From Candidatus Bathyarchaeia archaeon (GTDB lineage: Archaea > Thermoproteota > Bathyarchaeia > Bathyarchaeales > Bathycorpusculaceae): a DNA stretch of 64,000 nucleotides. Numbering within the stretch: the first letter of the stretch is position 1; the number at the start of each line of letters is the position of its first letter. The position numbers and the translations under genes are program-made. The stretch lies in the NCBI GenBank assembly GCA_049516875.1, contig JBEKSS010000007.1:1-64000 (forward strand), written 5' to 3'. The notes beneath the pieces were generated by a model. The model was not told where the DNA came from, did no database searches, and was given only the letters and a program-made list of their open reading frames with translations. Of this stretch, positions 1-64,000 are shown piece after piece.

Positions 1-146
1 GGTTCTGACAATGCTTTTTCCATTTCTGCTTTAGACCTTTGACTCGGCAAGAAATATTCCGAATCCACATTGTTAGCCCATTTATGCCAGAACGACACGT
101 CTTCCTTCTCCATAGCCCTCAGATTCACGGTCTTACCTTCAAGCAA
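1..146 (-). CDS. RimJ/RimL-type GNAT acetyltransferase, 5' part (runs off window; possible frameshift near nt 25)
   Basis: TTG start; MLEGKTVNLRAMEKEDVSFWHKWANN matches the RimL-like N-terminus L-R-x-x-E-x-E-D...W; not in ORF track. Confidence 0.6.
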   Translation of the reverse strand, partial: MLEGKTVNLRAMEKEDVSFWHKWANNVDSEYFLPSQRSKAEMEKALSE

Positions 147-174
147 CTCGATTCACCAATCCACATAGTCACTT

Positions 175-207
175 TCGATTCAGCTATAACTTTTCCGCAA
201 AACCAAA
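175..207 (-). promoter_or_regulatory. Conserved promoter-containing repeat, copy 1
   Basis: TCGATTCAGCTATAACTTTTCCGCAAAACCA near-identical to 1191-1223; minus strand reads GAAAAGTTATAG (BRE/TATA-like) ~40 nt upstream of start codon. Confidence 0.65.
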
Positions 208-239
208 AACTGGCTTGTGAGGACTGATAGAATAATGCT

Positions 240-695
240 CTACTGTCGTTGTTCTCTTTTCTTCATTTCGTTATAAAGGTATTCAAACCACTCCAATATC
301 TCTGGTTGATTTCTGTCCTTTCTGGCTTCTAATATTATATCCTTTATTTTTTCCCATGTCCATTTGATAGGCGAAGTGAACATGTCGTCAACTAGGTCTA
401 TGTCTATGAGTTTTCTTTTAAGAAGAATACCGATTCCTTCAAAGAACATGCCAACTGCGGTAAATTCAGCCAAGCCATATTTCTCCTCATAATCATGAAC
501 GTCCTTGGCTTCTCTGTTCAAAACCTCCCTCCATACCTTCTGGAATTCGATATTGTCGAAATCCGAGTAAAGTTTCATTATAAGGTCTGTCTGTCTCTGC
601 CTGACTAGATTTCTAATCTCAAGAACCGTCAAGACAACACCTACTATCACACCTGCTGCCGCAACAATAGCTGAAACCTCTGTTATGTCAACCAT
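240..695 (-). CDS. DUF4760-like protein with N-terminal membrane anchor
   Basis: N-terminal TM helix, FFEGIGILLKRKLIDIDLV and WFEYLYNEM motifs; paralog of neighbour. Confidence 0.75.
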   Translation of the reverse strand: MVDITEVSAIVAAAGVIVGVVLTVLEIRNLVRQRQTDLIMKLYSDFDNIEFQKVWREVLNREAKDVHDYEEKYGLAEFTAVGMFFEGIGILLKRKLIDIDLVDDMFTSPIKWTWEKIKDIILEARKDRNQPEILEWFEYLYNEMKKREQRQ

Positions 696-696
696 T

Positions 697-1152
697 CTAA
701 CCCTCCTTTGATTGAAGTTTCTGGATTTCGTTGCCCAGATATTCTAGTCCTCTACCCAATTTCGGTTGACCGATTTCCTTTCTGCAAGTTACGAGGAAAG
801 GCTTGAACTTCTTCCAATATCTCGGAATGACGCCGCCGAAAAGACTGTTGACCAAGTTGACATCAATCAGTCCTTTTTCCAGAAGAATCCCTATTTCATT
901 GAAGAATACTGCGGACGGCGGAAACTCCACACCAAACTTATCTTGATACGTATTAAGGCTGCCAAGTTCTTCTGTCATGAACGTGTGCCATTCTTTTTGA
1001 AACCCTTCCGAGGAGTAAATTGAATACAAGTTCGTCACTAGGTCGGTCTTTCTCTGTTTGACCAGATTTCTCAGCTCCACGACAGTAAGAACCACACCTA
1101 TCAACACGCCTACTGCTGCCACTATCGTAGACATCTCTGAAATGTCAACCAT
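697..1152 (-). CDS. DUF4760-like protein, tandem paralog
   Basis: MVDISE..VAAVGVLIGVVLTV.ELRNLV.QR.TDL nearly identical to 240..695; FFNEIGILL. Confidence 0.75.
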   Translation of the reverse strand: MVDISEMSTIVAAVGVLIGVVLTVVELRNLVKQRKTDLVTNLYSIYSSEGFQKEWHTFMTEELGSLNTYQDKFGVEFPPSAVFFNEIGILLEKGLIDVNLVNSLFGGVIPRYWKKFKPFLVTCRKEIGQPKLGRGLEYLGNEIQKLQSKEG

Positions 1153-1190
1153 TCATAACACCCAGCAATTGCCACACAAATCAGTCTATC

Positions 1191-1223
1191 TCGGTTCGGC
1201 TTTAACTTTTCCGCAAAACCAGA
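1191..1223 (-). promoter_or_regulatory. Conserved promoter-containing repeat, copy 2
   Basis: TCGGTTCGGCTTTAACTTTTCCGCAAAACCA; followed by (GC)5 tract at 1230-1239. Confidence 0.65.
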
Positions 1224-1286
1224 AGAGACCGCGCGCGCGAGATGGAAAAAGAAACGGGGAGTAGTAGATGGAAAAGGTTTTTTGTA

Positions 1287-2768
1287 CTACTGTTTCGGAG
1301 CTTTGCTCTTACGGCGGAGCACAACAGCGCCGACGATTATCACGAGAACAGTCACGATGGTTATGATTAACAGTCCGCCCATTCCGCCGAGACCCCAAGC
1401 GTTCCCTGGAGAAGTCACAGCCGCGTACACTGTCAAGGTTGGATCGTGCACGACACGGTAGCCGCTGTACGTTGGATAGGCTACAACATAAAGATAATTG
1501 GCCCTTGTCACGTTCGTCAAGGTCGCCAGGGCCTGCAGGTACAAACCCGGAAACATGTTGTAAACCACCAACGGCAGAAACTTCAGCAAACCAAACTGCA
1601 GCTGAAACAAGTCCTCATTCCCGCCAAAACCGCCAAGACGAGCCGTCCGCTGCGTAGCATTGTACGTTACAGACTGCTGCTCCGAGCTGTCCTGCGTGTA
1701 ATTGAACAATTGATAAGTCTGCTTCGCACCAAAGTTGGCCGAAGCCACTCTCACTCCGTCGTCGGTCACGGTGTTTACGCTCGTGTTGTCCACGTCAACC
1801 TCCGAGTCAGTCACGTTTTGGCCGTTTGCCGTCCTGCTCAACGTCTGATGATCAGCCGTTATCGACGTCTGATAGTCTATGATGCTCATCTTGATGCCGT
1901 ACGTGTCCAGGAACTGGTAAATCGTGGTCGGGCCAAAATATGTAAACCCCAAAGGTCCATACGTGCCCGTGGCGTTGTAGCGCAACCAAACGAGTGGTAG
2001 CGGGTGCCAGAAAAGCTCCCTCATCCTGCCGATAACGTGGTTTTCGGTCAGGGTTGTCGTGTTCGTCGTCGGATCGATGTCTAACTTGTACGTGAACGTG
2101 AGCTCATCGTAAACGGTTATGGCTGACACGTAGTTTTCGCGGTGTGGGTTGCCCTCGTCAATGGAGGTTTGCCACCAGAACGCCGTCAAGTTCGTGTACC
2201 GCATGCCCCATGTCCAGGTTAAGCCGTTGTTGCTGTTCTGCAGGGCAATGTGCTCGGTGTGGCTGTTGAAGACGGGCAAGGTGATGTTGAGATCGCTGAT
2301 ACTCAGTCCCATGCTGAAGCTTGACCACAGATAGTCGTTTCGGTCAGGCGAGTTCGGAAATAGCGACGTGCTTGAATCGTTGAAGGCTAACAGCATGAGG
2401 AACGTGTTGCCGAGTATGACATCGCGCGACTGATTATCCGTTTTGTAGTGCATGATGAAGCTCTGCAGGGGCACCGTGAACGTTAATGCTCCGCCGAGAG
2501 TGATATTATCCAAGCCGGCGAACAGCAGTTTGAGTCCGCTGGTGTTTACGTAGGTCATGTAGAGCCAGGCGTGCCACGCGTCAGGCGGCGCCGTCATGTT
2601 GCGGGCAGCGGCGTACTCACGCGCATAATCAAAGAAGTCAATTGTCTTGGCAAAGCTCGTCTGTGTGAAGTCACTTGTCGTCAGCGAGTCAGCATATGAT
2701 ATAGGTACGATGACTGCTATGAAAGCAATAGTTACTAATATTAAAGTTAGCCAGCATTTGGTTTTCAT
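1287..2768 (-). CDS. Secreted/cell-surface glycoprotein with signal peptide and C-terminal TM anchor
   Basis: Hydrophobic N-terminus, many N-x-S/T sequons, C-terminal TM followed by RRKSK. Confidence 0.75.
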   Translation of the reverse strand: MKTKCWLTLILVTIAFIAVIVPISYADSLTTSDFTQTSFAKTIDFFDYAREYAAARNMTAPPDAWHAWLYMTYVNTSGLKLLFAGLDNITLGGALTFTVPLQSFIMHYKTDNQSRDVILGNTFLMLLAFNDSSTSLFPNSPDRNDYLWSSFSMGLSISDLNITLPVFNSHTEHIALQNSNNGLTWTWGMRYTNLTAFWWQTSIDEGNPHRENYVSAITVYDELTFTYKLDIDPTTNTTTLTENHVIGRMRELFWHPLPLVWLRYNATGTYGPLGFTYFGPTTIYQFLDTYGIKMSIIDYQTSITADHQTLSRTANGQNVTDSEVDVDNTSVNTVTDDGVRVASANFGAKQTYQLFNYTQDSSEQQSVTYNATQRTARLGGFGGNEDLFQLQFGLLKFLPLVVYNMFPGLYLQALATLTNVTRANYLYVVAYPTYSGYRVVHDPTLTVYAAVTSPGNAWGLGGMGGLLIITIVTVLVIIVGAVVLRRKSKAPKQ

Positions 2769-2974
2769 AACTTCACCATCATGCAACTAACGCTATATAT
2801 GTCTTACAGCTGATCGATACTGTTAAGTTATTTGACCCAGCCTACTAGAGTTCTGTTTGCAGCTTTGTTACGGGTACTGTTAAGCTGCCCAAAAATCAGA
2901 TTCGTAAAATCTATTTTTGGTATCGTTAACTTTTCGTCTGTTTTTGGGGGCATAGTGTAGGGTATTGCTCCCAC

Positions 2975-3454
2975 TCACATATTTTTAATCCACTCTATAA
3001 TTGATTTACGCCTAGGGACCATGGTGAAACCCAATATCGATGCGAACAGTATGGCGGCTATCATGAGCATGTAGTCAGTTGTTGAATGCAGATTGTTGAC
3101 AAGTGTAGGGTAATCTCTCGTAACAAAGTAAGGTTCTGGCCAAATAGCAGCCCAAGCAGCAAAAGCTAGATACAAGGCCATTAGCAACCCCCCCACCATA
3201 CAAAGTAACAGCAGAAGTTTTTCCCACTCTTTCACTTCCTTGTCTCCAAATCTTATCCAGGCGCTGATAGAGCTGTAGAGAATAGTAATAACCAAAAGGC
3301 CCAAGCTAGCGTTAACATTTGGTCCTGGTTGCGTATAATATATGATTTGAGAAGGGAGATATACAAGCCAAATAGCAATGAGAAGAGCCAAGATTGAAAG
3401 TATGATGAGTGACACTCTTAGGAGAAGGCCTGATCGCAGTTTCATGTTCTCCAT
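2975..3454 (-). CDS. Hypothetical 4-TM membrane protein (passenger)
   Basis: ORF with four hydrophobic segments, low GC. Confidence 0.65.
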   Translation of the reverse strand: MENMKLRSGLLLRVSLIILSILALLIAIWLVYLPSQIIYYTQPGPNVNASLGLLVITILYSSISAWIRFGDKEVKEWEKLLLLLCMVGGLLMALYLAFAAWAAIWPEPYFVTRDYPTLVNNLHSTTDYMLMIAAILFASILGFTMVPRRKSIIEWIKNM

Positions 3455-3473
3455 AACACATTAGCGTCTTTGA

Positions 3474-3626
3474 CTATTTGATTTTTACTTTCTCCATGAT
3501 TCGCTTTTCATACTCCGCTTGCGTCAGTATGCCTTTTTCTTCAAGTAATTCAACAAGACTTGAAAGCATCGTATCTAATAGGTCAACTTCTTCCGCAAGT
3601 TCACGTTTTGGTTTATTCTTTGCCAT
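3474..3626 (-). CDS. Small hypothetical protein (SHOCT-like tail)
   Basis: MAKNKPKRELAEEVDLLDTMLSSLVELLEEKGILTQAEYEKRIMEKVKIK; overlaps upstream ORF; not in track. Confidence 0.6.
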   Translation of the reverse strand: MAKNKPKRELAEEVDLLDTMLSSLVELLEEKGILTQAEYEKRIMEKVKIK

Positions 3627-3780
3627 GCTCGCCACCTTTCGTCAAATACCCTTTCTCTGACAGCCAACTCATTATTATTGTTCTTAGTGTGTCCGAACGG
3701 GTTTCGCCTATCGTGCCCACAAGCTCTTTGTTCAGGAGATCAGCAACATTTTCTGGGAGAGCAACTAGGACTTTTCTCAT
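3613..3780 (-). CDS. Ribbon-helix-helix (CopG-like) regulator
   Basis: MRKVLVALPENVADLLNKELVGTIGETRSDTLRTIIMSWL; ATGA overlap with transposase stop. Confidence 0.6.
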   Translation of the reverse strand: MRKVLVALPENVADLLNKELVGTIGETRSDTLRTIIMSWLSEKGYLTKGGEHGKE

Positions 3781-4055
3781 TTCATAATCGCCTCCACTGT
3801 TCTTTCTTCTTTCGTTTCTGTCTCAGGACTCGTAGCTTTGGTCAAAAGCTGAGTTTCATATCTTGTTGCTTCGTCTATCAAGCCTTTCCATGTGCTAGGT
3901 GCTTGTGCTCTTGCAGCTTGGGCAGGTGTTTTTCCGTTTAGGCTTTGGTGTGGTCTCACATAGTTGTAATGGATTGTAAATCCTTCCAATATTGACTTTG
4001 TAGAGTCGAAGCTTTTGAGTCCTCGCATAACTCTTGTTCTGTCTTTGACAGTACC
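3777..4055 (-). pseudogene. IS6-like DDE transposase, C-terminal fragment only
   Basis: GTVKDRTRVMRGLKS...GFTIHYNYVRPHQSLNGKTPAQAA; homology ends at the element boundary. Confidence 0.8.
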
Positions 4056-4287
4056 CAGCTGATCTGCAAAACAAAAAAACACGTCGACGCACTCGCAAGC
4101 ACAAGAATGAGTCAGAATCATCTCTACAGACAGTTCCAACCCAAAGCGTCAAACTCGGTTTGAGCTAGGCGAGCGCTTACGTGGGGATAAACCTCGCTTC
4201 AAGCAACCGGGACAGATTGGAACAAAAACGCGGGTGCCCTTTGGACTTACTTCGAGGCAGACAGGTGTTTTCGTTTTCATGGTTCTT

Positions 4288-4974
4288 TCATCTTCTTTCT
4301 ATAACATACAGATCAGTTATGAACTCATGTTGTTTTTTTGTGTGGAAATCGAACATGTACGGGATGACCATGACCATGGAGTAAACGGCCTTCACTTCTC
4401 CACCGTGTTTCTCGACGAACCTTCTGAGAAAGGGGGAAGGGGAGACTTGAACGATGTCATCTCTGTGAGCTCTCAGTTTTCCTGCCAAAGCCGTGTTGTC
4501 TTGCACGTTCTTGTGAAATGAGTAGATGGTTCTGCCTGATTCTAAGGCTTTTTCAAGGAATTTGCGGTCTGCCCCTCGTTTTTGCACTCCGAACGGTGGG
4601 TTTTGCAGCACGGTGTCAAACTCACCGCAGACGGCTTCTATATCCGCCGTGACCCATTGCACTCTGTCTCCTAGCCCTGTGTTCACCGAGTTTTCACAGG
4701 CAGCTTTCACTGCTGTTTTGTCTATGTCCACACCCACGACTTCTTTTGCACCTAGGAAGGCGGCTCCTAATGCCAGTCTTCCAGTGCCGCAGCCCAGGTC
4801 CAGAATGGTTTTGTCCACGATGTCACCGTATGTGTAGGCTGCCATGTACAGCATCTGAGCTGCCACGTTGACGGAAACTGTGTATTGTTCGAGGCTTGGG
4901 CTGGGTGTTGGGTGCGGCTTGACGTTTGAGAGCAGCATCTCCAAATCTAGCTTTCTAGCAAGCCTTTTCTGCAT
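4288..4974 (-). CDS. METTL5-family N6-adenine RNA methyltransferase
   Basis: LEQY, LDLGCGTG, QNPPFG, F.FH.K motifs. Confidence 0.9.
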   Translation of the reverse strand: MQKRLARKLDLEMLLSNVKPHPTPSPSLEQYTVSVNVAAQMLYMAAYTYGDIVDKTILDLGCGTGRLALGAAFLGAKEVVGVDIDKTAVKAACENSVNTGLGDRVQWVTADIEAVCGEFDTVLQNPPFGVQKRGADRKFLEKALESGRTIYSFHKNVQDNTALAGKLRAHRDDIVQVSPSPFLRRFVEKHGGEVKAVYSMVMVIPYMFDFHTKKQHEFITDLYVIERR

Positions 4975-5948
4975 AGTTCTTCCCAGGATAACTTGCCGAT
5001 AACTACCAATGCTTCGTTGACAGTGAGGATCGGTTTTCTGAATCTGGCGGCATCGTCAAGCGATATTCTTGGGCAGGCTGTGTTTACGAAGGCGTCAACC
5101 GATGGAAATTCCATGAGTGTTTCAGGCGTGATTTCCTTCGCGGCGAAAAGATGTGTTGTCTTGCCTTCCTTTTCAAGCTTCTCTTTCAGTTGTAACGCTT
5201 CTTCGAGTCTTTTCTGTCCGGGTTTGAGTCCGATCAGAACGGCGAAGGTCTTCGCTTTTTTTGCTTCTTGCACCTGTGCCCATCTTTGTTTGAGGATTTT
5301 CTCTGCTTCTTTGTTCACAGGGGCTGCTGTGTTGTCGTAGGGATCAGCGATTACTGTCGGCTTCGAAGTTGAAAGGGCTACGCCTAGCGCGTGAAACTGT
5401 CCGCCGCCGACGAAGAGGAAGGCCTCGACGTCCTTCGCGATAGACACGGCGTTGCTGTAGTCGCATCCGATGACTTGGCCTGGATAACTCAGGCGTCCAG
5501 TGTCGCCTATTACGACGATTTTTCCTTGGCGGGTTAGTATCTCTCTGACTTCGTCGAGGGTTTGCACGTGTTGAACTGTTGTCGCTAGGCCTATTCTGCG
5601 CCATTTTTCCAGCATCGGCAACGCTTTTTCGACGGCTGAGGGAACGTTCAAGGTTGCTCGAGCTTCAACGTAAATCGTTGGGAACCGCTCGTACTTCACT
5701 AGTTTAGAGTGGCCGTAGTGAATTATCAGGTCTACTCCAAGGCTTTCGGCGTCTGCTGTTGCCAGGTCACACGCGCCGTAGCAGGGGTCTGCAGAGATTA
5801 TAGGTAGAACTCCGAGCCTTTCAATGGTCTTCGCTATGCGTGGTGCTTCAGGTTTCAGGCCTTCTGGAAATTGGATTAGAACGCGTTTTGCTCCGAGCTT
5901 GAGGATTTCCTGTTTAACTCTTTCTTCTTCAAAATCAAATTGTCTCAT
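4947..5948 (-). CDS. dph2: Diphthamide biosynthesis enzyme Dph2
   Basis: QFPEGL, PCYGACDL, HYGH, GQVIGC, TACPR. Confidence 0.95.
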   Translation of the reverse strand: MRQFDFEEERVKQEILKLGAKRVLIQFPEGLKPEAPRIAKTIERLGVLPIISADPCYGACDLATADAESLGVDLIIHYGHSKLVKYERFPTIYVEARATLNVPSAVEKALPMLEKWRRIGLATTVQHVQTLDEVREILTRQGKIVVIGDTGRLSYPGQVIGCDYSNAVSIAKDVEAFLFVGGGQFHALGVALSTSKPTVIADPYDNTAAPVNKEAEKILKQRWAQVQEAKKAKTFAVLIGLKPGQKRLEEALQLKEKLEKEGKTTHLFAAKEITPETLMEFPSVDAFVNTACPRISLDDAARFRKPILTVNEALVVIGKLSWEELCRKGLLES

Positions 5949-6018
5949 TCTGATTCCTTCGACGGAGATTGCTAAACTAGAAATGTGGGTTTAAGAAGAA
6001 AAATGAATGTGTGTTGTC

Positions 6019-8475
6019 TTACTCTGTCCATTCCCAGTCTTGTTTTGGTTTTCGAATTGGGTGCCCAAGGGCTCTTGCGTCCAGTTCAGCGAGCCGTTCC
6101 ATAATTATCTTCTGTTCTACGCTTGCAACCAGCTTCTTTGTAGCTATTACGGCGTCGTTGTTAACTGAGATGCTGTCGATTCCCACTCTGACCAGGAACT
6201 CTGCGAAGTCCGGCAGGTTTGACGGGCCTTCGCCACATATGGACACTGTGGCTCCGTTCTCGTGAGCGACTCTGATGAGGTGTGCAAGTATCCTTTTGAC
6301 AGCCGGGTCTCTTTCGTCGAAGTATCCCATTAGTCCCAGGCGTTCTGAGTCTCTGTCAATCATGAGTATTCCTTGGGTCATGTCGTTTGAGCCTATGGAG
6401 AATCCGTCTGCAAGCTTCGAGAACTCGTCTGCAAGTATGGCGATTGAGGGTGTTTCAGCCATGAACCACACCTTGAAGTCCTTTGATCTCTCCAAGCCTT
6501 CTTGACGCATGATTTCCAGTACTGCCTTTGTCTCCCACAGGGTACGCACTACCGGAAGCATGACCCAAACGTTTTTCAGGCCCCATTCTGTTCTGCACTT
6601 GACGATGGCTTGGCATTCAAGTCTGAAGGCTTTCTCGTACCATTGGCTTATGTAGCGGCTGCAGCCTCTCCATCCAAGCATCGGGTTGGCTTCTACGATT
6701 TCATATTTTTCTCCGCCTTTGAGTTCTCGGTACTCGTTGGTTTTGAAGTCGCTGAAACGCACGACAACCGGGCGTGGCTGTATGCCTCTGGCGACTGTTG
6801 CTATTCCCTCTGCGAGTTTGTCAACGAACTTTTGGCTTTGTCCTGTCTCGACAAAGTGCATCGGGTGTTCGCCGATATAGCTGGCCAGGATGAATTCGAT
6901 TCGCATCAGTCCTATGCCTTCGAATGGCAGGTCTTTGTACTCCTCGACTTTTTCGGGTACTCCCAGGTTCATGTAAATCTTTGTTGCTGTCGTGGGGACC
7001 GACTGGAACACGCCCGTTGCAATTGCTGCTGAGCCTGCGACTGCTCCGGCGGCGGATGAGAGTTGTTGTGTCAGCGTTTTCATTATTCCTTCGTAGACGA
7101 CGCCGCTTCTTGAGTCCACTGTGTACTGTTTGCCGGTTTTCATGAGTTGCGTGGCGTTTTCTGTTCCGACAACGCATGGTATGCCCAGTTCACGGCTTAC
7201 GATTGCCGCGTGGCACGTTACTCCACCCTTGTCGGTGACTATTGCGCCTGCGAGCTTCATGAAGGGTACGTAATCAGGGTTGGTCATGTCTGTGACGAGC
7301 ACGTCGCCTTTCTGCATGACTTTGGCCGCTTCCTGGGGGTTTGCCACGACTTTCGCCGTGCCAGCTCCGAAGCTTCGTCTGCCAGCAGCGATACCTTTGA
7401 CAACGACTTTCAGTTCTTCAGGTTTTTTCGCTTCTTCTGCTTCGCCTCCTGCTGGCACTTGCTCTAGTTTCGCAGACCAGACTGTTTCAGGCCTTGACTG
7501 CACTATGAATATGTTGCTTGGGTACGGTATGTCCCTGTCTATTGCCCATTCAATGTCTTGGGGTTTTCCGTAGTGCTGTTCGATGCGTTTTGCGAGTTCT
7601 GCAAGTTTGTGAATTTCCTCATCGTTTATACACGGCTGCTCCTGCTTTTCTCGTGGCACGTCCGCGTGCACAGTGTTTCCAGTTTTCGGGTCGCGAATAT
7701 ACTGGACTGTTTTTTTGGCTAGCCGTTTTTCAGTTACCTTTAGCGATTCCTTGTCAACGACGAAGTCGTCCGGCGTGACTGAACCTGACACGACAGCTTC
7801 GCCTAAGCCGTAGTTGCCTTCGATGACTATTTGGCTGGTGTCACCCGTGACGGGGTTCAACGTGAATATGACGCCTGCGGCTCTGGAATTAACCATTTTT
7901 TGAACTCCGACGCTTATGAAGACTTTCTCGTGGGCAAAGCCTTTCTCGTTGCGGTAGAACATGGCGCGTGGTGTGAAGAGACTGGACCAGCACTTCACCG
8001 TGTTAGCGATCACGTCGTCGGCGCCTTTGACGTTTAGAAAGGTTTCCTGCTGTCCTGCGAAGGAGGCGTCTGCCAAGTCTTCGGCTGTTGCGCTTGACCT
8101 AACGGCGACGAAAACGTCTTTCATCTTGAGTTTTTTGCACAATTCTTCGTAGGCTGATTTTATGGCTTTTTCAATGTCTTTGGGCATGCGTGTTGATTCT
8201 ATCAGTTTACGGATTTTCTTGGAGGCTATTTCACCTTGCGCAGGATCGTCCGGCGTGGTCATCGTTTCATTTATGATATCGTAGATCCTTGTTGCTATGC
8301 CTGTGTCTTCGATGAATTTCTTGTAGGAGTAAGCTGTTATTGCGAAGCCAGGTGGAACTGGCAGGCCAGCGCTTGTCATCTCACCCAAGTTGGCGTTCTT
8401 GCCTCCAACTGAAGGAATGTCTGTTTTCCTTAAGCCTTCAAACCAAATCACTAGATCCTTGCGCATTTCACTCAA
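6019..8475 (-). CDS. ppsA: Phosphoenolpyruvate synthase
   Basis: VGGKNANLGEM, SFAGQQET, GGVTCHAAIVSRE, FSIGSND. Confidence 0.97.
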   Translation of the reverse strand: MSEMRKDLVIWFEGLRKTDIPSVGGKNANLGEMTSAGLPVPPGFAITAYSYKKFIEDTGIATRIYDIINETMTTPDDPAQGEIASKKIRKLIESTRMPKDIEKAIKSAYEELCKKLKMKDVFVAVRSSATAEDLADASFAGQQETFLNVKGADDVIANTVKCWSSLFTPRAMFYRNEKGFAHEKVFISVGVQKMVNSRAAGVIFTLNPVTGDTSQIVIEGNYGLGEAVVSGSVTPDDFVVDKESLKVTEKRLAKKTVQYIRDPKTGNTVHADVPREKQEQPCINDEEIHKLAELAKRIEQHYGKPQDIEWAIDRDIPYPSNIFIVQSRPETVWSAKLEQVPAGGEAEEAKKPEELKVVVKGIAAGRRSFGAGTAKVVANPQEAAKVMQKGDVLVTDMTNPDYVPFMKLAGAIVTDKGGVTCHAAIVSRELGIPCVVGTENATQLMKTGKQYTVDSRSGVVYEGIMKTLTQQLSSAAGAVAGSAAIATGVFQSVPTTATKIYMNLGVPEKVEEYKDLPFEGIGLMRIEFILASYIGEHPMHFVETGQSQKFVDKLAEGIATVARGIQPRPVVVRFSDFKTNEYRELKGGEKYEIVEANPMLGWRGCSRYISQWYEKAFRLECQAIVKCRTEWGLKNVWVMLPVVRTLWETKAVLEIMRQEGLERSKDFKVWFMAETPSIAILADEFSKLADGFSIGSNDMTQGILMIDRDSERLGLMGYFDERDPAVKRILAHLIRVAHENGATVSICGEGPSNLPDFAEFLVRVGIDSISVNNDAVIATKKLVASVEQKIIMERLAELDARALGHPIRKPKQDWEWTE

Positions 8476-9019
8476 CCGTCTTCACCTCTTCTGGTGGGAT
8501 TTTCTCAACTGTCTCCGCCTCTTGTGGCGGGAGCTTCTCAACCACTATTCTACATGGCATAGGAAGCTTGGCACCCCCGCGTTTCAGGGACTGCCTAGCA
8601 AGTTCAATCGCGTCGGCGTTAACGCGGACGCGGATGATTGTCTGGCCGGGCCGCACACGAGCAGCAGTTCCGATGGGTGTCCCAAAGGATCTGCGCATGC
8701 CCTGTTGAAGTCGGTCTGCGTGTGCCCCAAAAATCATCTTGTTTTCCTTGAGAATGTTGTGAGGATAGGGGCAGACCTGCAACTGGTAGTTGTTCACGAG
8801 TTTTTCCATCAATTGACGGTTTGCCGCGATGCGTGCCGCTTCCAGGGCGTTGTGGCGGATTTGAGCGCTTTGCAAAGATACGAGTCTTGCTTCGTACTCG
8901 AACTTTGCTTTTGTGTCTCCCATCGTGAATTTTGTTATCTTCGGCTGTGGGAAGCCTCTTATGTATTTCTTCCGGGTGTAAGATTGTCCCTTGACTGGTC
9001 TATAATTCTTTGCGTGCAT
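8468..9019 (-). CDS. rpl10e: 50S ribosomal protein uL16 (L10e)
   Basis: QIRHNALEAARI, ENKM..GAHADRLQQGMRRSFG; likely start MHAKNYR. Confidence 0.95.
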   Translation of the reverse strand: MHAKNYRPVKGQSYTRKKYIRGFPQPKITKFTMGDTKAKFEYEARLVSLQSAQIRHNALEAARIAANRQLMEKLVNNYQLQVCPYPHNILKENKMIFGAHADRLQQGMRRSFGTPIGTAARVRPGQTIIRVRVNADAIELARQSLKRGGAKLPMPCRIVVEKLPPQEAETVEKIPPEEVKTVE

Positions 9020-9315
9020 TTTACATCCCTCTGTGAAAGGCGTGACCGAATATTTAAGCATTAACGGGTTAGGTTGAAGCGTGCGCTAAATACAATTTCC
9101 TGCCTGCTGCCGTCACGTAGTAATCCTTGTATCTTTCAGGGTCAGCGTAACGAGTTTCAGCAGTTAGATGTGACGGAAAGGTGTAAACAGCCTCAGCTCT
9201 CTCACACGCTTCTTTTGCTGCTGGATTGATTCTAGTCTGCTCGCGTAGAATTCGCGAGACCCTTATCCTCATGCATATTCCTCATTTTCGCTAGGTTTGG
9301 ACATGCGTTTCGTTA

Positions 9316-9530
9316 GGCAACCAACATCTCTATCCGCACGGATGACGTGATTCATTGAGGGTTTTGTCTCTCCTAGCCAGAGTCTCCATCTGAAGCCAGA
9401 ATGAAACGGAAAGAGGGTATCATGGGCGGAAACGTCCGACAACCCCCCACTCTGCGGCAAATTATCCTCAATGGCATGTCGTAATAGAAAAGATGCTCAC
9501 GCCAACCTCTTTGCGGGAAATGTTGGGTTA
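9316..9530. ncRNA. Candidate structured non-coding RNA
   Basis: Nested pairings CCAACATCTC/GAAATGTTGG, CATTGAGG/CCTCAATG, AGAGT/ACTCT, GGGT/ACCC, GGGCG-GAAA-CGTCC; no convincing ORF. Confidence 0.4.
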
Positions 9531-9607
9531 GCGCGAGCAGTAAAATGCGGAACACTTAAGCCACTGAGGAGCGATAATCATATAATCACAAATGCAGAAA
9601 AAGGAAG

Positions 9608-9865
9608 ATGCCAATGAGTCCGCGAAAAAGAAGCCCGAGAAATGCCAAGAGCAAACGTGGCAGAGGCGTTGAGAACTGCCCAGTTGAGACTGGAAAAGAA
9701 TACGAAGTGGATATAACCGACACAAGCCCTCAGGGGGAAGGTATAGCCAGAATCAAGGGTTTCTTAGTTTTCATTGGTAACGCAAAGCCTGGAAACCATT
9801 TAAAAATCAAAATCACGGCAACAGGACCTATGAACGCAGAAGCAGAAATAGTCACTAGGACTTAA
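9608..9865 (+). CDS. Single TRAM-domain RNA chaperone
   Basis: CPVETGKEYEVDI...GEGIARIKGFLVFI. Confidence 0.9.
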   Translation: MPMSPRKRSPRNAKSKRGRGVENCPVETGKEYEVDITDTSPQGEGIARIKGFLVFIGNAKPGNHLKIKITATGPMNAEAEIVTRT

Positions 9866-10278
9866 GCGCTCTTTTCAGTTCGACCGATTTCACACTCGCA
9901 CGCTCAACTCTCATTACTGGTCATTCCAAAACAAAAAACTTGCTAAATAATGAAACTATCTTAGGATCACGCCGTTGCGCTTTTGATCTTTACCTACACT
10001 TCAATCTCCATGCTCGTGGGATTCTTCTTCAGCTTCATCTTCCTCTTCAATCTCGCCCGCACGCCAAGTTGTACCTCTCGGAGTTCATGCAGAAAATCCA
10101 GAAGAATAGCGTTCACGTGGAACTCTGGTCGGATGCCTTTGAAACATGCCCCATAGGTGATACGTGGTTTTCATGAGGCCTTGCGCGCAGGAGCGTCAAG
10201 GACTTTGTGGTTAAGACTGAATCCGCGCGCGCTCGTGGTGTAGTTTTGGAATAGTCGCCTCAAAACCATTACTCTCAT

Positions 10279-11625
10279 ATGCATAAAACAACAGTATTGA
10301 CGTGTCCAAGGATGTCCATCGCTGATCAGAACACTTTCGTGTTTATTTCAGGGAAGAACTGGAAACTGTCGCTAGCGGAGCTTGTTTCATTCTTAGAAGC
10401 GAGAAACTACAGGTTTGAGGTGTGCGAGTCTACAAAAGCGTTCTTTATCGTTAGCATCGACAAGAGTTTGAGTGCCTCAGCCATTGCTGATCTGGGTGGG
10501 ACCATAAAGATCGGCAGAGTGGCCACAAACGTTGCCACCCAGACGGTGGAAGAAGCTTTTCTTCAAAATGACAAAGAGGCTCAAGCGCAGGTCAAGATGA
10601 GTCTATTGTCAAGCGGTATAGTTGATGAAATGCTCGATACCTCATCTGGGAAATCTGTTTTCGGAGTAAGCGTATACTACACAGAACGGTCTTTCCATCC
10701 AGTTTCCAAAACCATGCAACGCTTTCTCGGAAGCTCTCTAAAACAGGAACTGAGAGCTCACGGCAGAAAATCAGGATTCATGGGCTTTCCTAAAAAAAGG
10801 CAGCAACCGCAACTGAGCCACATCGAGGTGCTAAGAAAAGGTTTAGTCGAAAGAAAAGCGGAAGTATTGTTCTGCATAGGCAAAAAACAAACGGCAATAT
10901 CCACTACTGTGGCCGTGCATAACCCCTTCGAATTCCAAAAACGCGACATAGGCAGACCAATCCAGCGTAAGATCTTTGCCATACCGCCACGTCTGGCAAG
11001 AATCATGATAAACCTGGCTTCCTGCACATCTGGAAAATTTCTGCTCGACCCATTCTGCGGAGTCGGCACAATCCTCCAGGAAGCACTCTTGGCCAGAGCA
11101 AAAGTGATCGGCATGGACCTGAACCCGTGGTGCGTCACAGCTTCTAGAGAAAACCTCGGCTGGCTCAAAAGAGAATACGCGCTAGAAGAAGCAGAATACA
11201 CGGTTCTGCAAGGAAACTCACGCAGGCTAACGAACAGGATTCAACAAGAAGTAGACTGCATAGCAACGGAACCCGATCTAGGTCCAGCACTGCGCCACAT
11301 TCCTACCACAGCCTACGCGACAAAAATCATTGACAAGCTTGAACCTTTGTACCATGATTTCTTAGAAGAGGCACACAGAATACTGAAAAAAGGGGGACGA
11401 TTGGTGCTCGTAACACCCTACGTCAAAACACGCTCAGGAAAACCAGTTACCCTGGACATTGAAGAGAAGGCCATGACCGTCGGCTTCAAACGAGTTTATC
11501 CATTTCAAGGAGAGTTCTTTGCCGGAAACAGTATTGCACACGAGAATCTGACCAGAATGGCATTTTTCGTTGATGTGGGAGAAAAGCACAAGATCGGACG
11601 AGAAATACACATTTTCCAGAAATAG
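10279..11625 (+). CDS. Trm11/TrmG10-like tRNA methyltransferase
   Basis: IPPRLARIMINL, LLDPFCGVGTIL; start uncertain. Confidence 0.75.
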   Translation: MHKTTVLTCPRMSIADQNTFVFISGKNWKLSLAELVSFLEARNYRFEVCESTKAFFIVSIDKSLSASAIADLGGTIKIGRVATNVATQTVEEAFLQNDKEAQAQVKMSLLSSGIVDEMLDTSSGKSVFGVSVYYTERSFHPVSKTMQRFLGSSLKQELRAHGRKSGFMGFPKKRQQPQLSHIEVLRKGLVERKAEVLFCIGKKQTAISTTVAVHNPFEFQKRDIGRPIQRKIFAIPPRLARIMINLASCTSGKFLLDPFCGVGTILQEALLARAKVIGMDLNPWCVTASRENLGWLKREYALEEAEYTVLQGNSRRLTNRIQQEVDCIATEPDLGPALRHIPTTAYATKIIDKLEPLYHDFLEEAHRILKKGGRLVLVTPYVKTRSGKPVTLDIEEKAMTVGFKRVYPFQGEFFAGNSIAHENLTRMAFFVDVGEKHKIGREIHIFQK

Positions 11626-11755
11626 GAAGAGAACGTCAAGCATGCATGTCATTCAGTTTGTTCAGTACGTGAAATATGGTGAGCGTGCGCTATAGCAGAC
11701 TTTCAACGCCATGCACGAAAGTGAATAGACCTGTTTTTGAGTTTAGCGCGCTTTG

Positions 11756-12720
11756 CTATAGAGGATATGCTCCACATGTTTGGCAATAAGTAGCGTTTTC
11801 AGGAATGTTAGAGTTGCATTGAGGACATATCTTACCTTCCATGTTGGTTGGATGAGGGACGCCTATCAATGATCTATAAACCTCATAATAGAACAGTTGC
11901 TCCTTATCGCGAATTGTAACTCTATCTTCAGCGAGGTATCTTCTTCTCTTTTCATCGAACTCTGTATCAGAAATCTTCCTGTTAAAGAGGTTTGGAAGCG
12001 TGGTGGTTCCGAGCCATACTCGATAGGAGTCTTAACTCTCCAAGCGATCTCTCTAGGCAAGATATTCTCAAAGGCCTTGTGTAGTATCCATTTACCGTAT
12101 GTTCGTCCGTTTTCTGTTTGAATCTTGTATTGCGAATCTAGTTTCATGGCAAAATCTTTGAAAGCCGGATCGAGGTAGGGAAGCTTAGCCTCTATCTCGA
12201 GAGCCTTAGCAAGTAGGATAGATGAGAACGCCATTACGTTCCACATTTTCTTCAATTCCAAGTCCAGTTTTTCCCCTTCTAACCCGAAGAGGAAACTGTA
12301 TCCGGCTAAGATTTCATCGCTTCCATCACCTGTCATAATAGTGGATACGCCATTTTCTTTAGCTGCCTTTAAGCCTACATAAATCGTCACACTATTACGT
12401 ATCTCCATCGGGTCGAAAGACTTCATCGTCTTCACAACCATAGGGATACCATCATACAACTCGTCTTCGTTAAAGACGTGAATGATATGCTTAAGCCCTA
12501 ATTTACTGGCCATTAAAACAGCATATTCAACATCTGGTGCTGGCGCGTTCTGGAAAGCAACAGTAATTGCCTTTAATGAAATAAACTTTGATGCGATAAC
12601 TGCTAAAATGCTTGTGTCCAAACCGCCAGATAAGAGAATGCCCTCAGCCAGATTATTTTTTACAGCTTTCTCCAGTAAAATTCGAAGTTTAGAGCAAACT
12701 TCGTCAACATCGCTTAGCAT
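11756..12720 (-). pseudogene. Asparagine-synthase-like protein with C-terminal Zn ribbon, frameshifted near 12010
   Basis: LLSGGLDTS, TGDGSDE, LPYLD; other frame continues GTTTLP...RDKEQLFYY...CPQC..YCQTCGAYPL*. Confidence 0.8.
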
Positions 12721-12930
12721 ACTAATCCCTCCCAAATCTTTTCCAAATCTAGTTTATTAGAACGTTAACTTTCATCGAAATCATTAGCCGATACTTCTAA
12801 GCTGATTCCATCCTCTAAAAGTCGCCTTACTTCATACTTATCTCTTGCCAATCTTTTTCCCCCTGTGCGCATCCAACTTGGATATTTTGGCGGTCTTGGC
12901 GGTCTTGGAGGTCGCATTCGATTAGCGCGC

Positions 12931-13094
12931 ATGGTCGTTCCTAAATTGGCTAAAAATGGTTTTTTATTCTTCTTTTGGGGTTTGGGAACGCTGTTGAACC
13001 TCGCGCAGGTTCATCTCTTCTCTGTAGCAGCCAGTCTGTCTGGAATTCAAGAGACGGAATTAAAACCATTTTTGACTATTTTCGGAACAGGCAT
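12931..13094. mobile_element. MITE related to IS at 36811-37900
   Basis: Imperfect terminal inverted repeats (25/33), flanked by GCGCGC and GCGC; ends match 37950-37996. Confidence 0.7.
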
Positions 13095-13211
13095 GCGCAC
13101 TTGAATCCGAACCGAATAGTCACCGTCTACGAGTTTAAGGTCTTGGGAATAGGAGTATATCAAAATTACTATATCCTTTTACCTATTAGATAGTCTAGAA
13201 GGTAATACCCT

Positions 13212-13535
13212 CTAATACCAATCATAGAGATGGGACAAGCAATCCGAGCAAAGATTTCCTTCAAAGAGTTCAGATACTTGTCTGCCACAACCCATGCAAA
13301 TCTTCTTTGGTTCTTCTGTTGTTATCGTTATGTTCAGCATTACTTGACTCAATGCAGAATAGATTTCCTTGACCTCTTTGACTTCTTTTCCATCCTCTGA
13401 AAGCACAAGAAGAACTCCTTCAAAGTTCTTGAAAAAGAGATGATGGTAATCTTTGTTCAATTTCTGTCTTTCAGAATTGTCCAGTTCCAAGATGTCGTGA
13501 AGAGTATGATTAGCCGAGCACAACAAGCATTTCAT
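13212..13535 (-). CDS. Hypothetical protein with CxxC motifs
   Basis: CLLC, CMGC, CSDC. Confidence 0.55.
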   Translation of the reverse strand: MKCLLCSANHTLHDILELDNSERQKLNKDYHHLFFKNFEGVLLVLSEDGKEVKEVKEIYSALSQVMLNITITTEEPKKICMGCGRQVSELFEGNLCSDCLSHLYDWY

Positions 13536-13577
13536 TGTAGATACATCTCCAACACTTCTTTGTCTGTTAATTCTTTA

Positions 13578-13620
13578 GGGTACTGTTAACTTCTCATGGG
13601 ATTGTCTGACGTGTTAACTG
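13578..13620 (+). mobile_element. Solo IS6-like end
   Basis: GGGTACTGTTAAC, same as 2872 motif, with a subterminal GTTAAC; no partner end seen. Confidence 0.45.
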
Positions 13621-13640
13621 TCGTGGGATGACGTAAGCTA

Positions 13641-14174
13641 TTATAACGTCTTTATGATTTTCTCCCTTATGTAAACCTCTAACTCTGTCGACTTGTCATA
13701 GTCGTCTCTTGTGGTCTCAATTTCTTTATGGGGTGTTATCCGTTTCATCAAGGCATTTTTCTGTTCCAGATTTTTAGCATTCTTTTTCTTTAAATATATA
13801 ACAAAAACATTGTATCTTCCTTTGAGTGTCTCTATGGGTCTAAGAATGCAGTCTTCGTTAAGTTTTTCTCTGTCGGCTTCACTAACACTCATAGTAAATG
13901 GAATAATCAAAATGTACCTTTGCCCATTAGCTTTCTTGTCGCATTCATCTGTTCTTTTCTCTATGTCTTTGTTGACACCGTCAACATCGCAAAAACAATT
14001 CACTATTTCGTGTGGTGAACGAGAACTTACCGCATAGACTCTGTTATCATCAAGCATTCTTTCAAAAAAATGACGACCATTATTCGTGGTAGAGGATTTA
14101 TCTTTAAAAAAGCGCTTTATGGTGGTTGTTTTACCTGAACTATTTCCACCACAAAGAATTACAATTACATTCAT
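13641..14174 (-). CDS. P-loop-containing hypothetical protein
   Basis: VIVILCGGNSSGKTT Walker A. Confidence 0.65.
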   Translation of the reverse strand: MNVIVILCGGNSSGKTTTIKRFFKDKSSTTNNGRHFFERMLDDNRVYAVSSRSPHEIVNCFCDVDGVNKDIEKRTDECDKKANGQRYILIIPFTMSVSEADREKLNEDCILRPIETLKGRYNVFVIYLKKKNAKNLEQKNALMKRITPHKEIETTRDDYDKSTELEVYIREKIIKTL

Positions 14175-14237
14175 ATTTGGTCTGTACGTAATTCAGAGTA
14201 CAAAGAACTTAAGTTTTTCTCAACTTTTTCGCGCGCG

Positions 14238-14319
14238 ACGACTAAACGTAAGGGAAAAAGGACGAACATTCCTGCAGCACTACCGCATCTGCAACGAACT
14301 CGCCCTGTTAACAAGCTAG
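14238..14319 (+). pseudogene. C-terminal fragment of winged-helix regulator
   Basis: REKGRTFLQHY resembles the T.KG..FL..Y wing/helix of archaeal wHTH proteins; begins at a GC tract. Confidence 0.4.
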
Positions 14320-14348
14320 GATTGAAACACAACACAGCCGCGCGCGCG

Positions 14349-14624
14349 GAGCCAAACCTACGGGGGAAGAGCACAAGACGGCGCATACTCCGTAATCCAA
14401 ACCAGCGACGGAGGCTACGCGCTAGCGGGGTACACGAACTCTTTCGGCGCTGGCAGCTATGACTTCTGGTTAGTTAAGACAGACTCTTCTGGAAGCATGC
14501 TGTGGAACCAGACTTACGGAGGTTCAGGGGACGATGAAGCTGGATGCGTGATTCAGACGAGCAACGGCTACGCCCTAGCCGGGCTCACAAACTCTACTGG
14601 AGCAGGTAGCGACGATTTCTGGCT
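14349..14624 (+). pseudogene. Internal fragment of beta-propeller repeat surface protein
   Basis: SVIQTSDGGYALAGYTNSFGAGSYDFWLVKTDSSGSMLWNQTYGG, about two repeats; no N- or C-terminus; bounded by GC tracts. Confidence 0.8.
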
Positions 14625-14633
14625 GCGCGCGCG

Positions 14634-14778
14634 TAAACAATACGTTAATGTCAAGATTCCCGTTGAACTTGCAGATGAGGTCGACAAGATTCTTGATAAG
14701 AAGCTTCTGGGATACCGCAGTCGAGGGGAGTTTGTGGCAGAGGCGGTCAGGGACAAACTCATTCAAGTCAAGAAGTAG
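14634..14778 (+). pseudogene. RHH protein lacking its own start, fused in frame to propeller fragment
   Basis: KQYVNVKIPVELADEVDKIL...GYRSRGEFVAEAVRDKL. Confidence 0.75.
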
Positions 14779-14996
14779 TTTTTCTTCTTTATCAAAACGG
14801 TTCTAGTATCTCGAAAGCAGTGGCATTTGATACCGCATCATTGTGGTTTCTCTGAGAAGGTGAGTGTTATATTCCACCTCATCGAACTAATGCAAAACGC
14901 ACCCGCTTTTCTGTCTATTATCGCCGCTGCGTTACAGTAGCGTGCATGTGTGTTGATAAAATCAGTTCTTAAGGCAGGAGAAGGCCTCTCGGGAAT

Positions 14997-15587
14997 ATGC
15001 CGTGTGGCATAATCAGCCGTTCCTTTGTTGAGGAAACAACGTTGAAAAAGTATTGCCACGGAGAATTTCTTAGGATTTGGCAAAATGCTGAAGCATTAGG
15101 CTACAAGCGTTACAGATGGTCAATTGCAAAACACAAGCATGGAGAAACGGACCCAACACTTATGCTAGGATGGTTGCCAAATTTCCATTGGATTAGCAAA
15201 CAAACCTTGGACGCTCAAAGACGAATTTACTCAAACGACCAATGGCTTGTTGAGGTCTTAGGTGGTATTTCCCTCAAAAGCGGTCTTGTAGCGCGCCCGC
15301 TGATTTTGGGCATGGCAAACGAGAAAGAAAAGACATTTTCAGCTAGGTTCAGAACAGAAGACAAGATTACAGTTTTCCATCAACTGAAAGCCTTGGATAT
15401 AGACGAAGCTATTGAAGTTAGTAAGAAATTAGCTGAAGAAAAGAACTGGAAAGTCATAAGCGTTAGAGAATTTAGTGCCAAAAAATCAGAGGAACAGAGA
15501 GAACCTAAATGGAGTCTTAGCGCGCGCGCAAACGGCCCCCACTTCTTACAGGAAACCTATACGATCATTCCGGTTGGATGTGTCTAG
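14997..15587 (+). CDS. Hypothetical protein, C-terminus probably chimeric at GC tract 15520
   Basis: 196-aa ORF reading LSARA through (GC)5. Confidence 0.5.
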   Translation: MPCGIISRSFVEETTLKKYCHGEFLRIWQNAEALGYKRYRWSIAKHKHGETDPTLMLGWLPNFHWISKQTLDAQRRIYSNDQWLVEVLGGISLKSGLVARPLILGMANEKEKTFSARFRTEDKITVFHQLKALDIDEAIEVSKKLAEEKNWKVISVREFSAKKSEEQREPKWSLSARANGPHFLQETYTIIPVGCV

Positions 15588-15608
15588 CGCGTTACTTGGT
15601 TCAGGATT

Positions 15609-16130
15609 TTATGGGAGTAACCGTTTGTTTTTTAGCCATGTTTTTGCCAGTTCGTCGTAGTTTGGGAAGACTTTCTTCAAGATTGGGATGTACATCTGCA
15701 TTTCTTCTTCCGAGAGGTATTGGAATTGGAATTCTCCCGTGTAGGGCGAGGGTTGTCCTTCTCTTGTCACAAATTCTACGTGCATGAACGGGTCTCCTCG
15801 TTTGATTGTGATGGGTCGGCGGTCGTTGCTCAGGTTTACAAGTTCCAAGGCGAGTCTCCCGACGAATCCACTGTGGACTTTTGCAGCGTTCAGGAACGAG
15901 AGTCCCATTCTGCCGTACTTGCTCTTTGCGGTTAAGTGGGCAACGTTGTCTGGTAGTGTGAAGACGATTTCGTGGGTAACCAGGTTCTTGTGTTCCAAGT
16001 AGTGGAGGGTTGTTTCCTCTCTGACTGTTAGTATGTAGCCGTCGCCGTCGAGCAGGTTGTAGTCGTTCGGGTATACGCACTTGTAATTGTCAATGAGTTC
16101 TTTCAGCTTGTCTTTGCCTAGGATACACAT
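15609..16130 (-). CDS. dcd: dCTP deaminase / dUTPase-family protein
   Basis: AKSKYGRMGL, VHSGFVGRLALELVN, Y.G.FQ.Q. Confidence 0.75.
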   Translation of the reverse strand: MCILGKDKLKELIDNYKCVYPNDYNLLDGDGYILTVREETTLHYLEHKNLVTHEIVFTLPDNVAHLTAKSKYGRMGLSFLNAAKVHSGFVGRLALELVNLSNDRRPITIKRGDPFMHVEFVTREGQPSPYTGEFQFQYLSEEEMQMYIPILKKVFPNYDELAKTWLKNKRLLP

Positions 16131-16353
16131 GTGCTAAAAACCTCGCTGTTTTCTAGCAGTACTAAACCTTTGAAGTTATATAGTTTTTCACGTCTTCGTG
16201 CGGGCGTGAGTAGAGGTTGGCGGAACTACTTGGTTTTTATAGTCAGTGGTATCGTTGCGCCTGTGAGCCAGGCAAACGGGTGAGGTTCTAAGCCTCTGTT
16301 GGTTCCAAGTCGGGATAAAGACAGAATTCAGGATTCTGGTAGGGGGTATGCAG

Positions 16354-16710
16354 CTACGTTTCAAGCGCGTGTTCAAACTTGCTTCTCAACAGTTCTGAAG
16401 TTAATTCTCCTTCGATTCGATGTTGGCCAATTATTGCCGCTGGTGTTTTTGTTATTCCTCTCAGACTGGCCTTCAGTCTTCCCTTAAGGGTTGAAACATC
16501 GTATATCTCGACCTTGATGTTTTTTCCTTTGCAAAACTCGCCTAAGACTTCCAACATGTGCAGGTCGGCTTCTGGCAATGAGTTTTCATATTCTGTGACT
16601 TGTTTGGACAGGCAATAATGGTTAATGACGCCATCGGAGACTGGTGGGGTGGTATACTGTCGGACTATGGTTCTTTTTCTTCTGACATAAGCCTCAATCT
16701 TGTTAACCAT
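16354..16710 (-). CDS. Hypothetical protein with thioredoxin-like C-terminus
   Basis: IYDVS...GITKTPAAIIG. Confidence 0.55.
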   Translation of the reverse strand: MVNKIEAYVRRKRTIVRQYTTPPVSDGVINHYCLSKQVTEYENSLPEADLHMLEVLGEFCKGKNIKVEIYDVSTLKGRLKASLRGITKTPAAIIGQHRIEGELTSELLRSKFEHALET

Positions 16711-16808
16711 GGGGCTTCACCGTTCTATTATGCACCGAAAGGACATTTAAGATTGCTGCACATTCATATCTGGCATCTTGGTCGCGCGCTAAAATGGAGG
16801 AGTAACAC

Positions 16809-17408
16809 ATGCGTTGCAAATACGATGAGAAAGACGCCGTTTACACGTGCGGTGTTTGTGGCAGACTGCTTTGCGCAGAGCATGCGAAGTTAAGAACCGT
16901 GTGCCCTTCTCATGTGAAGAAGGCAGAACTGGCCTACACTATTCGTAAGGTAACGAGTAAAGAGGAAAGGTCGATTATTCAAAAGCTTGTTAAGAGATTT
17001 TGGGGAGAGGAGGAACAGCTGACTCTTGACAGAAAATTTGTTGTTACGGAACTGCCGGCTTATGTTGCCAAAGTGGAAAATAGCATAGTCGGATTTGTTT
17101 CGATTGAAGAGACAGGCGATGCCGTCATAGTTGTTGCTCTGGGCGTTCTGCCACGATATCAACGCTCTGGAGTTGGCAGCAGATTGATTGAAAAAGTTGA
17201 AAGTGAAGCGAGAAGATTGCGAAAAAGGAAGGTGCTCGTTTCAACTTCAAACGACGATCTACCCGCGTTGGCCTTTTATCAGTCGCTTGATTTCCAGATT
17301 TACGAAGTGAAACCCGATGTTGTGGCCCAAAAACACGGCGCCGTCCTGCGGGGAATAGGCGGACTGCCAATTAGAGACGAACTTAGATTACAGAGAATAC
17401 TCAATTGA
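16809..17408 (+). CDS. GNAT acetyltransferase with N-terminal Zn finger
   Basis: CGVCGRLLCAEH; VLPRYQRSGVGSRL; TSNDDLPALAFYQ. Confidence 0.85.
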   Translation: MRCKYDEKDAVYTCGVCGRLLCAEHAKLRTVCPSHVKKAELAYTIRKVTSKEERSIIQKLVKRFWGEEEQLTLDRKFVVTELPAYVAKVENSIVGFVSIEETGDAVIVVALGVLPRYQRSGVGSRLIEKVESEARRLRKRKVLVSTSNDDLPALAFYQSLDFQIYEVKPDVVAQKHGAVLRGIGGLPIRDELRLQRILN

Positions 17409-17543
17409 CCTTCTCTGAGCAGTTAAGCAACAGCCTAACGCGCGCGTTAAATCTCTTCTTGGACCAAAAACGATTGCAATGCAGTTTTTGCGCGGAAATC
17501 GCTCGGACCGTGAGCGTTAATTACGTGAACGTAGCCAAGCATC

Positions 17544-18044
17544 TTGAAGCGTCTTCCTCGGTGGTTGCCAGTCGTGAGTGTCAGGAGAGCTGATCTGAAA
17601 GATGTCGAATCGGTTCTGTCTGTCATTAACGCAAGCGTAAGGGACGCTTATGGAAGCATTATCCCGCCAGAGCAGTTTAAGGATCCAGTTTTGACGTTAG
17701 AGCAGCTTGTGAAAGAGTTTAGATCTATGACTTTTTACACTTACAAGCTTGAAGACAAGCTCATAGGCGTTGCCGCGCTGCGAATCGCTGGACACGAGAC
17801 TGGAATGGTGAGGTGGGTTCACGTTCTTCCTCAGTATAGGCAGAAAGGAGTCGGTACCTCTCTGATGAAGCACATCGAACGAGAGGCCAAAAAGATGAGG
17901 CTAAAGAAACTTGAAGCCGTCTATGTTTGGGAAAAAGCGTGGTGGGCCAGAAACTTCTACACAAAGTTAGGTTACAGGAAAGGAAGTATGTTCACTTTGC
18001 CATGGGGAGACCGAGCATACATCTACGAGAAGACTCTTTCCTGA
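17544..18044 (+). CDS. GNAT acetyltransferase
   Basis: VLPQYRQKGVGTSL, FYTKLGY. Confidence 0.85.
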   Translation: MKRLPRWLPVVSVRRADLKDVESVLSVINASVRDAYGSIIPPEQFKDPVLTLEQLVKEFRSMTFYTYKLEDKLIGVAALRIAGHETGMVRWVHVLPQYRQKGVGTSLMKHIEREAKKMRLKKLEAVYVWEKAWWARNFYTKLGYRKGSMFTLPWGDRAYIYEKTLS

Positions 18045-18151
18045 GGGTTCGAATCTTGGGTCCTTCGATTGTGCCCAAGAATTGTTGCTGGCGATGTCTC
18101 CACTCTCTCGCGTAGGAAATTCGTTGCGTCCAAGCCGAACAGCGCGCGCTA

Positions 18152-18810
18152 TTAGTAAATAATTTGGATTAGGTTATAGGGGAAGAGGAGAAGGATAAGC
18201 CCGATGAGAAAAGCTATGGCAACCGTAAATACCGTTTCTGGGATTCTGGAAGGGCATTTTATTGGAAAGATGAAGGGAACCTTTTGTCTGTATCGCTGGA
18301 AGCTTTCTCCAAACCGCTTTAGCAGATGTACTTCTTCATATCGTGCTATGCCAATATAGCCCAGAATCTGTAAGAGCCACAAACTGTGAGCTCTACACTG
18401 TTTCCCCCTAACGTCAGAGTCATTACCGTTAACCCCACAGTGAGAATGATTATTCCTGCAAACTGAGGATGTCTGACGATGGAATATGCTCCAGTCTCGA
18501 TGAGTCCTATCCCTCTCCTGCGATTCAAGAGCAGCTGCACAGCTCCAGCTGCAAGCACAACGATTCCAATAAGAGCGATTATGCGACCGACGATGAAATA
18601 CTTAGAAAAGAACATTACAGCGATTTCCCGCTCGACGTTTGCGTCTCCCCCAGTAAGGTAGACTAGATAGGGTAATAGTGGAATGGTCATGACACTGATG
18701 GCCCAACCAGCATTAAGTATGGTCTGTGTGCTGAACAATATGCCTGCAAACGCTATCTCGAATAGGTGTCGGATTTTTCCCTTAAGCGTTGAACCGCTCA
18801 TGTCACTCAT
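18152..18810 (-). pseudogene. ICMT/PEMT-family membrane methyltransferase, frameshifted near 18385
   Basis: LIETGAYSIVRHPQF in one frame; EEVHLLKRFGESFQRYRQKVP in the next. Confidence 0.75.
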
Positions 18811-19018
18811 AGAAAGAATGACCTATTCTTGTATATAATTCTGAGCCCCAAAGCGCGCGCACATTGTCGGTCCATATCCTAGCGCGCGCGGCGTTCGTCT
18901 TAGAACGGAAGCGAAACGCAAGAACACAATAAGCCCGCCATCCTTCGCATTTTGCACCCAGCGCGCGCTTGATATCCGAAAGAGAGTCCCAATATTACGA
19001 TTCAAACCGCACATTTAT

Positions 19019-19343
19019 CTAATTTCTTTGCCAGAAATGCTTCTTCTTGGCTTGTTCCTGCTGTTTAGACGCGATGGGTTCTTCGCGCTGTGTCGGTTCG
19101 TTCGCCTTTTCTTTCTTAACCTCGATTTCTTCACTGACCTCTTTGACGGCTTCTCTCACAGCCCTCAGCTTTATCTCTTTTATTAGGCTCACACCTTTAC
19201 CCATGATTACGCCACCCGCATATATTCTTCGGAATAGCAGAACCGCCTCTGAAAAGAATCGAGATGCCAAAATAGGGGGGAATAATCACAACTATAAGTC
19301 CAATTGCCAGCAATGCATATCCGACAATTTTGTGAGACTCCAT
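19019..19343 (-). pseudogene. Small membrane protein, frame-disrupted
   Basis: MESHKIVGYALLAIGL..GISILF then YAGGVIMGKGVSLIKE in a different frame. Confidence 0.45.
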
Positions 19344-19627
19344 ATTAAAATCCCCCGCTTGATATGCACTGATTAGTTCACTTGTGTTGATTAGTTTTAT
19401 GGACTATTAATATACATTATGAATACAGCGCGCTAACCGTCTTATCCATACACCAAGCGCGCGATGGGCGAATTCAATATTAGCAGGGCAAAAGCCAAGA
19501 TCAACATCTTGGACCAAGAGGAGCTTTTCAACGCACTTGGATTATGTTTTGTTAGATAGGAGCCTCGCATCTCAAACCAGTCCGGGATCGTTTGAAGTCT
19601 CTTTAGTTCGCTAACTCCATCAAAGCT

Positions 19628-20353
19628 TCATTCTTCAGCAAAGACTCTCAAGGAGTCTATTTCCCATGCTTGAAGGTACAGATCTTGTCTGAAAATTCCC
19701 CCAGCAAACTCTCTTTTCAGTTGTTCTACTACTCTCAGGTTCAAGTGCTCAGGTACTTCCCATTGACTTGAGGAGGTTCTTTGCTGCAAGTTGATGAGAC
19801 GATCGTCTGCGAAGATATCATAAGAAGTAACAAACAAAGACTTCGTGGGAGTGATTAGATCTTTCAGGTCTTGTTCTGATTTCCCAAGATAACGTCGTTC
19901 ATATCCATATTGTTTCAACATGCGATAGTACGCCTCGCGAACAGGGTCTTTACGTGCGTCGTATAAAGAAAACATGGCATGCCGAGTTACTCGGCACACT
20001 TCTCTCAGAGTTTTTTTCCATTCACTTATCAAATGAAGAACATGAACGCTAATCGCAACATCAAAAGTCTTGTTTTTGAATGGAATGAACCGGGCGTCTG
20101 CAAGAAGCAGGTCTTGCAGGCCTTTTTCTTTCGCCTTGCTCATCATTCTCCTGCTAATGTCAATTCCAACAACTTCAAACCCCGTTTTTTGCAGAGGTTC
20201 AGCAAGTCTTCCAGTGCCGACGCCGACATCCAAGATTTTCGTGCAATCCTTGAGTTCAAAGGATAACGTCTTGATGAGGCTTTTCATGACTTCATTTGGC
20301 AATCTTCTAGTCGCGTCATAGATTTCTGCGACACGATCGAACGATACGCTAAA
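19628..20353 (-). CDS. Class I SAM-dependent methyltransferase
   Basis: SFDRVAEIYDATR, ILDVGVGTG; no canonical start codon before SFDR. Confidence 0.85.
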   Translation of the reverse strand, partial: FSVSFDRVAEIYDATRRLPNEVMKSLIKTLSFELKDCTKILDVGVGTGRLAEPLQKTGFEVVGIDISRRMMSKAKEKGLQDLLLADARFIPFKNKTFDVAISVHVLHLISEWKKTLREVCRVTRHAMFSLYDARKDPVREAYYRMLKQYGYERRYLGKSEQDLKDLITPTKSLFVTSYDIFADDRLINLQQRTSSSQWEVPEHLNLRVVEQLKREFAGGIFRQDLYLQAWEIDSLRVFAEE

Positions 20354-20517
20354 CTCGGGAACCTCCGAATTGCAGTTGTCGTCTCATAGCTATAACCACG
20401 ATCCTGGTTTCACATTATAAACTCACTTTTGCCGGGAAAACCGACGACCTTTGCTTCACGAACAACTCGCGCTCAAAGCTTACCTCTTTGCAACTTTCCA
20501 GTAGCGGTCGCTAGCTA

Positions 20518-20835
20518 ATGACCTATAAGGAGCGCCATACACCTCATATTACAGAAGCAAACCAAGCTCTAGCCCGTTTCTCAGTGGTGAAAAGTATGGC
20601 TGAGAAGGTTAAGCGTCAATATGTCAGCCAAAACCAACGCAAGATCCTAGAAATCCTGGAGAAATATGAAGAGTTGACAGCGAAAGACATAGCGGAGATT
20701 CTGTGGGCGAGGGATATACGCTATAAGACGCCGGAATTCAGTTCAGTTCACCGGAGCCTTGCAGCTCTCCACAAAAGAAGTCTCGTAGAAAAAGTCGGTG
20801 GGCAACTGAAGTGGCGGAAGACTAAAAAGACCTAA
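20518..20835 (+). CDS. Winged-helix DNA-binding protein
   Basis: QRKILEIL...LTAKDIAE...SVHRSLAAL...LV. Confidence 0.65.
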   Translation: MTYKERHTPHITEANQALARFSVVKSMAEKVKRQYVSQNQRKILEILEKYEELTAKDIAEILWARDIRYKTPEFSSVHRSLAALHKRSLVEKVGGQLKWRKTKKT

Positions 20836-20850
20836 TCGATCGTGCGCCCC

Positions 20851-21234
20851 TTACTCGCCCGCGCTAAACAGGGGACTCGAGATTATCAGGTCTGCTGTAG
20901 CTCTGTTGCAAGCAGTTGGGATGTTGTAAAGAACAGCTACCCTGAGAAGGGCCTTAACGTCAACATCGTGAGGGAGAGATTCTAGGGGGTCCCAGAAGAA
21001 GATCAGGTAATTCAATTTCTTGTTAGCGATTAAAGCGCCAAGCTCCATGTCGCCACCTTGAGAACCGTCTTTAAGTAGGGTAATGTTTAGGCCAGTTTCC
21101 TCTATGATCCGTTTCCCAGTTCCTCCCGTTGCGTAAAGGTTGTGGCGAGCCAATGTTCCCTTGTTGAACTCAACCCATTCCACCAAATCAGTCTTCTTAT
21201 TATCATGAGCCACCAAGGCTATCGTTCTTTTCAA
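20851..21234 (-). CDS. mgsA: Methylglyoxal synthase
   Basis: IALVAHDNKK, ATGGTG, GGD, FFWDPL, PHDVDVKAL. Confidence 0.95.
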   Translation of the reverse strand: MKRTIALVAHDNKKTDLVEWVEFNKGTLARHNLYATGGTGKRIIEETGLNITLLKDGSQGGDMELGALIANKKLNYLIFFWDPLESLPHDVDVKALLRVAVLYNIPTACNRATADLIISSPLFSAGE

Positions 21235-21614
21235 ACCGAATCCACCTATTCGAATTCGTATGCTTGTTCAATCAGTCTTAAACCTTTCCTAGCATAGAAA
21301 GTGCACACTAGAATAATCCTCCACGCACTTCTTCCCCAAAGATTTCTAAATAGCCTACTTCTAGGAAAACCTTGTCATCGAAATATGACCTTAATCCAAC
21401 GCACGCGCTAAATGCGGAGGATTAGTACGGTTGCATAGGCTGTAAGCGAGGCGATACTAATGGGTGATCTCGCCTTTTGTCTCTCCCTCGCTTAACTTTG
21501 AGAAACACGCCCAACTCAGCTCGCTCTTGTTCTAGCACGCGTACACACAAAAATTAATCTTCCCGATTGATGATGAGAAAGGAGCATCCCCCTACTTGAA
21601 GGTGAGAAAGGTCG

Positions 21615-22382
21615 ATGCGTGAAATTGAACTGGCAAGCTGGGAGGATTTTCCCAGACGAGTAGATAACATAGTCAGGAGCTTGGAAATTATATATTCTGT
21701 TAAGCTGCATGTTGATTTTGAGGAGATTTCTGTTGAACGCCTCTATCCAACAGAAGACTTTCTAGAAAATGACAAGCTTGCCCTTGTCTTCGTGAAGACT
21801 GTCAAGGAAAACTACAACGTGCCCATAATAGTTGTCAAACACAATGATGACTTTTTTATTCTGGACGGCCATCACCGTTCGTTCATCTACAAGAAACTCA
21901 TGATCAGAACAATAAAGGCCTATGTTTTGCAGTTCCCCAAAGGCACAAGTTATAGAGACGTTCCGAAAATTCCTCTTGAAGGGCTTCGCATCAAAGACAT
22001 AAGCGCCATAGAAGATCCGATTTTGAAAGCTTGGCAACGCATACTTTTCGTCGTTGAACATTATGAAGCCATATACAATGTCCCGTTCTGTCTACGGAAA
22101 GAGCTGGTCAACTTGGAGGACCTTGTTCCAACTCAGTCTGTTGTGGGAAGGGCACAGATTGATTCGATAAAGGAGTTACTAGTGCCAATAGTCTGTGTTC
22201 ATCATGGACAAAAATACTACATTTTGGATGGGCACGCCAGATCCATTCGGGCTAAACAGCTAGGGCTAGACTCAATAGAGACGATGACCCTAGTGCCAAC
22301 AACAACGATAAATTATGGGATCGTCAAAACGGCTGAGGAGATGCATCTGCGATCTCTTGAAGACATCACGGTCATGGAATAA
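21615..22382 (+). CDS. Tandem ParB/Srx-like domain protein
   Basis: Two units: PTE..PIIV..ILDGHHR and PTQ..PIVC..ILDGHAR. Confidence 0.8.
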   Translation: MREIELASWEDFPRRVDNIVRSLEIIYSVKLHVDFEEISVERLYPTEDFLENDKLALVFVKTVKENYNVPIIVVKHNDDFFILDGHHRSFIYKKLMIRTIKAYVLQFPKGTSYRDVPKIPLEGLRIKDISAIEDPILKAWQRILFVVEHYEAIYNVPFCLRKELVNLEDLVPTQSVVGRAQIDSIKELLVPIVCVHHGQKYYILDGHARSIRAKQLGLDSIETMTLVPTTTINYGIVKTAEEMHLRSLEDITVME

Positions 22383-22479
22383 AACTGTACACACAAAACA
22401 TTAATGCTGTACTGCTTCACTAGAACAACTTCGCATTGCTGCGCGTAGCTCAGTGCTTCCCCAAGGCTTTCTGCCACAA

Positions 22480-22950
22480 TCAAAGAATTTTTGATGCCAT
22501 TTCCCCTATCTTCTTGAGGAAAGTTTCGTCTTCCTTTGTAAACGGCGAAAGCGCGTGAGAGTCTATGTCGAGTTCACCAACGACTTCTTCGTTCTTGAAA
22601 ATGGGTACAACGATTTCAGATTTCACGTTCGCACTGCATGAGAGGTAGTTCGTCTCCTTCGAAACATCCTGCACAAGGAAGGTCTTTCTACGCTCTGCAG
22701 CCTGACCACATATGCCTCTTCCAAAAGGTATTCTAGCATGCTCTGTAGGTTCTCCTTCGAAGGGACCGAGCACAAGCTCTTTTTGTCTTTTTCTATCCAC
22801 AATATAGAAACCGACCCAATTGTAATAGGAGACATTGTCCCTAAGTAGCCTGCAGACGGTTTTGAGTTTCTCATCTCTATCCGCCTTGCTTTTCAGAACT
22901 TCACCTATTTTCTTGGCAAGGAAGTCAAATAACTCACTTCTGTCCACCAT
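22480..22950 (-). CDS. msrC: GAF-domain protein, free Met-R-sulfoxide reductase-like
   Basis: NWVGFY, LGPF.G, GRGICG, SEIVVP, LDIDS. Confidence 0.85.
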   Translation of the reverse strand: MVDRSELFDFLAKKIGEVLKSKADRDEKLKTVCRLLRDNVSYYNWVGFYIVDRKRQKELVLGPFEGEPTEHARIPFGRGICGQAAERRKTFLVQDVSKETNYLSCSANVKSEIVVPIFKNEEVVGELDIDSHALSPFTKEDETFLKKIGEMASKIL

Positions 22951-23084
22951 GCAACCACCTTAATGATGACGATAATACAGCTAAACTTTGGGCGTTTATA
23001 TTATGCTATTTGAGCTTGCCCTTCAGCGTTTCTGCTTCACAAGTTTTATAGTTAAAACCGGCGATACAAAAGACCTAGGTTTGA

Positions 23085-23501
23085 TTGAGCTTCGAAATAG
23101 TTAGATACAGATCAGAATATCAAGATGCAATAGTCGATTTGTGGAGAGAATGCCATTTAATAGCGCCTCAAAACGATCCCGTTGAAGACATTCAGAAGAA
23201 GCATGATTTTCAGCCAGGGCTATTCTTCGTTGCCCTGTTGGATGAAAAAGTGATCGGTTCTGTTATGGTTGGTTATGAAGGTCATAGAGGTTGGCTAAAC
23301 TACTTGGCCGTTCTGCCTGATTATCAGAAACGAGGATATGGCCGAAAATTGGTAGAACAAGCCATTCATGAATTGAAGAAATTGGGCTGCTTGAAAGTCA
23401 ATTTGCAGATCCGTAGAAGCAACATCTCCGCAGTCGAGTTCTACAAGCGTCTTGAGTTCACGGAAGATGATGTGGTAAGTCTAGGCAAGAAACTGAGATG
23501 A
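23085..23501 (+). CDS. GNAT acetyltransferase (YpeA-like)
   Basis: VMVGYEGHRGWLNYLAV, KVNLQIR. Confidence 0.85.
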   Translation: MSFEIVRYRSEYQDAIVDLWRECHLIAPQNDPVEDIQKKHDFQPGLFFVALLDEKVIGSVMVGYEGHRGWLNYLAVLPDYQKRGYGRKLVEQAIHELKKLGCLKVNLQIRRSNISAVEFYKRLEFTEDDVVSLGKKLR

Positions 23502-23646
23502 TCACATGCGTGCCTGAGAGCACGTATGCAAAGAAGAGGGCTGCTTGAGAAAATCAAATGAGAACGTGTTTCATATTATTGCCGAAGATTGCGTAGCAAT
23601 TCATGTGGCAAGTTTGAAACATGAGTCACATGCGAGTTAGGTTGAA

Positions 23647-24225
23647 ATGACTGAGGAACTGTACGTTTCTGTAAGGGATGATTGGCGTTCCTGGCTCAGA
23701 GAGAATCATGATGTCAAGAGAGAAGTTTGGTTGATCTACTACAAGAAGCACACTGGCAAACCCAGCATCCCGTACGATGATTCCGTCGAAGAAGCGTTGT
23801 GTTTTGGTTGGGTGGACAGTATCGTAAAGAAAATTGACGATGCGAAGTATGCTAGGAAGTTTACATCTCGCAGAAGCAGAAGCAGATGGTCTGAGGCAAA
23901 CAAGAAGAGAGTAGAAAAGATGATTAGCGAAGGAAAAATGACAGAAGCTGGACTTGCAACAATCAGAGAAGCCAAACACAGTGGAGAATGGTTCAAGATT
24001 CCTGTCAGTGTGCACTACAGAAAGAAACTTGAAATTCCTTCATACCTAAAGGATGCATTGGCAGCGAACGAAAAAGCTTCAAACAACTTCAACAAGTTGG
24101 CCAAGAGCTACAAAAGAAACTTCGTAGCGTGGATTGACAGCGCAAAGAAAGAAGAAACACGGAGAAAGCGTCTTGCAGAGGCTATAAAGCTACTAGAGCG
24201 TAATCAAAAGCTCGGAATGAAATGA
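23647..24225 (+). CDS. YdeI/OmpD-associated family protein
   Basis: EEALCFGWVDS, WIDSAKKEETRRKR. Confidence 0.9.
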   Translation: MTEELYVSVRDDWRSWLRENHDVKREVWLIYYKKHTGKPSIPYDDSVEEALCFGWVDSIVKKIDDAKYARKFTSRRSRSRWSEANKKRVEKMISEGKMTEAGLATIREAKHSGEWFKIPVSVHYRKKLEIPSYLKDALAANEKASNNFNKLAKSYKRNFVAWIDSAKKEETRRKRLAEAIKLLERNQKLGMK

Positions 24226-24310
24226 TGCGCACGGGTTCTTTCATCAGCAGTCTGAAGACCACATGTCGACAGACTTAGCGCGCGCTCGCTCTCTTCTAAC
24301 TGTGATGTTG

Positions 24311-24447
24311 TGGCGCCGGGAGTGGGACTCGAACCCGCGCGGCCCCGAAGGGCCACAGGCTCTCAAGCGCACGCGCGCCTCAAGGCCTGCGCATTAATCC
24401 ACTCTGCCCACGGGGTGGCAAGACATGGGTCTAGCCATTATCCCGGC
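24311..24447 (-). tRNA. tRNA-Ser(TGA) with two introns (24409-24439 at position 8/9; 24362-24378 in anticodon loop)
   Basis: Acceptor GCCGGGA/TCCCGGC, encoded CCA, long variable arm, stem CAGGC/GCCTG; removing both inserts gives a normal cloverleaf. Confidence 0.85.
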
Positions 24448-24721
24448 ACATTTTCCCGGCACCAGAAGATTAGCTCGTCTACCCCGTCTTAAAATGTTTA
24501 CCCTAGACAATTCTGATGACTCTTCGGTCTTGAGAGGGTTCGGACGGGCCTGTTGCGAGTTTAGCGCACGCATACAGTTTCTTGTGTTAATACGAGAAAA
24601 CCTCGCACCTTCTTGATGGAGAATCAAGAATGGCATCGGTCATAGCGTTCGCCTGGTGCAAAGGGAATTCAGAAATAGCGATGTTGCGCTTCTACTCTTC
24701 CTCATACTATATTACAGAAAA

Positions 24722-25330
24722 TCAGTCTGTGACATTTTCCTTGCGTTTTGCATGAGTTTCAGCTTCGAAAGCCGCAACACGATCGTCGTTTTCTTCACGT
24801 TCGATCTCCTCAAGCGTGGCCTCCATAAGTCTCTTCATTCTGTGCTCTTCAACTCGTTTCATGATTTCCGCACGCGTCAAGTGTCGAGACTGTGAGTGAG
24901 TGCCTGAAACGCCGTCGAACCATTCACCTCCTAAGTCCAGCCTTCGCTCCGCATTAAGAACCATTGAATCAGCGTTCTCTCGAACCGTCTTTTCATGATA
25001 GTCATCAACGTTCTTAACGCCCACCAGGATTCCTCGCGGATCAAACACTTCAATCGAGCGAAGGCTCCTCTTGGGCCGTATTATGTGGAATGAAGTTTCA
25101 AACCCGCATCCGGGACAGTAGAACCTTATGTTTTGGAACTTCTTATCGTGTCTGAGTCTGAAACTTTTTCCCATGCAGTGTGGGCAACCAGACAGTCCAC
25201 ACTGAGCTAATGCTGGGTTGTTGACACTTGCCCATCTTAGGTATATGGCTTCACGTGAAAAATCATGTTCGATGTTCGGGAATTCGACCCAACGATGCTT
25301 GCGGCTCCTACCACGCTTATGCACACCCAT
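24722..25330 (-). CDS. Zn-ribbon hypothetical protein
   Basis: CPHC...CPGC; start inferred at MGVHKRG. Confidence 0.6.
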   Translation of the reverse strand: MGVHKRGRSRKHRWVEFPNIEHDFSREAIYLRWASVNNPALAQCGLSGCPHCMGKSFRLRHDKKFQNIRFYCPGCGFETSFHIIRPKRSLRSIEVFDPRGILVGVKNVDDYHEKTVRENADSMVLNAERRLDLGGEWFDGVSGTHSQSRHLTRAEIMKRVEEHRMKRLMEATLEEIEREENDDRVAAFEAETHAKRKENVTD

Positions 25331-25742
25331 CAGCACACACACCCATTTCGACTGCCCATCGATACTGCAACTTCTCCATCTGCTCAAGCAGAGTAACGGC
25401 ACACACTCCTGCCTGAGAGACTTTAGGATGATTGAGAATATTAACCTTGAGCGCATCTCTCAACGCACGTCTTGGTGTCGTTAACTGGCAAATCGTGCGC
25501 ACTAAGAACTCCTCAGATTTCGCAACGTTCAGAATGGAACTAAGGATGAAGAGTAACAGCATCGAAGCCGCAGGCAGCTTCATAGTAGCGCCGGAGGAAC
25601 AGGAAGGATCGATACCGTTGACGTTTGAACATCTCAAAGGATATATTGACGGGAATTTCAGACGATAACTATTTATTAGAAATCGTGCCCTTAAAAACCG
25701 AAACCTGCGGCAAACAGGAAAATGCAGAAAGTAACCTAATGG

Positions 25743-25820
25743 GGGCCGGTAGTCTAGCTCGGTTAGGACATCTGCTTGACGTGCAGAAGGTCGCCGGTTC
25801 AAGTCCGGTCCGGCCCACCA
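25743..25820 (+). tRNA. tRNA-Val(GAC)
   Basis: GGGCCGG/CCGGCCC acceptor, TCTGC-TTGACGT-GCAGA, GGTTCAAGTCC, CCA. Confidence 0.96.
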
Positions 25821-25994
25821 ATCAATGATTTTGTCATTGTTTCCGTTGTTATTCGATGAAGTGACCTGTGAGAATTGCATTAATAGGTGTTTCAAGTGGT
25901 TTTCGAAAGTCTTTGAAAGATTAAAGCCTAATTCACGCGATTTTTCAACTAGTTCTTGATCAACATATAGAACAAGATTGTGTTTGTTTGACAT
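25743..25994 (-). pseudogene. SSV-type integrase N-terminal fragment, Int(N), with RHH domain, reading antisense into tRNA-Val
   Basis: MSNKHNLVLYVDQELVEKSRELGFNLSKTFEN...WWAGPDLNRRP. Confidence 0.7.
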
Positions 25995-26125
25995 TTGCGT
26001 TTGCACCCGGGCGGGTGCGAGGGGAAGTTCTGTGTTATAAGTTTGGTGCTTGATGAATAATGATGCTTTAGGAATAGTGGCGTGATGAGAAACGATGGGA
26101 ACTCGGACAGTTGGATAGGCACACA

Positions 26126-26632
26126 CTATTTCGTATCTGCAAGATATTTCAGGTGAAATGGTTTTCTAATAGTTGTTGGGTTAATGTCTGCGATAAAGCT
26201 TTGACTATCGATCAATAAGTCTGAAAGCTCACTGTTGTGCTTTCTCATGAACTCTGCAAAGTCTGAATAGTTCTTGTGGAATGAAACAAAGATTCCATCC
26301 CACCCCATTCCTTGTCCGCCTATGGCCAAGACAACATTCGGTTGTTTCATCATCCACTCTTCCACCTTCCTGAAAGCTTTTTCCCTCACTTCAGGCTTGG
26401 CAAACTTCATCTCGTGTTTTACAAAGCTGAACGCAACGAGTTCAAAACCAATTTTCTCCCATTTTGGTATCGCCGTATACCCGTCAATAAAGCTCTTTTC
26501 AATGATTATCCTTCTCCTGCTGACAGTAGGCTGAGAAGTTCCCAGAACCTTGGCCAATTCTCTGTCACTCCTGCGGCTATTCTTCATCAGCTCCCACAGA
26601 AGTTTATAATCGATAGTCTTCAGTTTAGCCAT
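26126..26632 (-). CDS. Lrp/AsnC-family regulator
   Basis: ELMKNSRRSDRELAKVLGTSQPTVSR, YTAIP. Confidence 0.9.
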   Translation of the reverse strand: MAKLKTIDYKLLWELMKNSRRSDRELAKVLGTSQPTVSRRRIIIEKSFIDGYTAIPKWEKIGFELVAFSFVKHEMKFAKPEVREKAFRKVEEWMMKQPNVVLAIGGQGMGWDGIFVSFHKNYSDFAEFMRKHNSELSDLLIDSQSFIADINPTTIRKPFHLKYLADTK

Positions 26633-26824
26633 AATGCATCATTCATATTTCTCTTCTTCCAGTTCTTATGACTTGCGGAAGAATCTTCGATGTAATCCTG
26701 CAAGTCCATTATCTTTTGAAAAATTCTTATCATGATTCTTATATAAGAAAAATCCAAAGATAATTTAACCCTAGAATATCTTCATCGAGTTTGAGCAGAC
26801 TCGATCATAATTGACATTCAAGTG

Positions 26825-26972
26825 AGTGCACTGCGTGCACACGACGAGCCAACCTCTTTCCGACCTCTTAGTTCCCTACAGTCTCTCTGTTACGATATCA
26901 CTATTCAACCACTACTCTCATTTACATATTCATCAATTTAGGTAACACGATTTGGTTTTCTAAATTTCTAAT
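26825..26972. repeat. Non-coding repeat copy A, left part (continues at 27853-27960)
   Basis: Homologous to 30096-30140 and 30753-30960. Confidence 0.75.
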
Positions 26973-26986
26973 GCGCGCGGAATGTC

Positions 26987-27733
26987 CTATGTCTGTCTTA
27001 GAATCTCTTTTCCCATCAATTCTATCTCTTGAAGAGTAAACTGGATGTTAGATTTTCTTGTCACTATAAAACTCGGCAATTCTCCGATTTTCAATATGGG
27101 AAGAGTAGGATTGTTGATGTTCAAATCTGCATTTTGGTTTGCGAAGACAACAATTCCCTCAACCCACATCCTCCGAGATTTGAAAGTCTTCGAAGACTCT
27201 ATTACTCGTTTAATTCTCATGGAATTCCTCTTTGCTTGTTTGCTGGGGCTACCTAACTCGAAATGAATGAAGCGACTAAAACTTCCGGGTTTTTTATTTG
27301 TATATTGCCTAGTCCATTCGTCGCCATAGCAGGCTATCTTGCCACCATAGTTCTTGGTTTCTATTACAAAGATACCATTTGGTCCCAGAACAACGTGGTC
27401 AATGTTGCCATAGCCATCAGAAACCATAATGTCATTAATCAGGTAATATTCATCACTCAAAGTAGAAGAGAGAATTTTGCTGACCTTGTTCTCTCCTTCA
27501 TAACCTTGCTTGTAGCCAGAGTATTTTCGAAAGAAATAGAAAGCAAAGAAAAAAGGGAAGAACAGAAGCAATGCACGTGGGCCCTCATACCTGCCTACGT
27601 CGATGTATAAAGGTGAATGTGGAATATCCGATAGTATGATAACCGCGAACACAATTATGCAAAGGGCCATTATAGTCAGGTTCTGAATAGCTTTTCTTTT
27701 GAGGTAACTCCCTGACTCTTTCAAGACTTTCAT
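26987..27733 (-). CDS. NERD-domain nuclease-like protein with two TM helices
   Basis: G.EGE..V, IDHVVLGPNGIFVIETKNY, SPSKQ. Confidence 0.9.
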   Translation of the reverse strand: MKVLKESGSYLKRKAIQNLTIMALCIIVFAVIILSDIPHSPLYIDVGRYEGPRALLLFFPFFFAFYFFRKYSGYKQGYEGENKVSKILSSTLSDEYYLINDIMVSDGYGNIDHVVLGPNGIFVIETKNYGGKIACYGDEWTRQYTNKKPGSFSRFIHFELGSPSKQAKRNSMRIKRVIESSKTFKSRRMWVEGIVVFANQNADLNINNPTLPILKIGELPSFIVTRKSNIQFTLQEIELMGKEILRQT

Positions 27734-28226
27734 CGTGAAGACAACCTGGCAGATGCACATGGAGAAATTGATGTTCCATGTCCAAGTATTTTATATGTGC
27801 GGTATTGTTAGCCCAGCAGGTCACAATCTCCTTGTCTCTGAGAAGATGATGATTTCTAAATTTCTAATTTTCTAATCTAGGGAAGAACTAGAATTTCAGG
27901 TTTTTTCTCGAATAGAATTTAGAAAATCCCTTGAAATCAAAAACAAGAAAGAGCTGTCTTCAAACAATGAAGCGTCTCTTTGCAACCTCCCCTTAAGCTT
28001 CAACGACAGCAATCGCACAGTAGCACAAACACACAATCAACAAACAACAAAACATCAAACACACAAACACGAAACTTCGATGAAAACATTCTAAAGGGTT
28101 CATGGAAAGTGATGGTGTGTTTTCGGTTTTGGTTTGGGTCAGAGCTAGCGCGCGCACAGTGGCGCACACTAGCCCACGCATACGAACATGAGAATAAAAA
28201 AAGGTGGGAAATTCCCGACGGTTGAT

Positions 28227-28436
28227 TTAAGGTTCTCTTTTGACTACAAAGGCGATTTTGACAACGGCACGGTATTCCACGATCTTGTTCTTTTCTACTT
28301 TTGCCGTGCACCGCTTTACATAAACAGACTTTATGTTCCTAACCGTCTTGGCAGCTTCTGTAATTGCATTCTTTGTGGCGTCTTCCCAGCTTTTTGGTGA
28401 GCTACCTATCAACTCGACTACTTTTGCAACTGTCAT
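28227..28436 (-). CDS. Dodecin
   Basis: KVVELIGSSPKSWEDA...YRAVVKIAF. Confidence 0.92.
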   Translation of the reverse strand: MTVAKVVELIGSSPKSWEDATKNAITEAAKTVRNIKSVYVKRCTAKVEKNKIVEYRAVVKIAFVVKREP

Positions 28437-28587
28437 TTTGTCCAGGCTCCCTAATCTATAACTAGCAATGTTCCTTATTATTTTGTTCCCAGGCAAAAGC
28501 GCGCGCGCAAATCGTCACTGTCGATTGATTAAAATAGTTTTCAGAGAATCAAAACCAAGGTGAGAGGGGGGTGAAAAATCGACAATC

Positions 28588-28779
28588 ATGACAGTAGAAC
28601 TTGACTTAGATCGAATGGAGAAAATGAAGCAACAAGTCTTGAAAACCATTCAAAGAATCGTGGATGAATATGGAAACGTGTCTATCATGGAATTGGAGTT
28701 GGCGTTGATAGAAGGACTTGCAAAAGTGAGAGAAATCGGCATGAAACAAACGCAAGAAGAAGATGAGAGTGTCGTCTAG
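28588..28779 (+). CDS. Small hypothetical protein
   Basis: ORF with upstream GGGGGTGA SD-like sequence. Confidence 0.55.
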   Translation: MTVELDLDRMEKMKQQVLKTIQRIVDEYGNVSIMELELALIEGLAKVREIGMKQTQEEDESVV

Positions 28780-28920
28780 AAAAAGAGCCGCAATGTTCTA
28801 TGGGTATTTCAAAACGTGGAAAACCCCATATAGCATAGCATAAGGGAGAATCAGTCAGCACGAGCAACTATAAACTTAAAAGGAAATGCAGGCGAACCTA
28901 GTTAGCGAAGGTAGAACAGA

Positions 28921-29265
28921 ATGGATTTCGTTGCGTTACTGATTCAGATTGTCGTAGGGGTCATCATTATCGCGCCAATTCTCTGGCTGGCTGGGAGAGC
29001 ACTATCTGGGAAAGACAAAGCAAAGTTCACGGATGCAATATGGATAGTGGTTCTTGGAACAGTAATAGGTGCGGTAGTCGGCGCTTTTGTTGGCGGCTTG
29101 ATAGCGGCACTCATCATGTTCATAGTCTGGCTTGCACTGATTAAACACTTCTTCGACTGCGGATGGTTAAAGGCACTGGCGATAGCTATTATTGCAGTGA
29201 TAATCTTCATAATCATAGTCGCTGTACTGGCAATAATTGGGTTCGGACTGAAACTCTTGCTATAG
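28921..29265 (+). CDS. Small 4-TM membrane protein
   Basis: Hydrophobic; LIKHFFDCGWLKA motif. Confidence 0.75.
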   Translation: MDFVALLIQIVVGVIIIAPILWLAGRALSGKDKAKFTDAIWIVVLGTVIGAVVGAFVGGLIAALIMFIVWLALIKHFFDCGWLKALAIAIIAVIIFIIIVAVLAIIGFGLKLLL

Positions 29266-29571
29266 CCTCTGACATCGTAATCTTGGGCCCACCCTTTTTT
29301 TTAACCTGCTGAACAATAGAAAACTACGTTAGGAACGTCGAATGCTCTGCAACTCGATCGATCGAGTGGTGTTGTTAGAGCATGCAGCTTGAATTGGGCT
29401 GTTCTGCCACGTTGGAAACTCGTAAAAGAATGCTGGTTAAAACGCTACGCTAAGATCTTAATGTTTGCTTTTTCGCAGATCTCTTCGAGCTTTTGCGGTG
29501 AGAAGTCTGTGTAATGCCTTGCTAGTACCGATTTTGGCACTCTTCCACAAAAAGCATCGACATACGTAAAC

Positions 29572-30057
29572 CTACAAAGCGAGAATGTCATCCGGTAAAT
29601 TGTCAATTCCTCCGAATTCTTTGACAGCAATCGACTTGATTCTTTTCTTCAGCTCTGGCTTGATGTGCGTGTATGTCATTTCGCTTTCTCCACCAATACT
29701 CTCACAGTTGTCTTCAACTATAATGTCTGGCATAGCTCTCTCTGCAACATCTTTGTATTCTTCACCTTCCACTCGAAAGAGTAGTTGATCCTTTGGAAAA
29801 TTGTGCTTCTTGAGAACACTTCTTATCCGTCCAATCTCAGCAGGCTTCGTTCGAGACGTCAAATACACTATTTTTGCACCTTGACTTTTCCATAAGTGCA
29901 ACTTCTTCGCTCCATTCCCCACCGGAATGTAAGTTCCATACTCGCGAATTGAGGGTTCTTTGCCCTCGAGAACTTGCTTCACGATGTCCTCTCTTGAAAG
30001 ACCTTTGGCCCCACTGTGCATAATCAGTGTTCCTTCAGTGAACACAAGAATCTTCAT
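29572..30057 (-). CDS. HAD-like hypothetical protein
   Basis: LVFTEGTL, YLTSR, IIVEDN (degenerate HAD motifs). Confidence 0.65.
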   Translation of the reverse strand: MKILVFTEGTLIMHSGAKGLSREDIVKQVLEGKEPSIREYGTYIPVGNGAKKLHLWKSQGAKIVYLTSRTKPAEIGRIRSVLKKHNFPKDQLLFRVEGEEYKDVAERAMPDIIVEDNCESIGGESEMTYTHIKPELKKRIKSIAVKEFGGIDNLPDDILAL

Positions 30058-30169
30058 AGGTCTATCAACTATATCTGGTCGAATTAAAAAGTAATGTGCA
30101 CCGAGTGCACAACGACTGTCTACCTCTTTCTAACCTCTCTGTTGCAGCAATAATGCTTGCTTGTTTGCT

Positions 30170-30697
30170 CTAGCGAGTTTCATTCATTTTCAACAGATAT
30201 TCTGCAAGTGCTGAGAAGGTCAGATAGCGCCAGTGACTCTTATCATTCAAGTCGATTATGAAGCTCTTGATATCATCAACTTTCAAATGTGGAAATGTTT
30301 TGATGTATTCTTTAAACCGTACATATTCAGAATAGTCCTTGTGAAGAGCAATAGCCACGTTGTCAGCACCGCAGCCCATTCCATTCATGGCAATAATCGT
30401 TGGGGACGGATTCTTCTCTTCCAATTCGCGAGAATGCCTCAGTATATCCTCGAAAATCTCTTTTGATGCTGGTTCACTCAGTTTAGCAAAGGTTATCGAC
30501 ACTATTTGAAAACCGAGTCTTACATAATCGGGTATCATCGTGTATTCCCTGATCAAGCCTTGCTTCTCAAGCCTCTGAATAAGCCTACTAACCGTAGGCT
30601 GGGAAACCCCAATTACCTTGGCTAATTCTCTATCGCTCCTGCGGCTATTCTTAAGGAGTTCAGAAATGAGTTTCAGTTCAACATCCTTCAAAAGCAT
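30170..30697 (-). CDS. Lrp/AsnC-family regulator (paralog of 26126..26632)
   Basis: ELLKNSRRSDRELAKVIGVSQPTVSR. Confidence 0.9.
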   Translation of the reverse strand: MLLKDVELKLISELLKNSRRSDRELAKVIGVSQPTVSRLIQRLEKQGLIREYTMIPDYVRLGFQIVSITFAKLSEPASKEIFEDILRHSRELEEKNPSPTIIAMNGMGCGADNVAIALHKDYSEYVRFKEYIKTFPHLKVDDIKSFIIDLNDKSHWRYLTFSALAEYLLKMNETR

Positions 30698-30752
30698 TCC
30701 CTATAGCTTCTTAGGGACGTTTCAATATTTAAAGGCGGCCCAAAGCACGCTA

Positions 30753-30960
30753 GGCCAACCTCTTTTCAACCTCCTAGTTCTCTCAAGCCTCTCTGTTACA
30801 ATATCACTATTCAACCTCAGCACTCATTCACACTATCACCAACTCGGGTAACGCATTTAGTTTTTAAATTCCAATTTTCTAAGCCAGGAGAAGAAGCAGG
30901 GTTTCCAAGATTTTTATTTGATTAGAATTTTGAAATTAGACAATTGCCTTGATTTCGAAC
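30753..30960. repeat. Non-coding repeat copy B (first part at 30096-30140)
   Basis: GCCAACCTCTTT..CTCTCTGTTAC.ATATCACTATTCAACC shared with 26848-26910. Confidence 0.75.
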
Positions 30961-31098
30961 AAGTTGTAGATACAGTGTTTACAGATCTAGAGCTTATATG
31001 CAGCGAGGTATGAAAGAACAATATCCCCTCAAGTGATTTGAAAAAAGAATATGGAAACTAGGAGAAAACCAATCCCAGATTAGAGCTGTTGGCTTGAT

Positions 31099-31248
31099 CT
31101 AAAATCGACTTCTACTTGGGGGTGCTCTCTTCGAGTAACACTCTCGGCAGTATACAGGTCTGCTGCCATCGGGCTTGAATGGTACTTCACATTCCTTTTT
31201 ACATTCAGCGCAAACTGCCTTGTGCATCTCTTTTCTCTCATACGTCAA
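31099..31248 (-). CDS. CxxC-x17-CxxC domain protein
   Basis: EMHKAVCAECKKECEVPFKPDGSRPVYCRECY; below ORF-track cutoff. Confidence 0.9.
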   Translation of the reverse strand: MTYERKEMHKAVCAECKKECEVPFKPDGSRPVYCRECYSKRAPPSRSRF

Positions 31249-31434
31249 CTCTCTCAACTCCTTCATGGTTGCTGTGCAAAAATCACTTCTTACACGCTTC
31301 GTTCACCGTTCACATCGCCGCTTATAAACAACATGTCTAGAATCATAAAGTCGAGACCTATAGAAATCAAATTCGCACGCGTTCTACTTTGCCACGATGA
31401 GGAATGTGCGAACGAAGGCGATAGGATGAAGTTC

Positions 31435-31992
31435 TTATTCGTAGAATATGAGGTTTTGTTCCTCCAAGCTTTCGTGAAGCTTATGCACTGCGTCATAAAC
31501 GTCCTGTTCTTTCTTCGCTCCGGTGCAAACAAGGTTCCCGCTTGCGAATATCAGTATGACCACTTTGGGCTCGTCCATCCTGTAGATCAATCCTGGAAAC
31601 TGCTCCGGCTCATACATGGTTTTTCCAAGCGTGCTCGCTTCTTCTAACTCTATCCTTCCGCCTAAGCTTGCGGAGGCAACAATGTTCTGAATCTTTAACT
31701 CCGGTTTGCTGATGATGATTATTCCGCCCTTTTTCAACTCTTTAACAACTGCCATAACAGCCCTGCGGGATTCCTGTTCCGATTTCGCTCCTGTGCACAC
31801 CATTTTACCAGAGTTGAAAATCAGCGTCGCCGTCTTCGGTCTTTTGAGCCTAAACACAAGTCCTGGGAACTGTTCCGGACGATACTCTACGCCTGGATAA
31901 CTCTTCACCACAGCGTTTAAGTCAATTTTCTGGTTTAGAGTGGCAGAAGCAACAACGTTTTGAATTTTTATTATTGCTTTAGTCTTCGGCAT
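31435..31992 (-). CDS. tbp: TATA-box-binding protein
   Basis: Two repeats NVVAS...YxPEQFPGL...LIF.SG..VCTGAK. Confidence 0.98.
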   Translation of the reverse strand: MPKTKAIIKIQNVVASATLNQKIDLNAVVKSYPGVEYRPEQFPGLVFRLKRPKTATLIFNSGKMVCTGAKSEQESRRAVMAVVKELKKGGIIIISKPELKIQNIVASASLGGRIELEEASTLGKTMYEPEQFPGLIYRMDEPKVVILIFASGNLVCTGAKKEQDVYDAVHKLHESLEEQNLIFYE

Positions 31993-32101
31993 TTGATACC
32001 GCTTCTTGTAGTGTAGCGGATGCTTAAATACCCTTTATATGCGCGCGCTAGAGCGAGAACTTAAGTAACTTGGCTAAGATCTATCAGAGACGTGACTGAC
32101 T

Positions 32102-32902
32102 ATGTCTTCGTCCTCTGACCGTGTTGTGAAAGACTATTATGATGAGAAAGCTCAGACTTATGACGACTATTCGAAGCAGCTGTATTTCAAAGTGTACGAC
32201 GCAGCAACATGGAAAATCACTGAGCCTTATGTTCCACGAGACTCAAAGGCATGTGTGCTCGATGCTGCTGGCGGGACCGGAAAATGGAGTGTTCCCATGG
32301 CAAAGTGCGGTGCACGCGTCGTGCTAGCAGACCTTTCCGACGGAATGCTGGACGTGGCAAAAGAGAAGATTGCTAAGGAAGGTCTGCAAGACCGCATAGA
32401 AACCAGGAGGTGCGACCTTCGCAAGCTGGACTTCGGAGACGAATCCTTCGACATGGTGTTCTGTGATCATGCCCTATGCTTCATCAAAGAACAAGATACA
32501 GTGGTGAGCGAGCTCGTCAGAGTTCTGAAGAAGGGGCATCGTCTGATTATCTCTGGACAGAACCGTTATGTGCTGTCCCTTTCTATTGTTCAGGAAGACC
32601 CGTCCCTAGCCTCCAGAATATTGGCGAAAGATTCACCGTTCGACATGCTTGACCGCGTGAAGGTCTATGCACTGTCACCAGACGAGTTTAGACAGCTGCT
32701 TGAAGACAACGGCGTCAGGGTGGAGAGAATGTTCGGCAAAGTCTTCACTATGCCCCTCGGTCTGTCTCTTGAGAGACTGCAAGGAGAGACGTTCAGCAAG
32801 GCCTTTGTCGACAAACTCTTGAAAATCGAGTACAGCATGCTTGAGAGGTCAGACGCTGTGCCTTTAGCATCACACATTCAGGCAGTCGGATGCAAACGAT
32901 AG
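32102..32902 (+). CDS. Class I SAM-dependent methyltransferase
   Basis: VLDAAGGTG, DLSDGML, FDMV. Confidence 0.9.
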   Translation: MSSSSDRVVKDYYDEKAQTYDDYSKQLYFKVYDAATWKITEPYVPRDSKACVLDAAGGTGKWSVPMAKCGARVVLADLSDGMLDVAKEKIAKEGLQDRIETRRCDLRKLDFGDESFDMVFCDHALCFIKEQDTVVSELVRVLKKGHRLIISGQNRYVLSLSIVQEDPSLASRILAKDSPFDMLDRVKVYALSPDEFRQLLEDNGVRVERMFGKVFTMPLGLSLERLQGETFSKAFVDKLLKIEYSMLERSDAVPLASHIQAVGCKR

Positions 32903-33008
32903 GGCCCAGAATAGTTCGCCCTCATGTTTAACCCGGACCGTTCACCTTAGCGCGCGCCAGAGATTCATGAAAACTTGGAAACGATTTATCGCTTTTCATC
33001 TTGTTGGT

Positions 33009-33905
33009 TTAAATCACCACGCCCATCCGGTGAAGCTCGTCCAACAGGCTTGTCTTCGTCTGTTTGAGTCTCTGCCTCTGTTCCACGTATTCGTCGCCAC
33101 TTATCTTGCCAGCTCGGAAGTCTTGGTCGAGTTTTTCCAATTGTGCATCTATGTCGGTCAGTCTCGATTTGAGCTGGTCAACGTATGAGACAGCCGCAGT
33201 CGGTTCTAACGTTTGAGCAGGCGTCAAAGCCGCTTTTATGGTGCCGTCTTCGATGCGTAGTATCCTGTCTCCTTGCCTAGCAACGTTTGGGTCATGAGTA
33301 ACCATCACGATGGTCTTGCCTAGTTCTCGGCTTATTTTCACCAAGTAGTCGACCACGATTTTGACGTTTGTAGTGTCTAATTCTCCTGTTGGCTCGTCGG
33401 CTAGGATTACTGGGGCGTCGTTGGCCAGAGCCGCAGCCATGGTTATGCGCTGCTGTTCTCCGCCGCTTAATTCGTCGGGTTTATGATCCGCTCTCTGGGT
33501 TAGGCCTACTATTTCAAGCAGTTCTTTGACGCGCTCTTTTCGTTTGCTTCTTCCCGCGCCCATGGCTATCATCGGCAGCTCGACGTTTTCAGCAGCGGTC
33601 AGCGTGGGAATCAGGTTGAGGGTTTGGAAAATGTGTCCCACGGTTTTCCTTCGATAATCAACGAGCTGAGAGGTTGACAGTGCCGTGACTTGTGTGTCAC
33701 CCACTGCAACAGAGCCTGCGGTTGCCGTGTCCAGTCCTCCTATTATGTTTAGCAGCGTAGTCTTTCCGCTTCCGCTTGGTCCTATGATTGAGACCACTTC
33801 GCCCTCTTTTACCGACATGCTCAGTCCGCGTAGGGCCTGAACTTCCACTTTGCCCAGATGATACACTTTAATCACGTCTTTGACGATTATTCCTGCACCT
33901 TTCAA
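33009..33905 (-). CDS. ABC transporter ATP-binding protein (LolD/MacB-like)
   Basis: [25 protein letters not shown]. Confidence 0.95.
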
Positions 33906-36742
33906 ACTTCTCGCACCGTCCTCTCCAACCTTGAACTGTATCTTTTTGCCATCAGAACGACCGGGATGATGGTTGACGCGAAAACTAGGATGAAAGAAAT
34001 GAACAGGGTCAAGACTGCATCAGGCGGAAAGACCATGTGCCTGCTCAAGGGAGTGACTGAATAGAAGGCGGCGTTCACAGCGTTGTTTGACGCAACTACT
34101 CCGCGCACCACTATGAGTCCCACAACCGTGCCTACGAGCACTGCGAATGTCACGACCGCCAGGTTCTCAGTGAGAAGCATGACGAGCAACTGCTTGAATG
34201 AGAGCCCCCGAACGCTCATGATTGACACCTCACGTTTCCTCTCTCTCAAACTGACCAACGTAACCAGGGCGGTTCCGATTGAAGCCGCCGCCACCATGAA
34301 AAGCACGCCTAGGCGCAGAACGTTGAACGAGCCCGTTATGGTAAGGTCGCTCTGTTGATTCGCGAGTTGCTCAGTCACAGAGGACACCGAGCTGACAGCG
34401 CTGATATCTAATCCGCGAATCTGATCCGCGACAGCCTTACTGTCCGTGCCGCCCTGCAACCTCATGAGTATTTTGGCCGAGGCCGAACCAACTAAATTTT
34501 CTATTGTCTGGTTGTAGAGTCCTTCTGGAACATAAGACCAGTACTGACCTGAAGTTTGTCCAGATTCGATTCCGAAAAACCCTACAACCCTCAACTCTTC
34601 CGTCTGCACTGCCCCCGTAGATGAGTCACCAAAAGTCACGGCGACGACATCGCCCACCTTCTTGTTAAGAGCGTTGGCCTGGTTAACATCCAAAATAACA
34701 GTGTAATTATTTGAACTCATGGTCTCAAAGGCTTTTTCAACTGGGCTGCCGCTGAACATATCGTCCTCATAATAGGCTGTGGAAAGCCACGTTTTCGGGT
34801 TTACCGCCCGGAACTGCATTCCCTGTTCGTTTCCTCCAAGACCGGCCGAACCCGTGAAACTGTATTCCGCAGTTATAGATTGAATGTGCGACACGTTGCT
34901 GCTGACGGCACTCATTATCTGCGACGCATTTAAGGGCGAACTTAATGTGAAACTGACGTCCGAGCCAACGGCAAAGCGAGCTTCACGAACAACGAAGTCT
35001 TGTTCACTCGCCAGAGTTCCAACTACCTGAAAACTGTACCCAATGATGAAGGCTATCAGAAATGCGACAGCCGCGGCGCGAGCAGGGTTTCTCTGAACAC
35101 TCTTCGTGGCAAGCTTGCCTAAATCACCCAAAAACCTAGAAGCCCTTGTCATGATTTCTTGGAACTTAAACGATCCGCTTATGAAGATTTTTGTGAAACC
35201 CCAGAAGAACAGAAAGGGCCCAACGTAAGTCAGTGCGAAATCGACGAGGACAAATATCTGTAACAGAAGGAAGACGAAAACGTTCGCAGGCGCTCTTACG
35301 ACCGCCTGAACATTAATGCCTAGAAGAAACACGATAATCTTATAAGAACCGAGAAGAAGGGCAGTCCAAGGCCACAGTCGTCTGTACGGTTTAGCCTCTT
35401 CCACCTGCACGTATTCTCTCAAAGCGTCGACTGCGGCCATCTTTGAAGCTCTTCTTGCTGACCGATAAACCGAAAGAAAGGTGATGATGGCGGCGAAAAC
35501 CATGGTCAAAATGATTGTGTCAGGGCCCAGTACAAGCGCGCCGATGAATTGGCCGCCTGTGGCCGCAGCAAACCATGGAGTAACAGTGAAACTCAACACT
35601 ATGCCCAGCAAACCTCCAAGTAGCCCTATTAGTGCGGCCTCGAACAGAAACATCCACCAGAGTTGTCGCCTGGAAAACCCTTTGGTCAGTAGGAGACCGA
35701 TCTCACGGCGCCTTAGGTTGAAAGACACGTCAGAAACTGTTGAGCCCACGTACCAAGCCACAAAAAACACGGGCAACGATGCTATGATGAAGGTAGCACG
35801 CATCGCAAACGAGGTACTCTGAAAACTGTCCAGCGGATAGGCCAGATTGTCTTGAGCAGACAAACCAAAAGGTGAGACCTCTTCGTTAATCTGCGCCGTA
35901 ACCGCTGCAAGCTTGCTGGCTGAACCAGGGATGTCCCATGGACTGATAAGGCTCGAGCGGTCAACAAAAACGAGAATTGTGGTGCTGAACGGATTAGAAT
36001 ATTCAGGCGAAGAATCGTGCACGAAGTCGAGCAGCTTGGCAAAAGTTTTCTCCCAACTAGTGATCAAAAGATTCTGTGGATAAAACTGGTACTGGTTAAG
36101 AGATGCTATAGAAAGCTCCTGTTCACTGAGATGAACAAAACCAACCACTTTGAGATTGACAACAAATGATGATGTTTGTGACATGGCAGAATTTTCTTCC
36201 CAAACACCCTGCTGGAATACGTTGGCATTCGCGGTGACATTTATCGGAATGATGTCCCCGACGCGAATCTTTCCAGCGTCAGGCGAGTCTGCCCAAACAT
36301 AAGTTTCATTTTCCCCTAACGCGGATGTGTTACAGACAAGAGAATGCTCAGATATCCCAATCAAATTGGTGGAAGTCTTGAAATTAAACTCTTGAACAAA
36401 ATTATAATATGCATAAGTAGAAATTGCTTCAACTTGGGTTACGCCTTGCACACTTGAAATCGCGCTAACTGCATCTGAAACATTTTTGGAGGACAACGCG
36501 ATATTCGCTGTCGGGGGAAAGGTGTAGTAACTGTAACCCACGGAAATGTCAACTGGAATTTTGTTCAGAGTCTGATTGAGGGCCTGCCACGCAGCTGTAT
36601 CCGCGCCCACGTTGATGCCCGCGAAAAATGTTGAGGCCAAAACGATGCCTAGCAACAAGGCTATGAACAGCCGCCATGAACGAACAAGCCTCTTAAAAGT
36701 GTACGAAAATGACAATTTCAACCAAATAACAGTTTGACTCAA
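33902..36742 (-). CDS. FtsX-like ABC permease
   Basis: Two FtsX units (RRREIGLL..G; ERKREVSIM..RG). Confidence 0.9.
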   Translation of the reverse strand: MSQTVIWLKLSFSYTFKRLVRSWRLFIALLLGIVLASTFFAGINVGADTAAWQALNQTLNKIPVDISVGYSYYTFPPTANIALSSKNVSDAVSAISSVQGVTQVEAISTYAYYNFVQEFNFKTSTNLIGISEHSLVCNTSALGENETYVWADSPDAGKIRVGDIIPINVTANANVFQQGVWEENSAMSQTSSFVVNLKVVGFVHLSEQELSIASLNQYQFYPQNLLITSWEKTFAKLLDFVHDSSPEYSNPFSTTILVFVDRSSLISPWDIPGSASKLAAVTAQINEEVSPFGLSAQDNLAYPLDSFQSTSFAMRATFIIASLPVFFVAWYVGSTVSDVSFNLRRREIGLLLTKGFSRRQLWWMFLFEAALIGLLGGLLGIVLSFTVTPWFAAATGGQFIGALVLGPDTIILTMVFAAIITFLSVYRSARRASKMAAVDALREYVQVEEAKPYRRLWPWTALLLGSYKIIVFLLGINVQAVVRAPANVFVFLLLQIFVLVDFALTYVGPFLFFWGFTKIFISGSFKFQEIMTRASRFLGDLGKLATKSVQRNPARAAAVAFLIAFIIGYSFQVVGTLASEQDFVVREARFAVGSDVSFTLSSPLNASQIMSAVSSNVSHIQSITAEYSFTGSAGLGGNEQGMQFRAVNPKTWLSTAYYEDDMFSGSPVEKAFETMSSNNYTVILDVNQANALNKKVGDVVAVTFGDSSTGAVQTEELRVVGFFGIESGQTSGQYWSYVPEGLYNQTIENLVGSASAKILMRLQGGTDSKAVADQIRGLDISAVSSVSSVTEQLANQQSDLTITGSFNVLRLGVLFMVAAASIGTALVTLVSLRERKREVSIMSVRGLSFKQLLVMLLTENLAVVTFAVLVGTVVGLIVVRGVVASNNAVNAAFYSVTPLSRHMVFPPDAVLTLFISFILVFASTIIPVVLMAKRYSSRLERTVREV

Positions 36743-36810
36743 ATAGCCAATTTCAATGTTTCGGTTCGAATGCTCAATGCATTTTCATTTGGAACATCAC
36801 AAACGCGCGC

Positions 36811-37900
36811 TGCCTTGTCTCTTTATTATGTGTTGAAGTAGGTTGGTGAGACTGCCTTGTCTGGTCTTCTGAGGTTTTCTGCCGCTTCTCTGTTTAGAAC
36901 TAGGCACAACAAGCTGTAAAGCGCGTAGGAGGCAACGTTTCTTACGCCTCTGACCTTGTTTATGGCCAAGCTGTACTGCGTCTTGAGGAAGCTGTAGACC
37001 GCTTCAATGTGAGGCCTCTTATGATACTCCTTCTTCTGGTCATCTGGCCCGTAGGTTCGAAACTTCTTGTCCACCCTAAGGATGTCTCTTACGCCACGTT
37101 TCTGGTTAACGGGATAAGGAATCACTGCGGCGTCAACGGCCCTTCTGAGTTTGCCGTCGCTGTATTGGCTGTCAGCTATCACGCTTCTCAATCTGGCTGC
37201 AGACCGTTTGAGAATCAGCTTCGTCTTCTCCAGCATGTTCAGCGAGTGTTTCTTCTCGTTCTGGTTGGCAGAAGCAAAAGCGCAGGTCAACGGAAGCATA
37301 GTCTGAGAATCGATGCACAAGTGAAGCTTGTAGCCCAATCCGAATGTTCTGCCTGCTCTTCCAACCCTGGCTTCCTCGTCGGAATAGCCTTTCTTGTTAT
37401 CCAGTGGATGGCGCGTGCTCCAAGCCTTTATGAACGAAGCGTCAAGAACGGCATCAACGTCTTTTGCGTCGTTCCGTTTCAAGAGTTTAACAACTTTCTG
37501 TTCTATTATTCTGGTGAGGTTGTCTTCCCCGACTTTTCGGATGAACCTGCTGAGAACGCTTCTAGGATAGCCCGTCTCGCCTGTTTTGATTAGGCACAGT
37601 TTTCTGAGCCGTATGTCTGTGTCGAGTAGTCTTGTCATTTCTCTCAGGCTGCGAACACCCTTCATTCGCATGACGATGAAGGATCTGAAAACGCCCAATG
37701 GGTTTCTGGGAGGCCTCCCAGGTCCAACCGTGTGGAAGCATCTGAGCAACGCTGCTTTAGCAAAGCTTAAGTCTACGTTTCTGAAGAGGGTTTCTAGGGT
37801 CTCGTGTTCATCTTGTCCCGCTAGGATTCACCTCCTAAGCCTGGACGTAACTCACTAAATACGAGACCCCAACTGCATTAATTAATTTAGGGACAAGCCA
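36811..37900 (-). mobile_element. Insertion sequence (IS5/IS4-like DDE) in GCGCGC target
   Basis: TIRs TGCCTTGTCTCTTTATTA / TAATTTAGGGACAAGCCA; GCGCGC directly outside both ends. Confidence 0.85.
36826..37749 (-). CDS. DDE transposase
   Basis: LDASFIKA, GYKLHL, ADSQY, Y.KR..IE; frame stays open to ~37827. Confidence 0.9.
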   Translation of the reverse strand: MLRCFHTVGPGRPPRNPLGVFRSFIVMRMKGVRSLREMTRLLDTDIRLRKLCLIKTGETGYPRSVLSRFIRKVGEDNLTRIIEQKVVKLLKRNDAKDVDAVLDASFIKAWSTRHPLDNKKGYSDEEARVGRAGRTFGLGYKLHLCIDSQTMLPLTCAFASANQNEKKHSLNMLEKTKLILKRSAARLRSVIADSQYSDGKLRRAVDAAVIPYPVNQKRGVRDILRVDKKFRTYGPDDQKKEYHKRPHIEAVYSFLKTQYSLAINKVRGVRNVASYALYSLLCLVLNREAAENLRRPDKAVSPTYFNT

Positions 37901-37906
37901 GCGCGC

Positions 37907-37996
37907 TACGATTTGCCCCCCAAAACAAGCCCAAATCAAGCCGAAATAGGCAAAAGAAGAATTAAAACCATTTTTAACCATTTTAGCGACAAACCA
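37907..37996. mobile_element. Partial MITE / second IS end
   Basis: Ends TTTTAGCGACAAACCA (similar to IS TIR); shares CAAAAGAAGAAT.AAAACCATTTTTA with 12931 MITE. Confidence 0.6.
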
Positions 37997-38012
37997 GTGC
38001 CCGACAATGCTC

Positions 38013-39080
38013 TCAAGAGGATGTCGGAGAGGGCATTAAGTTTTTGATTGCTGTGAATTGAACCACTATGCCGCCTATCAGCAGTCTAGCCCAGAAAGTC
38101 AAGACTCGAATGAGAACTGTTGCTACAGCAAAGACAACCAGAAACTGTGGGCTACCAAGCAGGGCATACAAGGTTGTCATGATTATCTCTGCCAATCCCA
38201 CTTCGCCCGGGATTACGCCTATCGGCAGGTACTGGATGGCCCCGCTGATGGAGTAGACGATTATGATGGCGCTGATGGAGATTGCGGTTCCAGCAGACCC
38301 TAGAGAAAGGAAAACTAGGAGGGCTATTGACATGTCTAAGAGCCACGAGAAGGCCGTCAACACCATCGGCAGCACGAGGCTTTTTCGATGTGCGCCCAGT
38401 GTGAGAATTCCTTCATGAAAAATGTCCAGCGCCTTCGTAACCCTCTCTCGTGCCTGTTCAAGTTTCCAGCGGCCTCGCGAAACCCGCGTAATCAGGTTGA
38501 ACAGCCAATTGGCGAGCCTGCGCGTTGAACGTTTCCTCGAAGCTAAGTAAAACAGGAGGCCGATTACGACAGCGTCGCCAAGCAGGATCACAATTGCAAA
38601 TGCTAGGACAAAGAGAGGAGGTCTGCTCGTGAGCGCAAAATAAACGATGCTCACAAGCAAACCTGCAGCTGTCACGCAGGTTGTAGCAATACGTTGCCCC
38701 ACAGCAGACGCGACAACCTTACCGTAGTCTCCCCCAGCGTCTTTCGACATCAAATAAATCCTTGACACCTCGCCGCTGACGGGCTCGCCCGGAATTACCA
38801 AGTCAACAAAATTCTCAACCCAGACAAACTGGAAAGCCTTCAGAAAAGAAGTCTTAACAGACAGAAGACCCAGCAGTCGTTGCCAAACGACAGAGTACAA
38901 TGCTACACTCGCAAGAAGCGCGAAGAACGCCAACAGAAAATAGAGTGGATTGAGTCTTTTTACAGTTTCAATCAAATCACCGAGAGGAACGAAAAGATAA
39001 AGATACACGAGGAAAACTGCTAGCCCAACGACAATCAGCAGATAACGCCTTTTCAGTTTGGGGCCTTTTTCACTCGCCAT
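38013..39080 (-). CDS. Lysylphosphatidylglycerol-synthase-TM / flippase-like membrane protein
   Basis: Multi-TM; P...SGE..R.Y, PGEVGLAE, LIR.LTFW. Confidence 0.85.
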   Translation of the reverse strand: MASEKGPKLKRRYLLIVVGLAVFLVYLYLFVPLGDLIETVKRLNPLYFLLAFFALLASVALYSVVWQRLLGLLSVKTSFLKAFQFVWVENFVDLVIPGEPVSGEVSRIYLMSKDAGGDYGKVVASAVGQRIATTCVTAAGLLVSIVYFALTSRPPLFVLAFAIVILLGDAVVIGLLFYLASRKRSTRRLANWLFNLITRVSRGRWKLEQARERVTKALDIFHEGILTLGAHRKSLVLPMVLTAFSWLLDMSIALLVFLSLGSAGTAISISAIIIVYSISGAIQYLPIGVIPGEVGLAEIIMTTLYALLGSPQFLVVFAVATVLIRVLTFWARLLIGGIVVQFTAIKNLMPSPTSS

Positions 39081-39318
39081 TGGACAACGCACCGGATGCA
39101 CAAAACCAGATGACAACTCTTGTTCTTATGCTTTAGCAATACTGCGGTAGGCGGTCGTTTTGAGGTTTAGATCCAGCGTCGGCTCGCCGTACAAAAGATG
39201 GCAACTCAATTCCATCAATCATTAGCGTCGCAGAAAGTCGTGGATTGAATGACGAATGGCAAAACCTTGATAGCGTATCCTACGAAGGGTGGAGTGACTG
39301 ACCGCTCTGTCGTTCAGG

Positions 39319-40296
39319 CTATCTGACGTAAGACTCGTTCAGCCAAACTCGCGCCCCATCAGTATCCATGGTTGCCTTGATTCCCATGGGCAACGGCAAG
39401 TTAGGCGTGTAATGACCGAAATCCATGCTCGCGATAATCGGAAAATCGTATTCTCCCGTTATGTCCAGAACGAGTTCCTTAGTCTCGTTCGTCATGTCTT
39501 TTATTCTGCGGCCCGACTTGCTTGATGAATCAGGCACTTCACCTCTCATCTTGCCGATCAACATGCCTCTTGTCCTATCAAACAACCCTGATTCTCTGAA
39601 GTGCACCAGCTTCGCGTCAAGTTCATCCAAAGGTTGCGCTATCGATTCCCAGAAGAAAATTATGTCCTCGTCCAAGTTTGGATAGTAGGGGGTCCCAAGC
39701 AGGGGCTCCGCGCTGTTTATGCTTCCGCCGAACAGTCTGCCCCTAGCCTTGCCTTCTCGCCACACTTCCCAATTGGTAAATGCCGGTAACAGCCCCACTG
39801 CCTCAGCGTTCTCGGTGATTCTGAAGAAAAGGCTTGTTTCGTACTTTGCTTCTTTGCTTTTCACGTCAGCCCCAAACCCGAAAACCACGTCTGTCTGATG
39901 AAGCCCCGTCAGGCCGGTTTTGGCCAGAAACGCCACGTGGAAGGTTGTGATGTTGCTCATGCCCGAGAAGATTTTGGGATTGTCCCTTATCAAATCGTAA
40001 TCCAGATGCCGCAACGTGCGAATCGCCACAGACCCGCCCAAGGCACAGACAATCGCGTCCACCTCTTCATCAGCAAACATATTGTTAATGTCTTCGGCTC
40101 GCTCAAGGTCTGTACCAGCCATGTATCCCATGTGCTGAAGCCTGACAGTCTTGCCTTCCTTTACCTTGAAGCCGAACCTTTTCAGGTTGTCAATGCCCTG
40201 ATTGTACTCCTGCTGAACCGGCAAAACCGGGTGTGAAGGGGCGATCACGCCAATGGTTCCGCCTTCCAAGAGCTTTGGGGGTTTCAACAGCCTCAT
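39319..40296 (-). CDS. S66 LD-carboxypeptidase / MccF-like protein
   Basis: IGVIAPS, AGTD.ERA.D, GMSNIT, DFGH. Confidence 0.9.
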   Translation of the reverse strand: MRLLKPPKLLEGGTIGVIAPSHPVLPVQQEYNQGIDNLKRFGFKVKEGKTVRLQHMGYMAGTDLERAEDINNMFADEEVDAIVCALGGSVAIRTLRHLDYDLIRDNPKIFSGMSNITTFHVAFLAKTGLTGLHQTDVVFGFGADVKSKEAKYETSLFFRITENAEAVGLLPAFTNWEVWREGKARGRLFGGSINSAEPLLGTPYYPNLDEDIIFFWESIAQPLDELDAKLVHFRESGLFDRTRGMLIGKMRGEVPDSSSKSGRRIKDMTNETKELVLDITGEYDFPIIASMDFGHYTPNLPLPMGIKATMDTDGARVWLNESYVR

Positions 40297-40448
40297 GCTT
40301 CTCAGCTCAATTCAATTCCAGATGACGAATTTCGTACAGATTGGACATATAAGTCTACCCTTGAACACAGGTACCCCTGGCATGTGCTACCAAAACAGAT
40401 AAGAACCTGAGTATGAACCAACAATGCGCAAGACGAGAGTGAATTGAG

Positions 40449-40643
40449 GTGCCATCAGAAATCTCTGATCCCGAAAGATTCGTCGAAATCAGTGCAAACG
40501 CTGAGTACTGCGCCGTCAAAAGATTGCAGGGCGTTGTGAAATTGAAGCTTAGGACACCAAAGAAGCTCTACACTCTGAAAGTTGAGCCTTTGAAGGCTGA
40601 GGAAGTCATCAAGAAGCTTCAATGCGAAATCCGAGAAATATAG
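40449..40643 (+). CDS. rpl38e: Ribosomal protein eL38
   Basis: MP.EI.D...F, VKLKLRT.K.LYTL. Confidence 0.85.
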   Translation: MPSEISDPERFVEISANAEYCAVKRLQGVVKLKLRTPKKLYTLKVEPLKAEEVIKKLQCEIREI

Positions 40644-40706
40644 GTGCAATTTGCAGAAGCTCGCATATTTTCTTCACTTGAATTCTTTCTTAGCGCGGGC
40701 AAAGAA

Positions 40707-41111
40707 TCAAGAGAGCGGAGGCGTGTTCTTATCCAAGAACTCTTGTTGCAGGCCGCCCTCAGATTTGAGGGAGGATCCACAGAAAGGACAGAAACCGAAT
40801 TCACCTTCTGGCAGTGCTTTCCCACATTGTGGACATGGCACCGCACTCTTGAATGCAATCTTCGCCAACTGCCCCACGAGTCTAGAGTATAAACGTGCGT
40901 AATAGAGATACACAGCGAATCCCACCGCGGCAATCACTAACCCGACAACCCCCAGATTGATAGAGTTTCCCGCAAGCGAACGGGTTGAAAAACCAGCAAC
41001 CGCCACAACGACAGCAACAAGGCAGGTTAGAAGACCGCCTCTCTCATTTCGCTTCGCATCCCTCATCATTTCCTGAAGAAGTGCAATCCTCGCCGCCTCA
41101 GACAAATTCAA
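40707..41111 (-). CDS. 2-TM protein with C-terminal zinc ribbon
   Basis: CPQCGK...FCPFCG. Confidence 0.7.
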   Translation of the reverse strand: MNLSEAARIALLQEMMRDAKRNERGGLLTCLVAVVVAVAGFSTRSLAGNSINLGVVGLVIAAVGFAVYLYYARLYSRLVGQLAKIAFKSAVPCPQCGKALPEGEFGFCPFCGSSLKSEGGLQQEFLDKNTPPLS

Positions 41112-41323
41112 CGCCTTTACCCTGGAATAGCGCAATGACCCTGTTTTGCGCAATATGAGAATTGCTGCGCGGACAGTAAATACGTTATGAATCCTCAATA
41201 AGAATCCATCCTCAAGTCGGCAGCTATTACACAAAGCATATACCTGTTTTTGGCAGGCGTCGGAGAAAACGTAATAGGAAGATGTTTTGTCTATCTGCAT
41301 AGGAAAAACGGTGGGAATATAAA

Positions 41324-42106
41324 CTGAAGATTTCAGTCGCTGGCAAGGGAGGTGTTGGAAAGACTCTGCTGGCTGCCGGTCTGGCTTTCTCCTTTGTCAG
41401 AAGAGGATTGAGTAGTATAGCGATTGATGCTGATCCTTCGCCGAACCTTGCTTTGACACTGGGGTTGTCTTCAGAGGAAGCGCGCAAAATCGTGCCTCTT
41501 TCAGAAAACAAGAGCTTGATTGAGTCCAAGACGAGCACGGAGTATTCAGGCATTTTCCGCCTGTCCTTCAGCGTGGACGATGTTGTACGCGACTTCTCAG
41601 TGAAGACCCCTTTCGGCGTGAACTTGATCGTGATGGGAACCGTGCAGTCGATGGGTTCAGGATGCACCTGCCCAGCAAACGCGCTCATCCGAGCACTGAT
41701 GCGTCACTTGATAGTGGAAAGGGACGAAGCTGTCATCCTAGACATGGAGGCAGGCTGCGAGCACATGGGCCGAGGAACAGCGCGACAAGTAGATTATATG
41801 CTCATAGTGACAGATGCAAACAGCAAATCCTTAGAAGTCGCCAATCACATTCACGCATTAGCCGCAGGAGCTGGAATGAAACAGGTCTTCCTAGTCGAAA
41901 ACAAGGTGGCGAATGAAAATCAAAAAGCCGTCATCGAAAAGTTCGCTCAAGAAAACGGTTTAAAGGTTCTAGACTCCATCCCATTCGACGAGACGGTTGT
42001 GGAGGCGGAAATGCGAGGCGAAACCCCGCTCAAGAACGAGTCTTCGAAAGCATTGGTCGCCATAGAAAAACTCTGCGAGAAACTCATGGCAAAGAACAAC
42101 CCATAA
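41324..42106 (+). CDS. cooC: CooC nickel-insertion ATPase (CTG start)
   Basis: (M)KISVAGKGGVGKT in frame upstream of track ORF; IDADP, GCTCP, DMEAG.EH..RG. Confidence 0.92.
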   Translation: MKISVAGKGGVGKTLLAAGLAFSFVRRGLSSIAIDADPSPNLALTLGLSSEEARKIVPLSENKSLIESKTSTEYSGIFRLSFSVDDVVRDFSVKTPFGVNLIVMGTVQSMGSGCTCPANALIRALMRHLIVERDEAVILDMEAGCEHMGRGTARQVDYMLIVTDANSKSLEVANHIHALAAGAGMKQVFLVENKVANENQKAVIEKFAQENGLKVLDSIPFDETVVEAEMRGETPLKNESSKALVAIEKLCEKLMAKNNP

Positions 42107-42122
42107 ATCTGAAAGGACACTC

Positions 42123-42920
42123 GTGTGTGCAGAGGAGAGCAGGAAAGATTTGAAGACGCTTGTCACCATTGGCCGTGGAGGGACGGGAAAAACAAGTTTT
42201 GTAGCTATGACGGCCAAGTACTTCAGCGAGGCTGGAGAAGCGCCTCTATTGTTGGTGGACGCTGACCCTGATCAGAATTTGGGTGAAATGGTCGGGGTAG
42301 ACCTGAAAGAAGTGGGGAAGAAGAGTATCTCGGACTTGCTCGTGGAGACTTTTTTGGAAGAGGGCGGGACCACAGTTGGCGTCGCGCCTACTGAGCGGAT
42401 TGGAAACAAGATATGGGCCCGGGGCATGTACGAAGGTGACAGTTTCGACTTCATCGCCCTTGGCACAAAATGGGTCGAGGGATGCTACTGCTTGCCGAAC
42501 GCGGCTCTGAAAGGGGCACTGGAATCCCTGACGAAGAACTACCGGTACGTGCTCATCGATTCACCAGCGGGCCTAGAGCATCTGAACCGAAGAATCGCCA
42601 CAAGAGTTAACGATGTCTTCGACGTAATAGACCCCTCCAAAAAATCCATCGACCACGTCGAACGGGCTTATCGTGTGGCCAAAGAGGTCAAGATAGACTT
42701 CGAAAACTTCTACGTTGTCGGCGGCTACAGGCTGCCGGAAAACCTGCGAAGCCACGTTGAGAACGCTTTGAAGTTCAAGTACTTGGGCAAGATAACCCGC
42801 GACGAAAAAGTCGAGGAGTACGTTCTTGCAGGAAAATCCCTGCTCGACCTGCCCTCAGACTCTCCAGCGTTCGTTTCCGTAAAGGAAATAATGAGATCAG
42901 CCGGCTACATCAACCGTTGA
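42123..42920 (+). CDS. cooC: CooC/AcsF-type ATPase, second copy
   Basis: GRGGTGKT, VDADP, GCYC, AGLEHLNR. Confidence 0.9.
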   Translation: MCAEESRKDLKTLVTIGRGGTGKTSFVAMTAKYFSEAGEAPLLLVDADPDQNLGEMVGVDLKEVGKKSISDLLVETFLEEGGTTVGVAPTERIGNKIWARGMYEGDSFDFIALGTKWVEGCYCLPNAALKGALESLTKNYRYVLIDSPAGLEHLNRRIATRVNDVFDVIDPSKKSIDHVERAYRVAKEVKIDFENFYVVGGYRLPENLRSHVENALKFKYLGKITRDEKVEEYVLAGKSLLDLPSDSPAFVSVKEIMRSAGYINR

Positions 42921-43079
42921 TCACTATCGGCTTTAGAACCTGGATACATCGCATTCTATGAAAGAAGGTCGGTCGCTGGGGCCGAATTTGAAATGATAAA
43001 ACGGCAGCATTTCAAGACAAACTTAAAATAATTCTGCGACTATGTTACAACCTCTGAAAATCTCCAGGTTGGTTTCTAA

Positions 43080-45428
43080 TTGAGCAGAAAAGGTGTTAAA
43101 GTAAAGATTGGAGAATTGAAGACCGACGTTGGGGTTATCAAGAATCTTGAGCTTTCTGTGGGCAAGGTTGTTGACGAATCATGGGCTGAGCCGATGGGGC
43201 CAACGCCCTTTCCTTCCATGACCGCCCTCAGAGAGTGGGACAAGAAGCTCCTTCAACGTTACAAACCGTTTTACATGCCCTTCTGCGACGTTTGCTGCCT
43301 CTGCACATACGGAAAATGTGACTTAACGGGAAACAAGCGTGGGGCATGCGGAATAGACATGTCTGCGCAGCAGTCGAGAACAGTCCTTCTGGCTTGCTGC
43401 ATAGGAGCGTCGACGCACATCGGTCACGCTCGTCATCTGGTTGAACACTTGATCAAGAAATTCGGGCGCAGGAAGACCCTCAACGTGGGCGGCCTGAACG
43501 TCAAAGTTGAGGCCCCAATCATACGGCTTGTCTGCGGAACAAAGCCCCAGACACTTGGTGACTTGGAGGAGGTATTGGACTACGCTGAAACCCAGCTTAC
43601 GAATTTGCTCGCGGTCACGCACACGGGTATGGAGGGAAACAGCACCGATTTTGAATCAAAGGTTCTCCACACCGGTATGATAGACCACGTCGGGATGGAG
43701 GTCGCGGACATCGCTCAGGTTGCAACCTACGGCTTTCCAAAGGCTGACCCTGATTCTCCTCTTGTCGATTTGGGGTTCGGAACCATAAAACCAGAGAAAC
43801 CCGCTATCCTTGTCATAGGCCACAACGTTGTTCCATCCGTCGGAATAATAGACTACATGAAGGAAAGCGGGGCAGACGGCGAAATCGAGGTGTGCGGCCT
43901 CTGCTGCACGGCACACGACATCACAAGGTATCACAAAAAAGCCAAGATTGTGGGTCCGATTTCATGGCAGCTTCGCTTCATAAGAAGCGGTGTTCCAGAC
44001 GTTGTCGTGTTAGATGAGCAGTGCATCAGAACAGACGCCTTAAACGAGGCTCAAAACATCAAAGCTCCTGTCATCGTAGCTTCTGAGAAGAACTGCATGG
44101 GCTTGCCAGATCGTACTAATGACCCTGCAGACTCGATTGTCGAAGATCTCGTAAGTGGAAAGACGCCTGGCGTACTGATTCTTGATCCGGAAAAAGTCGG
44201 AGAAGTCGCAGTTAAAACAGCGTTGAAAGTCGCGCCTATGCGGAAAAAGTTCAAGACAATTCCAGAGGCTGAAGAACTTGTCCGAAGGGCGAAAGAGTGC
44301 AAGCAATGCAGCGACTGTAGAAGAGCCTGCCCACAGGACCTTGACATTCCCGAGGCCGTGAAGGCTGCTGGCAAGGGAAACTTGGCGGAGCTGGCAGACC
44401 TGTACGAACTGTGCGTTGGGTGTGGGCGTTGCGAACAGGCATGCCCAGTCGGGCTGCAAATCCACAGTTTCATCGTGAAGGCTGGAGAAAAGAAGCTGAG
44501 AGAGGAAACCTACAAGATCCGGGCTGGGAGGGGAGCCATACAGGACGTTGAAATAAGGAATGTAGGGAGCCCTATCGTGCTCGGTGAGATTCCGGGCGTT
44601 GTCGCTTTCGTGGGCTGCGCAAACTATCCCAAGGGCGGAGCGGAAGTGGCAGAAATGGTGACCGAGTTTGCTAACAGGCGCTACATAGTTGTGACTTCCG
44701 GATGCTCCGCTATGTCTGCTGCCATGCACAAGAATGAGGAGGGTAAAACTCCTTACGAAACCTTCACGGGCGAATTTGCTGCAGGCGGAGTTGTCAACGT
44801 CGGCTCATGCGTGGCGAATTCGCACATCGCCGGTGCTGCAATAAAAATTGCCAGCATATTTGCGAAACGCAATCTGAGAGGCAACTATGAGGAAATTGCT
44901 GACTACATATTGAACCGTGTCGGTGCGGTCGGAGTGGCATGGGGAGCCATGTCCCAGAAGGCGGCAGCAATCGCAAGCGGCTTCTGGAGGCTCGGAATAC
45001 CTGTGGTAGTGGGTCCACACGGAACAAAGTATCGCCGCATGCTGCTCGGAAGAGCTGACCGCGAAGAGGACTGGTACGTTTGTGACGCGCGAACCGGAGA
45101 GAAAGTGTACGTCGGGCCTACGCCCGAACATCTGTTCTGCGCCGTTGAGACGAAGGAAGAAGCAATGGTCATGATTGCCAAGCTTTGTATGAGGCCTAAT
45201 GACACGTCGAAGGGCCGAGCTATAAAGCTCACACATTACATCGACTTGCACAAGAGACTGTTTGGAACCATGCCTGAAGACATTCCTCCGTTCGTCCGCA
45301 ACGTTGCCGACATACCAGTCACGATGAAAGACGAAATCATGAAGATTCTGCAGGACAAGAAGTGGAAGGAAACAGTCATCCCCGACCCAACTCTCTTGCC
45401 CAGAATGATCAGAAAGAGGAAGGAGTGA
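43080..45428 (+). CDS. cdhA: CODH/ACS complex alpha subunit
   Basis: CDVCCLCTYGKC, GHN, GLCCT, two 4Fe-4S motifs, RPND. Confidence 0.97.
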   Translation: MSRKGVKVKIGELKTDVGVIKNLELSVGKVVDESWAEPMGPTPFPSMTALREWDKKLLQRYKPFYMPFCDVCCLCTYGKCDLTGNKRGACGIDMSAQQSRTVLLACCIGASTHIGHARHLVEHLIKKFGRRKTLNVGGLNVKVEAPIIRLVCGTKPQTLGDLEEVLDYAETQLTNLLAVTHTGMEGNSTDFESKVLHTGMIDHVGMEVADIAQVATYGFPKADPDSPLVDLGFGTIKPEKPAILVIGHNVVPSVGIIDYMKESGADGEIEVCGLCCTAHDITRYHKKAKIVGPISWQLRFIRSGVPDVVVLDEQCIRTDALNEAQNIKAPVIVASEKNCMGLPDRTNDPADSIVEDLVSGKTPGVLILDPEKVGEVAVKTALKVAPMRKKFKTIPEAEELVRRAKECKQCSDCRRACPQDLDIPEAVKAAGKGNLAELADLYELCVGCGRCEQACPVGLQIHSFIVKAGEKKLREETYKIRAGRGAIQDVEIRNVGSPIVLGEIPGVVAFVGCANYPKGGAEVAEMVTEFANRRYIVVTSGCSAMSAAMHKNEEGKTPYETFTGEFAAGGVVNVGSCVANSHIAGAAIKIASIFAKRNLRGNYEEIADYILNRVGAVGVAWGAMSQKAAAIASGFWRLGIPVVVGPHGTKYRRMLLGRADREEDWYVCDARTGEKVYVGPTPEHLFCAVETKEEAMVMIAKLCMRPNDTSKGRAIKLTHYIDLHKRLFGTMPEDIPPFVRNVADIPVTMKDEIMKILQDKKWKETVIPDPTLLPRMIRKRKE

Positions 45429-45433
45429 GAGTC

Positions 45434-45979
45434 ATGGCAGCGGAGCCTTGGCAAACAGCCGAAGTCTCAGGTCCGAAAAAAGCCTCTGTGATAACAAAGC
45501 CTGAAGTCGTCGTTGCGATGATCAAAAAGGCCAAGCATCCAATACTTGTAGTCGGCCACAAAGCCGCGGAAACCGATCTTGAAGACAGGAAGTTGATTGA
45601 CTTCATCGTTGATTTTGTCCAGAAGACGAAGATTCCTGTTGTCGCTACAGCCCACACGGTTAGCGAGTTCTTGAAGAGGTCGTATCGGCCTGCAGGTTGG
45701 ATGCCTGCAGTGGACATCGGAAACAGGCTTGCAGACTCAGAGTGGAGAGGAATTGACGGTAAAGGCCCACACGACTTGGCCTTGTTCGTCGGTCTACCCT
45801 ATTATATGGAGCTAACCATTCTTTCCGGACTCAAACATTACGCACCGCAACTCAAAACGGTGACGTTGGACAACGTTTATCACTCTCACGCAAGCTGGTC
45901 TTTCCCAAACATCTCCACAAAGGACTGGGTAGAAAACCTCAAGGTCATAATTGACAAATCTGAAGCAGGAGGCAAATAG
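45434..45979 (+). CDS. cdhB: CODH/ACS epsilon subunit
   Basis: IKKAKHPILVVG, W.GIDGKG.HDL, ASWSF.N; operon position. Confidence 0.95.
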   Translation: MAAEPWQTAEVSGPKKASVITKPEVVVAMIKKAKHPILVVGHKAAETDLEDRKLIDFIVDFVQKTKIPVVATAHTVSEFLKRSYRPAGWMPAVDIGNRLADSEWRGIDGKGPHDLALFVGLPYYMELTILSGLKHYAPQLKTVTLDNVYHSHASWSFPNISTKDWVENLKVIIDKSEAGGK

Positions 45980-45983
45980 AGAA

Positions 45984-47393
45984 ATGTCGATGTTCAAGGA
46001 CATCCCCGTAGACGTGGGCGTAATCTACGAGGGAGAAAGAATCCGAAGAAAAGACATGTTCGTAGAACTCGGAGGGCCAGATGTTAAAGAAAAGTTTGAA
46101 CTGGCACGAGTGAAGGGGCCGGAGGAAATCGAAGACGGAAAAGTGACAATCATAGGGCCAGACTTGAAGGACATGCAAGAGGGACAGGCGTATCCATTCG
46201 GCATCCTCATCGAGGTTGCAGGCGCCAAACTCGACCCAGAACTCGAGGGAGTGATAGAAAGACGCATACATGCCTTCAGCAACTTCATCGAGGGCTTCAT
46301 GCACCTCAACCAACGCTACGACATTTGGCTCAGGCTGAGCAAGAAATCCTTCCAGAAAGGGCTAAACTCCTTCGAGTACATAGGAAAAGTTCTGCACCGA
46401 CTCTTCAAGAGCGAGCTGCCGATAATCGAGAAAATGCAGGTGACCTTCTTCACCGACCCAGAAAGGGTGAAAGAACTGTACGGGGAGGCCTTGCAGATTT
46501 ATGAAGCCAGAGACGCCAGAGCCAGAGGGCTAAAGGATGAAGAGGTTGACAAGTTTTACGGCTGCGTTCTGTGCCAATCGTTTGCTCCGACCCACGTGTG
46601 CGTCATCACGCCTCAGCGATACTCCAACTGCGGAGCCATAAGCTGGTTCGATGGGAAAGCGGCGGCAAGCATAGACCCGAAGGGGCCGATCTTCACGATC
46701 GAAAGGGGAGAGCAGCTGGACGCTGAGAAGGGAGAGTATTCAGGAGCGAACGAAGCTGTCAAGAAAAAGTCCTTGGGAGAAATCACGAGAGTCCAGCTTT
46801 ACACCGCTTTTGGTTACCCACACACTTCATGCGGCTGTTTTGAAGGCGTAGCCTTCTACATTCCCGAGGCCGACGGATTAGGCATCGTCCACAGAGGCTA
46901 CAAAGACGTAACCGTGAACGGTCTCGCGTTCTCAACGTTGGCCGACTCGACAGCAGGCGGCCGTCAAGTGGACGGTTTCCACGGACTGTCAATCGAGTAC
47001 ATGCGCTCTTCAAAGTTCCTGCAGGCTGACGGCGGCTGGAACAGGGTGGTGTGGATGCCCAAAGAAGTGAAAGAGAGAGTAAAGGACTTTATTCCGCCTG
47101 AGCTTGTTGACAAGATTGCCACTGAAGAGAACGCGAAGACCATTGACGAGTTGAAGGTTTTTCTGAAAGAGCGCAGCCACCCAGTTGTTGCAAGCTGGAA
47201 GGAAGAAGCGGCAGCAGTCGCAGAGGCTGCACCAGAAGAAGCGAGGGAGGGAGCTCAGTTAGTGCCAACCGTCACGGCGGCGACGCTGCCCATAACCGCG
47301 GGCGGCTTCAAGATAATCTTGAAGGACGCGAAAATCTACGCGAAGAAAGTGATTATCCGCCAACTTAGAAACGAAAAATCGGAGAATAGGTGA
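45984..47393 (+). CDS. cdhC: Acetyl-CoA synthase beta subunit
   Basis: YEGERIR, CVLCQSFAP.HVC, PHTSCGCFE. Confidence 0.97.
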   Translation: MSMFKDIPVDVGVIYEGERIRRKDMFVELGGPDVKEKFELARVKGPEEIEDGKVTIIGPDLKDMQEGQAYPFGILIEVAGAKLDPELEGVIERRIHAFSNFIEGFMHLNQRYDIWLRLSKKSFQKGLNSFEYIGKVLHRLFKSELPIIEKMQVTFFTDPERVKELYGEALQIYEARDARARGLKDEEVDKFYGCVLCQSFAPTHVCVITPQRYSNCGAISWFDGKAAASIDPKGPIFTIERGEQLDAEKGEYSGANEAVKKKSLGEITRVQLYTAFGYPHTSCGCFEGVAFYIPEADGLGIVHRGYKDVTVNGLAFSTLADSTAGGRQVDGFHGLSIEYMRSSKFLQADGGWNRVVWMPKEVKERVKDFIPPELVDKIATEENAKTIDELKVFLKERSHPVVASWKEEAAAVAEAAPEEAREGAQLVPTVTAATLPITAGGFKIILKDAKIYAKKVIIRQLRNEKSENR

Positions 47394-47399
47394 AAAGGT

Positions 47400-48626
47400 T
47401 TGCCAGAAAAGGAGAAAGAGAAAGAAGAGAACCCTCTTGGACTGAAGTTCAGCTCACGTTTAACAGAGCTGCTTGCAAAACTTCAAGAAATAGAACTTGA
47501 AGACTTCGAAATGGACGTGGGCGATTTAGAAATCTCGATTCAACCGGGCGCAGTTGCTTCGCCCGTAATATCGCAACCCAAGATTGCCCCACCGACAAAG
47601 ATTAAGCCCCAGGTCATCATACAGACAGAGTTTATTCCACCCATCAAAACCTATCCCGGCCAAGTTGTTGAAGTTACGCTTGGAGCGACGAAAAAAGACG
47701 GTGGAACCCGCGGAAAAACTGTGGTCATCGGCGGCGAGACGACACCGGCCTTCTACACGTTTGAAAAACCCACGTTGCACCCTCCCGTCATAGCGTTAGA
47801 CGTTTTCGACATGGAAGTTCCCCTTCCAAAGGCTGTCAAGATGCACGTGAAAGAAGTCTTGGGTGATCCTGCGGCTTGGGCCAAGCTTGCAGTCGAAAAG
47901 TTCGGAGCTGACCTACTGACAATACATTTGATAAGCATTGACCCCATGCTAAAGAACGCTTCGCCGAAAGAGGCGGTCAAGACCGTTGAGAGGGTCGTTC
48001 AGGCTGTGGACGTGCCTCTTGTGATTGGCGGATGTGGAGATTCAGTTAAGGACGCAGACGTTTTCGCAGAAATCGCTGAAACTTTTGCCGGTGAAAGGTT
48101 TCTCATCAGCTCGGTGACGAGGGACATGGATGTTGAACGCTGCGCAAAGTTCATCAAGAAAAATGGGCACGTGGCGTTGTCCTTCACCCCGATGGATTTG
48201 AACCTGGCCAGAGAGCTCAATCGTCGACTATATGACTTCCTCCCCAAAGAGGACATCGTCATGGATTTAACGACCGCGGCACTCGGATACGGACTGGACT
48301 ATGCGTTCACCAACATGGAAAGGGCCCGACTCGGCGCGCTGATGGGCGACCCTGAACTAGCGCATCCAATGTCTTCAGGAACTACGAACGCTTGGGCGGC
48401 AAGGGAAGCTTGGCTGAAAATGGCCCCGGAATGGGAACCCCGCGAGCTGCGAGGCCCACTTTGGGAAGTGACGACCGCTTTGACGCTTCTGCTTGCTGGT
48501 GTCGACTTGTTTATGATGATGCACCCGGCTGCAGTGAAAACTCTTAAGGACATAACAAGGCAACTGGGAAGCGACAGTTCAGGCAACGCTGACAAACTTG
48601 TCGAATGGGTTTCAGCCAAAACTTAG
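47400..48626 (+). CDS. cdhD: Corrinoid Fe-S protein delta subunit
   Basis: GGTR, TTAALGYGLDY, NAWAAREAW, MMHP. Confidence 0.96.
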   Translation: MPEKEKEKEENPLGLKFSSRLTELLAKLQEIELEDFEMDVGDLEISIQPGAVASPVISQPKIAPPTKIKPQVIIQTEFIPPIKTYPGQVVEVTLGATKKDGGTRGKTVVIGGETTPAFYTFEKPTLHPPVIALDVFDMEVPLPKAVKMHVKEVLGDPAAWAKLAVEKFGADLLTIHLISIDPMLKNASPKEAVKTVERVVQAVDVPLVIGGCGDSVKDADVFAEIAETFAGERFLISSVTRDMDVERCAKFIKKNGHVALSFTPMDLNLARELNRRLYDFLPKEDIVMDLTTAALGYGLDYAFTNMERARLGALMGDPELAHPMSSGTTNAWAAREAWLKMAPEWEPRELRGPLWEVTTALTLLLAGVDLFMMMHPAAVKTLKDITRQLGSDSSGNADKLVEWVSAKT

Positions 48627-48644
48627 ACTTGAGGGTGGGCGCTT

Positions 48645-50084
48645 ATGAGTGAAAGAGAAGGCAAAGGAAGAATTGGCATAAAGGAACTAAGCCCGATAGA
48701 CGTTTACAAGCTTCTTCCAAAGACGAACTGCAAAGAATGCGGAGAAGAAAACTGCTTAGCGTTTGCAACGAAGCTGGTCAACCGAGAAGTAACGTTAGAG
48801 AAATGCAAACCGCTGCTTGCCAAAATGCAGGAGAAAGCCTACAAACAACTGAAAGAAATGCTGAAACCAGCCATAAAAGAAGTTGCAGTAGGCGTAGGCG
48901 ACAAAGCTGTAAAGATCGGCGGAAAACTCGTCATGTACCGACACGAGTTCACCTACACCAACCCAACCGCAATTGCCATCGATGTCACCGATGAAATGCC
49001 TGAAGAAATGATCCTGGACCGAGTGAAGCGGACTGAAGGCTTCAACTTCGAGTACATAGGACAAGTGCTGAGGCTCAACATGGTTGCCGTTCGCTCCACT
49101 TCAAACGACCCTGACAAGTTCGCGGCCGCCGTCAGAAAAGTAGCGGAAAACACAGACCTGCCCCTGATTTTATGCTCGTTGGACCCGAATGTTCTGGAAG
49201 CAGGAGTAATGGCCATTCCTAAATCTAGACCGCTCTTGTACGCGGCTACGAAAGACAACTGGAAAGAAATGGCAGAGCTTGCCTTGATGTACAATTGCCC
49301 TCTTGCAGTTTTTGCGCCAAACGATCTGAAAATGCTTCTCTCCTTGACCCGAACCTTGCTTGAATATGGCGTCGAAGACCTAGTGCTGGATCCAGGCACC
49401 TTCCCAAGCGACGGCTTGGCAGACATGCTTAACAACTTCACGATGATACGCAGAGCTGCATGCGAGAAGGGAGAAGAACTCTGCGGTTTTCCACTCATAG
49501 GCGTACCGATGGTCACGTGGACGGAGAGAGGCGAAGCAGTGGACGAAATTGTGAAGTGGAGAGAAGCCTACTTGGCGTCAATGCTCATCGTCCGCTTCGC
49601 AGACATCATCATCGTGCACAGTGTTGACGGCTGGTCACTTCTTCCAAACGTTATACTGCGACAAAACATTTACACCGACCCAAGAAAGCCCGTGGCCGTT
49701 GAGTCCGGTCTGAAGTCGTTCGGCACTCCTGAAGAGAATTCGCCGGTGATGTTCACTACAAACTTTGCACTCACATACTACACAGTCGCCTCGGACATCG
49801 AATCAGCGAAGATAAACGCATACCTGCTTGTTGTAGACACAGAAGGAACGGCCGTGGACAGTGCCGTTGCAGGGAGAAAGCTGACCGCAGAAAAAATCGC
49901 CGATGCAATAAAGGCTTCAGGTATCGAAAACAAGGTCAAGCACAAGAAACTCATAATTCCAGGAAAATCTGCGCGCCTCAGCGGCGAAATTGAGGAGCTC
50001 AGCGGCTGGCAAGTCTTGGTTGGCCCCAGAGACTCTTCAGAGATTCCCAAATTCCTGCAGGAAAAATGGCAAAACCAGTCGTGA
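48645..50084 (+). CDS. cdhE: Corrinoid Fe-S protein gamma subunit
   Basis: LPKTNCKECGEENCLAFA, YTDPRKP, TTNFALTY. Confidence 0.97.
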   Translation: MSEREGKGRIGIKELSPIDVYKLLPKTNCKECGEENCLAFATKLVNREVTLEKCKPLLAKMQEKAYKQLKEMLKPAIKEVAVGVGDKAVKIGGKLVMYRHEFTYTNPTAIAIDVTDEMPEEMILDRVKRTEGFNFEYIGQVLRLNMVAVRSTSNDPDKFAAAVRKVAENTDLPLILCSLDPNVLEAGVMAIPKSRPLLYAATKDNWKEMAELALMYNCPLAVFAPNDLKMLLSLTRTLLEYGVEDLVLDPGTFPSDGLADMLNNFTMIRRAACEKGEELCGFPLIGVPMVTWTERGEAVDEIVKWREAYLASMLIVRFADIIIVHSVDGWSLLPNVILRQNIYTDPRKPVAVESGLKSFGTPEENSPVMFTTNFALTYYTVASDIESAKINAYLLVVDTEGTAVDSAVAGRKLTAEKIADAIKASGIENKVKHKKLIIPGKSARLSGEIEELSGWQVLVGPRDSSEIPKFLQEKWQNQS

Positions 50085-50316
50085 CTTCATCAATCAGCCA
50101 CAGTTGTCATAGTATTGACGTGGGCGATGAGAATCGCGGCTGTCCCGCGCCAGCATTGCCTGTCACTGGAGGACAAAACAATGGAAAATGCTGTTTTTCT
50201 AGGAAGCACAACCGAGGAGATATTGGTATTTGAAAAGGAAGATAATGTCAGACAGACAAGTTACTTATATGGTTGAGTGAGAAATTGTGTCTCTGAGAAT
50301 AAGGAGGATGTGTGAA

Positions 50317-52734
50317 ATGGTTGACGAGTTGTCTGCAGAAGAGCTGAGAAAAGAATGTAACTCCAACCTCATGCAATGTAAGACCACACAAGGGTTGATG
50401 CCTCTTCAAGAGATTATCGGCCAAGAAAGGGCTGTCAGAGCACTCAAATTCGGACTGGGCATCAAGGAAATCGGGTTTAACATATATGTTGCTGGCTTCC
50501 CCGGAACAGGCAGAACAACGGCTGTAAAGAGCTTTCTAGAAGAAGTGGCCCGAACAGGTCCGGTTCCCTCTGACTGGTGCTATGTGAATAACTTTCGCAA
50601 CTCCTATGAGCCCAAAGCCATGAAGCTCCCTGCTGGCAAAGGGAGACACTTTCGAGATGACATGGCCACTTTCATCAGTGAAACACAGAGGATTCTACCG
50701 AAATCTTTTGAAAGCGAGGACTACGGCACAAGAAGGGCGGCTACCATCAGGGCTGTTGAGGAGGAAAGACAAAAACTCATCGCTCAACTGGCGAAACGGG
50801 CCCAAGAAGAGGGCTTCCTCTTGAAGGCGTCACCCGTGGGTTGGCTTATGATTCCAGTGATCAAAGGAAAACCTGTGAACGATCAAGAATTCATAGCGTT
50901 AGACCCGAAAACCCGCGAAGGAATCGAGAAGAAAAGAGAGCAGCTGACCGACCAATTCAAAAGTGCCATGGGGCAACTCAGAGAATTGGAAGGAAAAGCC
51001 GACGAAGATCTCAAGAGACTGAATCGTGAAGTTGCCCTTTTCGCCATTGGACATATCATGGCTGACTTAAAAGAGGAGTACAAGGATTTCCCAGATGTGA
51101 TTGCCTACATTGACGAGGTGCAGAATGACATTTTGGCCAGGCTGTCACAGTTCATAAAGGGTCCTGAAGAGTCTCCAACAGTTCCTTTTCCAACTCATTG
51201 GATGAGGGAGGCCCCGTTCAAAAAATATGAAGTGAACCTTATCGTTGATAACTCGGGCGTCAGTGGAGCCCCCGTAGTCATGGAGTTCAACCCCACGTAT
51301 CAAAATCTCCTCGGTAGAGTAGAGAAGGAAGCTCAGTTTGGCGCCCTCGTTACCGATTTCACCATGATCCGCGGCGGATCGTTGCACAAGGCTAACGGTG
51401 GATATCTAATTCTTCCAGTTGAAGAGTTGCTTCGCAACCCTTTCTCCTATGACGGTTTGAAAAGAGCCCTCAGACACGAGCACATAGTTATCGAAGAGGC
51501 AGAAGAGAGTCTAGGTTTCATTACGACAAAGAGCTTGAAACCTGAGCCAATTCCTCTAAACACTAAGGTCATCCTCATCGGAGACCCCTACCTCTACCAG
51601 CAATTGTACGTCTTGGACATGGATTTCAACCAACTCTTCAAGGTTAAGGCAGACTTTGACACAACCATGGACTGGACAGAAGAAAACATACAACAATACG
51701 CGGCTTTCGTCTGTACGCTATGCCAAAAAGAGAGCCTGAAGCACCTTGACGGCTCAGGCTTGGCCAAATTGATTGAACACAGTTCAAGACTGGCTGAGGA
51801 CCAACAGAAACTTTCCACTCGGTTCGCCGAGGTCGCCGATGTCATTCGTGAAGCCAACTTCTACGCCGCCCAAGAGAACTCTGAATTCGTTACCGGAACT
51901 CACGTGAAGAAAGCCATCGAAGAGAAGGTCTACCGTTCAAAACTCATTCAAGAGCAGATTCAAGAGATGATAAAGAGAGGAATCCTGCTCATCGACACAG
52001 ACACAGAAAATGTGGGACAAGTGAACGGTCTATCCGTGATAGACTTGGGTGACTTTGCCTTTGGCAGTCCTTCGCGCGTAACGGCCACTGTGGGCCTCGG
52101 CCGAGAAGGAGTCATCGACATTGAACGGGAAGCCAAAACAGGAGGACCTATCCACACCAAGGGAGTTCTGATTCTAAGCGGGTACCTAAACGAGAAGTAT
52201 GCGCAGGATAAGCCGCTTAGTCTGTCAGCCCGTCTCGTTTTTGAACAGAACTATGGGGGAGTGGAAGGTGACAGCGCCTCAAGCACGGAACTCTACGCCA
52301 TCCTGTCCGCCCTTTCTGAGCTGCCTATAAAGCAAAGCCTTGCCGTCACTGGCTCCGTGAACCAGAAAGGCGAGGTTCAAGCCATCGGCGGGGTGAACGA
52401 AAAAATCGAAGGCTTCTTTGAGGTTTGCAAAGCCAAAGGCTTCACTGGCAAACAAGGAGCGATGATACCGCAAAGCAACGTGCAAAACCTGATGCTGAAG
52501 GAGGAAATAGTGGAGGCCGTCAAGGAAGGAAAATTCCATATCTACTCCGTTAAAACCATTGACGAAGGAATAGAAATCCTAACCGGAATCAAAGCCGGCG
52601 CAAGGCAGAATGACGGAACCTTTGAAAAAGAAACCGTGAACTACAGAGCAGACAAACGCCTCAGAGAAATGGCTGAAAAACTTCGAGAATTCCCACAGTT
52701 TTCCGTGGAAGAGAAGAAAAAAAGTGAGAGTTAA
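50317..52734 (+). CDS. LonC-type (AAA_32) Lon protease
   Basis: IGQERA, LHKANGGYL, GQVNGL, GDSAS catalytic Ser, EKIEGFF; degenerate Walker A GTGRTT. Confidence 0.92.
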   Translation: MVDELSAEELRKECNSNLMQCKTTQGLMPLQEIIGQERAVRALKFGLGIKEIGFNIYVAGFPGTGRTTAVKSFLEEVARTGPVPSDWCYVNNFRNSYEPKAMKLPAGKGRHFRDDMATFISETQRILPKSFESEDYGTRRAATIRAVEEERQKLIAQLAKRAQEEGFLLKASPVGWLMIPVIKGKPVNDQEFIALDPKTREGIEKKREQLTDQFKSAMGQLRELEGKADEDLKRLNREVALFAIGHIMADLKEEYKDFPDVIAYIDEVQNDILARLSQFIKGPEESPTVPFPTHWMREAPFKKYEVNLIVDNSGVSGAPVVMEFNPTYQNLLGRVEKEAQFGALVTDFTMIRGGSLHKANGGYLILPVEELLRNPFSYDGLKRALRHEHIVIEEAEESLGFITTKSLKPEPIPLNTKVILIGDPYLYQQLYVLDMDFNQLFKVKADFDTTMDWTEENIQQYAAFVCTLCQKESLKHLDGSGLAKLIEHSSRLAEDQQKLSTRFAEVADVIREANFYAAQENSEFVTGTHVKKAIEEKVYRSKLIQEQIQEMIKRGILLIDTDTENVGQVNGLSVIDLGDFAFGSPSRVTATVGLGREGVIDIEREAKTGGPIHTKGVLILSGYLNEKYAQDKPLSLSARLVFEQNYGGVEGDSASSTELYAILSALSELPIKQSLAVTGSVNQKGEVQAIGGVNEKIEGFFEVCKAKGFTGKQGAMIPQSNVQNLMLKEEIVEAVKEGKFHIYSVKTIDEGIEILTGIKAGARQNDGTFEKETVNYRADKRLREMAEKLREFPQFSVEEKKKSES

Positions 52735-52974
52735 CCGAAACTCGTCTCCGTGGATGATGCGCGCACGGCACAATCTTGGCTGCTAACCCAATTGGCCTTG
52801 GCGTGGCTACAATCATCATAGAGGTGTGATGCTCCTCAAAGGATGATCTAGAAATAACGGCGAGGCCATGTGCACTAGGCGATGCGTATTCGTCAACACA
52901 GACGGCATGAAGTTGGGGCATCTGTCTATCAATTTGTTTCGCAAGATCACGCTTGGGATTATCTAATCGTCTAA

Positions 52975-53787
52975 TTACCGACTTCGTTCCAGTGCTTTTT
53001 CCACGGCTTCTCGTATCGTGAAGCCGCCAAGGTGAAGTATCGGCTCTTTCGATTCAGGATCAACACCCATCGTTGCGGTGCATGGGTAACTATGGTGGGC
53101 TTTTGCGATCGCATCATAGAGAGTTTCTTTCTCTGTTTCCACTCCGGTCAGTTTTCTTGCGACGTACCATGTTGAGCCGCACGGTGCGCTTCGTCTGACC
53201 ACTGCAGCCTCTATCACCTCGCACTTGCCTTTCTTCGCAGTCGAAATTTCTAACACAGGTTTCCCGATCCTTAATTCGGTAACGCACCTCGAAATCGTAG
53301 GTTTGTTCTCAGAAGGTTCCAGCGAACAGAAGGGTTTCGGGAAGGCGCTTTCAAGACCAAGCTCTTGACATTTTTCCTCCACCTGCCTCCTCAAGCCAGC
53401 GGGGACCTCCACAAAATCTTCTATGGGCACGATGAGCCCCTTCACCCCTGCTCCGTGCAATCTGTTCGGCAACTCCAACAGCAAATCTTTGTGCAGCCCA
53501 GATGCTACGCACAAGTCTGCTTTCGGAATTTTCTTAGGCATATGTTCATCGGCGTTGTCGATGAAGGCTGGAAGTTTCGCGGGACCTGGCAGTTCCATCG
53601 CTGCTTTTACGTTCTGAACGTGAGTGTAGGCGCCGTACTTGCAGGAATCACAGTACAGTCCGCACGGTTTGCAGAAGCTTGGATCGTTGATGAGGTTCCT
53701 TATCACGCGTTCTGCAAATTCTCCGCTGTAAACGAAAACCAGAGCTAAAGCTTTCTCTTTGCCCGAGGGGTTCAAGCTTTTTTCCAC
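52975..53787 (-). CDS. DUF166-family protein
   Basis: PKPFCSL, RSAPCGST, HHSYPC.A.M. Confidence 0.8.
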   Translation of the reverse strand: MEKSLNPSGKEKALALVFVYSGEFAERVIRNLINDPSFCKPCGLYCDSCKYGAYTHVQNVKAAMELPGPAKLPAFIDNADEHMPKKIPKADLCVASGLHKDLLLELPNRLHGAGVKGLIVPIEDFVEVPAGLRRQVEEKCQELGLESAFPKPFCSLEPSENKPTISRCVTELRIGKPVLEISTAKKGKCEVIEAAVVRRSAPCGSTWYVARKLTGVETEKETLYDAIAKAHHSYPCTATMGVDPESKEPILHLGGFTIREAVEKALERSR

Positions 53788-53897
53788 ATGAAAATTTTAC
53801 GCAGGCCACATTCTTTACGCTTTCCCTTTCAGCGTGAGTAGCGTCCTGACCATGCTTCGTTGCTGTGAAAACGAGCAATAGCGTCAAGACCAGTTCT

Positions 53898-54377
53898 TCA
53901 CGGCGCCTTCCTCTTGAGTCGTTTAAGGTAGTCTTCGGGTTCGGGAAAGACTTCTTTGACTTTCTCAAAGCGTTTTCTCGTGTTGATCTTGTTTTGTTGA
54001 GTTATGAAGTCTCTTGGTTTGCTGAAGGCTTCGACTTGACCAGTTGGTCTTTTTCTCGTGATTTTTATGCAGTCATCAACTATGCAGCTCAGAACGCATG
54101 CTCCGCAGTATATGCAGAGCTCTTCTGTCAGTCCGATTTCCCCCGCTTTCCAGAATAAGGCATTCGTTGGGCATGCTTTTATGCAGAGTTTGCATTCGAC
54201 GCCGTGACAAATCCTCTTGTTGATGGTTATGCTTCCTTCAACAAAGAAGTCTTTCGCGCCTAAAGGTGCGAGAAGCTCCTCCCTTCTTTTCTTCTTCTCT
54301 TTTTCGCCAACACTCTCTAAGAGTTCGAATATGTCCACGCCGGAAGACTTCTCGCCTTTCTTGGGCATCTGTTTCAT
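53898..54377 (-). CDS. 4Fe-4S dicluster ferredoxin-like protein
   Basis: C.G.ECKLCIKACP; CIYCGACVLSC. Confidence 0.9.
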   Translation of the reverse strand: MKQMPKKGEKSSGVDIFELLESVGEKEKKKRREELLAPLGAKDFFVEGSITINKRICHGVECKLCIKACPTNALFWKAGEIGLTEELCIYCGACVLSCIVDDCIKITRKRPTGQVEAFSKPRDFITQQNKINTRKRFEKVKEVFPEPEDYLKRLKRKAP

Positions 54378-54648
54378 CTTACACTAGTGGTCATCGAAAC
54401 GTTTGTTAGACTTATGAATTATAACTATCAGATCTTAACCCTAAATGCGCATTGGTCCGCGGCCATGAGCATCGTATGACGGCAAGAATGGGAGATTCTC
54501 CAAATCATCATCGGTTTGCCCCTTTCCTTCAATTTTTCCCTAGCACAATCGATACAGACTCATGTGTTTGTGCCGTGTTTTTTCAAATAAGAAAGAGCAA
54601 GTGTTTTATATGAAGTGTGGGAATCTGAAAGAACCAAACAGGTGAGAT

Positions 54649-55656
54649 TTGATGTCTGACAAAGTTGGTGTCGCTGTCGTTGGAGTAGGGTTCGTGGGCG
54701 GGCAGGCACACGTACCCAGTTTCAAGAAGATCGAGGGCTCAGAACTTGTTGCTCTGGGAGCCACCACCGAGAAACGGGTAAAGCCTCTTGCTGAACAGTA
54801 CGGTGTCAAGTACTATTTGGATTACGACAAACTCTTGGAAGACCCAAAGATTCAGGCAGTGGCCCTGGCGGTTCCTACGCCTATGCATTTCGATTTAGCT
54901 ATGAAAGCAATCAAAAAAGGCAAGCACGTTCTTTGTGAGATGCCCCTTGCCGCAACCATAGATAAGGTCAAAGAACTTCAGAAGGCCGCTGAAAATGCCA
55001 AGGTGATTCTGATGCCTGTTCTTCAGTTCCGATTTGCACCTATATACACCAGGACAAAAGAAATGATAGAATCCGGCTTGATCGGCAAGCCGATAGCTTT
55101 TCACTTCCGTGAATTCATACCCGCTTCAAGCATCGCCGAGCAATGGCCAGCAGGATCTTGGGCTTGGAACATCGAAAAAAGTGGGGGGTACCCTGACTTC
55201 ACCCTTTCCGTCTGGTCTATAGACATGTTCAGATGGCTGTTCAAGAGCGAAATAGAAAACGTCCAATGGATGGCAAACTACCCCAAATTTGAGAAATACG
55301 GAGGAATATTGGGCTACAACACGATGGGCGTAGTAAAACTCTCAAACGGCGCCGTGGGTTCACTTCATTACAGTGCATCAGTAACGCCGTCGGCAAGCAC
55401 CAGCAGACTGGAGGTCTACGGCGACAACACAAACGTTATCCACGCCATCTGGTTCAACAAGCTACTCCTATACGGGTCAGGTCAACAACCGCAAGAATGG
55501 GATTTAGACGTCAAAGGCACCAGAGTCTGGGGACACCGTCAACTGGACGAACACTTCATAGACTGCGTCCTCCACAACAAGAAACCCCAAGTGACGGCTG
55601 AAGACGCCATAAAAGCCGAAGAAGTTGCACTGAAAATAGTGAAAAACATAAGGTAG
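54649..55656 (+). CDS. Gfo/Idh/MocA oxidoreductase
   Basis: VAVVGVGFVG, P...H, KHVLCEMP. Confidence 0.9.
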   Translation: MMSDKVGVAVVGVGFVGGQAHVPSFKKIEGSELVALGATTEKRVKPLAEQYGVKYYLDYDKLLEDPKIQAVALAVPTPMHFDLAMKAIKKGKHVLCEMPLAATIDKVKELQKAAENAKVILMPVLQFRFAPIYTRTKEMIESGLIGKPIAFHFREFIPASSIAEQWPAGSWAWNIEKSGGYPDFTLSVWSIDMFRWLFKSEIENVQWMANYPKFEKYGGILGYNTMGVVKLSNGAVGSLHYSASVTPSASTSRLEVYGDNTNVIHAIWFNKLLLYGSGQQPQEWDLDVKGTRVWGHRQLDEHFIDCVLHNKKPQVTAEDAIKAEEVALKIVKNIR

Positions 55657-55770
55657 GACCGCAGTCGGCCAAAACTCTTCCCGTATCGGGTGAGACCGAC
55701 AATCCAATATTCTTCCAAAGAAGAAGTTTATAGCCAAGTCAACCTTTTTCTCTCTAGGTGGTAGAGAAGT

Positions 55771-55950
55771 ATGTGCGAATTCAAGGTGATTCTTAACGGA
55801 GAAACGGTGTTTAAAGACGTCGTCTACGCCAAGGTCAAAGGCAACAGTGTAAGCGTCAAAGACATCCTTGGGCAATCTAAAGAATTCAAGAACTGCAAAA
55901 TACTAGAAGTCGATGTGAACTCTACGCGTTTAGTCCTTTCAAGCCCTTAG
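55771..55950 (+). CDS. cooT: CooT-family nickel-binding protein
   Basis: MCEFKVILNGETVFKDV...KDILG...EVD; Cys2 signature; below track cutoff. Confidence 0.8.
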   Translation: MCEFKVILNGETVFKDVVYAKVKGNSVSVKDILGQSKEFKNCKILEVDVNSTRLVLSSP

Positions 55951-56053
55951 AAATGGATTGAGAGCAAACTCTGATGACGTAAACGATGCTTTACCGAGAC
56001 GTAGACTAAACAACCTCTAGCGGTCGGTCAAGGAAAAGAATGAGCGATTGCAC

Positions 56054-58030
56054 TTACCACCTTTGAAGCCGCTTTTCCTTCTCTAACAAGATGGTGGCAA
56101 TCAGAGCTGAAGCCATGAATGCTGCCAGTGAAATGGTGGCCAGTGGGAATTCTGGAACCACGGTAACTGGATAGCTTAACGTACAGATGTTGTTTTGCAC
56201 GTTTGTTTCTCCTGGAACTGTGCCTGCGACAGCTTTCAGGGTGTGGTCCGCGAAGGATATTCCAGTAGTGTTCCATTCAAAAGTCAAAATCTGCGAATCG
56301 CTAGCGTTAAGGGTCAGGGACTGAAGGCCCACTTCTGCAGAATCGCAGTATAGGGTTACGTTGAATGTTTCGGTATAGTTGCCGAGGTTCGACACTGTCA
56401 CGTTGATTGGTGCAGTCTGATTTTGCTCTATCATAGTTGCGCTTGGCACAATGTTGATGGCAGCCACGTCGTGTAATGGTACGTTGACGTAGAAGACTTT
56501 CGTGTCCGTCACGTTTGCAGTCCCGTTGCCGTCAAAAAAGTATATTTTCCAAGCTATTGCCGCGGAGGTGATTGTGTTGTTGCACCAGACAAACTTCGCC
56601 GTCACCCACGTGTTCGAAGCATCTCCAAGATACTGGGGCTGTGTCAAGGGCCATCTAACATATTCGACGCCCTGCTCTGAGACGCTTGTGTGAACTTGGT
56701 TGTGGCAGAACATGGGCCAATCCCCAGAGCCAGGGCCTATCTTGAAAGCGTAGAGTCCTGCATCGTTTGTGATGAACACGCAACCATCGCCGATGCTGGG
56801 ACTTCCAAAGCCAGTACTCTGCAATGTGTAGGACCAGAGTACGCCGCCATCAGTTTCGTTTATTGCGTAGAACGTTCCGTTCAAGGCTTGACAGTAGATG
56901 GCGCCGGCGGCAGATGCTGGACTGCAGTACATGTAGTTTTGTAGGAATCCGTTGTGAAGCGGTACGGTCTGCCACAGTTCTATTCCTGTCGTTAGGTCGA
57001 AAGCCCACATTCTCCAATCGTTGCTGGGAATGAACACCTTGCCATCATGAACCAATGGAGTTGCTGTGCTTCCTTTCCCTTGAAATCGCCGAATAAACTG
57101 CCCGTTTGTTTCGTTCAGCACCAAAGTCGACCATAATCTTTCAGTTGCGTTGTATTCAACCTGAATTATCATTCCATCGTAGATTACAGGCGACGTGTCC
57201 CATGAGCTTCCATACGTTTGATTCCAGACTTGCTTTCCTGTCGTTGCGTTGAATGCGTACTGGGCTGGTGGATTGTAAACTGAAATGAAGACCATGTCGC
57301 TGTCATAGGCTACGGAGCCTATGATGTTTCCTATGTCTTGACGCCACACTACGTCCCCAGTGGTCTTATTCAAAGCATAGACTCCGCAGCCAGTTGTGTA
57401 GTAAGACGTGTTGTAGCAAGATGTCGTGTAGTACACATATTCGCCGTTAACTAGCGGCGACCCAACCCAAGTGTTGTTGTTTGGCTCTATGAAATTCCAG
57501 ATATCTTCTCCATTCGTCCTGTTCAGTGCCATGGCTCTCGCTGAGGGCGTGGGTTCTCCGTATACTCCCATACATTCTCCAACGTAAACAACATCGCCAT
57601 CTATGCATGGAGACCCATCACATTGCCTGACCGTTGTGTTCCAAATTATGACGCCGTTCGAGGCGTTTACTGCGTAAAGGTGGTTGTCTCCTTTGGAAGG
57701 AGCGTAGAGTACGCCATCTCTGTAAGTCGCTGTGCCAAAGTTGTCAAACCCGAAGACAGCGTCCTGCATCCACAGAAGTGCACTTGTCGTCTCATTTTTC
57801 CAAGTTCCAGTTTCATTCGTTGAAAGAACAGCTTGGTGTAAAGAAAAAGCGTCCGACCCATCTGCTTGAAGACTGACATATCCGCCTTGCGGAATCACCA
57901 TCGCGTCTTGCTTCTGTTCTCTCCATTGTGGAGTGTCGCCTGTGCTCCCGCGAACTCTCACACTGGTAGCATACAATCCAATAATTGACAGGAAAATTAC
58001 GGCGGACAACATGACAAAACGCTTGCGCAT
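56054..58030 (-). CDS. Secreted PQQ-like beta-propeller protein with CARDB domain and PEF-CTERM-like anchor
   Basis: Repeated A.N..G..W; HDVA..NVTV.N.G.YTETFNV; VVPEFP + TM. Confidence 0.85.
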   Translation of the reverse strand: MRKRFVMLSAVIFLSIIGLYATSVRVRGSTGDTPQWREQKQDAMVIPQGGYVSLQADGSDAFSLHQAVLSTNETGTWKNETTSALLWMQDAVFGFDNFGTATYRDGVLYAPSKGDNHLYAVNASNGVIIWNTTVRQCDGSPCIDGDVVYVGECMGVYGEPTPSARAMALNRTNGEDIWNFIEPNNNTWVGSPLVNGEYVYYTTSCYNTSYYTTGCGVYALNKTTGDVVWRQDIGNIIGSVAYDSDMVFISVYNPPAQYAFNATTGKQVWNQTYGSSWDTSPVIYDGMIIQVEYNATERLWSTLVLNETNGQFIRRFQGKGSTATPLVHDGKVFIPSNDWRMWAFDLTTGIELWQTVPLHNGFLQNYMYCSPASAAGAIYCQALNGTFYAINETDGGVLWSYTLQSTGFGSPSIGDGCVFITNDAGLYAFKIGPGSGDWPMFCHNQVHTSVSEQGVEYVRWPLTQPQYLGDASNTWVTAKFVWCNNTITSAAIAWKIYFFDGNGTANVTDTKVFYVNVPLHDVAAINIVPSATMIEQNQTAPINVTVSNLGNYTETFNVTLYCDSAEVGLQSLTLNASDSQILTFEWNTTGISFADHTLKAVAGTVPGETNVQNNICTLSYPVTVVPEFPLATISLAAFMASALIATILLEKEKRLQRW

Positions 58031-58117
58031 ACTTCAATCTCTCCGACATCTCTTGATTTAATCAGGAATTTAAGTCTGTCGCTAGTTCATTTTTGTCTTA
58101 GCTTCCTTTTAGGGTCG

Positions 58118-58954
58118 TTACAGGAAGAGCAAAATGATAAGTGGTAAAAGGCCTAGCAACACTGGGAAGGGCAATCCTGGAAACATGCCTCTTTTTTCCA
58201 GCATCTTGAAGACTAGGAAAACCCCAACTAGAACGCCTATTGCTGAGGCAGCGCAGAAGATTGGACCAGCGTTTGCGAGAACCAGACCTGTAAGCATCGA
58301 ATAGAACGTAAGGTCACCCAGCCCCATTTGAACATCTCTGAAAGAGAAACTTAATCCGCGAAGTTCTTCAAGTCCGCGTTGAGCTATCTTTCCCACAGGA
58401 CCGCGGTAAACAGCAAATACATCATAAACAGCCAAGAAAGCCAGAATCAACACCGCACTTATGATAGGTATGAAAACTCCCAGAAACGCACCTAACGCAC
58501 CACCCAAAAGAAGAATCACCAGGTTGGAAATCTTTCCCTGAATCTTGAAGATTGCAAAATCCGCCAAGACCGTTACAGACGCAGACACTGCCAAAGTCAA
58601 GATCAAAGCAGTCGTGAAGGGTACGCCGAGCAAAGAGAATATCGCAAACAGATAGATAATTGAAAGCATGAGAACAGCAACTGTCAAGGCGAAGCCAGTG
58701 ATTAAGCTTATCAACCGCAGTTTCTTCCGTTTAATGAGTAGATACAACAGTGTCGCGCCGATTCCAGCAAGTATGACAAAGTAGAGTCCATTGCCGAGCG
58801 ATCCTACGCCTTCTGGGAAGGGCGTGACTTGGTAAAGGTTAGTATTTCCTTGCACAATCGATGTCCAGACCACGTAAGCACACAGTATCCCGAACACCAG
58901 GCTTCCTAGCACAGGCAACAATTGTATTGGTTCAGTCTTAAACTCGTTTCTCAA
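58118..58954 (-). CDS. Presenilin-like GxGD aspartyl protease
   Basis: AVYD, MGLGD, PGLP. Confidence 0.88.
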   Translation of the reverse strand: MRNEFKTEPIQLLPVLGSLVFGILCAYVVWTSIVQGNTNLYQVTPFPEGVGSLGNGLYFVILAGIGATLLYLLIKRKKLRLISLITGFALTVAVLMLSIIYLFAIFSLLGVPFTTALILTLAVSASVTVLADFAIFKIQGKISNLVILLLGGALGAFLGVFIPIISAVLILAFLAVYDVFAVYRGPVGKIAQRGLEELRGLSFSFRDVQMGLGDLTFYSMLTGLVLANAGPIFCAASAIGVLVGVFLVFKMLEKRGMFPGLPFPVLLGLLPLIILLFL

Positions 58955-59507
58955 GAACCTTACCCTTGTCCGCGGTTATCATCGTTTTCAAATAACATTT
59001 GTTGCAGAATAAGCTTTGCTTTCTGTCGGTTTCGAAGATGGAGTTGGAAAAATACATGACACAAAACGGGTTAGCACAATGTTTCAATCCTAGAGTGTGT
59101 CCAAGCTCATGAACTGCTTCTTTCGTTCCTCTTTCAGCAAGAACCTGATTGTCCTCGGCCTTTCCGTAAAACTCGGGTCTGAGTCTCCACAGCGATATGG
59201 CAGCTACTTTTCCAGGATATTCCGCTTCTCCAAAAATGAAATTGAGCTTGGGAACAAAAAGGTCAACGTCCACGATTCCTAGGATACGATCGAAGGAATT
59301 GTGCGTTTCACCGAAGTTGCGGATTGCGCCTAAGATGAACTCAGAACGGTATTGTTGTCTCGTCTTGGCGTAGGCTTCTTCAGGTATCGGCAAAGTTTCT
59401 GCGATTAAAGTGGTTTTTGTATTGGCAAAAATCGTGTCCAAGCCTTCTTGAATTCTGCTTATCACGCTAGAATCCACTTGTCCAACCCGCACTATTCCAA
59501 TTTTCAT
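58938..59507 (-). CDS. amzA: Archaemetzincin
   Basis: HELGHTLGLKHC..CVM.FSNS...C..C. Confidence 0.93.
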   Translation of the reverse strand: MKIGIVRVGQVDSSVISRIQEGLDTIFANTKTTLIAETLPIPEEAYAKTRQQYRSEFILGAIRNFGETHNSFDRILGIVDVDLFVPKLNFIFGEAEYPGKVAAISLWRLRPEFYGKAEDNQVLAERGTKEAVHELGHTLGLKHCANPFCVMYFSNSIFETDRKQSLFCNKCYLKTMITADKGKVLEKRV

Positions 59508-59520
59508 CTTTTCTTTCTCT

Positions 59521-60786
59521 CTAGATCTTGACAGTGTCCCCTGTTTTAGGCGCGACAGCTTCTAGACCCAGTTCATTTTTTGCCCATTTTGCCAGCAGTT
59601 CGCAGTTTCCTTCTGCCCCGTGAACCACGTAGACCTTCGGTTTTCCGCCAAGTCTACTGAGAGCTTCCCTAAGCTCGCCTGCTCCGCAGTGCGACGAGAA
59701 ATCGAAATGCTGCACTTGAGCTTTGACTTTCCGCATTTTTCCATCAATAACGCATATTCCTTTTTCCAGCAATTCCTTTCCCGGAGTGCCTGGAATCTGA
59801 TAGCTTACCAAGAAGATGGCGTTAGTTGATTTCTTTCCGATTTTCGAAGCATAGAACATGGCGGGTCCGCCTTTAAGCATGCCTGCCGGCGAAATTATCA
59901 CGCCCACCGTCTTTGCAGCTCTCCTCCGGTCCCTCCATCCTTCGACCCAGTTCGTAGAGTGCATGGCGTCAGCGAAGGTTCTCTCGTCTCTCAAAAACTG
60001 GGGGTAGTTCATCATTACCCTGCTAACTTCACGTGCCATCCCGTCAATTGTAACTGGGTACTCAAAATGATGAGCTGCCAAAACACACGCGAGTTCTTGT
60101 GATCTTCCAACTCCGAAAGCCGGGACAAGGACCGTGCCGCCTTTTTCCACAACGTCACTACATGTCTCCACAAACCTTTTTTCAAGTTCCTTGCGCTCAG
60201 TGTGCTCCTCATTGGCGTAAGTGCTTTCAATTATCACGGCATCTAGATCTTCATAGTCCATTTTCGCGCCTTCGAGAAGCCTTGTACTTACAATGTTGAA
60301 GTCTCCCGTGTACAGTAGTCTTTTTCCTTCAGCTTCAACGAGTGTTTGTACGCTCCCAGGGATGTGTCCGGCGTTCTTGAACTGGAATACTATGTCTCCA
60401 ACTCTCTGTTCAACGTTGAAATCCACATGTCTGCTGTTCTGTGTCATTGACTTGAGCTCAAGATACTCAAAAGGCAGGTAGTAGCTGGACAGGTGTATGA
60501 AATCTGATATCAACAACTGGTTCAGCTCCATGCTCAGCCTGTTCGTATACAAGGTTTTCTTGCCTTGGACGTAGAATATTGGAATGGCTCCTGAGTGATC
60601 TAGGTGACTATGTGATAGAATTATGGCGTCAACATCCTTAGGCGGTACGTGCATGGGGAACCCTGGCTCATGATTTAACATTGCACCATAATCCAGCAAA
60701 ATTTGTGTTTTCTCCGTTTTAACCGCGATTGCTATTCTGCCAACTTCCCGGGTTCCGCCCAAAAACCCTACCTGCAACTGTCCCAT
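59521..60786 (-). CDS. MBL-fold beta-CASP ribonuclease
   Basis: HSHLDHSG, AGHIPGS, ESTY, FSSH. Confidence 0.92.
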   Translation of the reverse strand: MGQLQVGFLGGTREVGRIAIAVKTEKTQILLDYGAMLNHEPGFPMHVPPKDVDAIILSHSHLDHSGAIPIFYVQGKKTLYTNRLSMELNQLLISDFIHLSSYYLPFEYLELKSMTQNSRHVDFNVEQRVGDIVFQFKNAGHIPGSVQTLVEAEGKRLLYTGDFNIVSTRLLEGAKMDYEDLDAVIIESTYANEEHTERKELEKRFVETCSDVVEKGGTVLVPAFGVGRSQELACVLAAHHFEYPVTIDGMAREVSRVMMNYPQFLRDERTFADAMHSTNWVEGWRDRRRAAKTVGVIISPAGMLKGGPAMFYASKIGKKSTNAIFLVSYQIPGTPGKELLEKGICVIDGKMRKVKAQVQHFDFSSHCGAGELREALSRLGGKPKVYVVHGAEGNCELLAKWAKNELGLEAVAPKTGDTVKI

Positions 60787-60828
60787 TTCTTTTCATCCGC
60801 CAGTTCATTATTCATGCTTTGCGCTCTT

Positions 60829-61455
60829 TTAAAAATGTATTGACTTGCGAGCCGAAAAAGCTCTGACTAATCCTCTCCTTATTGCTTTCAAAATTTCGTC
60901 GATGTTCAGCGAGGCTTCGATCTCGGTGTAAACACTCCATAAGTCTTCGATGTTATGGGCGTCGCTCCCAGCAACGCCAGGCAAGCCAGTTTCCCTGACG
61001 AGGTTTTCTGCAAGTTTGTTAAGGTTAGATTCTGTGCCGCCGTTCAGGACTTCAATGGCGTCAACAGGGTAGTTCTTTGCCAGGCTTCCTAAACCGTACT
61101 CTCTGTACGGGTGGGCAACGATGACTACGCCGTCTCTCTCCTTCGAAAAATCAATCACGTTTTTGACGTTCCACGGCTTAGGTGGCAGTTCAGTTATGCC
61201 CAAGACTATCAAATCCCCTTCAGGCGTCGTTATTTCCACGCCGGGAATTATTAGAACATCCTTATACGCAGAGGCCAGTTCCAGCACCTTGAAATAGCCT
61301 TCTACTCTGTCATGGTCGGTTATCGCAACAGCTTTGATGGTTGGGTGCGAATAGAGTTGCTCGACGAGCGTCTTCGGGTTTATTGATGAATCGGATGAGT
61401 ATTTTGTGTGAATGTGCAAATCAGCTTGGATCAAGATTTTTTGTTGTCTCCTCAC
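60829..61455 (-). CDS. PHP-domain phosphoesterase
   Basis: DLHIHT, ITDHD, AHP, GSDAH. Confidence 0.92.
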   Translation of the reverse strand: MRRQQKILIQADLHIHTKYSSDSSINPKTLVEQLYSHPTIKAVAITDHDRVEGYFKVLELASAYKDVLIIPGVEITTPEGDLIVLGITELPPKPWNVKNVIDFSKERDGVVIVAHPYREYGLGSLAKNYPVDAIEVLNGGTESNLNKLAENLVRETGLPGVAGSDAHNIEDLWSVYTEIEASLNIDEILKAIRRGLVRAFSARKSIHF

Positions 61456-63053
61456 AGAATATCCTTCAAATCAGCTAGCAGGTTCGTTTTCTGTTTTTTT
61501 CTAGTGTTGATGCATTTGAATTTGATTTTCTTACGCGTGCAGGCTTTTCTGCACCCATTAAGAATAGATTTTCCCCAGTTTTCGGGGTCGTTAAGGAGCA
61601 CAACTGTTTCATAGCTTGTGCGGCTTATGTAGTCAGCGAGCTGAGTTGCCACGTATTCTGATGTTTCCTTGTCAGCCGTGAGAACAGTTTCATGTTGCGA
61701 AAGCGGATAAACCTCGTCAAGCTCGTTTGGAACGACGCCGAATGGAGCACTGTAAAAACACGCGTGAAACCTGCCCGAACTTTCTAGCGAGCGGAGCTGT
61801 CCTGCAATATCTGTGAAGACCTTTGATTTGTGAAACGGTTTTCTTCGTGTTTGAGGCACCAGCAGGAGAATTTTCGCTTCCCTAGGAGGGATGTACCTTT
61901 CAGCCAACCTCTTTCTATGTCGCACGATTTCTGGTCGCGCAAGTCCGACGGAACCGAAGAAGAACAGTCCACTGTTTTTTACGGCTGAGTCGTGTTTCTC
62001 AATGTAATCCTCGTATTTCTTTAGCCTTTTCACTGCTTGAAACAACGCTGGATGTCCGTGTGCTCGCATTTCGAGGTGTTCCCACATCCTGCCGTCTCTT
62101 ATGGCCTGCTTTATGCGTTTCAACTCGGCTGAACAAGTGTAGAGGTTGTGTTCAGCGAGGAAGGCCTGGGCTTCTTTTGGCGGCATTTCCATTACTTGTT
62201 TCGGAGCTGTTCTTGCGCATTTTGGGCAAGTGCATGGAAAGTAATCGAGTTCGTTCAGTCTGGAGGTGCCTGTTTCAGTCATGTAGCGACCTTCCTTGGC
62301 GTACAACGAATAAGCTGCCGAGTCGAAAAAGTCGCATCCCAAGGCTACGGCTAATGCGAACATGAAAGGATGTCCAGCGCCGAAAAGATGAAGCGGTTTT
62401 TCAGTGGGCAAGTTCATTTTTGCAGTCATTATCATATCCACTAGGACGTCGAAACGATAGCGCTCCATGACTTCAGTCGGGCTTCCTAAGGCATGTATTT
62501 GGAAGGGCAGCTTGCCCATTTCTTTCGCGGACTTGGCCACGAGGTTCAGGTATTTTCCACCCTGCACCGGACCTACCCAAAGGATGTCGTCTCTTGCTTT
62601 AAACGCAAGAAATTCCTTCGCTCGTTTGAGCGTTTCAGCAACTGTCTTTCGTGCACAGTTTTCCGTAACTTCCCAGCCCGTCGGAATGTCAAGTATCGTT
62701 GCAATGTCCGAACCTATCTGCTCCTGATACTCTACAATCTCTTTCGGGGTTACTTCTATGTCGCCATAAACGAGAATCTGGTAGGCGCCGGAATCAGTCA
62801 TTATGGTACCGTCGAAATCTAGGAAGCTGTGCAAACCATTCTTGGCTGGTTGGTTCTCCGCATGCTTCTTCAAAATATACGCGTTGGTTATCAACGCCTC
62901 AAAACCAAATTCTTCCCTGATATTTCTTGGAGAAATGGGCTGTACGATAGGGTTTATGACTGGGAAAAGAAGAGGCGTCTCCAACGTTCCACTCTTGGTT
63001 CGCAGTTTTCCAATTCTTGCAAGCAAGTCTTTTTCTTTTATCTCAAAGGACAT
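61452..63053 (-). CDS. tgtA: Archaeosine tRNA-guanine(15) transglycosylase
   Basis: Start MSFEIKEKDLLARIG; MTDSGAYQ, HLFGAGHP, FDSAAY, C.C..C. Confidence 0.95.
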   Translation of the reverse strand: MSFEIKEKDLLARIGKLRTKSGTLETPLLFPVINPIVQPISPRNIREEFGFEALITNAYILKKHAENQPAKNGLHSFLDFDGTIMTDSGAYQILVYGDIEVTPKEIVEYQEQIGSDIATILDIPTGWEVTENCARKTVAETLKRAKEFLAFKARDDILWVGPVQGGKYLNLVAKSAKEMGKLPFQIHALGSPTEVMERYRFDVLVDMIMTAKMNLPTEKPLHLFGAGHPFMFALAVALGCDFFDSAAYSLYAKEGRYMTETGTSRLNELDYFPCTCPKCARTAPKQVMEMPPKEAQAFLAEHNLYTCSAELKRIKQAIRDGRMWEHLEMRAHGHPALFQAVKRLKKYEDYIEKHDSAVKNSGLFFFGSVGLARPEIVRHRKRLAERYIPPREAKILLLVPQTRRKPFHKSKVFTDIAGQLRSLESSGRFHACFYSAPFGVVPNELDEVYPLSQHETVLTADKETSEYVATQLADYISRTSYETVVLLNDPENWGKSILNGCRKACTRKKIKFKCINTRKKQKTNLLADLKDIL

Positions 63054-63139
63054 CGTCAAACTCAGAAAAGAGAAAAACAAACACACATATAAAAAACATT
63101 CACTAGATAATGACAACCAAATGAACGCAGGGTCTGGAC

Positions 63140-64000
63140 ATGAGTCTGAGAAAGATTGTAAAAGAAGAGCTTTCTGGAAGCATCGCCAAATCGTATGTGG
63201 CACAAATCTCCCGTTTCCACAGGGTTCAAGCCTCAACGATGTTTCATGAAGCCGCAGAATACGTGAAGAGCGAACTTCTGAAAATAGGTCTGAAGGACGC
63301 CGCGATAGAACAGTTTCCGGCTGATGGAGCAAAGAAATATTGGACCTACACATCCCCCGTAGGCTGGACAGTGAAAAGTGCTGAACTTCGACTCGTAGAG
63401 CCTGAAGAAAAGCTCTTGGCCTCCTATGAAGACATACCTCAGAGTCTGCACACCTACAGTAGCGCAACACCTTCAGAAGGCGTCACAGCCGAGCTTGTTG
63501 ACGTCGGCGTCGGAACTAAGCCGGCCAATTATGAGGGAAAAGACGTGAAAGGCAAATTTGTCCTGGCCACAGGCAGGGCCAAATCTGTTCATGAACAGGC
63601 CGTTTACAAGTATGGGGCTGCTGGTGTAATCACGGACACGGTGACTCTCGAAATACCAAACGTCCGCGAAAGCTTGGACATCCCTGACGCTCACGCGTAT
63701 CAGTCTATATGGCCCACCGCAGAAGAACTGGTCAAGGTCACATTTGGCTTCTCTCTGAGCAAACGTCAAGGAAACCAGTTGCGAGCTTTGCTTGAAGGCG
63801 GAAAAGCAGTGAAACTCAAGGCAAAAGTGGATGCTCGGCTGTTTGCTGGCAACTTGGACGTGGTCACAGCAACTATACCCGGCGGGTCAAAGCCGAACGA
63901 AGAAGTGTTCTTGGTTGCTCATCTTTGTCACCCCAAACCCAGTGCCAACGATAATGCTTCTGGTAGCGGTTTACTCTTGGAGATTTCCAGAACAATCAAT
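63140..64000 (+). CDS. DUF4910 / M28-like aminopeptidase (partial, runs off window)
   Basis: MSLRKIVKEELSG...FHRVQAS...AHLCHPKPSANDNASG; open to window end. Confidence 0.85.
   Translation, partial: MSLRKIVKEELSGSIAKSYVAQISRFHRVQASTMFHEAAEYVKSELLKIGLKDAAIEQFPADGAKKYWTYTSPVGWTVKSAELRLVEPEEKLLASYEDIPQSLHTYSSATPSEGVTAELVDVGVGTKPANYEGKDVKGKFVLATGRAKSVHEQAVYKYGAAGVITDTVTLEIPNVRESLDIPDAHAYQSIWPTAEELVKVTFGFSLSKRQGNQLRALLEGGKAVKLKAKVDARLFAGNLDVVTATIPGGSKPNEEVFLVAHLCHPKPSANDNASGSGLLLEISRTIN

Follow-up and report, generated by a model that had tools for sequence, protein, structure and literature searches.

The window analysed here is a 64-kb stretch of the genome of a peat archaeon (G000), whose variable genome parts are rich in short perfect GCGCGCGC tracts. 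A tract is taken as a maximal perfect alternating-GC run, and the window contains 36 such runs of at least 6 nt. The first 40 kb are mosaic, while a core block at 40.4-56 kb (40386-56000), which includes CODH/ACS-type and LonB genes, is collinear with each of the four congeners (79-88% identity); this agrees with the division into accessory and core DNA made in the first-pass annotation. Sixteen runs of 8-10 nt had been reported there, which is exactly the number found, and all lie within 1230-32957. The figure of about nine runs of 6-7 nt for the accessory half was too low, 14 being counted in 1-38 kb. The core at 41-64 kb had been described as free of long runs, and beyond 37906 there is indeed no run of 7 nt or more; 41-64 kb contains six 6-mers, five of them coding by our own gene calls. 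A conserved block at 4.2-9.07 kb, inside the mosaic half, contains zero tracts.

The leftmost long tract (10 nt, 1230-1239) is intergenic and lies 6 nt from the end of an intragenomic repeat. The next (9 nt, 10224-10232) is located 46 nt upstream of an RMKL-like methyltransferase gene (10279-11625), and a homology block common to the congeners starts nearby, at 10263. A copy of MITE-A at 12923-13101 reads TA|GCGCGC-ATGG...GGCAT-GCGC, its right tip being truncated to GCGC. A 2.4-kb block (13099-15523) is present in G000 and absent from a strain variant, the variant junction being found in sequencing run X3. Within this block are an 8-nt tract (14230-14237) and a captured 276-bp fragment of a repeat-protein gene (14349-14624, plus strand), bounded exactly by two tracts: one of 10 nt on its left (14339-14348), with a repeat end at 0 nt, and one of 9 nt on its right (14625-14633), through which a chimeric ORF (14497-14778) reads. 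Window positions 14348-14625 have matches in G001, G002, G003 and G004, and the fragment has partners on contig C14 of G000 (35710-36146); in relatives the repeat-protein unit sits in tandem arrays within longer genes. The right breakpoint of the 2.4-kb block is the 10-nt tract at 15520-15529.

Further to the right, a 7-nt tract (16783-16789) lies upstream of a GNAT gene, and homology with G002, G004, G003 and G001 starts exactly there. A 2.2-kb segment specific to G000 has its left edge ~10 nt from the 8-nt tract at 17439-17446, and near this position G002 reads GTGCGC. Tracts at 18142-18149 and 18853-18860 (8 nt each) and 18882-18890 (9 nt) are followed by one of 8 nt (18961-18968) that forms the left boundary of a duplicated cassette. 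This tract-bounded cassette (18969-19427, minus strand) holds a gene (19019-19270, 83 aa) that matches no Pfam family; 434 bp of it are 96.8% identical to a copy at ~83.6-84.0 kb of contig C1 of G000, likewise enclosed by tracts and set between unrelated flanks. The 8-nt tract at 24278-24285 is 21 nt from an end of G002 homology. Two tracts, of 8 nt (28148-28155) and 10 nt (28499-28508), flank a dodecin gene, and the second varies in length in the population, with a form that lacks 4 nt in a diverged X3 strain (depth 145/339). The last two have 8 nt each: 32041-32048 lies at the right edge of a multi-copy TBP gene block (31426-32039), and directly after 32950-32957, at 32961, starts homology with contig C1 of G004, which has no tract there. 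IS-A (36804-37906, minus strand) is an IS5-family insertion sequence with the tips (C)GCGCGC-TGCCTTGTC...GACAAGCCA-GCGCGC and a transposase gene (36826-37749, minus strand, 307 aa; Pfam DDE_Tnp_1, 6e-14, and DUF772, 9e-9). Its tip is abutted by a decayed fragment (37907-38003) of an IS-A-derived 303-bp MITE (FamC), the two having one GCGCGC in common.

The tracts are as reported for the window, but they are not special to it, occurring genome-wide and clade-wide, with 416 runs of at least 8 nt in the 2.43 Mb of G000. The original estimate of less than one run of 8 nt or more per 64 kb by chance is sound, the Markov expectation for GCGCGCGC being well below 1. Counted over the genome, GCGCGCGC occurs 447 times against 25-31 expected (24.6, 24.1 and 30.7 for Markov orders 1-3) and CGCGCGCG 223 times against 21-28. 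There are 503 runs of 6 nt, 204 of 7, 240 of 8, 112 of 9, 56 of 10, 5 of 11 and 3 of at least 12 nt. Of the 240 8-mers, 212 have the register G...C. The consensus reads (T)A-GCGCGCGC-T(A); no wider repeat surrounds it, and nothing is conserved beyond 2 flanking bases. Runs ending in C are followed by T on 66% of sides and then by A on 41%. The adjacent TA noted earlier is found on the left of 103 and on the right of 92 of the 416 tracts; 27 have it on both sides against 22.8 expected, so that TA on one side is independent of TA on the other. Direct repeats of 2-4 nt are not enriched at the flanks of the 416 solo tracts. Together with the independence of the two TAs, this suggests that most tracts are not simple footprints in continuous DNA.

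By our crude gene calls (ORF and hexamer based), 14 of the 16 long runs in the window lie between genes, much as had been claimed, and in G000 this holds for 326 of 416 runs of at least 8 nt (78%), against an intergenic fraction of 19%. Tracts lie at a median distance of 101 nt from gene ends and 140 nt from gene starts, with no fixed distance to starts or stops in G000, and occur in each of the four intergenic orientations, in numbers that roughly follow the length of each class. Window genes are on both strands. The six single-gene brackets described previously all agree with our gene calls: 10224/11746 encloses the RMKL-like/UPF0020 methyltransferase gene (labelled Trm11 before), 16783/17439 and 17439/18142 enclose GNAT acetyltransferase genes (16809-17408 and 17544-18044), 28148/28499 the dodecin gene (28227-28496) and 32041/32950 a SAM methyltransferase gene (32102-32902). 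The bracket 18142/18853 likewise holds a gene (18346-18810), but its PEMT label is weak, with ICMT/DUF1295 hits only at E ~5e-4. Such bracketing does not call for a cassette system: 1-38 kb holds 30 tracts among 46 called genes.

The association of tracts with mosaic DNA is well founded. Intergenic tracts are 8 times denser in non-alignable than in alignable DNA (18 in 19.8 kb versus 2 in 18.4 kb; binomial P = 4e-4). Of 993 homology breakpoints with the congener G002, 20 are no more than 3 nt from a run of at least 8 nt, against 2.6 +- 1.9 in shifted controls, and 86 of 2356 intragenomic repeat ends are as close to tracts, against 21.6 +- 4.0. About 10 of 31 breakpoint tracts, as judged by eye, are shared by both genomes but continue into different DNA in each. 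Conservation in place is rare, only 3 of 27 alignable tract loci keeping the tract in both species; in this alignable, mostly coding DNA, plain substitutions account for 14 of the 27 differences. The junctions are crossed by metagenome contigs from three other sequencing runs of different studies, which show no differences. In the strain variant of X3, 13094 is joined to 15524 (depth 117), skipping 2429 bp with GC..GC ends and a 4-letter overlap. Each breakpoint falls within a GC tract, the left one in the MITE tip (13095-13098) and the right one in the run at 15520-15529. Breakpoints around TBP gene copies vary in position, with no fixed site. Non-MITE duplicates bounded by tracts number only ~5 in G000, and only one carries a gene. 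Besides the window cassette, tract-bounded duplicates with unrelated flanks are a 197-bp family (C12:23677, C2:131210, C2:246871, C7:96423) and, in comparison with G002, C12:2098-2415. On these sequence comparisons, the tracts mark joins between gene blocks.

In three cases a tract arose de novo by a clean insertion of 11-15 nt with a 3-4-nt flanking duplication: [GTA]GCGCGCGC[GTA] in G002, [AAG]CGCGCGCT[AAG] in G000, and [ATT]AGAGCGCGCGCT[ATT], an in-frame intragenic insertion in G002 that is missing from G000, G004 and the outgroup G021. These duplications are unlike the TA flank of MITE-A and unlike the duplication-free IS-A.

IS-A is grouped with another IS family, IS-B, and with three or more MITE families derived from the two, and GCGCGC terminates every IS and MITE family examined. 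The 12 full copies of MITE-A in G000 read (TA)GCGCGC-ATG...CAT-GCGCGC(TA), with the inverted repeat of IS-B in G002. GCGCGC ends are also found in IS-B, in MITE-B, in the IS-A-derived 303-bp MITE and in IS-A copies at five loci across G000, G001, G003 and G004. The tip is intact or nearly so in almost all of 44 full IS-A copies from other Bathyarchaeia genomes, a few tips being mutated or shortened. By our own tally, the end runs of these copies are 6+6 in 16 of 44 and sum to 12, 13 and 14 nt in 18, 9 and 5 copies, respectively, and no target-site duplication is seen beyond the GC run in any of the 44. In G029, the tip position of a 36%-identical relative is occupied in both arms by CGTGC, a non-palindromic sequence repeated in inverted orientation. 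Relatives in G020 and G007 end in GCGCGC, although their genomes contain only 6 and 3 GCGCGCGC. From these relatives, GCGCGC probably belongs to the terminal inverted repeat of the element, and the earlier description of the IS as GCGC-targeting is probably incorrect. The flanks of the 31 full copies of ISs or MITEs examined (from G000 and 1.13 Mb of G002) are in no case collinear in the other genome. The flanks of solo tracts are of the type found outside MITEs (A/T, TA), and remnants of the inner inverted repeat occur at 0.4% of solo tracts versus 0.3% at random.

Tract richness is shared by all five genomes of the genus but not by most other relatives. The IS-A/IS-B clade has full-length members (at least 43% amino acid identity, several at least 86%) in 6 of 41 genomes, G000-G004 and G021, and these genomes hold 168-646 GCGCGCGC; 34 of the other 35 hold 0-53. 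This co-occurrence rests on two genera only, and related genomes are non-independent observations. In 1.15 Mb of flanks of 79 IS-A loci of other species, GCGCGCGC occurs 147 times against 8.7-12.2 expected, with the same flank preference and all runs shorter than 11 nt. Tracts are scarce in one genome that carries at least 7 IS-A copies, with 5 in ~146 kb of flanks.

We favour, with a probability of about 0.5, the reading that solo tracts are tip-to-tip scars of IS5-family elements, later reused as microhomology in rearrangements. They would derive from the self-complementary terminal GCGCGC hexamers of a clade-specific group (IS-A, IS-B and derived MITEs). GCGCGC reads the same on both strands, so that the inverted tips of an element are direct repeats as well, and loss of the element body by tip-to-tip joining would leave a solo (GC)3-5 tract. 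Joining may occur by microhomology-mediated end joining after excision or by replication slippage across the hairpinned element, and the overlap of the tips would set the length, 6 nt giving a 6-mer, 4 an 8-mer, 2 a 10-mer and 0 a 12-mer. Scars would pile up where elements are tolerated, in intergenic DNA of fast-turnover accessory regions. Tips and scars together would offer identical GC-rich microhomologies for deletions, insertions and re-joinings, and such re-joining would place tracts at gene-block borders with two unrelated flanks. We infer both the descent from elements and the joining step from sequence. The length spectrum and the G...C register agree with a joining of two 6-nt tips over an overlap of 2 nt or more, and the X3 variant, joining a MITE tip to a tract with a 4-nt overlap, argues for such microhomology use. 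The GCGCGC ends of the elements, the tips of relatives in tract-poor genomes, the co-occurrence of elements and tracts, the flanks of solo tracts and the de novo origin of tracts by short insertion also speak for this reading. Against this reading, no site displays a series of occupied, empty and scar states, scars outnumber elements by more than 15:1 (416 solo tracts in G000 to one IS-A and ~25 MITEs), and G018 has 227 GCGCGCGC and no IS match. The unenriched repeats at solo-tract flanks, the lack of a target-site duplication in IS-A, the duplications at the three clean insertions, the genome with several IS-A copies but few tracts, the restriction of the co-occurrence to two genera and the plain substitutions in alignable DNA also count against it. 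The first-pass interpretation is upheld in its link to the mosaic. The IS-linked mechanism is the best fit of the three it proposed, and Z-DNA breakage and non-templated GC addition have no specific support; its dedicated, undescribed shuffling machine is not supported.

The polarity may be reversed, which we consider unlikely: (GC)4 would be a pre-existing palindrome made by another process, elements would insert centrally with a 4-bp GCGC duplication, and GCGCGC at their ends would be the split target. There is a parallel in IS5, which inserts at a 4-bp palindromic target, and in the ISs that use REP palindromes as insertion sites. Cutting GCGCGCGC at its centre with a 4-bp stagger yields exactly the 6+6 of most element ends, the end sums of 12, 13 and 14 (18, 9, 5) parallel the solo 8-, 9- and 10-mers (240, 112, 56), and the absent IS-A duplication would equally fit insertion into (GC)4 with the GCGC duplication hidden in the 6+6, no other target duplication being visible. 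The TA flanks of MITEs resemble those of solo tracts, and the window IS-A and its abutting MITE fragment share a single GCGCGC. However, the inverted, non-palindromic CGTGC of the G029 relative is an inverted repeat rather than a duplication, the relatives in G020 and G007 carry the tips in genomes nearly devoid of GCGCGCGC, and by base composition a neighbouring G or C by chance explains end runs of 7 and 8 nt equally. An extra generator for hundreds of tracts would be required, and insertion would have to spare 6- and 7-mers. A functional motif kept in place by selection, with AGCGCGCGCT as a dimeric protein site or a Z-DNA-prone structural or regulatory element comparable to HIP1, would agree with the perfect 8-10-bp palindrome and its palindromic flank preference, with the intergenic bias and with the greater proximity to gene ends than to starts. 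It is made very improbable by the 3 of 27 loci that keep the tract, by its 8-fold rarity in conserved intergenic DNA, by the variable distance to starts and stops, by the spread over all orientations and by its absence from most related genera.

Active mobilisation of cassettes, if true, would be a real system for shuffling accessory genes. Solo tracts would then be pseudo-ends for the IS5-family transposase, or sites of another recombinase, and DNA between any two tracts could be cut out and pasted elsewhere. The duplicates with unrelated flanks (18969-19427 and its C1 copy at ~84 kb), the gene fragment lying exactly between two tracts, the breakpoint tracts shared by two genomes (by eye) and the strain-variable 2.4-kb block could all be taken this way, but passive microhomology recombination yields all the same patterns. 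The scarcity of non-MITE duplicates and of genes in them, the shifting breakpoints of the TBP copies and the insertions that created three tracts at sites without one, which it leaves unexplained, also speak against it; no recombinase co-occurring with the tracts was found, nor was a Y1/RAYT family gene found in G000, G003 and G021. We hold it to be improbable. The least probable reading is that end joining of double-strand breaks of any origin adds or copies alternating GC, the tracts being repair junctions. The 3-4-nt duplications at the clean insertions would be expected from filled-in staggered breaks, and breakpoints at arbitrary positions and independent flanks would follow naturally; but we know of no enzyme that adds alternating GC, and neither the sharp 10-nt length limit nor the GCGCGC ends of every IS and MITE family, tract-poor genomes included, are explained.

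Nearly precise excision is known for Tn10 and Tn5. In Tn10/Tn5 excision, in ISApl1 loss from Tn6330 and in IEE-stimulated IS excision, short end repeats join and leave a small scar, as proposed here for the tip-to-tip scars. IS loss via 2-4-bp microhomologies has been described, and the IEE PrimPol, as one preprint describes it, joins ends with microhomologies of 4 and 6 nt and not of 2 nt, 4-6 nt being preferred for IS excision, with deletions next to the IS (bioRxiv 10.1101/2023.06.07.543989). Unlike in those systems, the proposed microhomology is the palindromic tip of an inverted repeat, and the scars would be identical and build up to hundreds of copies. The IEE cases concern IS3, IS1 and IS30, whereas the present elements are of the IS5 family and their excision is proposed from sequence.

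The HIP1 motif of cyanobacteria (GCGATCGC) resembles the tracts in being a perfect 8-bp palindrome that starts with GCG and ends with CGC. HIP1 also occurs in coding DNA, reportedly under selection; the tracts, by contrast, are 78% intergenic, concentrated in variable DNA and seldom conserved in place. HIP1 is described as lineage-specific and at least 15-fold over-represented, and can exceed one motif per gene (PMC5861425). REP and BIME sequences are described as abundant extragenic palindromes at rearrangement points, with ISs at or in them (PMC2817692, PMC12288879), features which the tracts share. REPs, however, are imperfect palindromes of 20-40 nt with conserved flanks and RAYT transposases; the tracts have no conservation past 2 bases and no RAYT gene in the three genomes named above. 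As with attC cassettes of integrons, short palindromic sites separate single genes in a variable array, but here genes lie on both strands, sites are 8-10 nt without attC-like extended structure, and breakpoints are unfixed. Solo LTRs are an analogy only: the repeats here have 6 nt, would be joined by microhomology rather than homologous recombination and belong to archaeal DNA transposons, but in both cases a terminal repeat would remain after end-to-end recombination, and remnants outnumber intact elements.

The window, positions 1-64000 of contig 7 in G000 (the window's own genome), contains 36 maximal alternating-GC runs of at least 6 nt. Sixteen of these are 8-10 nt long, exactly the number that the first-pass annotation gave for the accessory half, and every one lies within 1230-32957. 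No run of 7 nt or more is found beyond 37906, and the segment at 41-64 kb has six 6-mers and nothing of 8 nt or more. We call perfect runs of this kind, mostly 8-10 nt in length, tracts, and those located away from an intact mobile element solo tracts. The excess suspected in the window holds genome-wide: in the 2.43-Mb assembly of G000, GCGCGCGC occurs 447 times versus 24.6, 24.1 and 30.7 expected under Markov orders 1-3, and CGCGCGCG occurs 223 times versus 21-28 expected. The counts of other alternating words and 8-mer palindromes are close to those expected. Runs of at least 8 nt number 416, and the full length spectrum is 503 6-mers, 204 7-mers, 240 8-mers, 112 9-mers, 56 10-mers, five 11-mers and one run each of 12, 13 and 14 nt; 212 of the 240 8-mers are in the G...C register. 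T is adjacent to the C-ending side in 66% of sides, with A following in 41%, and flank information drops to about zero past two bases. The unit is thus (T)A-GCGCGCGC-T(A) and does not belong to any longer repeat. On the same grounds, and because only 50 of 2246 flanks cluster with the MITE family, we rejected the idea that each tract sits inside a concealed MITE or other extended repeat. Tracts are strongly over-dispersed along the genome (mean 3.3 and variance 11.0 per 20-kb bin, with 28 of 110 bins empty).

Genes were called with a crude in-house ORF and hexamer caller (2343 calls, 81% coding). By these crude calls, 14 of the 16 long runs of the window lie outside genes, in agreement with the claim that almost all are intergenic, and genome-wide 326 of 416 long runs are intergenic versus 19% expected. 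All four gene-orientation classes are used, approximately in proportion to intergenic length, and the median distance of G000 tracts to gene ends is 101 nt versus 140 nt to gene starts. The six single genes said to be bracketed by consecutive tracts all match gene calls and Pfam families, although the name PEMT, given to one of them, corresponds only to weak ICMT/DUF1295 matches.

The segment at 40.4-56 kb encodes core functions (CO dehydrogenase type, LonB) and is collinear in all four congeners (G001-G004), with 79-88% identity. The first 40 kb are a mosaic that matches the congeners in blocks alone, such as 4.2-9.07 kb, 10263-11640, 15607-16209, 16789-17406 and 32961-36772. The density of tracts of at least 8 nt was compared over 235 kb of G000 that are syntenic with contig 5 of G002. 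Intergenic DNA contains 18 tracts in 19.8 kb of unaligned sequence versus 2 in 18.4 kb of aligned sequence, or 0.91 versus 0.11 per kb (binomial P = 4e-4), and aligned coding DNA contains one tract in 135.8 kb (0.007 per kb). A single alignment spans 16 of the 235 G002 tracts and 13 of the 414 G000 tracts (1.13 Mb of G002), which represent 27 distinct loci. Three of these are clean insertions, seven are other indels or replacements, and 14 show substitution differences, mostly of CG register or in coding DNA. The tract is kept in both genomes at only three of the 27 alignable loci; conservation in place was the observation that the first-pass annotation had set against its own reading.

The proposal that synteny breakpoints fall on tracts, and with it the link of tracts to the junctions of the mosaic, is borne out by the ends of G000-G002 alignments (n=993). 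Twenty ends lie within 3 nt of a tract of at least 8 nt, versus 2.6 +- 1.9 in a shifted control, and 85 within 3 nt of a tract of at least 6 nt, versus 9.1 +- 3.0; with random positions of the same intergenic region as the control, the latter comparison becomes 67 versus 14.6 +- 3.6. Tracts other than MITE tips are present at 31 of 760 ends of alignments of at least 300 bp, and at about 10 of these 31, judged by eye, the G002 junction also bears a tract, past which the DNA differs. The ends of repeats within G000 fall within 2 nt of a tract in 86 of 2356 cases, versus 21.6 +- 4.0. Several junctions in the window are exact. The tract at 16783 is the precise start of homology to all four congeners, and the tract at 32950-32957 immediately precedes a block also found in G004, where the tract is absent. 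A repeat-protein gene fragment at 14349-14624 is bounded exactly by two tracts, and 18969-19427 has a second copy on contig 1 with 96.8% identity, both copies being bounded by tracts. A chimeric ORF at 14497-14778 (+) begins in the captured repeat-protein fragment and crosses the tract at 14625-14633 into a remnant in another frame, the C-terminal part of which looks ribbon-helix-helix-like by eye; the ORF matches no Pfam family. Elsewhere in the genome, 12.1-13.2 kb of contig 3, which includes two tracts and the small element MITE-B, is 97-98% identical to 24.1-25.3 kb of G002 contig 2, against about 85% for the two species otherwise; this near-identity suggests a recent exchange of a mobile region.

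Six sequencing runs contain at least half of the sampled words from 12-21 kb of the window. Among the contig matches listed, contigs from three metagenomic runs of different studies (X2, X3 and X4) cross many tracts with no differences, which removes the objection, raised in the first-pass annotation itself, that the junctions could be assembly or amplification chimeras. Run X3 also contains a joint, 13094->15524, that skips 2429 bases at a depth of 117, with GC..GC ends and a 4-letter overlap; it connects the intact MITE tip CAT-GCGCGC to the DNA after the tract at 15520-15529. Three other joints from the same listing (17415->20506, 26871->30753 and 30818->31015) are away from tracts. The 10-mer at 28499 is 4 nt shorter in a diverged X3 strain. 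In G000, a 10-nt tract with identical flanks is found at the end of contig 7 (239467) and at the start of contig 8 (54), where the contigs overlap; the two are probably adjacent, with an assembly break near a tract.

An IS5-family insertion sequence, IS-A, is located at 36804-37906. Its transposase gene (36826-37749) matches DDE_Tnp_1 (PF01609, 6.1e-14) and an N-terminal DUF772 domain (PF05598, 8.6e-9), both above cut-offs, and its inverted repeats have 38-nt arms that are 74% complementary. The ends are (C)GCGCGC-TGCCTTGTC...GACAAGCCA-GCGCGC in the window and at four other loci of G001, G003 and G004. The same ends occur in G021, from another genus, and in many Bathyarchaeia MAGs (44 full copies), a few of the tips being mutated or shortened, and GCGCGC-TGSCTTGTCCC is found at both ends in at least 44 copies. 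IS-A occupies several unrelated loci across genomes, with a single full copy in G000. No direct repeat was found outside the GC run in five copies and then in 44; a target-site duplication may be hidden within the run. A related family, IS-B (43-45% identity; G002, G004 and G021), has the tip GCGCGC-ATGCGTGTTCCTAAATT. The inverted repeat of MITE-A, GCGCGCATGCKTGTTCCTAAATT, matches that of the G002 IS-B, the repeat of MITE-B resembles it, and a 303-bp MITE carries the IS-A repeat. G000 has 12 full copies of MITE-A, one of them at 12923-13101; copies are 174-191 bp in length, and are considered non-coding by size only. About 7 of 11 MITE-A copies are flanked by TA on each side, and since TA is self-palindromic, duplication and target preference look alike. 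Of 21 repeat loci in G000 with both ends at tracts, 16 are MITE-A or MITE-B.

Some further features of these regions were observed. At one IS-A copy (L120), three tips with a 12-nt period, GCGCGC-TTTCCA-GCGCGC-TTTTCA-GCGCG, lie just past the right end of the element. An integrase core fragment (rve_3, 2e-8) of an unrelated transposase is found at 3777-4139 (-), with copies in G004. The TATA-binding-protein gene at 31435-31992 (-) (Pfam TBP, 3e-62) is multi-copy, with at least six loci in G000 (others are at C1:367309, C10:116646-117201, C16:11854, C14:41160 and the ends of contigs C8 and C16) and at least eight in G004, at 81-89% nucleotide identity. The flanks of the TBP copies stop at GC tracts, at varying positions, and a copy adjoins IS-A in G001:C6, G004:C32 and G004:C39. 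The block at 24306-24531, conserved in G002, G003 and G004, includes a minus-strand sequence that resembles the 3' half of a tRNA, with T-arm, acceptor stem and CCA, and that may represent a split tRNA or one with an intron; the runs of 6-7 nt inside the block at 24336 and 24372 are probably structural. ARAGORN and Rfam report nothing at 24306-24531; over the whole window Rfam identifies tRNA-Val only and ARAGORN one tRNA.

GCGCGCGC was counted in 41 genomes. It occurs 168-646 times in each of the five genomes of the window's genus, 439 times in G021, and 0-53 times in each of 34 remaining genomes. Among these genomes, full-length members of the IS clade (at least 43% identity) were found only in six tract-rich ones, the five of the genus and G021, with fragments in G024 (30 GCGCGCGC). 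In 1.15 Mb of DNA around 79 IS-A loci from other species there are 147 occurrences versus 8.7-12.2 expected, with 85 runs of 8 nt, 45 of 9 nt, 17 of 10 nt and none longer, and an A...T flank in 54 of the 147. G018, of the same family but a different genus, has 227 GCGCGCGC versus 209 of the backwards control CGCGCGCG, yet no match to the IS-A transposase, and is a test case for the reading of solo tracts as remnants of elements; its excess may have another cause, for example its base composition or genuine repeats of CG.

In three clean G000-G002 cases the tract was created by an insertion of 11-15 nt with a 3-4-nt flanking duplication. GCGC is absent from all three empty sites, which rules out that the 8-mers arose from a GCGC target duplicated over 4 bp. 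The residue of one clean insertion, C-GCGCGC-T, equals two fused IS-A tips. One of the three clean insertions lies, in frame, in the window gene at 58118-58954 (a weak presenilin-like match, below cut-off); only G002 has it, and G000, G004 and the outgroup G021 lack it. At the exact codon position of this 15-nt tract insertion (~58249), an unrelated insert of 18 nt containing GCATATGC is found in G001; the site could be a hot spot, or the insert a decayed tract changed by four transitions. Comparison of paralogues for insertions gave 11 cases, none of them clean. Around the 416 solo tracts, direct repeats resembling a target duplication are no more frequent than in the control, the left and right TA flanks are independent of each other, and inner inverted-repeat remnants do not exceed random. 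Most tracts therefore now have unrelated DNA on their two sides, consistent with tips and scars having recombined later.

The best supported explanation, to which we assign a probability of about 0.5, has three parts. IS5-family and MITE elements would bear palindromic GCGCGC tips, tip-to-tip joining would leave scars that are the solo tracts, and tips and scars would serve again as microhomology. The observed run lengths are consistent with the joining of two 6-nt tips that overlap by 6, 4 or 2 nt, and almost never by none. One PrimPol that promotes IS loss joins 4- and 6-nt, but not 2-nt, microhomologies (bioRxiv 10.1101/2023.06.07.543989). The tracts could alternatively be prior insertion sites, (GC)4 being a target split by the IS. 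A 4-bp staggered cut at the centre of (GC)4 would yield the common 6+6 ends, and a duplication is unseen outside the run in any IS-A copy. However, a 36%-identical IS of G029 has CGTGC in place of GCGCGC, inverted between its two arms, an arrangement that duplication could not produce and that favours a tip, and the IS relatives carried by G020 and G007 also have GCGCGC ends, in genomes with 6 and 3 GCGCGCGC, respectively. No empty site was recovered for 31 IS or MITE copies of G000 and G002, none of which has collinear flanks in the other genome. On these sequence comparisons GCGCGC is probably the tip of the element, and we regard the reading of the tracts as prior targets as unlikely.

Less likely again is active cassette mobilisation, in which solo (GC)4 tracts are live cis-sites and not dead scars, and an IS5-family transposase or a host end-joining enzyme takes any pair of them as element ends; any intervening DNA, whether a single accessory gene, a gene fragment or an extra TBP copy, could then be cut out and inserted again. 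A functional motif seems to us improbable; a promoter or terminator element in particular was ruled out, as the distance to gene starts and stops varies and all four intergenic orientations are occupied. We give slightly less credence still to the tracts being filler added during break repair.

Peat and sediments harbour abundant Bathyarchaeia, uncultured archaea with large accessory gene pools. If tip joining and microhomology reuse are the true origin of the tracts, one 8-bp word lets transposon traffic and the junctions of rearrangements be read from these genomes, tracts separate accessory from core DNA without comparison (about 0.9 versus 0.1 per kb of intergenic DNA), and IS tips that are palindromic can supply microhomology across a whole genome. 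The scar reading yields predictions testable in strain-resolved metagenomes, and a practical hazard is that short-read contigs are prone to break at tracts. If the tracts are instead targets or active sites, their generator would be a process still to be discovered; live cis-sites would mean a Bathyarchaeia clade with a self-seeding, sequence-tagged cassette-shuffling system.

Titles and abstracts searched contain no report of a GCGCGCGC excess, of Bathyarchaeia MITEs or of IS5 footprints in archaea, and a keyword search of PMC13343696 gave neither Bathyarchaeia nor footprints. A restriction-site effect was ruled out, as there is no avoidance of GCGC (8218 versus ~8000 expected) or GCGCGC (1412 versus 440-500). 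A dinucleotide microsatellite should show smooth length decay and no register, whereas the tracts have a bump at 8 nt, a cut-off after 10 and 212 of 240 8-mers as G...C; length change of the microsatellite type is seen as one 4-nt variant in a diverged strain. RAYT/REP systems were excluded by the lack of matches to the Y1 transposase PF01797 in G000, G003 and G021, and REP/BIME elements are imperfect palindromes of 20-40 nt with conserved sequence, unlike tracts whose information ends two bases into the flanks. Judged on strands and site form, the tracts differ from an integron cassette array, since their genes are on both strands and there is no extended attC-type site. With HIP1 they share an octamer palindrome many-fold over-represented genome-wide (447 versus 25-31), but HIP1-like elements should be retained at orthologous positions and occur throughout conserved genes, whereas tracts are kept at 3 of 27 loci and number 0.007 per kb of aligned coding DNA.

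Follow-up and report, generated by a model that had tools for sequence, protein, structure and literature searches.

Remnants of three unrelated genes joined at short alternating GC tracts in a Bathyarchaeia genome

Anatomy of the locus

How do pieces of three unrelated genes come to lie end to end, each abutting a short alternating GC tract? We addressed this question for a locus at positions 14230–14778 of a 64,000-nt stretch (hereafter the window; contig JBEKSS010000007.1, assembly GCA_049516875.1) from the 2.43-Mb genome of a peat-dwelling Candidatus Bathyarchaeia archaeon, named G000 here. The original prediction, made from the sequence alone, was that a winged-helix-like fragment, an internal β-propeller fragment, and a ribbon-helix-helix (RHH) domain without its start are stitched together at (GC)n tracts into an in-frame chimera, and that such tracts are created at, or carried into, junctions rather than being terminators. 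The observation held, with two corrections given below. The features of the locus and its surroundings are as follows.

11743–11751: left copy of the direct repeat TTAGCGCGC (6-nt tract at 11746–11751), at the left edge of a strain-specific insert.
11752–15516: 3.77-kb insert absent from a 97%-identical strain, holding an asparagine-synthase remnant, a MITE, a zinc-ribbon ORF, a P-loop ORF, the three fragments, and ORF196.
12922–13103: MITE of about 180 bp; the family ends read TA followed by GCGCGCATGC on the left and GCATGCGCGC followed by TA on the right, the right end of this copy being degenerate (12 of 48 high-scoring segment pairs are 150 nt or longer).
14230–14237: tract 1, CGCGCGCG, between the upstream region of the P-loop ORF and the winged-helix remnant.
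14238–14319, plus strand: 3′ remnant of a small winged-helix gene (about 27 codons plus stop), followed by 19 nt of its 3′ flank up to tract 2.
14339–14348: tract 2, CGCGCGCGCG.
14349–14624, plus strand: internal piece (1.8 repeats) of a β-propeller gene.
14625–14633: tract 3, GCGCGCGCG, read as RAR in the chimeric frame.
14635–14778, plus strand: CopG/RHH gene lacking its first 4–5 codons and its promoter region, with its own stop.
14497–14778, plus strand: 93-aa open frame running from an ATG inside the propeller piece through tract 3 into the RHH.
14997–15587, plus strand: ORF196, of no known family, which runs across the right-hand tract, so that its last 20 or so codons are native intergenic DNA of the neighboring locus.
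15517–15529: right copy of TTAGCGCGC, extended to a 10-nt tract (15520–15529), at the right edge of the insert.

The heptamer GCGCGCG occurs 48 times in the window against 6.1 expected from shuffles, and none of 100 shuffles reached 48. G000 holds only nine triples of tracts of 8 nt or more within 404 nt, and under a uniform Poisson model the chance of three or more in one such window is 5e-5. The three pieces lie in one reading frame, in which every tract reads RAR. However, contrary to the original prediction, only the propeller and RHH pieces form a continuous frame, since the winged-helix remnant ends in its own stop and two stops separate it from the propeller piece.

Each piece could be traced to intact relatives. 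The winged-helix piece has a 90% DNA match to positions 25320–25367 of contig C4 of the sister genome G004, where full-length relatives end in TEKGRLFLQHYRACNELLPN followed by the stop. The propeller piece is 81% identical over 281 nt to C14:35866–36146 of G000, which lies inside a seven-repeat secreted propeller gene that carries no tract; the alignment stops at 14348 and 14625, within 1 nt of both tracts, and matches in all four sister genomes stop at the same two points. The left cut of the propeller falls at a blade boundary, between W and SQTYGG, and only the right cut, after DFWL, is mid-blade, which also corrects the original account. The third piece matches the Pfam profile RHH_1 over positions 2–38 of 39 with an E-value of 0.0019 and 18.6 bits, below the 20.5-bit cut-off. 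In a protein search, 102 proteins scored E ≤ 0.001, one of them the ORF of the window itself, and many are named CopG/Arc/MetJ by their source. The 13 relatives whose sequences were read are near-identical over the RHH part, and the shortest of them (51–55 aa) begin M.LPK(R/Q)YVNVKIP, so that the window copy lacks only the first 4–5 codons and the promoter region. Intact relatives of all three pieces have ordinary sequence where the tracts stand.

The existence of full-length natural propeller-RHH homologs had been set beforehand as one of two conditions that would overturn the chimera; no natural fusion was found apart from identical copies of this ORF (one identical protein, P0001, seen on eight contigs), and a search among longer proteins also found none, although this is weak evidence. 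Logan contigs from run X2, which comes from another sample and study, cover 10000–14421 and 14392–15906 without a difference, and low-depth contigs of run X5 cover 13047–14394 and 14430–15567, so that contigs of two other samples, though not raw reads, bridge all three joints. No RNA run holds the stretch, and nothing shows that the predicted 93-aa chimera is made or used.

The surrounding insert is polymorphic. Contigs of X5, X7, and X8 skip 3774 nt, and the 97%-identical strain, represented by 20.5 kb (L100) of an 851-kb metagenome record, reads gagtTTAGCGCGCGCGCaaac here: a single, hybrid tract stands at the site, and the joint of 11742 to 15517 has nine letters that fit both sides. The strain comparison rests on these 20.5 kb and on the contigs from the sequencing runs. 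Only residues 170–197 of ORF196 match L100, and no other relatives of it were found in the DNA examined. No Rfam family matched 11500–20000 at E up to 0.1.

GC tracts across the genome and the order

G000, which is 97% complete, contains 416 tracts of 8 nt or more, many of them A-(GC)4-T. Against a first-order expectation, 240 versus 27 were counted at 8 nt, 112 versus 6.3 at 9 nt, 56 versus 1.5 at 10 nt, and only 8 were longer. GCGCGCGC occurs 212 times, 98 of them with A..T flanks, and CGCGCGCG 28 times. The tracts are solitary: 2152 of 2242 tract flanks have no look-alike, which rules out a longer repeat around the tract, and no conservation extends beyond ±2 nt. They are clustered, as 94 of 232 10-kb bins hold none and 27 hold five or more, and they concentrate in variable, strain-specific DNA. 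Three quarters (312) are intergenic, and they lie in divergent (82 of 438), convergent (74 of 399), and tandem (156 of 1176) intergenic regions alike. Since none of the three tracts of the locus scores as a terminator-like site either, the terminator reading was rejected.

Several comparisons link the tracts to junctions, and the interpretation that they are created at or carried into joints is supported by every test that could be run. Ends of duplicated DNA within the genome fall within 2 nt of a tract 45 times of 3093, against 4 of 3093 for random positions. Tract-bearing intergenic regions are collinear with sister genome G002 in 15 of 105 mapped cases, against 476 of 888 for tract-less ones, and in 8 of 64 against 199 of 435 when gap-matched, although only 67% of G002 was compared and the gene calls were crude. 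Of 64 short inter-tract segments that have a DNA homolog, 8 end at both tracts, 31 at one, 18 lie inside, and 7 run through. By our reading of the segment ends, 10 of 21 assessable ends of segments shared with G002 at 94% identity or more lie within about 10 nt of a tract. Tract positions are not conserved between sister species, even beside conserved genes.

Tracts also stand where intact relatives or the ancestral order have none. A Cas1 3′ fragment begins at tract C1:358264–72 of G000, an integrase 3′ fragment begins at tract C1:230907–14, and a 70-nt 3′ gene end lies between two tracts at 18891–18960 of the window. An inversion in G004 of the block of core genes at 4287–9066 is bounded by tracts in G004 only, whereas G000, which keeps the order seen in other Bathyarchaeia, has none there. 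At otherwise collinear sites, a tract replaces 5–7 nt in two G002 cases and is inserted with a TA(A) duplication in one G000 case. These three empty sites do not hold AGCGCT, which argues against fill-in of such sites as the source of A(GC)4T.

Other cases are consistent with re-use of existing tracts. Besides the 3.77-kb indel flanked by TTAGCGCGC, a cassette is swapped between the same two tracts (18861–19456), and a 5.9-kb insert in L100 sits directly against tract 10224–32. Four tract-delimited segments of G002:C4:1–2406 map at 91–97% identity to four different G000 contigs. The tracts also decay quickly: one-transition variants of AGCGCGCGCT number 78 against 16.5 expected, transversion variants 46 against 31, and L100 reads CGCGCGTG where G000 has tract 17439.

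Tract-rich genomes are scattered over the order, as 9 of 151 genomes, in at least six genera, have 10 or more AGCGCGCGCT. The MITE is matched in all four sister genomes of the genus and, outside the genus, in 5 of 8 tract-rich genomes and 0 of 11 tract-poor ones. G000 encodes side by side, in locus L278:3883–6943 on the minus strand, a LigD polymerase domain (LigD_Prim-Pol, PF21686, 2.7e-82), Ku (PF02735, 2.3e-40), and an ATP-dependent ligase-phosphoesterase (PF01068, PF04679, and PF13298). The LigD polymerase domain is found in 6 of 9 tract-rich genomes and 24 of 142 tract-poor ones. Related genomes are not independent, so that these co-occurrence counts overstate the support. The operon is neither necessary nor sufficient, as G047 (100% complete), G140, and G033 are tract-rich without the LigD polymerase domain, 24 tract-poor genomes have it, and Ku was not found in the genomes G003 (93% complete, 129 TAGCGCGCGC) and G001.

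The search for an enzyme tied none to the tracts. G000 has no match to the IS630-type DDE_3 transposase (PF13358), to a Y1/RAYT transposase (PF01797), or to an integron integrase at cut-off, and no RVT_1 reverse transcriptase was found in any of 21 genomes. TnpB is not linked to the genus, Cas1 is not correlated with the tracts, the Prim-Pol family PF09250 is found in 3 of 21 genomes and not in G000, and the multi-copy protein families of G000 showed no obvious transposase. Literature searches on the word GCGCGCGC in archaea, on palindromes and mobile genetic elements in Bathyarchaeia, and on casposons in Bathyarchaeia, judged from listings and the beginnings of abstracts, returned nothing on such tracts.

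A proposed break-and-join model for the tracts

We favor the view that the 549 bases are a dead patchwork of three gene remnants, inside an insert that is itself lodged in a GC tract, and that the 93-aa frame is most likely an accident of joining. In this model, when DNA ends are joined in this lineage, a short self-complementary (GC)3–5 joint would be laid down between them, whether the ends come from one break, from two breaks, or from a loose fragment. All such joints being identical palindromes, any two could later recombine in either orientation, giving deletions, insertions of circles, inversions, and cassette swaps. Repetition would build arrays of genes and gene scraps separated by tracts, which then decay by point mutation. 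The activity would spread patchily between lineages, linked to the MITE family with GCGCGC ends and, more loosely, to the Ku/LigD-polymerase/ligase operon.

The anatomy of the locus, the association of tracts with junctions, the strain polymorphism, the sharing of cassettes, the decay, and the co-occurrences are demonstrated by the data, whereas the writing of new tracts at joints, any part of the end-joining operon in making them, and the recombination of tracts with each other are inferred. We are accordingly confident that tracts mark joints of the flexible genome and that this locus is junk built that way, but hold de novo synthesis at the joints only tentatively, as somewhat less likely than not; the model as a whole appears about as likely as not. 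Direct evidence for de novo writing rests on three small collinear events, one inversion, and a handful of gene fragments, and at about 80% identity between species many boundaries cannot be placed to the base. The 3.77-kb indel and the cassette swap fit plain recombination between existing tracts equally well, and the A..T flank preference is unexpected if tracts are written at arbitrary ends. As in filler, N-type, or templated insertions at end-joining junctions, such as those of Ku-LigD joining in bacteria and a few archaea, extra bases stand exactly at joints between ends that were not neighbors, and small replacements occur at collinear sites. Such fillers, however, are short and variable, whereas here the insert is one fixed self-complementary word, (GC)4 with minor (GC)3 and (GC)5, present in hundreds of copies per genome and apparently re-used for later recombination; a fixed (GC)4 filler is not a known product of Ku-LigD joining.

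Competing explanations and significance

The best surviving alternative, though an unlikely one, is conservative, integron-like recombination, in which a recombinase crosses over inside GCGCGCGC, circular cassettes each carrying one tract integrate at genomic tracts, gene scraps arise from crossovers at secondary sites, and tracts are never written anew. It would account for the indel flanked by tract repeats with a single hybrid tract in the empty allele, for the cassette swap between two conserved tracts, and for cassettes of small genes that are shared between species in different contexts and orders and bounded by tracts in both. Tyrosine recombinases are plentiful, with 10 matches in G000, several close to tracts. 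However, the best match to the integron integrase profile TIGR02249 in G000 scores 39.3 bits against a cut-off of 265, and the integrase family found next to tracts is present in 19 of 21 genomes, tract-poor ones included. The site is a perfect 8–10-nt palindrome without conserved arms, too short for known tyrosine or serine recombinases, whereas attC sites are imperfect palindromes of 57–141 nt with conserved core sites. Moreover, genes lie in both orientations, many units are gene scraps, and the arrays are scattered over the genome rather than standing beside one platform. Crossover at a secondary site would leave a half tract, but the propeller, Cas1, and integrase fragments carry full tracts, and tracts stand at inversion ends where the ancestral order has none.

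Slightly less likely are transposon footprints, in which a cut-and-paste family represented by the MITE leaves its terminal GCGCGC on the donor flanks. Two such ends would anneal with 2, 4, or 6 nt of overlap to give tracts of 10, 8, or 6 nt, and joining ends from different excisions would give rearrangements and captured segments, much as TA-duplicating Tc1/mariner and IS630 elements leave palindromic scars. MITE ends read TA followed by GCGCGC both in G000 and in distant genera, the MITE co-occurs with tract richness, and the predicted even lengths, G-first phase, and cap at 10 nt are all observed. The A(−1)/T(+1) preference points the same way as a TA duplication, and an end-joining operon is present to seal excision gaps. 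On the other hand, TA stands on both sides of only 27 of 416 tracts, on one side of 141, and on neither side of 248, and none of the three tracts of the locus has TA or A..T flanks. There are about 14 full MITEs against about 400 tracts, and the tract-rich G140, G033, and G130 have no MITE match. An autonomous partner, which would be a longer element bounded by TAGCGCGCATGC..., was not found, as only pairs of ends about 180 nt apart exist in G000 and no transposase lies beside a lone MITE end in genome G113. No IS630-type transposase was found in G000 either, although insertion sequences are often missing from metagenome-assembled genomes. No site with a MITE in one genome and a tract in the other was seen between G000 and G002, where 0 of 18 MITE sites had a collinear counterpart with which they could be compared.

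A passive marker, that is, an intergenic protein-binding, processing, or packaging signal of a pool of plasmids or viruses that is rich in tracts when integrated and whose boundaries fall between genes, where tracts happen to lie, is improbable. The clustering, the concentration in strain-specific DNA, the mostly intergenic position, and the patchy distribution would fit, but homology ends within 1–2 nt of tracts inside the propeller, Cas1, and integrase genes, tracts bound an inversion of core genes, and their positions are neither conserved nor long-lived. As with REP/BIME elements, a short lineage-specific palindrome is present in hundreds of mostly extragenic copies, yet G000 has no RAYT gene, the tract has no conserved head or stem-loop, and it coincides with rearrangement joints and cuts genes, which REPs as a rule do not.

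Integration of loose DNA pieces by a casposase or Cas1 at a palindromic mini-repeat, duplicated as in CRISPR spacer uptake, is very unlikely. Divergent Cas1 genes and fragments occur in several copies in the genus (one full copy and three fragments in G000, four and two in G004), one Cas1 gene sits in an element of about 4 kb with about 80-nt inverted ends inside the 5.9-kb insert of L100, and pieces are flanked by tracts on both sides. However, the tract-rich G002 (97% complete, 166 TAGCGCGCGC) and G001 have no Cas1 match, neighboring tracts show no duplication beyond the tract in excess of random pairs, and the Cas1 fragments are themselves cut by tracts. CRISPR arrays likewise intersperse short palindromic repeats with captured foreign or own DNA, but their repeats are 23–50 nt at regular spacing with spacers of uniform length, a leader, and cas genes, whereas the tracts are 8–10 nt, lack a leader, and are spaced from 21 nt to kilobases. 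Finally, chimeric assembly at GC-rich runs can be all but dismissed, even though this is a metagenome-assembled genome in which some contig ends overlap across a tract, since independent assemblies of other samples bridge all three joints without a difference, the same tracts stand at the same places in a different strain from another data set, and the motif is specific to certain lineages within the same kinds of samples.

A bolder reading, possible but doubtful, is that some Bathyarchaeia carry a horizontally spreading DNA-writing activity that lays a fixed self-complementary (GC)4 linker on or between DNA ends, so that any two ends, including loose gene fragments, can be joined and every joint becomes a universal, orientation-free recombination site. 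This would be a new way of capturing and shuffling genes, building cassette arrays without an integron integrase or attC sites.

If the tracts are written at joints, they are a readable record of every break-and-join event in these genomes and would point to an unknown enzyme activity that makes a defined alternating GC word. How gene cassettes are first formed is an old question for integrons, and here the cassette boundaries are so simple that the step could be reconstituted and tested. Even on the cautious reading, the tracts provide a practical marker for the flexible genome of a widespread, uncultured group of peat and sediment archaea, and warn that open frames running across tracts, such as the 93-aa one described here, are probably chimeric junk.

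The chimeric locus and its strain-specific insert

The stretch carries three alternating GC tracts, located at the following positions of the window:

14230-14237, first tract
14339-14348, second tract
14625-14633, third tract

In one reading frame it reads F-RAR-RLNVREKGRTFLQHYRICNELALLTS followed by a stop, then D and a stop, then NTTQP-RAR-SQTYGG...DFWL-RAR-KQYVNVKIP...KK and a final stop. The first fragment is the 3' end of a small winged-helix gene: a 48-nt core matches contig C4 of the sister genome G004 at 90%, and the full-length G004 proteins end in ...TEKGRLFLQHYRACNELLPN and a stop. The second fragment is 81% identical in DNA to positions 35866-36146 of contig C14 of the genome under study (G000), a stretch that lies inside an intact secreted protein with seven QTYGG...DFWLVKTD repeats and no tract. 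This alignment ends at 14348 and 14625, and the matches in all four sister genomes end at the same two points. The third fragment is a CopG/RHH gene. In a protein search 102 proteins scored E <= 0.001, one of them the window's own ORF; the 13 relatives that we inspected are close over the RHH part and the shortest of them (51-55 aa) begin M.LPK(R/Q)YVNVKIP. The copy found here therefore lacks its first 4-5 codons and its conserved upstream region.

Only identical copies of the 93-aa propeller-RHH chimera exist in the protein collection, and a search among proteins of 164-2000 aa found no fusion, although this is weak evidence. Contigs of run X2, from another sample and study, bridge all three joints with 0 differences, and low-depth contigs of run X5 bridge them too, these being contigs and not reads. 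The observation of the original prediction, that three unrelated gene fragments are joined at GC tracts with the propeller and RHH pieces in frame, is real and is not an assembly artefact.

Contigs of runs X5, X7 and X8, as well as the metagenome locus L100, which is about 97% identical to G000, lack 11743-15516. Nine letters, TTAGCGCGC, fit both sides of that joint, and the empty allele reads gagtTTAGCGCGCGCGCaaac. The whole chimeric stretch therefore lies in a 3.77-kb strain-specific insert lodged in a tract. The rest of the insert is also debris, with two orphan ORFs, a further ORF that runs across the right-hand tract into native intergenic DNA, and two features:

11866-12735 (minus strand), an asparagine-synthase remnant whose best Pfam stretch, one of two, covers profile positions 1-138 of 354, and whose frame degenerates at its end
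12922-13103, a MITE of the family described below

Between 7.7 and 26.8 kb, G000 and L100 differ at five places. Four have a tract at a boundary (a 5.9-kb insert in L100 directly after tract 10224-32, the 3.77-kb insert, and a swap of 593 nt for 485 nt between the same two tracts), while the fifth has a tract 16 nt away. Other features of this part of the window are:

16210-16788, an orphan 118-aa ORF (minus strand) inserted between the dCTP-deaminase-like gene and the GNAT gene relative to the sister genomes G001-G003, with a tract standing exactly where homology resumes
18152-18810 (minus strand), a membrane methyltransferase-like gene split into 154-aa and 76-aa frames; contigs of X5, X7, X8 and part of X2 carry an extra C behind 18383, so that G000 has a frameshift or a base-calling error there
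24301-24335, a sequence resembling the 3' end of a tRNA gene (minus strand, ending ...GGTTCGAGTCCCACTCCCGGCGCCA), in which ARAGORN calls no full tRNA and which is the right boundary of a 787-nt against 192-nt strain difference

The 5.9-kb insert of L100 contains an element of about 4 kb (L100:13359-17383) with about 80-nt inverted ends, 49 nt of which are perfect, that encodes a divergent Cas1 (PF01867, 1.2e-46). Cas1 copies are also found in G000, at C9:118082-119107 and as three fragments. No polymerase was recognized among the five ORFs of the L100 element that were scanned, and its ends and multiple copies make it look like a small casposon. A full-text literature search on casposons in Bathyarchaeia returned no paper with either term in its title or abstract.

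Genome-wide distribution of the tracts and their link with junctions

The G000 genome is 2.43 Mb long with 47% G+C and holds 416 alternating GC runs of 8 nt or more, whereas runs of 6 nt are at expectation.

Table. Alternating GC runs in G000, observed against first-order expectation.
Length; observed; expected
8 nt; 240; 27
9 nt; 112; 6.3
10 nt; 56; 1.5
longer; 8; not given

The unit is (GC)4: GCGCGCGC occurs 212 times and CGCGCGCG 28 times, and the numbers of 9-mers and of C-first 10-mers are, as calculated from these counts, about what chance C or G flanks on a (GC)4 core would give. A precedes and T follows in 98 of the 212. The A(GC)nT counts for n = 2 to 6 are 431, 82, 98, 21 and 1, while those of T(GC)nA are 523, 30, 6, 4 and 0. 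The flanks are otherwise unique, as 2152 of 2242 are singletons. With crude gene calls, 312 of 416 tracts lie in the 19% of the genome that is intergenic, and all intergenic types are represented. Six pairs of G000 contig ends overlap by exactly 122 nt, for example C7 3' with C8 5', where the overlap holds a GC tract, so that the assembly could probably be joined further.

The ends of intragenomic BLAST matches fall within 2 nt of a tract 45 times of 3093, against 4 of 3093 for random positions, and in most such cases the other copy has no tract at that point. When G000 is compared with the 67% of the sister genome G002 that was retrieved, both flanks of a tract map collinearly for 26 of 206 tracts with at least one flank mapped, against 441 of 621 random positions, and the reciprocal comparison gives 31 of 197 against 663 of 908. 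With an intergenic control, again dependent on crude gene calls, the figures are 15 of 105 with a tract and 476 of 888 without; matched for gap length, they are 8 of 64 and 199 of 435. Of 162 short inter-tract segments, 64 have a DNA homolog, of which 8 end at both tracts (the propeller piece among them), 31 end at one, 18 lie inside and 7 run through. In comparisons between species, boundaries at about 80% identity are fuzzy. A Cas1 fragment, an integrase fragment and a 70-nt 3' gene end are cut by tracts in the same way. In G004, the block 4287-9066 is inverted and bounded by tracts, whereas G000 keeps the order seen in other Bathyarchaeia loci and has no tract at either point. In addition, a few collinear sites show a tract replacing 5-7 nt, or inserted with a TA(A) duplication.

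Tract-delimited segments are also shared between species. Four consecutive segments of G002:C4:1-2406 match four different G000 contigs at 91-97% identity, while conserved genes in the syntenic region are about 79-90% identical between the two species. Most of these segments, which carry small genes, have tracts at their ends in G000 too. By our reading of the alignment ends, 10 of 21 assessable ends of segments shared with G002 at 94% identity or more lie within about 10 nt of a tract, five in both genomes and five in one only.

The tracts undergo turnover. One-transition variants of AGCGCGCGCT number 78 against 16.5 expected and transversion variants 46 against 31, while the perfect word numbers 98 against 1.9. 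L100 has CGCGCGTG where G000 has tract 17439, and bases at the edge of tract 16783 differ between the two strains.

Patchy occurrence and candidate machinery

The nearest named records are Bathyarchaeia genomes assembled from metagenomes. TAGCGCGCGC occurs 188 times in G000 and 48-231 times in the four sister genomes, but 0-3 times in 16 genomes of other genera of the family and order. In an even sample of 151 genomes of the order, 9 have 10 or more AGCGCGCGCT; they lie in at least six genera of four families, and within one genus two members are rich and one is poor. The trait is therefore patchy, as expected of something mobile. Related genomes are not independent, so that the co-occurrence counts that follow overstate the support.

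A MITE family of about 180 bp, with roughly 50-nt inverted ends that begin TA/GCGCGCATGC and about 14 full copies in G000, matches in 5 of 8 tract-rich genomes outside the genus and in 0 of 11 tract-poor genomes. It also matches in all four sister genomes, though only weakly in G003, and has the same ends in two other genera. No autonomous partner was found. A second repeated motif of about 45 nt (...ACGGTTTTTCCCATCATTTTGTAACAA...) directly abuts a tract, perfect or degenerate, in all 5 copies found (G000:C1:510338-510391, C2:223809-223835 and C7:194823-194848; L100:12128-12200 and 6801-6827) and is probably the end of a second mobile element family.

G000 encodes a complete end-joining operon at C9:90883-93943 (L278:3883-6943 in the extracted locus, minus strand), with a LigD polymerase domain, Ku and a ligase-phosphoesterase fusion side by side, in a block bounded by tracts. 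The polymerase domain is present in 30 of the 151 sampled genomes, 6 of 9 tract-rich and 24 of 142 tract-poor ones, and is neither necessary nor sufficient. IntI, RAYT and IS630 transposase were not found in G000, and reverse transcriptase was not found in any of 21 genomes, while Cas1, TnpB and tyrosine integrases do not track the trait.

Interpretation of the tracts

The original prediction held that tracts are created at, or carried into, junctions rather than being terminators, and our comparisons support this reading. The association of tracts with junctions rests directly on the data, whereas their writing at the joints and their recombination with each other are inferred. We favor a two-step model, in which a (GC)3-5 joint would be written where ends are joined and tracts would then recombine with each other. 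Indeed, full tracts stand at fragment ends and inversion ends where intact relatives and the ancestral order have none, and tracts appear at a few collinear sites. The model leaves unexplained the A..T flank preference, the link with the MITE and the identity of the writer. A recombinase model explains the indel and the swap but not tracts at new places. A transposon footprint model explains the MITE link, the even lengths, the G-first phase and the cap at 10 nt, but fails on the flanks, since TA stands on both sides of only 27 of 416 tracts. The safe conclusion is that the tracts mark joints of the flexible genome and that this locus is a decayed product of repeated joining.

Follow-up and report, generated by a model that had tools for sequence, protein, structure and literature searches.

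Introns of archaeal tRNA genes that are released from motifs of the bulge-helix-bulge (BHB) type at non-canonical positions have been found in Thermoproteales, Thaumarchaeota and other groups (Marck and Grosjean 2003, Sugahara et al. 2008, both as reported in the sections of PMC4090602 covered here). Split and permuted tRNAs, like BHB introns that are non-canonical or multiple, are well documented in the covered sections of PMC4090602, PMC4033280, PMC3218864, PMC3293823 and PMC8450103. Intron positions named in that part of the review are 20/21, 22/23, 25/26, 29/30, 30/31, 45/46, 53/54, 56/57 and 59/60, a list closed with 'etc.', and 3/4 as the extreme (PMC4090602). In the split tRNAs of Nanoarchaeum equitans and Caldivirga maquilingensis, as presented in the sections covered, pairing of leader or trailer sequences, which lie outside the mature tRNA, holds the pieces together and builds the BHB, and splicing has to precede the maturation of the ends (PMC4090602, PMC4033280). 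The part of PMC7714728 covered here describes archaeal rRNA precursors with BHB motifs in their processing stems, in which pairing of the 5' and 3' flanks closes the precursor and accompanies cleavage by the splicing endonuclease (EndA).

Here, we characterise a tRNA-Ser(UGA) gene in a window of 64,000 nt, the whole stretch of DNA that was analysed, from a Candidatus Bathyarchaeia archaeon (assembly GCA_049516875.1, contig JBEKSS010000007.1). Our reading, which we hold at a probability of about 0.75, is that of a functional single-copy gene with two introns and a leader bearing a decoy segment that would aid the splicing of intron 1. The gene and its intron between U8 and G9 (position 8/9) are almost certainly real, and a helper role of the decoy in BHB formation, to which sequence comparison and folding models point, is rather probable.

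The gene occupies 137 nt of the minus strand (24311..24447), from G1 (24447) to an encoded CCA (24313..24311), as delimited by ARAGORN after in-silico removal of both introns. It is intergenic, in the gap between open reading frames at 23647-24225 (plus strand, Pfam OmdA) and 24722-25456 (minus strand). All parts lie on the minus strand. Exon 1 (24440..24447) comprises positions 1-8, that is the 5' acceptor strand GCCGGGA followed by U8, and adjoins G9 directly in intronless orthologues. Intron 1 (24409..24439) has 31 nt and separates U8 from G9. Exon 2 (24379..24408) was taken from ARAGORN as positions 9-37, with the D arm and the 5' half of the anticodon arm including the anticodon UGA, and exon 3 (24311..24361), likewise from ARAGORN, runs from position 38 to the CCA through the long variable arm, the T arm, the 3' acceptor strand and G73. 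Between them, the 17-nt intron 2 (24362..24378) lies in the anticodon loop at the canonical 37/38 placement, based on ARAGORN and on orthologues with an uninterrupted loop. Upstream of G1 there follow a 6-nt spacer, AAAUGU (24448..24453), the leader decoy UGGUGCCGGGA at -17..-7 (24454..24464), an 11-bp complement to the 3' end UCCCGGCGCCA (positions 66-76, 24321..24311), and a TATA-like TTTTAAGA at -47..-40 (24487..24494), read from the sequence.

With both introns removed in silico, ARAGORN called a tRNA-Ser(tga) of 89 nt including CCA, in agreement with the identity that an earlier note on this DNA had assigned to the gene. Its cloverleaf shows the features of a class II tRNA-Ser, with a long variable arm, UGA in a 7-nt loop, G73 and a 7-bp acceptor stem; the drawn T stem has one mismatch, C50.A64. 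The earlier note had expected a normal Ser tRNA from the excision of one insert. The junction that it predicted holds, but removal of intron 1 alone does not give this product, the second intron of 17 nt having been overlooked. When only intron 1 was removed, ARAGORN with the option -i gave a Thr(tgt) with a 9-nt intron; this call is wrong and was dropped once intron 2 had been placed. A split or permuted tRNA gene was also considered and discarded, all parts being in order, contiguous and on one strand within 154 nt. As anticipated in the note, standard finders miss the unspliced gene: in the window, ARAGORN and Rfam at the gathering score found only a tRNA-Val(GAC) at 25743-25820, the isolated gene with its introns received no correct ARAGORN call, and none of the 37 matches of the Rfam tRNA model over the whole genome was located at the gene.

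Intron 1 belongs to an ordinary archaeal type, and its position, though unusual, is common locally. Its central helix joins C3G4G5G6 to CCCG with four of four pairs and is flanked by opposed bulges of 3 nt each, AUA and UGG, with the predicted cuts after the second base of each bulge. The outer helix pairs U(-1)G1C2 with G10C11A12 (3 bp), so that U(-1) of the spacer closes it with A12. The inner helix has 4 bp after one A.C mismatch and 8 bp overall with an internal U.U; this hairpin, UGGC.AGAC/GUCU.GCCA, was also drawn by RNAfold. Both flanking helices thus have at least 2 bp, and the last six bases of the intron provide CCCG for the central helix as well as two of the 3' bulge bases. The reading of the 31-nt insert as a BHB in the earlier note was borne out in every helix, bulge and hairpin. 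Removal of both introns in silico restores a canonical tRNA, and the exon junction that the note predicted at 8/9 is the contiguous sequence of intronless orthologues; 92 of 401 genomes of the class fit the intronless pattern. As the note had also remarked, the BHB competes with the acceptor stem, given that it uses the 5' acceptor strand and excludes that stem.

Intron 2 is less sharply defined. Because CUUGAG is repeated, its placement is ambiguous, and a cut as much as 6 nt further 5' would leave the product identical. At 37/38, as determined by hand, the bulges are AGG and AGA (3 nt) and the central helix consists of C-G, U.U, U.U and G-C. Since no strict BHB was found by hand at any placement from 31/32 to 37/38, and none from 31/32 to 36/37 improved on 37/38, the motif of intron 2 was classed as relaxed. 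That it is an intron is based on the ARAGORN call after removal and on orthologues without the insert, and orthologues with an uninterrupted anticodon loop are present among the relatives.

Orthologues of the Ser(UGA) gene were identified in 39 of 41 related genomes. Among 40 relatives, the 8/9 intron was present in three genomes of the same genus and four of other genera or families, and many others had U8 and G9 contiguous. A pattern scan of 185,579 species genomes, whose sole requirements were exon 1 and the D arm with 14-44 nt between them, yielded 71 loci, of which 57 were archaeal and 14 false; the latter were chance matches, or ordinary tRNA-Ser whose acceptor stem differs and whose upstream match is accidental, and all but one were labelled bacterial. 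After exclusion of duplicates and one truncated locus, and addition of the relatives, 58 non-redundant loci were retained: 8 from the Bathyarchaeia relatives, 25 titled Bathyarchaeia or Bathyarchaeota, 19 titled Nitrososphaerales, Thaumarchaeota, Nitrosocaldus or Nitrosopumilales, and 6 with other titles. The loci are related, and counts among them therefore overstate their independence. The earlier note did not count 8/9 among the common positions, an impression that does not hold within Bathyarchaeia and Nitrososphaeria, where all of these loci were found. The intron may already be in databases, since tRNAscan-SE 2.0 extends candidates by 60 nt for introns near the ends and has an intron model for Thaumarchaeota, according to the part of its description covered here.

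At the 8/9 boundaries, the central helix had four of four pairs in 54/58 loci and at least three in 58/58, the outer helix at least 2 bp in 58/58 and the inner helix at least 2 bp in 44/58. A strict BHB, defined as a 4-bp central helix with both flanking helices of at least 2 bp, was present in 41/58 loci, compared with 3 of 4756 equally long windows displaced along these sequences, and a chance origin of the motif is unlikely. For an alignment, 26 of the 58 loci were selected (length ≤150 nt, intron ≥26 nt) and L040, L089 and L095 were dropped, which left 23 Bathyarchaeia precursors. Pairing was retained in 89.3% of the cells of this alignment versus 84.7% in shuffles (0 of 500 reached the observed value), and in 32-49% with slid partners. 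Changes on both sides were found in seven of the eight pairs of the intron 1 hairpin.

A segment resembling a second 5' acceptor strand was found a few bases upstream of G1 in every intron-bearing locus. The leader helix was measured as the longest contiguous helix, with Watson-Crick and G.U pairs, between a 40-nt leader and positions 66-76. In the 58 Ser loci with the 8/9 intron it had 7 bp in 5, 8 in 25, 9 in 8, 10 in 8 and 11 in 12. In 47 Ser loci lacking this intron, a control set of mixed isoacceptors sharing the acceptor and D-arm pattern, it had 2 bp in 4, 3 in 9, 4 in 26, 5 in 5, 6 in 2 and 7 in 1. A helix of at least 7 bp was therefore present in 58/58 intron-bearing loci (range 7-11 bp) versus 1/47 intronless loci (range 2-7 bp), and Ser orthologues with an anticodon-loop intron only were without the leader element.

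The decoy pairs with G73 in 53/58 loci and extends to position 75 or beyond in 31/58; because it reaches into the complement of G73-CCA or of the trailer, it is no simple repeat of that part of the tRNA formed by the 5' strand. Its variants retain pairing with the 3' strand, with G:U in place of G:C at position 70 (seven loci) or 71 (two loci) and with G opposite U66 in three loci. A Nitrosocaldus-type decoy, GGCGCCGG, pairs with positions 68-75 and is without the GGGA part. The segment is kept across two archaeal classes, while the spacer and the sequence further upstream cannot be aligned. In the alignment, changes on both sides were found in 0 of the 11 pairs of the Ser leader helix, because the 3' strand is invariant, and the helix is supported by conservation and one-sided wobble changes. 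A neutral target-site duplication or an integrase att copy was considered as the source of the segment and rejected: it has 7-11 nt, is located on the 5' side of exon 1, does not flank the intron and includes bases complementary to the trailer.

The same coupling was found in two other genes of the host. A strict census of T arms and acceptor stems in the genome gave 46 rows, of which six were dropped as not tRNA-like, leaving 40 loci; a looser T-arm census returned 288 rows, mostly spurious, and the strict one was used instead. Leader helices of 11, 11 and 8 bp stood out in three of the 40 loci, the other 37 having 6 bp or fewer, and these three loci are those whose introns lie at 8/9, 9/10 and 10/11. 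Besides the Ser gene they are a tRNA-Arg(CCU) with a 28-nt intron at 9/10 (C3:14666-14768, minus strand) and a tRNA-Gln(UUG) with a 24-nt intron at 10/11 (C11:45554-45653, plus strand), both of which were missed, truncated or mis-called by ARAGORN or the Rfam tRNA model. The central helices of the three introns employ acceptor positions 3-6, 4-7 or 5-8. Where the Ser gene has CCA and UGG, the Arg gene has CUA in the trailer and UAG in the leader. Leader helices of Arg(CCU) had 8-11 bp in 4/4 loci with the 9/10 intron and 2-5 bp in 15 loci without it, one locus cut by a contig end being left out; the 15 include loci from genomes of the same genus, some intronless and some with a D-loop intron, and one gene with an anticodon-loop intron. 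For Gln, helices of 7-9 bp were measured in 10/10 intron-bearing and of 3-6 bp in 19/19 intronless loci. The differences in Arg(CCU) within the genus suggest that the leader complement may be gained and lost together with the intron.

Folding models give the decoy a possible role. With 0 or 6 leader bases, RNAfold placed the host precursor in the true acceptor stem and the central helix was absent; with 16 or more, at 37 as at 60 °C, it drew the 3' end bound to the leader and the intron bound to the true 5' strand. For the unspliced precursor, the enforced decoy and acceptor states had energies of -82.4 and -71.1 kcal/mol, respectively. Across the 58 Ser loci, the native leader gave a median probability of 0.80 for the central helix and 0.00 for the true acceptor stem, the former exceeding 0.5 in 38/58. 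Truncation of the leader after the decoy changed the medians to 0.00 and 0.98 (central helix above 0.5 in 1/58), and shuffling of the decoy to 0.20 and 0.53 (14/58). The 20 loci in which the central helix remained at or below 0.5 despite the native leader are for the most part genes of Nitrososphaeria whose introns have 14-24 nt, and the energy model scores the bulge-helix-loop forms of very short introns poorly. These models predict that the decoy frees the true 5' strand for the BHB.

The promoter spacing is consistent with a transcribed decoy. Median distances from the TATA-like motif to G1 were 44 nt for Ser loci with the intron (motif in 41/58) and 31 nt for those without it (25/47), a difference of about 13 nt. 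Because the motif of the host gene ends at -40, the usual archaeal spacing from TATA to start would put the transcription start near -17, which is the first base of the decoy.

From these results we infer that the decoy is transcribed and that splicing takes place in a defined order of events with the help of the decoy, as follows. The transcript would start with the decoy, have about 17 nt of leader and contain two introns; EndA would excise them and a ligase would join the exons. During synthesis, the 5' acceptor strand and intron 1 would fold into the BHB, and the 3' strand, once made, would pair with the decoy rather than invade the BHB. EndA would then cut both bulges and the ligase would join U8 to G9; the decoy may, by a further step of reasoning, also tether the short 5' exon through cutting and joining. 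After splicing, the freed 5' strand would displace the decoy to form the true acceptor stem, and RNase P would remove the leader. Splicing would have to come before 5' trimming, because the acceptor stem must replace the decoy helix before RNase P acts; trimming by RNase P ahead of splicing would destroy the outer helix and the decoy, since U(-1) and the decoy are both in the leader. The hand-over from the decoy to the true acceptor stem is the weakest step of this mechanism. After removal of intron 1, the decoy state is modelled at -68.2 and the acceptor state at -60.9 kcal/mol, and after removal of both introns at -56.2 and -52.0 kcal/mol, so that the decoy is still preferred by 4.2 kcal/mol. 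Given this preference, tertiary folding or proteins would be needed for the hand-over.

This last result also favours the strongest of the alternatives, in which the gene and its introns are real and the leader segment is no splicing aid, being either a general stem that pairs the 5' and 3' ends, for protection against exonucleases or for processing like that of rRNA precursors, or the neutral remnant of a duplication. Archaeal EndA recognises the BHB on its own, the BHB hairpin could form co-transcriptionally ahead of the 3' strand, and the link between decoy and EndA is drawn from comparison and models. The segment, however, occurs only beside introns whose BHB takes the 5' acceptor strand, and it is absent from Ser orthologues with an anticodon-loop intron only and from Arg genes with D-loop or anticodon-loop introns. 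It is kept in two archaeal classes amid unalignable spacer and upstream sequence, and it reaches G73-CCA or the trailer, outside the 5' strand, and is thus no plain duplicate. We consider this alternative unlikely.

A second alternative takes the upstream copy as the true 5' exon, and the spacer, the second copy and the 31-nt insert as one longer or further intron. By eye, a T follows the upstream copy, as it does in exon 1, in 8/58 loci, but in the other 50 the base is not the conserved U8. The Nitrosocaldus-type leader moreover has no GGGA part, only the downstream copy gives the junction of intronless orthologues, and it is at the downstream copy that the BHB is formed, which together make this arrangement very improbable. 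The preferred reading, with exon 1 next to the spacer and the decoy in the leader, was therefore retained.

The functional state of the gene was assessed from its host genome and relatives. The assembly has 2.43 Mb in 20 contigs, 47% G+C and 97.5% completeness. An intact second Ser(TGA) copy, which the earlier note had named as grounds for rejecting its proposal, was looked for in this assembly by BLAST of the spliced sequence and a survey of tRNA genes, and no second Ser(UGA) gene was found. The remaining serine tRNA genes have the anticodons GGA, GCU and CGA; the CGA gene (C3:108276-108405) was mislabelled Thr by ARAGORN, and the ARAGORN 'Ser(cga)' at C1:469775 is in fact a tRNA of Met type with CAU. 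The gene, the intron and the leader are 91-92% identical over the full gene length in three further species of the genus. The note had offered the mismatch C50-A64 as a hint of decay. Within the genus, each of the four species with this gene has the mismatch, and relatives show C.A, C.U, C-G or U-A; shared in the genus and variable among relatives, it is no sign of decay.

EndA and RNase P, which the mechanism would require, are represented in the genome. Two EndA paralogues were detected (101.7 and 77.3 bits), with PF01974 open frames of 190 and 187 aa and genes at C3:52170-52427 and C1:57467-57721, and two such genes are compatible with a heteromeric (alpha-beta)2 enzyme; the RNase P RNA is full-length (196.6 bits). 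Of 22 rows of public sequencing runs, 20 DNA rows from 16 studies contain the stretch, and a search for RNA runs containing it found none. Four runs were compared, and contigs of two other runs contained the gene, the intron and the leader with 0 differences, one of these contigs covering the entire compared stretch and the other the whole gene and leader; no intron-less joint was found in the contigs of the other DNA runs compared. That the gene is a decayed or non-functional copy of tRNA-Ser with a coincidental BHB-like fold, as the C50.A64 mismatch and the failure of standard finders might suggest, is highly improbable for the sole Ser(UGA) candidate of a 97.5%-complete assembly, considering the 91-92% identity of gene, intron and leader in three other species of the genus, the compensatory changes in the intron hairpin, a BHB far above the shifted-window background and a 50:64 pair that varies in relatives with intact genes.

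Introns next to the acceptor stem pose a folding problem, because the splice signal and the most stable helix of the tRNA need the same strand. A short leader element that sequesters the other strand would be a simple and testable solution, and it predicts a fixed order of pre-tRNA processing. We lean slightly towards a wider reading, in which the leader complement would be a general, co-inherited helper of every archaeal tRNA intron with a BHB on the 5' acceptor strand (about 3/4 to 10/11), acting in cis as an RNA chaperone and exon tether. If true, the order of splicing, refolding and RNase P cleavage would be enforced, the persistence of introns inside the most constrained helix of the tRNA would be explained, and gene finders would gain a second signature. 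There is also a practical side: widespread archaea of peat, soil and sediment seem to be without essential tRNAs because ARAGORN and the Rfam model miss or mis-call such genes, and the signature of decoy plus BHB could recover them.

A full-text search of the literature, with the primary papers of 2003-2011 outside its scope, brought up no account of a leader segment that complements the 3' acceptor strand. A 2026 preprint on Asgard archaea and a paper on Atabeyarchaeia report many missed introns, and the parts of both texts covered here do not mention a leader element. As far as this search reached, the coupled leader decoy, as predicted from sequence and models, would be an undescribed variant of presenting such introns.

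In comparison with the known systems, intron 1 resembles the non-canonical BHB introns, as far as described in the sections covered, in its 4-bp helix between 3-nt bulges, its location outside the anticodon loop and its combination with a canonical intron. Unlike the introns described there, it is placed at 8/9, its BHB consumes the 5' acceptor strand, and the leader complements the 3' strand, an element that those sections do not mention. The split tRNAs share with it the use of end pairing and the predicted order of splicing before end maturation. The Ser gene, in contrast, would give one transcript, whose leader pairs with its own 3' acceptor strand and not with another flank, and its decoy is not part of the central helix of the BHB. 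Closure of the precursor by pairing of its ends is likewise seen in archaeal rRNA precursors; there, the flank pairing forms the BHB itself, whereas the end pairing of the Ser precursor would be a helix apart from the BHB and would take away its competitor. In the terminator/anti-terminator pairs of attenuation, a strand can pair with either of two partners, and the choice between the helices depends on a third segment. Compared with such switches, no ligand, ribosome or regulatory input is evident in the Ser gene, and it would be the excision of the intron that resolves the switch.

The T-stem pair 50:64 of tRNA-Ser(UGA) was compared across the loci of relatives (L001–L004, L009, L016, L025, L041 and L044) and was not constant among them. 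It is U-A in most relatives, C-G in L044, C.U in L025 and L041, and C.A in the genus of the present genome and in some other relatives. A mismatch at this pair is tolerated.

Within the window, the sole tRNA reported by ARAGORN and Rfam was an ordinary tRNA-Val(GAC) without an intron (25743–25820, plus strand), at a distance of 1.3 kb from the tRNA-Ser(UGA) gene (24311–24447, minus strand). Elsewhere in the same genome, two genes on the plus strand were mislabelled by ARAGORN: a tRNA-Ser(CGA) with an anticodon-loop intron (contig C3, 108276–108405) was labelled Thr(cgt), and a CAU-anticodon tRNA of Met type (contig C1, 469775–469874) was labelled Ser(cga).

The tRNA-Arg(CCU) gene (locus L135; contig C3, 14666–14768, minus strand) carries a 28-nt intron at position 9/10 and an 11-nt leader complement, i.e. 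an upstream segment able to pair with the 3' acceptor strand, here lying opposite the gene's own 3' strand plus trailer; it was truncated by Rfam and mis-called Gly(acc) by ARAGORN. Its structure varies inside the genus, with the 9/10 intron in the present genome, no intron in G001 and G004, and a D-loop intron in G002 and G003. Because the gene structure differs between genomes of one genus, the sequences point to rapid intron turnover or gene replacement.

The tRNA-Gln(UUG) gene (locus L136; contig C11, 45554–45653, plus strand) has a 24-nt intron at position 10/11 and a leader complement of 8 nt, and this arrangement is kept throughout the genus, in each of its five genomes, as well as in five further genera. 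Near the start of contig C8 (around 471, plus strand) there is also a T arm with a 3' acceptor end, both the same in sequence as in the Gln genes, with no matching 5' strand found within 330 nt; this may be a partial copy or a gene of unusual build. On the minus strand of contig C1, a common 3' acceptor end and trailer (CCCCCGC-ACCT) follow a T arm at three places, near 227983, 231247 and 236179. The middle one is the tRNA-Leu(UAA) gene, and no full 5' strand was found near the other two, which may represent incomplete copies of a tRNA, for example the attachment-site repeats that accompany integrated elements.

Among the Ser(UGA) genes of other archaea, those of ten Nitrososphaerales-type records (L037, L046, L047, L049, L050, L061, L074, L077, L090 and L101) appear to contain three introns, one at position 8/9, one directly following the D arm and one within the anticodon loop. 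Three of these genes (L037, L049 and L077) have their leader complement 20–26 nt upstream of G1, compared with the usual 2–9 nt.

What the first reader, a model, noticed from the sequence alone, without database searches (positions are those of the whole stretch)
36804..37906. DDE insertion sequence sitting in a duplicated GCGCGC: candidate driver of the tracts
Seen: a 1090-bp element with ~18-bp imperfect TIRs has GCGCGC immediately outside both ends. Established: DDE transposases duplicate their targets, and IS5-type elements often prefer YTAR. Inference: this IS targets GC repeats, and cycles of insertion, excision and adjacent deletion would lengthen tracts and leave them at rearrangement junctions. 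The exact TIR/TSD boundary is ambiguous because some GC could belong to the element end.
Basis: partly seen in the sequence, partly recalled or inferred. Interest (0 to 1): 0.75.

Follow-up and report, generated by a model that had tools for sequence, protein, structure and literature searches.

The report
GC-capped archaeal insertion sequence family
This is one, probably crippled, copy of an IS5-like jumping gene from an uncultured archaeon whose every copy ends in GCGCGC with no ordinary target duplication, and whose relatives occur only in the genomes that also carry hundreds of short GC tracts between genes.

Summary
Window 36805-37906 is a 1,102-bp insertion sequence (1,090 bp without the two GCGCGC hexamers) with imperfect inverted ends and a DDE_Tnp_1+DUF772 transposase gene on the minus strand.

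The proposed refutation test (other copies flanked by unrelated sequence) did not refute it. All 7 full copies in 5 related genomes, 56 distinct metagenome insertions and about 36 MITE relatives carry GCGCGC at both ends.

This does not show a duplicated GC-repeat target, because GCGCGC is a palindrome and could equally be the tip of the inverted repeat. Nothing outside the hexamers is duplicated.
- Caps are almost always exactly 6 bp, although free tracts are mostly (GC)4-5.
- In five comparisons, related genomes without the element have no GC tract at that point.

I therefore favour hexamers that travel with the element, about 0.45 against 0.27 for a true 6-bp target duplication.

The link to the tracts is real.
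- A(GC)4T occurs 29-115 times in the six element-rich genomes and 0-11 times in 35 others.
- Only 14-21% of the longer tracts lie in long ORFs; the rest are intergenic.
- They sit at indel, inversion and synteny breakpoints.

Which is cause and which is effect, and the cutting chemistry, remain open. No clean filled/empty pair was found.

The parts
36805..36810 (.). Left GCGCGC cap, on the side downstream of the transposase gene (IRR side)
   Evidence: The same hexamer is at this end in 7 of 7 full genome copies. The (GC) run on this side is exactly 6 nt in 43 of 56 metagenome insertions.
36811..36842 (.). IRR core of the terminal inverted repeat (TGCCTTGTCTCTTTATTA...)
   Evidence: the repeat finder I1. 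Conserved in the relatives' copies.
36826..37749 (-). Transposase ORF as it is open in this copy (307 aa from a TTG). D, D and E motifs are present (VLDAS, IADSQY, YHKRPHIEAVYSFLK).
   Evidence: 94% identical to 335-aa metagenome proteins.
37750..37835 (-). Remains of the normal N-terminus: GGAGG-GTG start (about 37829-37835, minus strand) followed by a 2-nt gap near 37823/37824 that puts the start out of frame with the ORF
   Evidence: Translation shows a stop before ILAGQDEHE. The DNA alignment shows GTGAATCC--TAGCGGG against GTGAATCCTTTAGCTGG in L069 and L072; L075 also has the two extra bases (GTGAATCCATTAGCTGG); L070 shares the gap.
37869..37900 (.). IRL core of the terminal inverted repeat (reverse complement TGGCTTGTCCCTAAATTAATT...)
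37901..37906 (.). Right GCGCGC cap (IRL side), followed by TA
   Evidence: The (GC) run on this side is exactly 6 nt in 45 of 56 metagenome insertions, and TA lies outside it in 25 of 56.
37923..38005 (-). Truncated, decayed end of a family-1 MITE lying 17 bp from the IS; its own cap has decayed to GTGCCC
   Evidence: blastn of window 37923-37997 against MITE G000:C2:99002-99304 gives 89% over 75 nt. The rest of that MITE is not on the other side of the IS, so this is not a simple nested insertion.

Best explanation
Window 36805-37906 is one copy of a roughly 1.1-kb insertion sequence of the IS5/IS1182 superfamily: a single DDE_Tnp_1+DUF772 transposase, 335 aa in intact copies. In this copy a 2-nt gap separates the ORF from its start codon. 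The family is common in uncultured Bathyarchaeia-like archaea. It shares its end design with two MITE families in the same genomes: GCGCGC, then a variable 5-nt linker, then TGTYCC-N-AAAWT.

I read the GCGCGC hexamers as the conserved outer tips of the inverted repeats. They move with the element, possibly overlapping a very short GC-type duplication. I do not read them as two copies of a pre-existing GC-repeat target.

On this reading the hundreds of free intergenic (GC)3-5 tracts, typically A(GC)nT, are by-products of the family's activity. They would be what remains of capped ends after excision, slippage between the two caps, one-ended events, deletions and inversions.

Shown: the identity of the element; the universality and fixed length of the caps; the absence of any outside duplication; the co-occurrence of elements and tracts; and tracts at breakpoints. 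Inferred: that the caps are element-borne, that the tracts are scars, and the chemistry that leaves them.
For: (1) Identity: Pfam hits; 1,767 related proteins, the best 94% identical.
(2) Caps: 13 of 14 ends of 7 full genome copies are exactly GCGCGC and the 14th is GCGTGC. Among 56 distinct metagenome insertions the (GC) run is exactly 6 nt at 45 left ends and 43 right ends. 18 family-2 and 3 family-1 MITEs in G000 and 18 MITEs in relatives also carry the caps.
(3) No outside duplication: the same dinucleotide lies on both sides in 7 of 56. TA lies on both sides in 5 of 56, against 5.4 expected if the sides are independent. The six youngest insertions (98.6-99.9% identical to a sibling) show TA/TA once. 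One of two 100%-identical MITEs in G004 has AA/TA.
(4) Cap length is fixed. In G000, 58 of 59 tracts that abut an end core are (GC)3, while 332 (GC)4 and 53 (GC)5 tracts exist, of which one touches a core. Longer caps (5 and 4 of 56) are near the 6% expected from a chance GC neighbour.
(5) The hexamer is conserved across end families while the next 5 nt vary (TGGCT, TGCCT, ATGCG, ATGCC, ATGTG, TAGCG).
(6) Related genomes lacking the element have no GC tract at the homologous point. G021 against G000:C9:103895. G003 and G004 against G000:C15:17603. G021 and G024 against the G000/G004 site. G003 and G004 against the G002 MITE. G002 and G003 against the G004 6-kb segment, which is bounded by a capped MITE end and GCGCGTGC, with both flanks conserved.
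(7) Tracts as products. At G002:C5:67229 a 10-bp GC-tract indel makes an A(GC)5T tract at a site that reads AAGCTT in G004 and carries no tract in G000. A MITE in G004 lies where G000 has TA(GC)4TA. An inverted 330-bp segment in G000 is flanked by two TA(GC)4TA where G021 has one decayed tract.
(8) Co-occurrence. A(GC)4T counts are 98, 29, 87, 69, 115 and 63 in G000-G004 and G021, and 0-11 in 35 others. End-core counts are 56, 7, 44, 6, 84 and 50 against 0-6.
Against: IS5- and IS1182-family elements captured experimentally all made 2-9 bp direct repeats (PMC3281130, Table 2, read as passages). With nothing duplicated outside the caps, the usual rule argues that at least part of the hexamer is target-derived.

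Two observations fit a GC-tract target. G003 has GCGCGC exactly where G004 has an 857-bp insert flanked by (GC)4 and (GC)5. In locus L099 an IS end abuts a MITE end with only GCGC between the two cores, not two full caps.

At a truncated GmrSD-like gene the cap reads Ala-Arg where homologues have Ala-Ser, which could mean partial overlap with gene sequence.

In four of the five 'no tract in the relative' cases only one flank is conserved. In the fifth, 10 bp are missing. None is a clean empty site.

The element-tract co-occurrence rests on two neighbouring genera (g1 and g18), so it is one or two independent events at most. G003 has 69 tracts but only 6 end cores.

No known IS5-type chemistry leaves 8-bp scars.
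Confidence: 0.45

Rival explanations
1. The true element is the 1,090-bp core. Its transposase recognises a GCGCGC (A-GCGCGC-T) target and makes a 6-bp staggered cut, so each insertion sits in a duplicated GCGCGC. Excision, re-insertion and slippage then lengthen the tracts.
For: Every independent copy has the hexamer on both sides and nothing else is duplicated. IS5-family enzymes normally duplicate 2-9 bp, including 6 bp for one IS5-group element (PMC3281130, Table 2 passages). The outside context is roughly palindromic: A before the left cap in 42 of 56 and T after the right cap in 25 of 56 (read). G003 has GCGCGC where G004 has an insert flanked by GC tracts. L099 shows two elements sharing one short tract. 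A(GC)3T is about four times commoner than other G+C hexamer palindromes in the same context (82 against 12-21).
Against: 59% of the genome's GCGCGC hexamers lie in longer runs (1,412 in all, 577 of them in exact (GC)3 tracts). Yet only 9 of 56 insertions, and 1 of 59 capped ends in G000, show a longer tract. About 17 copies have a variant hexamer at one end (for example ACGCGC or GCGCAC), and none has the same variant as a direct repeat at the other end (read). Related genomes lacking the element have no GC tract at the junction in five comparisons. If the hexamer were flank, the tips of closely related end families would differ (T/A, G/T/A), which is unusual for one transposase lineage (inference).
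Confidence: 0.27
2. The (GC)n tracts are an independent feature of this archaeal clade, for example a protein-binding or Z-DNA-prone intergenic palindrome, or the product of another enzyme. The IS/MITE family has merely adapted to them, by homing on them or mimicking them, and does not create them.
For: Tracts are far more numerous than elements (1,123 tracts of 6 nt or more against about 56 end cores in G000). G003 keeps 69 A(GC)4T with only 6 end cores. Some tracts are conserved in position across three species, after the gene ending at window 11625. Their intergenic location (14-21% in long ORFs against 80% of the genome) would suit a regulatory role.
Against: Flanks of free tracts share no extended motif beyond T/TA. 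Tracts mark indel, inversion and synteny breakpoints rather than fixed positions relative to genes. One tract appears as a 10-bp indel between genomes that are 94% identical. A MITE and a free tract occupy the same orthologous point. Tract-rich genomes are exactly the element-bearing ones among the 41 searched.
Confidence: 0.18
3. TA is the true 2-bp target duplication, as in IS427-group or IS630-type elements; GCGCGC is purely inverted repeat; and unmatched flanks reflect later rearrangement.
For: TA lies outside the cap at 12 of 18 left ends and 13 of 18 right ends of family-2 MITEs in G000 (read), and at 12 and 14 of 18 in relatives. The G004 6-kb segment is bounded by TA on both sides.
Against: The left and right TA are statistically independent. 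Both sides are TA in 9 of 18 (8.7 expected) and 10 of 18 (9.3 expected) for MITEs, and in 5 of 56 (5.4 expected) for the IS. Non-TA flanks are never matched pairs. The youngest IS and MITE copies also lack matched TA.
Confidence: 0.08

Closest known systems
IS5 family insertion sequences (IS5 group, IS427 group)
   Same: Single DDE_Tnp_1 transposase with a DUF772 N-terminal region, element about 1.1 kb, short imperfect terminal inverted repeats, MITE derivatives, and a palindromic sequence at the insertion boundary (IS5's YTAR target is recalled, not tested).
   Different: No direct repeat outside the inverted repeats in 56 insertions. An invariant palindromic GCGCGC cap. The protein scores far below NCBIfam IS5 cut-offs (65.5 against 140). 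No tblastn match in 72,556 plasmids.
IS1182 family
   Same: Best NCBIfam hit (NF033551, 80.6 bits); same Pfam domain pair.
   Different: The score is far below the 270-bit cut-off and only residues 123-214 align. The IS1182-family model is 488 positions long and the one captured member cited is 1,653 bp with a 4-bp repeat. This element is 1.1 kb and its transposase 335 aa.
Insertion sequences that home on short intergenic palindromes (IS1397/ISKpn1 in REP/BIME; recalled from memory, not checked here)
   Same: A mobile element tied to a short, highly repeated intergenic palindrome.
   Different: In that case the palindromes are host elements that exist without the IS and the IS makes its normal duplication. 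Here the palindrome is the element's own boundary and occurs only in element-bearing genomes among those searched.
Excision footprints of eukaryotic cut-and-paste transposons such as Tc1/mariner (recalled)
   Same: Under my favoured reading, short palindromic remnants of both ends are left between AT-rich flanks.
   Different: A different transposase superfamily. Footprints are not established for prokaryotic IS5-like elements. Here they are inferred, not shown.
Highly iterated palindromes such as HIP1 of cyanobacteria (recalled)
   Same: An 8-10 bp G+C-rich palindrome present about 100 times per genome in one clade.
   Different: Here only 14-21% lie in long ORFs, they sit at structural breakpoints, and they match transposon ends.

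Membership tests
IS5 family / IS5-IS1182 superfamily | DDE_Tnp_1 (PF01609) catalytic domain | tested here: met
   52.7 bits against a cut-off of 23, residues 100-285.
IS5 family / IS5-IS1182 superfamily | DUF772 (PF05598) N-terminal domain | tested here: met
   35.7 bits against a cut-off of 23.1.
IS5 family / IS5-IS1182 superfamily | Catalytic D, D, E with the Y-2-R-3-E-6-K signature (signature recalled from the IS4/IS5 literature) | tested here: met
   Read in the translation: VLDAS, IADSQY, YHKRPHIEAVYSFLK. Checked by eye, not by a structure.
IS5 family (NCBIfam equivalogs IS5_1 to IS5_4) and IS1182 (NF033551) | Score at or above the curated whole-protein cut-off | tested here: not met
   IS1182 80.6 against 270; IS5_4 65.5 against 140; IS5_3 36.6 against 110.
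IS5 family | Terminal inverted repeats | tested here: met
   38-nt arms, 74% complementary; conserved in 63 copies.
IS5 family | Direct target duplication of 2-9 bp flanking the inverted repeats | tested here: inconclusive
   None outside the hexamers (7 of 56 same dinucleotide). A duplication hidden inside the palindromic hexamer cannot be excluded or shown.
IS5 family | ISfinder assignment to a named group | not testable with these tools
   ISfinder is not available. tblastn against plasmids found nothing.
TA-duplicating elements (IS630/Tc1-like, IS427 group) | TA duplicated on both sides of every insertion | tested here: not met
   TA on both sides in 5 of 56 IS copies (5.4 expected by chance) and in 9 of 18 and 10 of 18 MITEs, as expected if the sides are independent.
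   One case is compatible (G003 against G004). In five comparisons the relative has no GC tract at the junction, but none is a clean empty site.

The most novel reading that the evidence does not exclude
An IS5-like DDE transposon family in Bathyarchaeia-like archaea whose ends carry a palindromic GCGCGC tip, that integrates without a conventional target duplication, and that leaves a short (GC)3-5 palindromic scar wherever it has excised or rearranged DNA. If so, the roughly 1,100 intergenic GC tracts of this genome are a readable fossil record of transposon visits and of the inversions, deletions and gene-cassette insertions they caused.
Probability: 0.3. Interest if true: 0.75.

Novelty: new variant of a known kind. 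Interest (0 to 1): 0.55.

Why it matters
The element itself is an ordinary kind of thing, an IS5-like insertion sequence with MITE derivatives in an uncultured archaeon. Three features are not ordinary.
- All ends across several end families carry an invariant palindromic GC cap.
- No flanking duplication appears in more than 60 independent insertions.
- Hundreds of free (GC)3-5 palindromes lie between genes and at structural breakpoints, only in the genomes that carry the elements.

If the tracts are scars, they give a direct record of past transposon activity and of how these poorly known archaea reshuffle their genomes. They would also point to an excision or repair chemistry not described for this transposase superfamily. 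If they are targets, this is a new case of an IS with a strict palindromic GC target. Either outcome can be tested with one transposition assay.

Tried and rejected
(1) Reads for an empty site. Contigs of four runs were laid on window 27000-42000. The abundant related strain in X6-X8 joins 36725 to 39308, skipping 2,582 bp that include the IS and the neighbouring gene. There was no joint at the IS ends, so no empty site.
(2) The orthologous locus in G004 loses synteny 30 bp before the IS.
(3) Flanks of 9 IS copies from relatives against G000 gave no adjacent left and right hits.
(4) Flanks of the metagenome IS copies against all fetched DNA matched only the same insertions.
(5) Paralogous empty sites for 963 tracts within G000 gave only coding repeats with substitution-level GCGCGC.
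(6) Flanks of 18 MITEs from relatives against G000, and further searches among relatives, always found one-sided homology or complex replacements.
(7) A 160-kb against 240-kb comparison of G002 and G004 aligned only 66 kb. It gave useful indels but no clean MITE pair.
(8) Open frames spanning the junction after removing the element gave 11 loci, mostly in the 0/6-nt class. Their translations look non-coding, so I draw nothing from the frame counts.
(9) The best candidate for an interrupted gene is a GmrSD-like gene at G000:C3:162763. It is truncated rather than interrupted: the upstream piece has no similarity to the 1,003-aa homologue.
(10) The resemblance of the IS's left flank (GGAACAtcacaaacGCGCGC) to a MITE end is weak, with only 9-mer matches, and I do not rely on it.
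(11) The literature searches (listings only) and the scan's earlier notes on this genome held nothing on this element.

Full report
**What is at the coordinates**

Window 36805-37906 (1,102 bp) begins and ends with GCGCGC. Inside lie imperfect inverted ends: TGCCTTGTCTCTTTATTA... on the left and ...TAATTTAGGGACAAGCCA on the right. The repeat finder gives arms 36805-36842 / 37869-37906, 38 nt and 74% complementary.

The minus strand carries a 307-aa ORF (36826-37749) with DDE_Tnp_1 (52.7 bits) and DUF772 (35.7 bits). The motifs VLDAS, IADSQY and YHKRPHIEAVYSFLK are readable in the translation. That last motif has the Y-2-R-3-E-6-K spacing that I recall for IS4/IS5 transposases.

NCBIfam places the protein nearest IS1182 (80.6 bits, cut-off 270) and IS5_4 (65.5 bits, cut-off 140). 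It is therefore inside the IS5/IS1182 superfamily but below every curated family threshold. tblastn against 72,556 plasmids found nothing.

Homologues are abundant: 1,767 proteins at E up to 0.001, the best 94% identical and mostly 335 aa. One is named by its source as from a Candidatus Bathyarchaeota archaeon.

This copy has a 2-nt gap just behind the GGAGG-GTG start, compared with L069, L072 and L075; L070 shares the gap. The normal start is therefore out of frame, and only a 307-aa product from an internal TTG could be made.

**Copies elsewhere**

The genome (G000, 2.43 Mb, 20 contigs, 97% complete) holds one full copy plus end fragments. Six more full copies, 75-88% identical, lie in G001, G003, G004 (two) and G021 (two), all at unrelated sites. 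Of the 14 ends, 13 carry exactly GCGCGC and one carries GCGTGC.

A metagenome scan returned 80 loci. Of these, 65 have both end cores. I then dropped 4 at contig edges, 2 exact duplicates and 3 that share one flank with another locus. That leaves 56 distinct insertions, one of which (L068) is the window's own contig. The (GC) run outside the core is exactly 6 nt at 45 left ends and 43 right ends.

This outcome is also what an inverted repeat that starts with GCGCGC predicts.

**A wider family**

G000 contains MITE-like elements with the same end design.
- Family 1 (222-303 bp) uses the IS's own ends (GCGCGC-TGSCTTGTCCC).
- Family 2 (about 184 bp, 18 paired copies) uses GCGCGC-ATGCGTGTTCC.
- Hybrids with one end of each kind occur in relatives.
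- A 480-bp version of family 2 encodes a 125-aa winged-helix-like protein.

Across these families the hexamer and TGTYCC are conserved, while the five bases between them vary.

**Is anything duplicated outside the hexamers?**

No.
- Among the 56 IS insertions, TA lies outside the cap on the transposase-start side in 25 and on the other side in 12. It lies on both sides in 5, where 5.4 are expected if the sides are independent. Any identical dinucleotide lies on both sides in 7.
- The six youngest insertions (nearest sibling 98.6-99.9% identical) show TA/TA once.
- Family-2 MITEs have TA at 12 of 18 left ends and 13 of 18 right ends in G000, and at both ends in 9, against 8.7 expected (read). 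In relatives the figures are 12 and 14 of 18, both in 10, against 9.3 expected.
- Two 100%-identical MITE copies in G004 have TA/TA and AA/TA.

TA is thus a site preference, not a duplication.

Experimentally captured IS5- and IS1182-family elements all made 2-9 bp repeats (PMC3281130, Table 2, seen as passages). So either a duplication is hidden inside the hexamer, or this family departs from the rule.

**Target or tip?**

*Against a pre-existing GC-repeat target*

Of the 1,412 GCGCGC hexamers in G000, 577 are in exact (GC)3 tracts and 835 (59%) lie in longer runs. Insertion at random among hexamers with a 6-bp duplication should often leave a longer tract on one side. Only 9 of 56 insertions do. 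In G000, 58 of 59 tracts abutting an end core are (GC)3. The frequency of longer caps (5 and 4 of 56) is close to the 6% expected from a chance GC neighbour.

In five comparisons a related genome that lacks the element continues without any GC tract at the exact end of homology.
- G021 against the MITE at G000:C9:103895.
- G003 and G004 against the MITE at G000:C15:17603.
- G021 and G024 against the site where G004 has a MITE and G000 has TA(GC)4TA.
- G003 and G004 against a G002 MITE.
- G002 and G003 against a 6-kb G004 segment bounded by a capped MITE end on one side and GCGCGTGC on the other. Here both flanks are conserved.

*For a target*

- G003 has GCGCGC where G004 has an 857-bp insert flanked by (GC)4 and (GC)5.
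- In locus L099 an IS core and a MITE core are separated by GCGC only.
- At a truncated GmrSD-like gene the cap reads Ala-Arg where eight homologues read Ala/Ser-Ser.

*Caveat and weighting*

None of the "no tract" cases is a clean empty site. Four have only one conserved flank, and the fifth lacks 10 bp. I weigh these as about 0.45 for caps that travel with the element, 0.27 for a true 6-bp duplication of a GCGCGC target, and the rest for other arrangements.

**The tracts**

G000 has 1,123 alternating G/C tracts of 6 nt or more.
- A(GC)4T occurs 98 times and TA(GC)4TA 23 times. Other G+C hexamer palindromes occur 12-21 times in the A_T context.
- Only 14-21% of the 8-10 nt tracts lie in ORFs of 120 aa or more, against 80% of the genome and 85-91% of control hexamers.
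- Their flanks share nothing beyond T/TA.
- Among 41 related genomes, A(GC)4T counts are 98, 29, 87, 69, 115 and 63 in G000-G004 and G021, and 0-11 in the other 35. The reversed control pattern gives 2-7 and 0-1.
- End cores counted without the hexamer are 56, 7, 44, 6, 84 and 50 in the same six genomes and 0-6 elsewhere.

These six genomes belong to two genera, so this is at most one or two independent associations.

**Tracts at structural breakpoints**

- A 330-bp segment at G000:C12:3397-3715 is inverted relative to G021. It is flanked by two TA(GC)4TA where G021 has a single decayed tract.
- A G000 insert of 1.8 kb ends in TA-GCGCGC-TA at the point where G002 and G003 are uninterrupted.
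- G002 and G004 are 93-97% identical where aligned. Between them, three of four large indels have a tract, a decayed tract or a capped MITE end at a junction. A 10-bp indel in G002 makes an A(GC)5T tract where G004 reads AAGCTT and G000 has no tract.
- In the window, tracts lie in the spacers that bound blocks of conserved genes.
- Nearly every MITE examined sits between conserved and non-conserved DNA.

**Mechanism**

My best reading has three parts.
- The capped ends are what the transposase recognises.
- Insertions prefer AT-rich intergenic DNA.
- Free tracts are remnants of capped ends.

One-ended or intramolecular events would place caps at deletion and inversion junctions.

The steps from element to scar are inferred. 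Why (GC)4 is the commonest size is unexplained.

**Verdict**

This is a new variant of a known kind, with an unusual end structure and an unusual genome-wide correlate. The question that decides its importance (tip, target, or both) needs near-identical filled/empty pairs or a transposition assay.

**Searches for prior description**

Two full-text searches found nothing on this element. The first used GCGCGC + transposase + target site duplication and returned 1 paper, on silkworm MITEs. The second used Bathyarchaeia + insertion sequence + transposase and returned 3 papers. Only the listings were seen. The scan's earlier notes hold nothing on this genome. Notes on other archaeal genomes describe IS5-type MITEs landing next to promoter TATA boxes. 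That could underlie the TA preference here, but I did not test it.

Noticed in passing
window 36726-39307: In three metagenome runs the abundant, closely related strain joins 36725 to 39308. It thus lacks the IS, the MITE remnant and the 367-aa membrane-protein gene at 38013-39116, so this 2.6-kb block is strain-variable.
   Followed up: partly
G000:C10:117472-117951 (locus L194 1173-1652); a 474-bp relative in G004:C19 (L037): A 480-bp element with family-2 capped ends encodes a 125-aa protein with a winged-helix-like N-terminus (HTH_20 25.8 bits, just under the cut-off of 27) and a Cys-rich C-terminus. The 184-bp MITEs look like its deletion derivatives.
   Followed up: partly
window about 30938-32039: Another multi-copy repeat. 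Contig depth rises 4-7 fold here in all four runs. Flanks of IS copies in G001 and G004 match this stretch and several G000 contig ends. It ends beside the (GC)4 tract at 32041.
   Followed up: no
G000:C12:3387-3724: A 330-bp segment inverted relative to G021 and flanked by two TA(GC)4TA palindromes.
   Followed up: yes
G000:C3:162763-162935 (locus L192 1464-1636): A family-2 MITE abuts the last 240 codons of a GmrSD-like (PF03235) gene. The first roughly 630 codons, present in 1,003-aa homologues, are missing.
   Followed up: yes
G004:C6:109269-109456 and G004:C11:27707-27894: Two 100%-identical MITE copies at different sites, which suggests recent mobility in that genome.
   Followed up: partly
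G004:C28:7940-8800 (locus L064 139-1010): An 857-bp insert with one IS-like capped end and a GNAT-acetyltransferase-like ORF (named from reading the sequence only, with no family search), flanked by (GC)4 and (GC)5, where G003 has a single GCGCGC. It looks like cargo moved with one end.
   Followed up: partly
window 10000-20500: This stretch is about 5 kb longer than its syntenic counterpart in G002. The extra DNA lies between conserved gene blocks whose spacers carry the GC tracts.
   Followed up: partly
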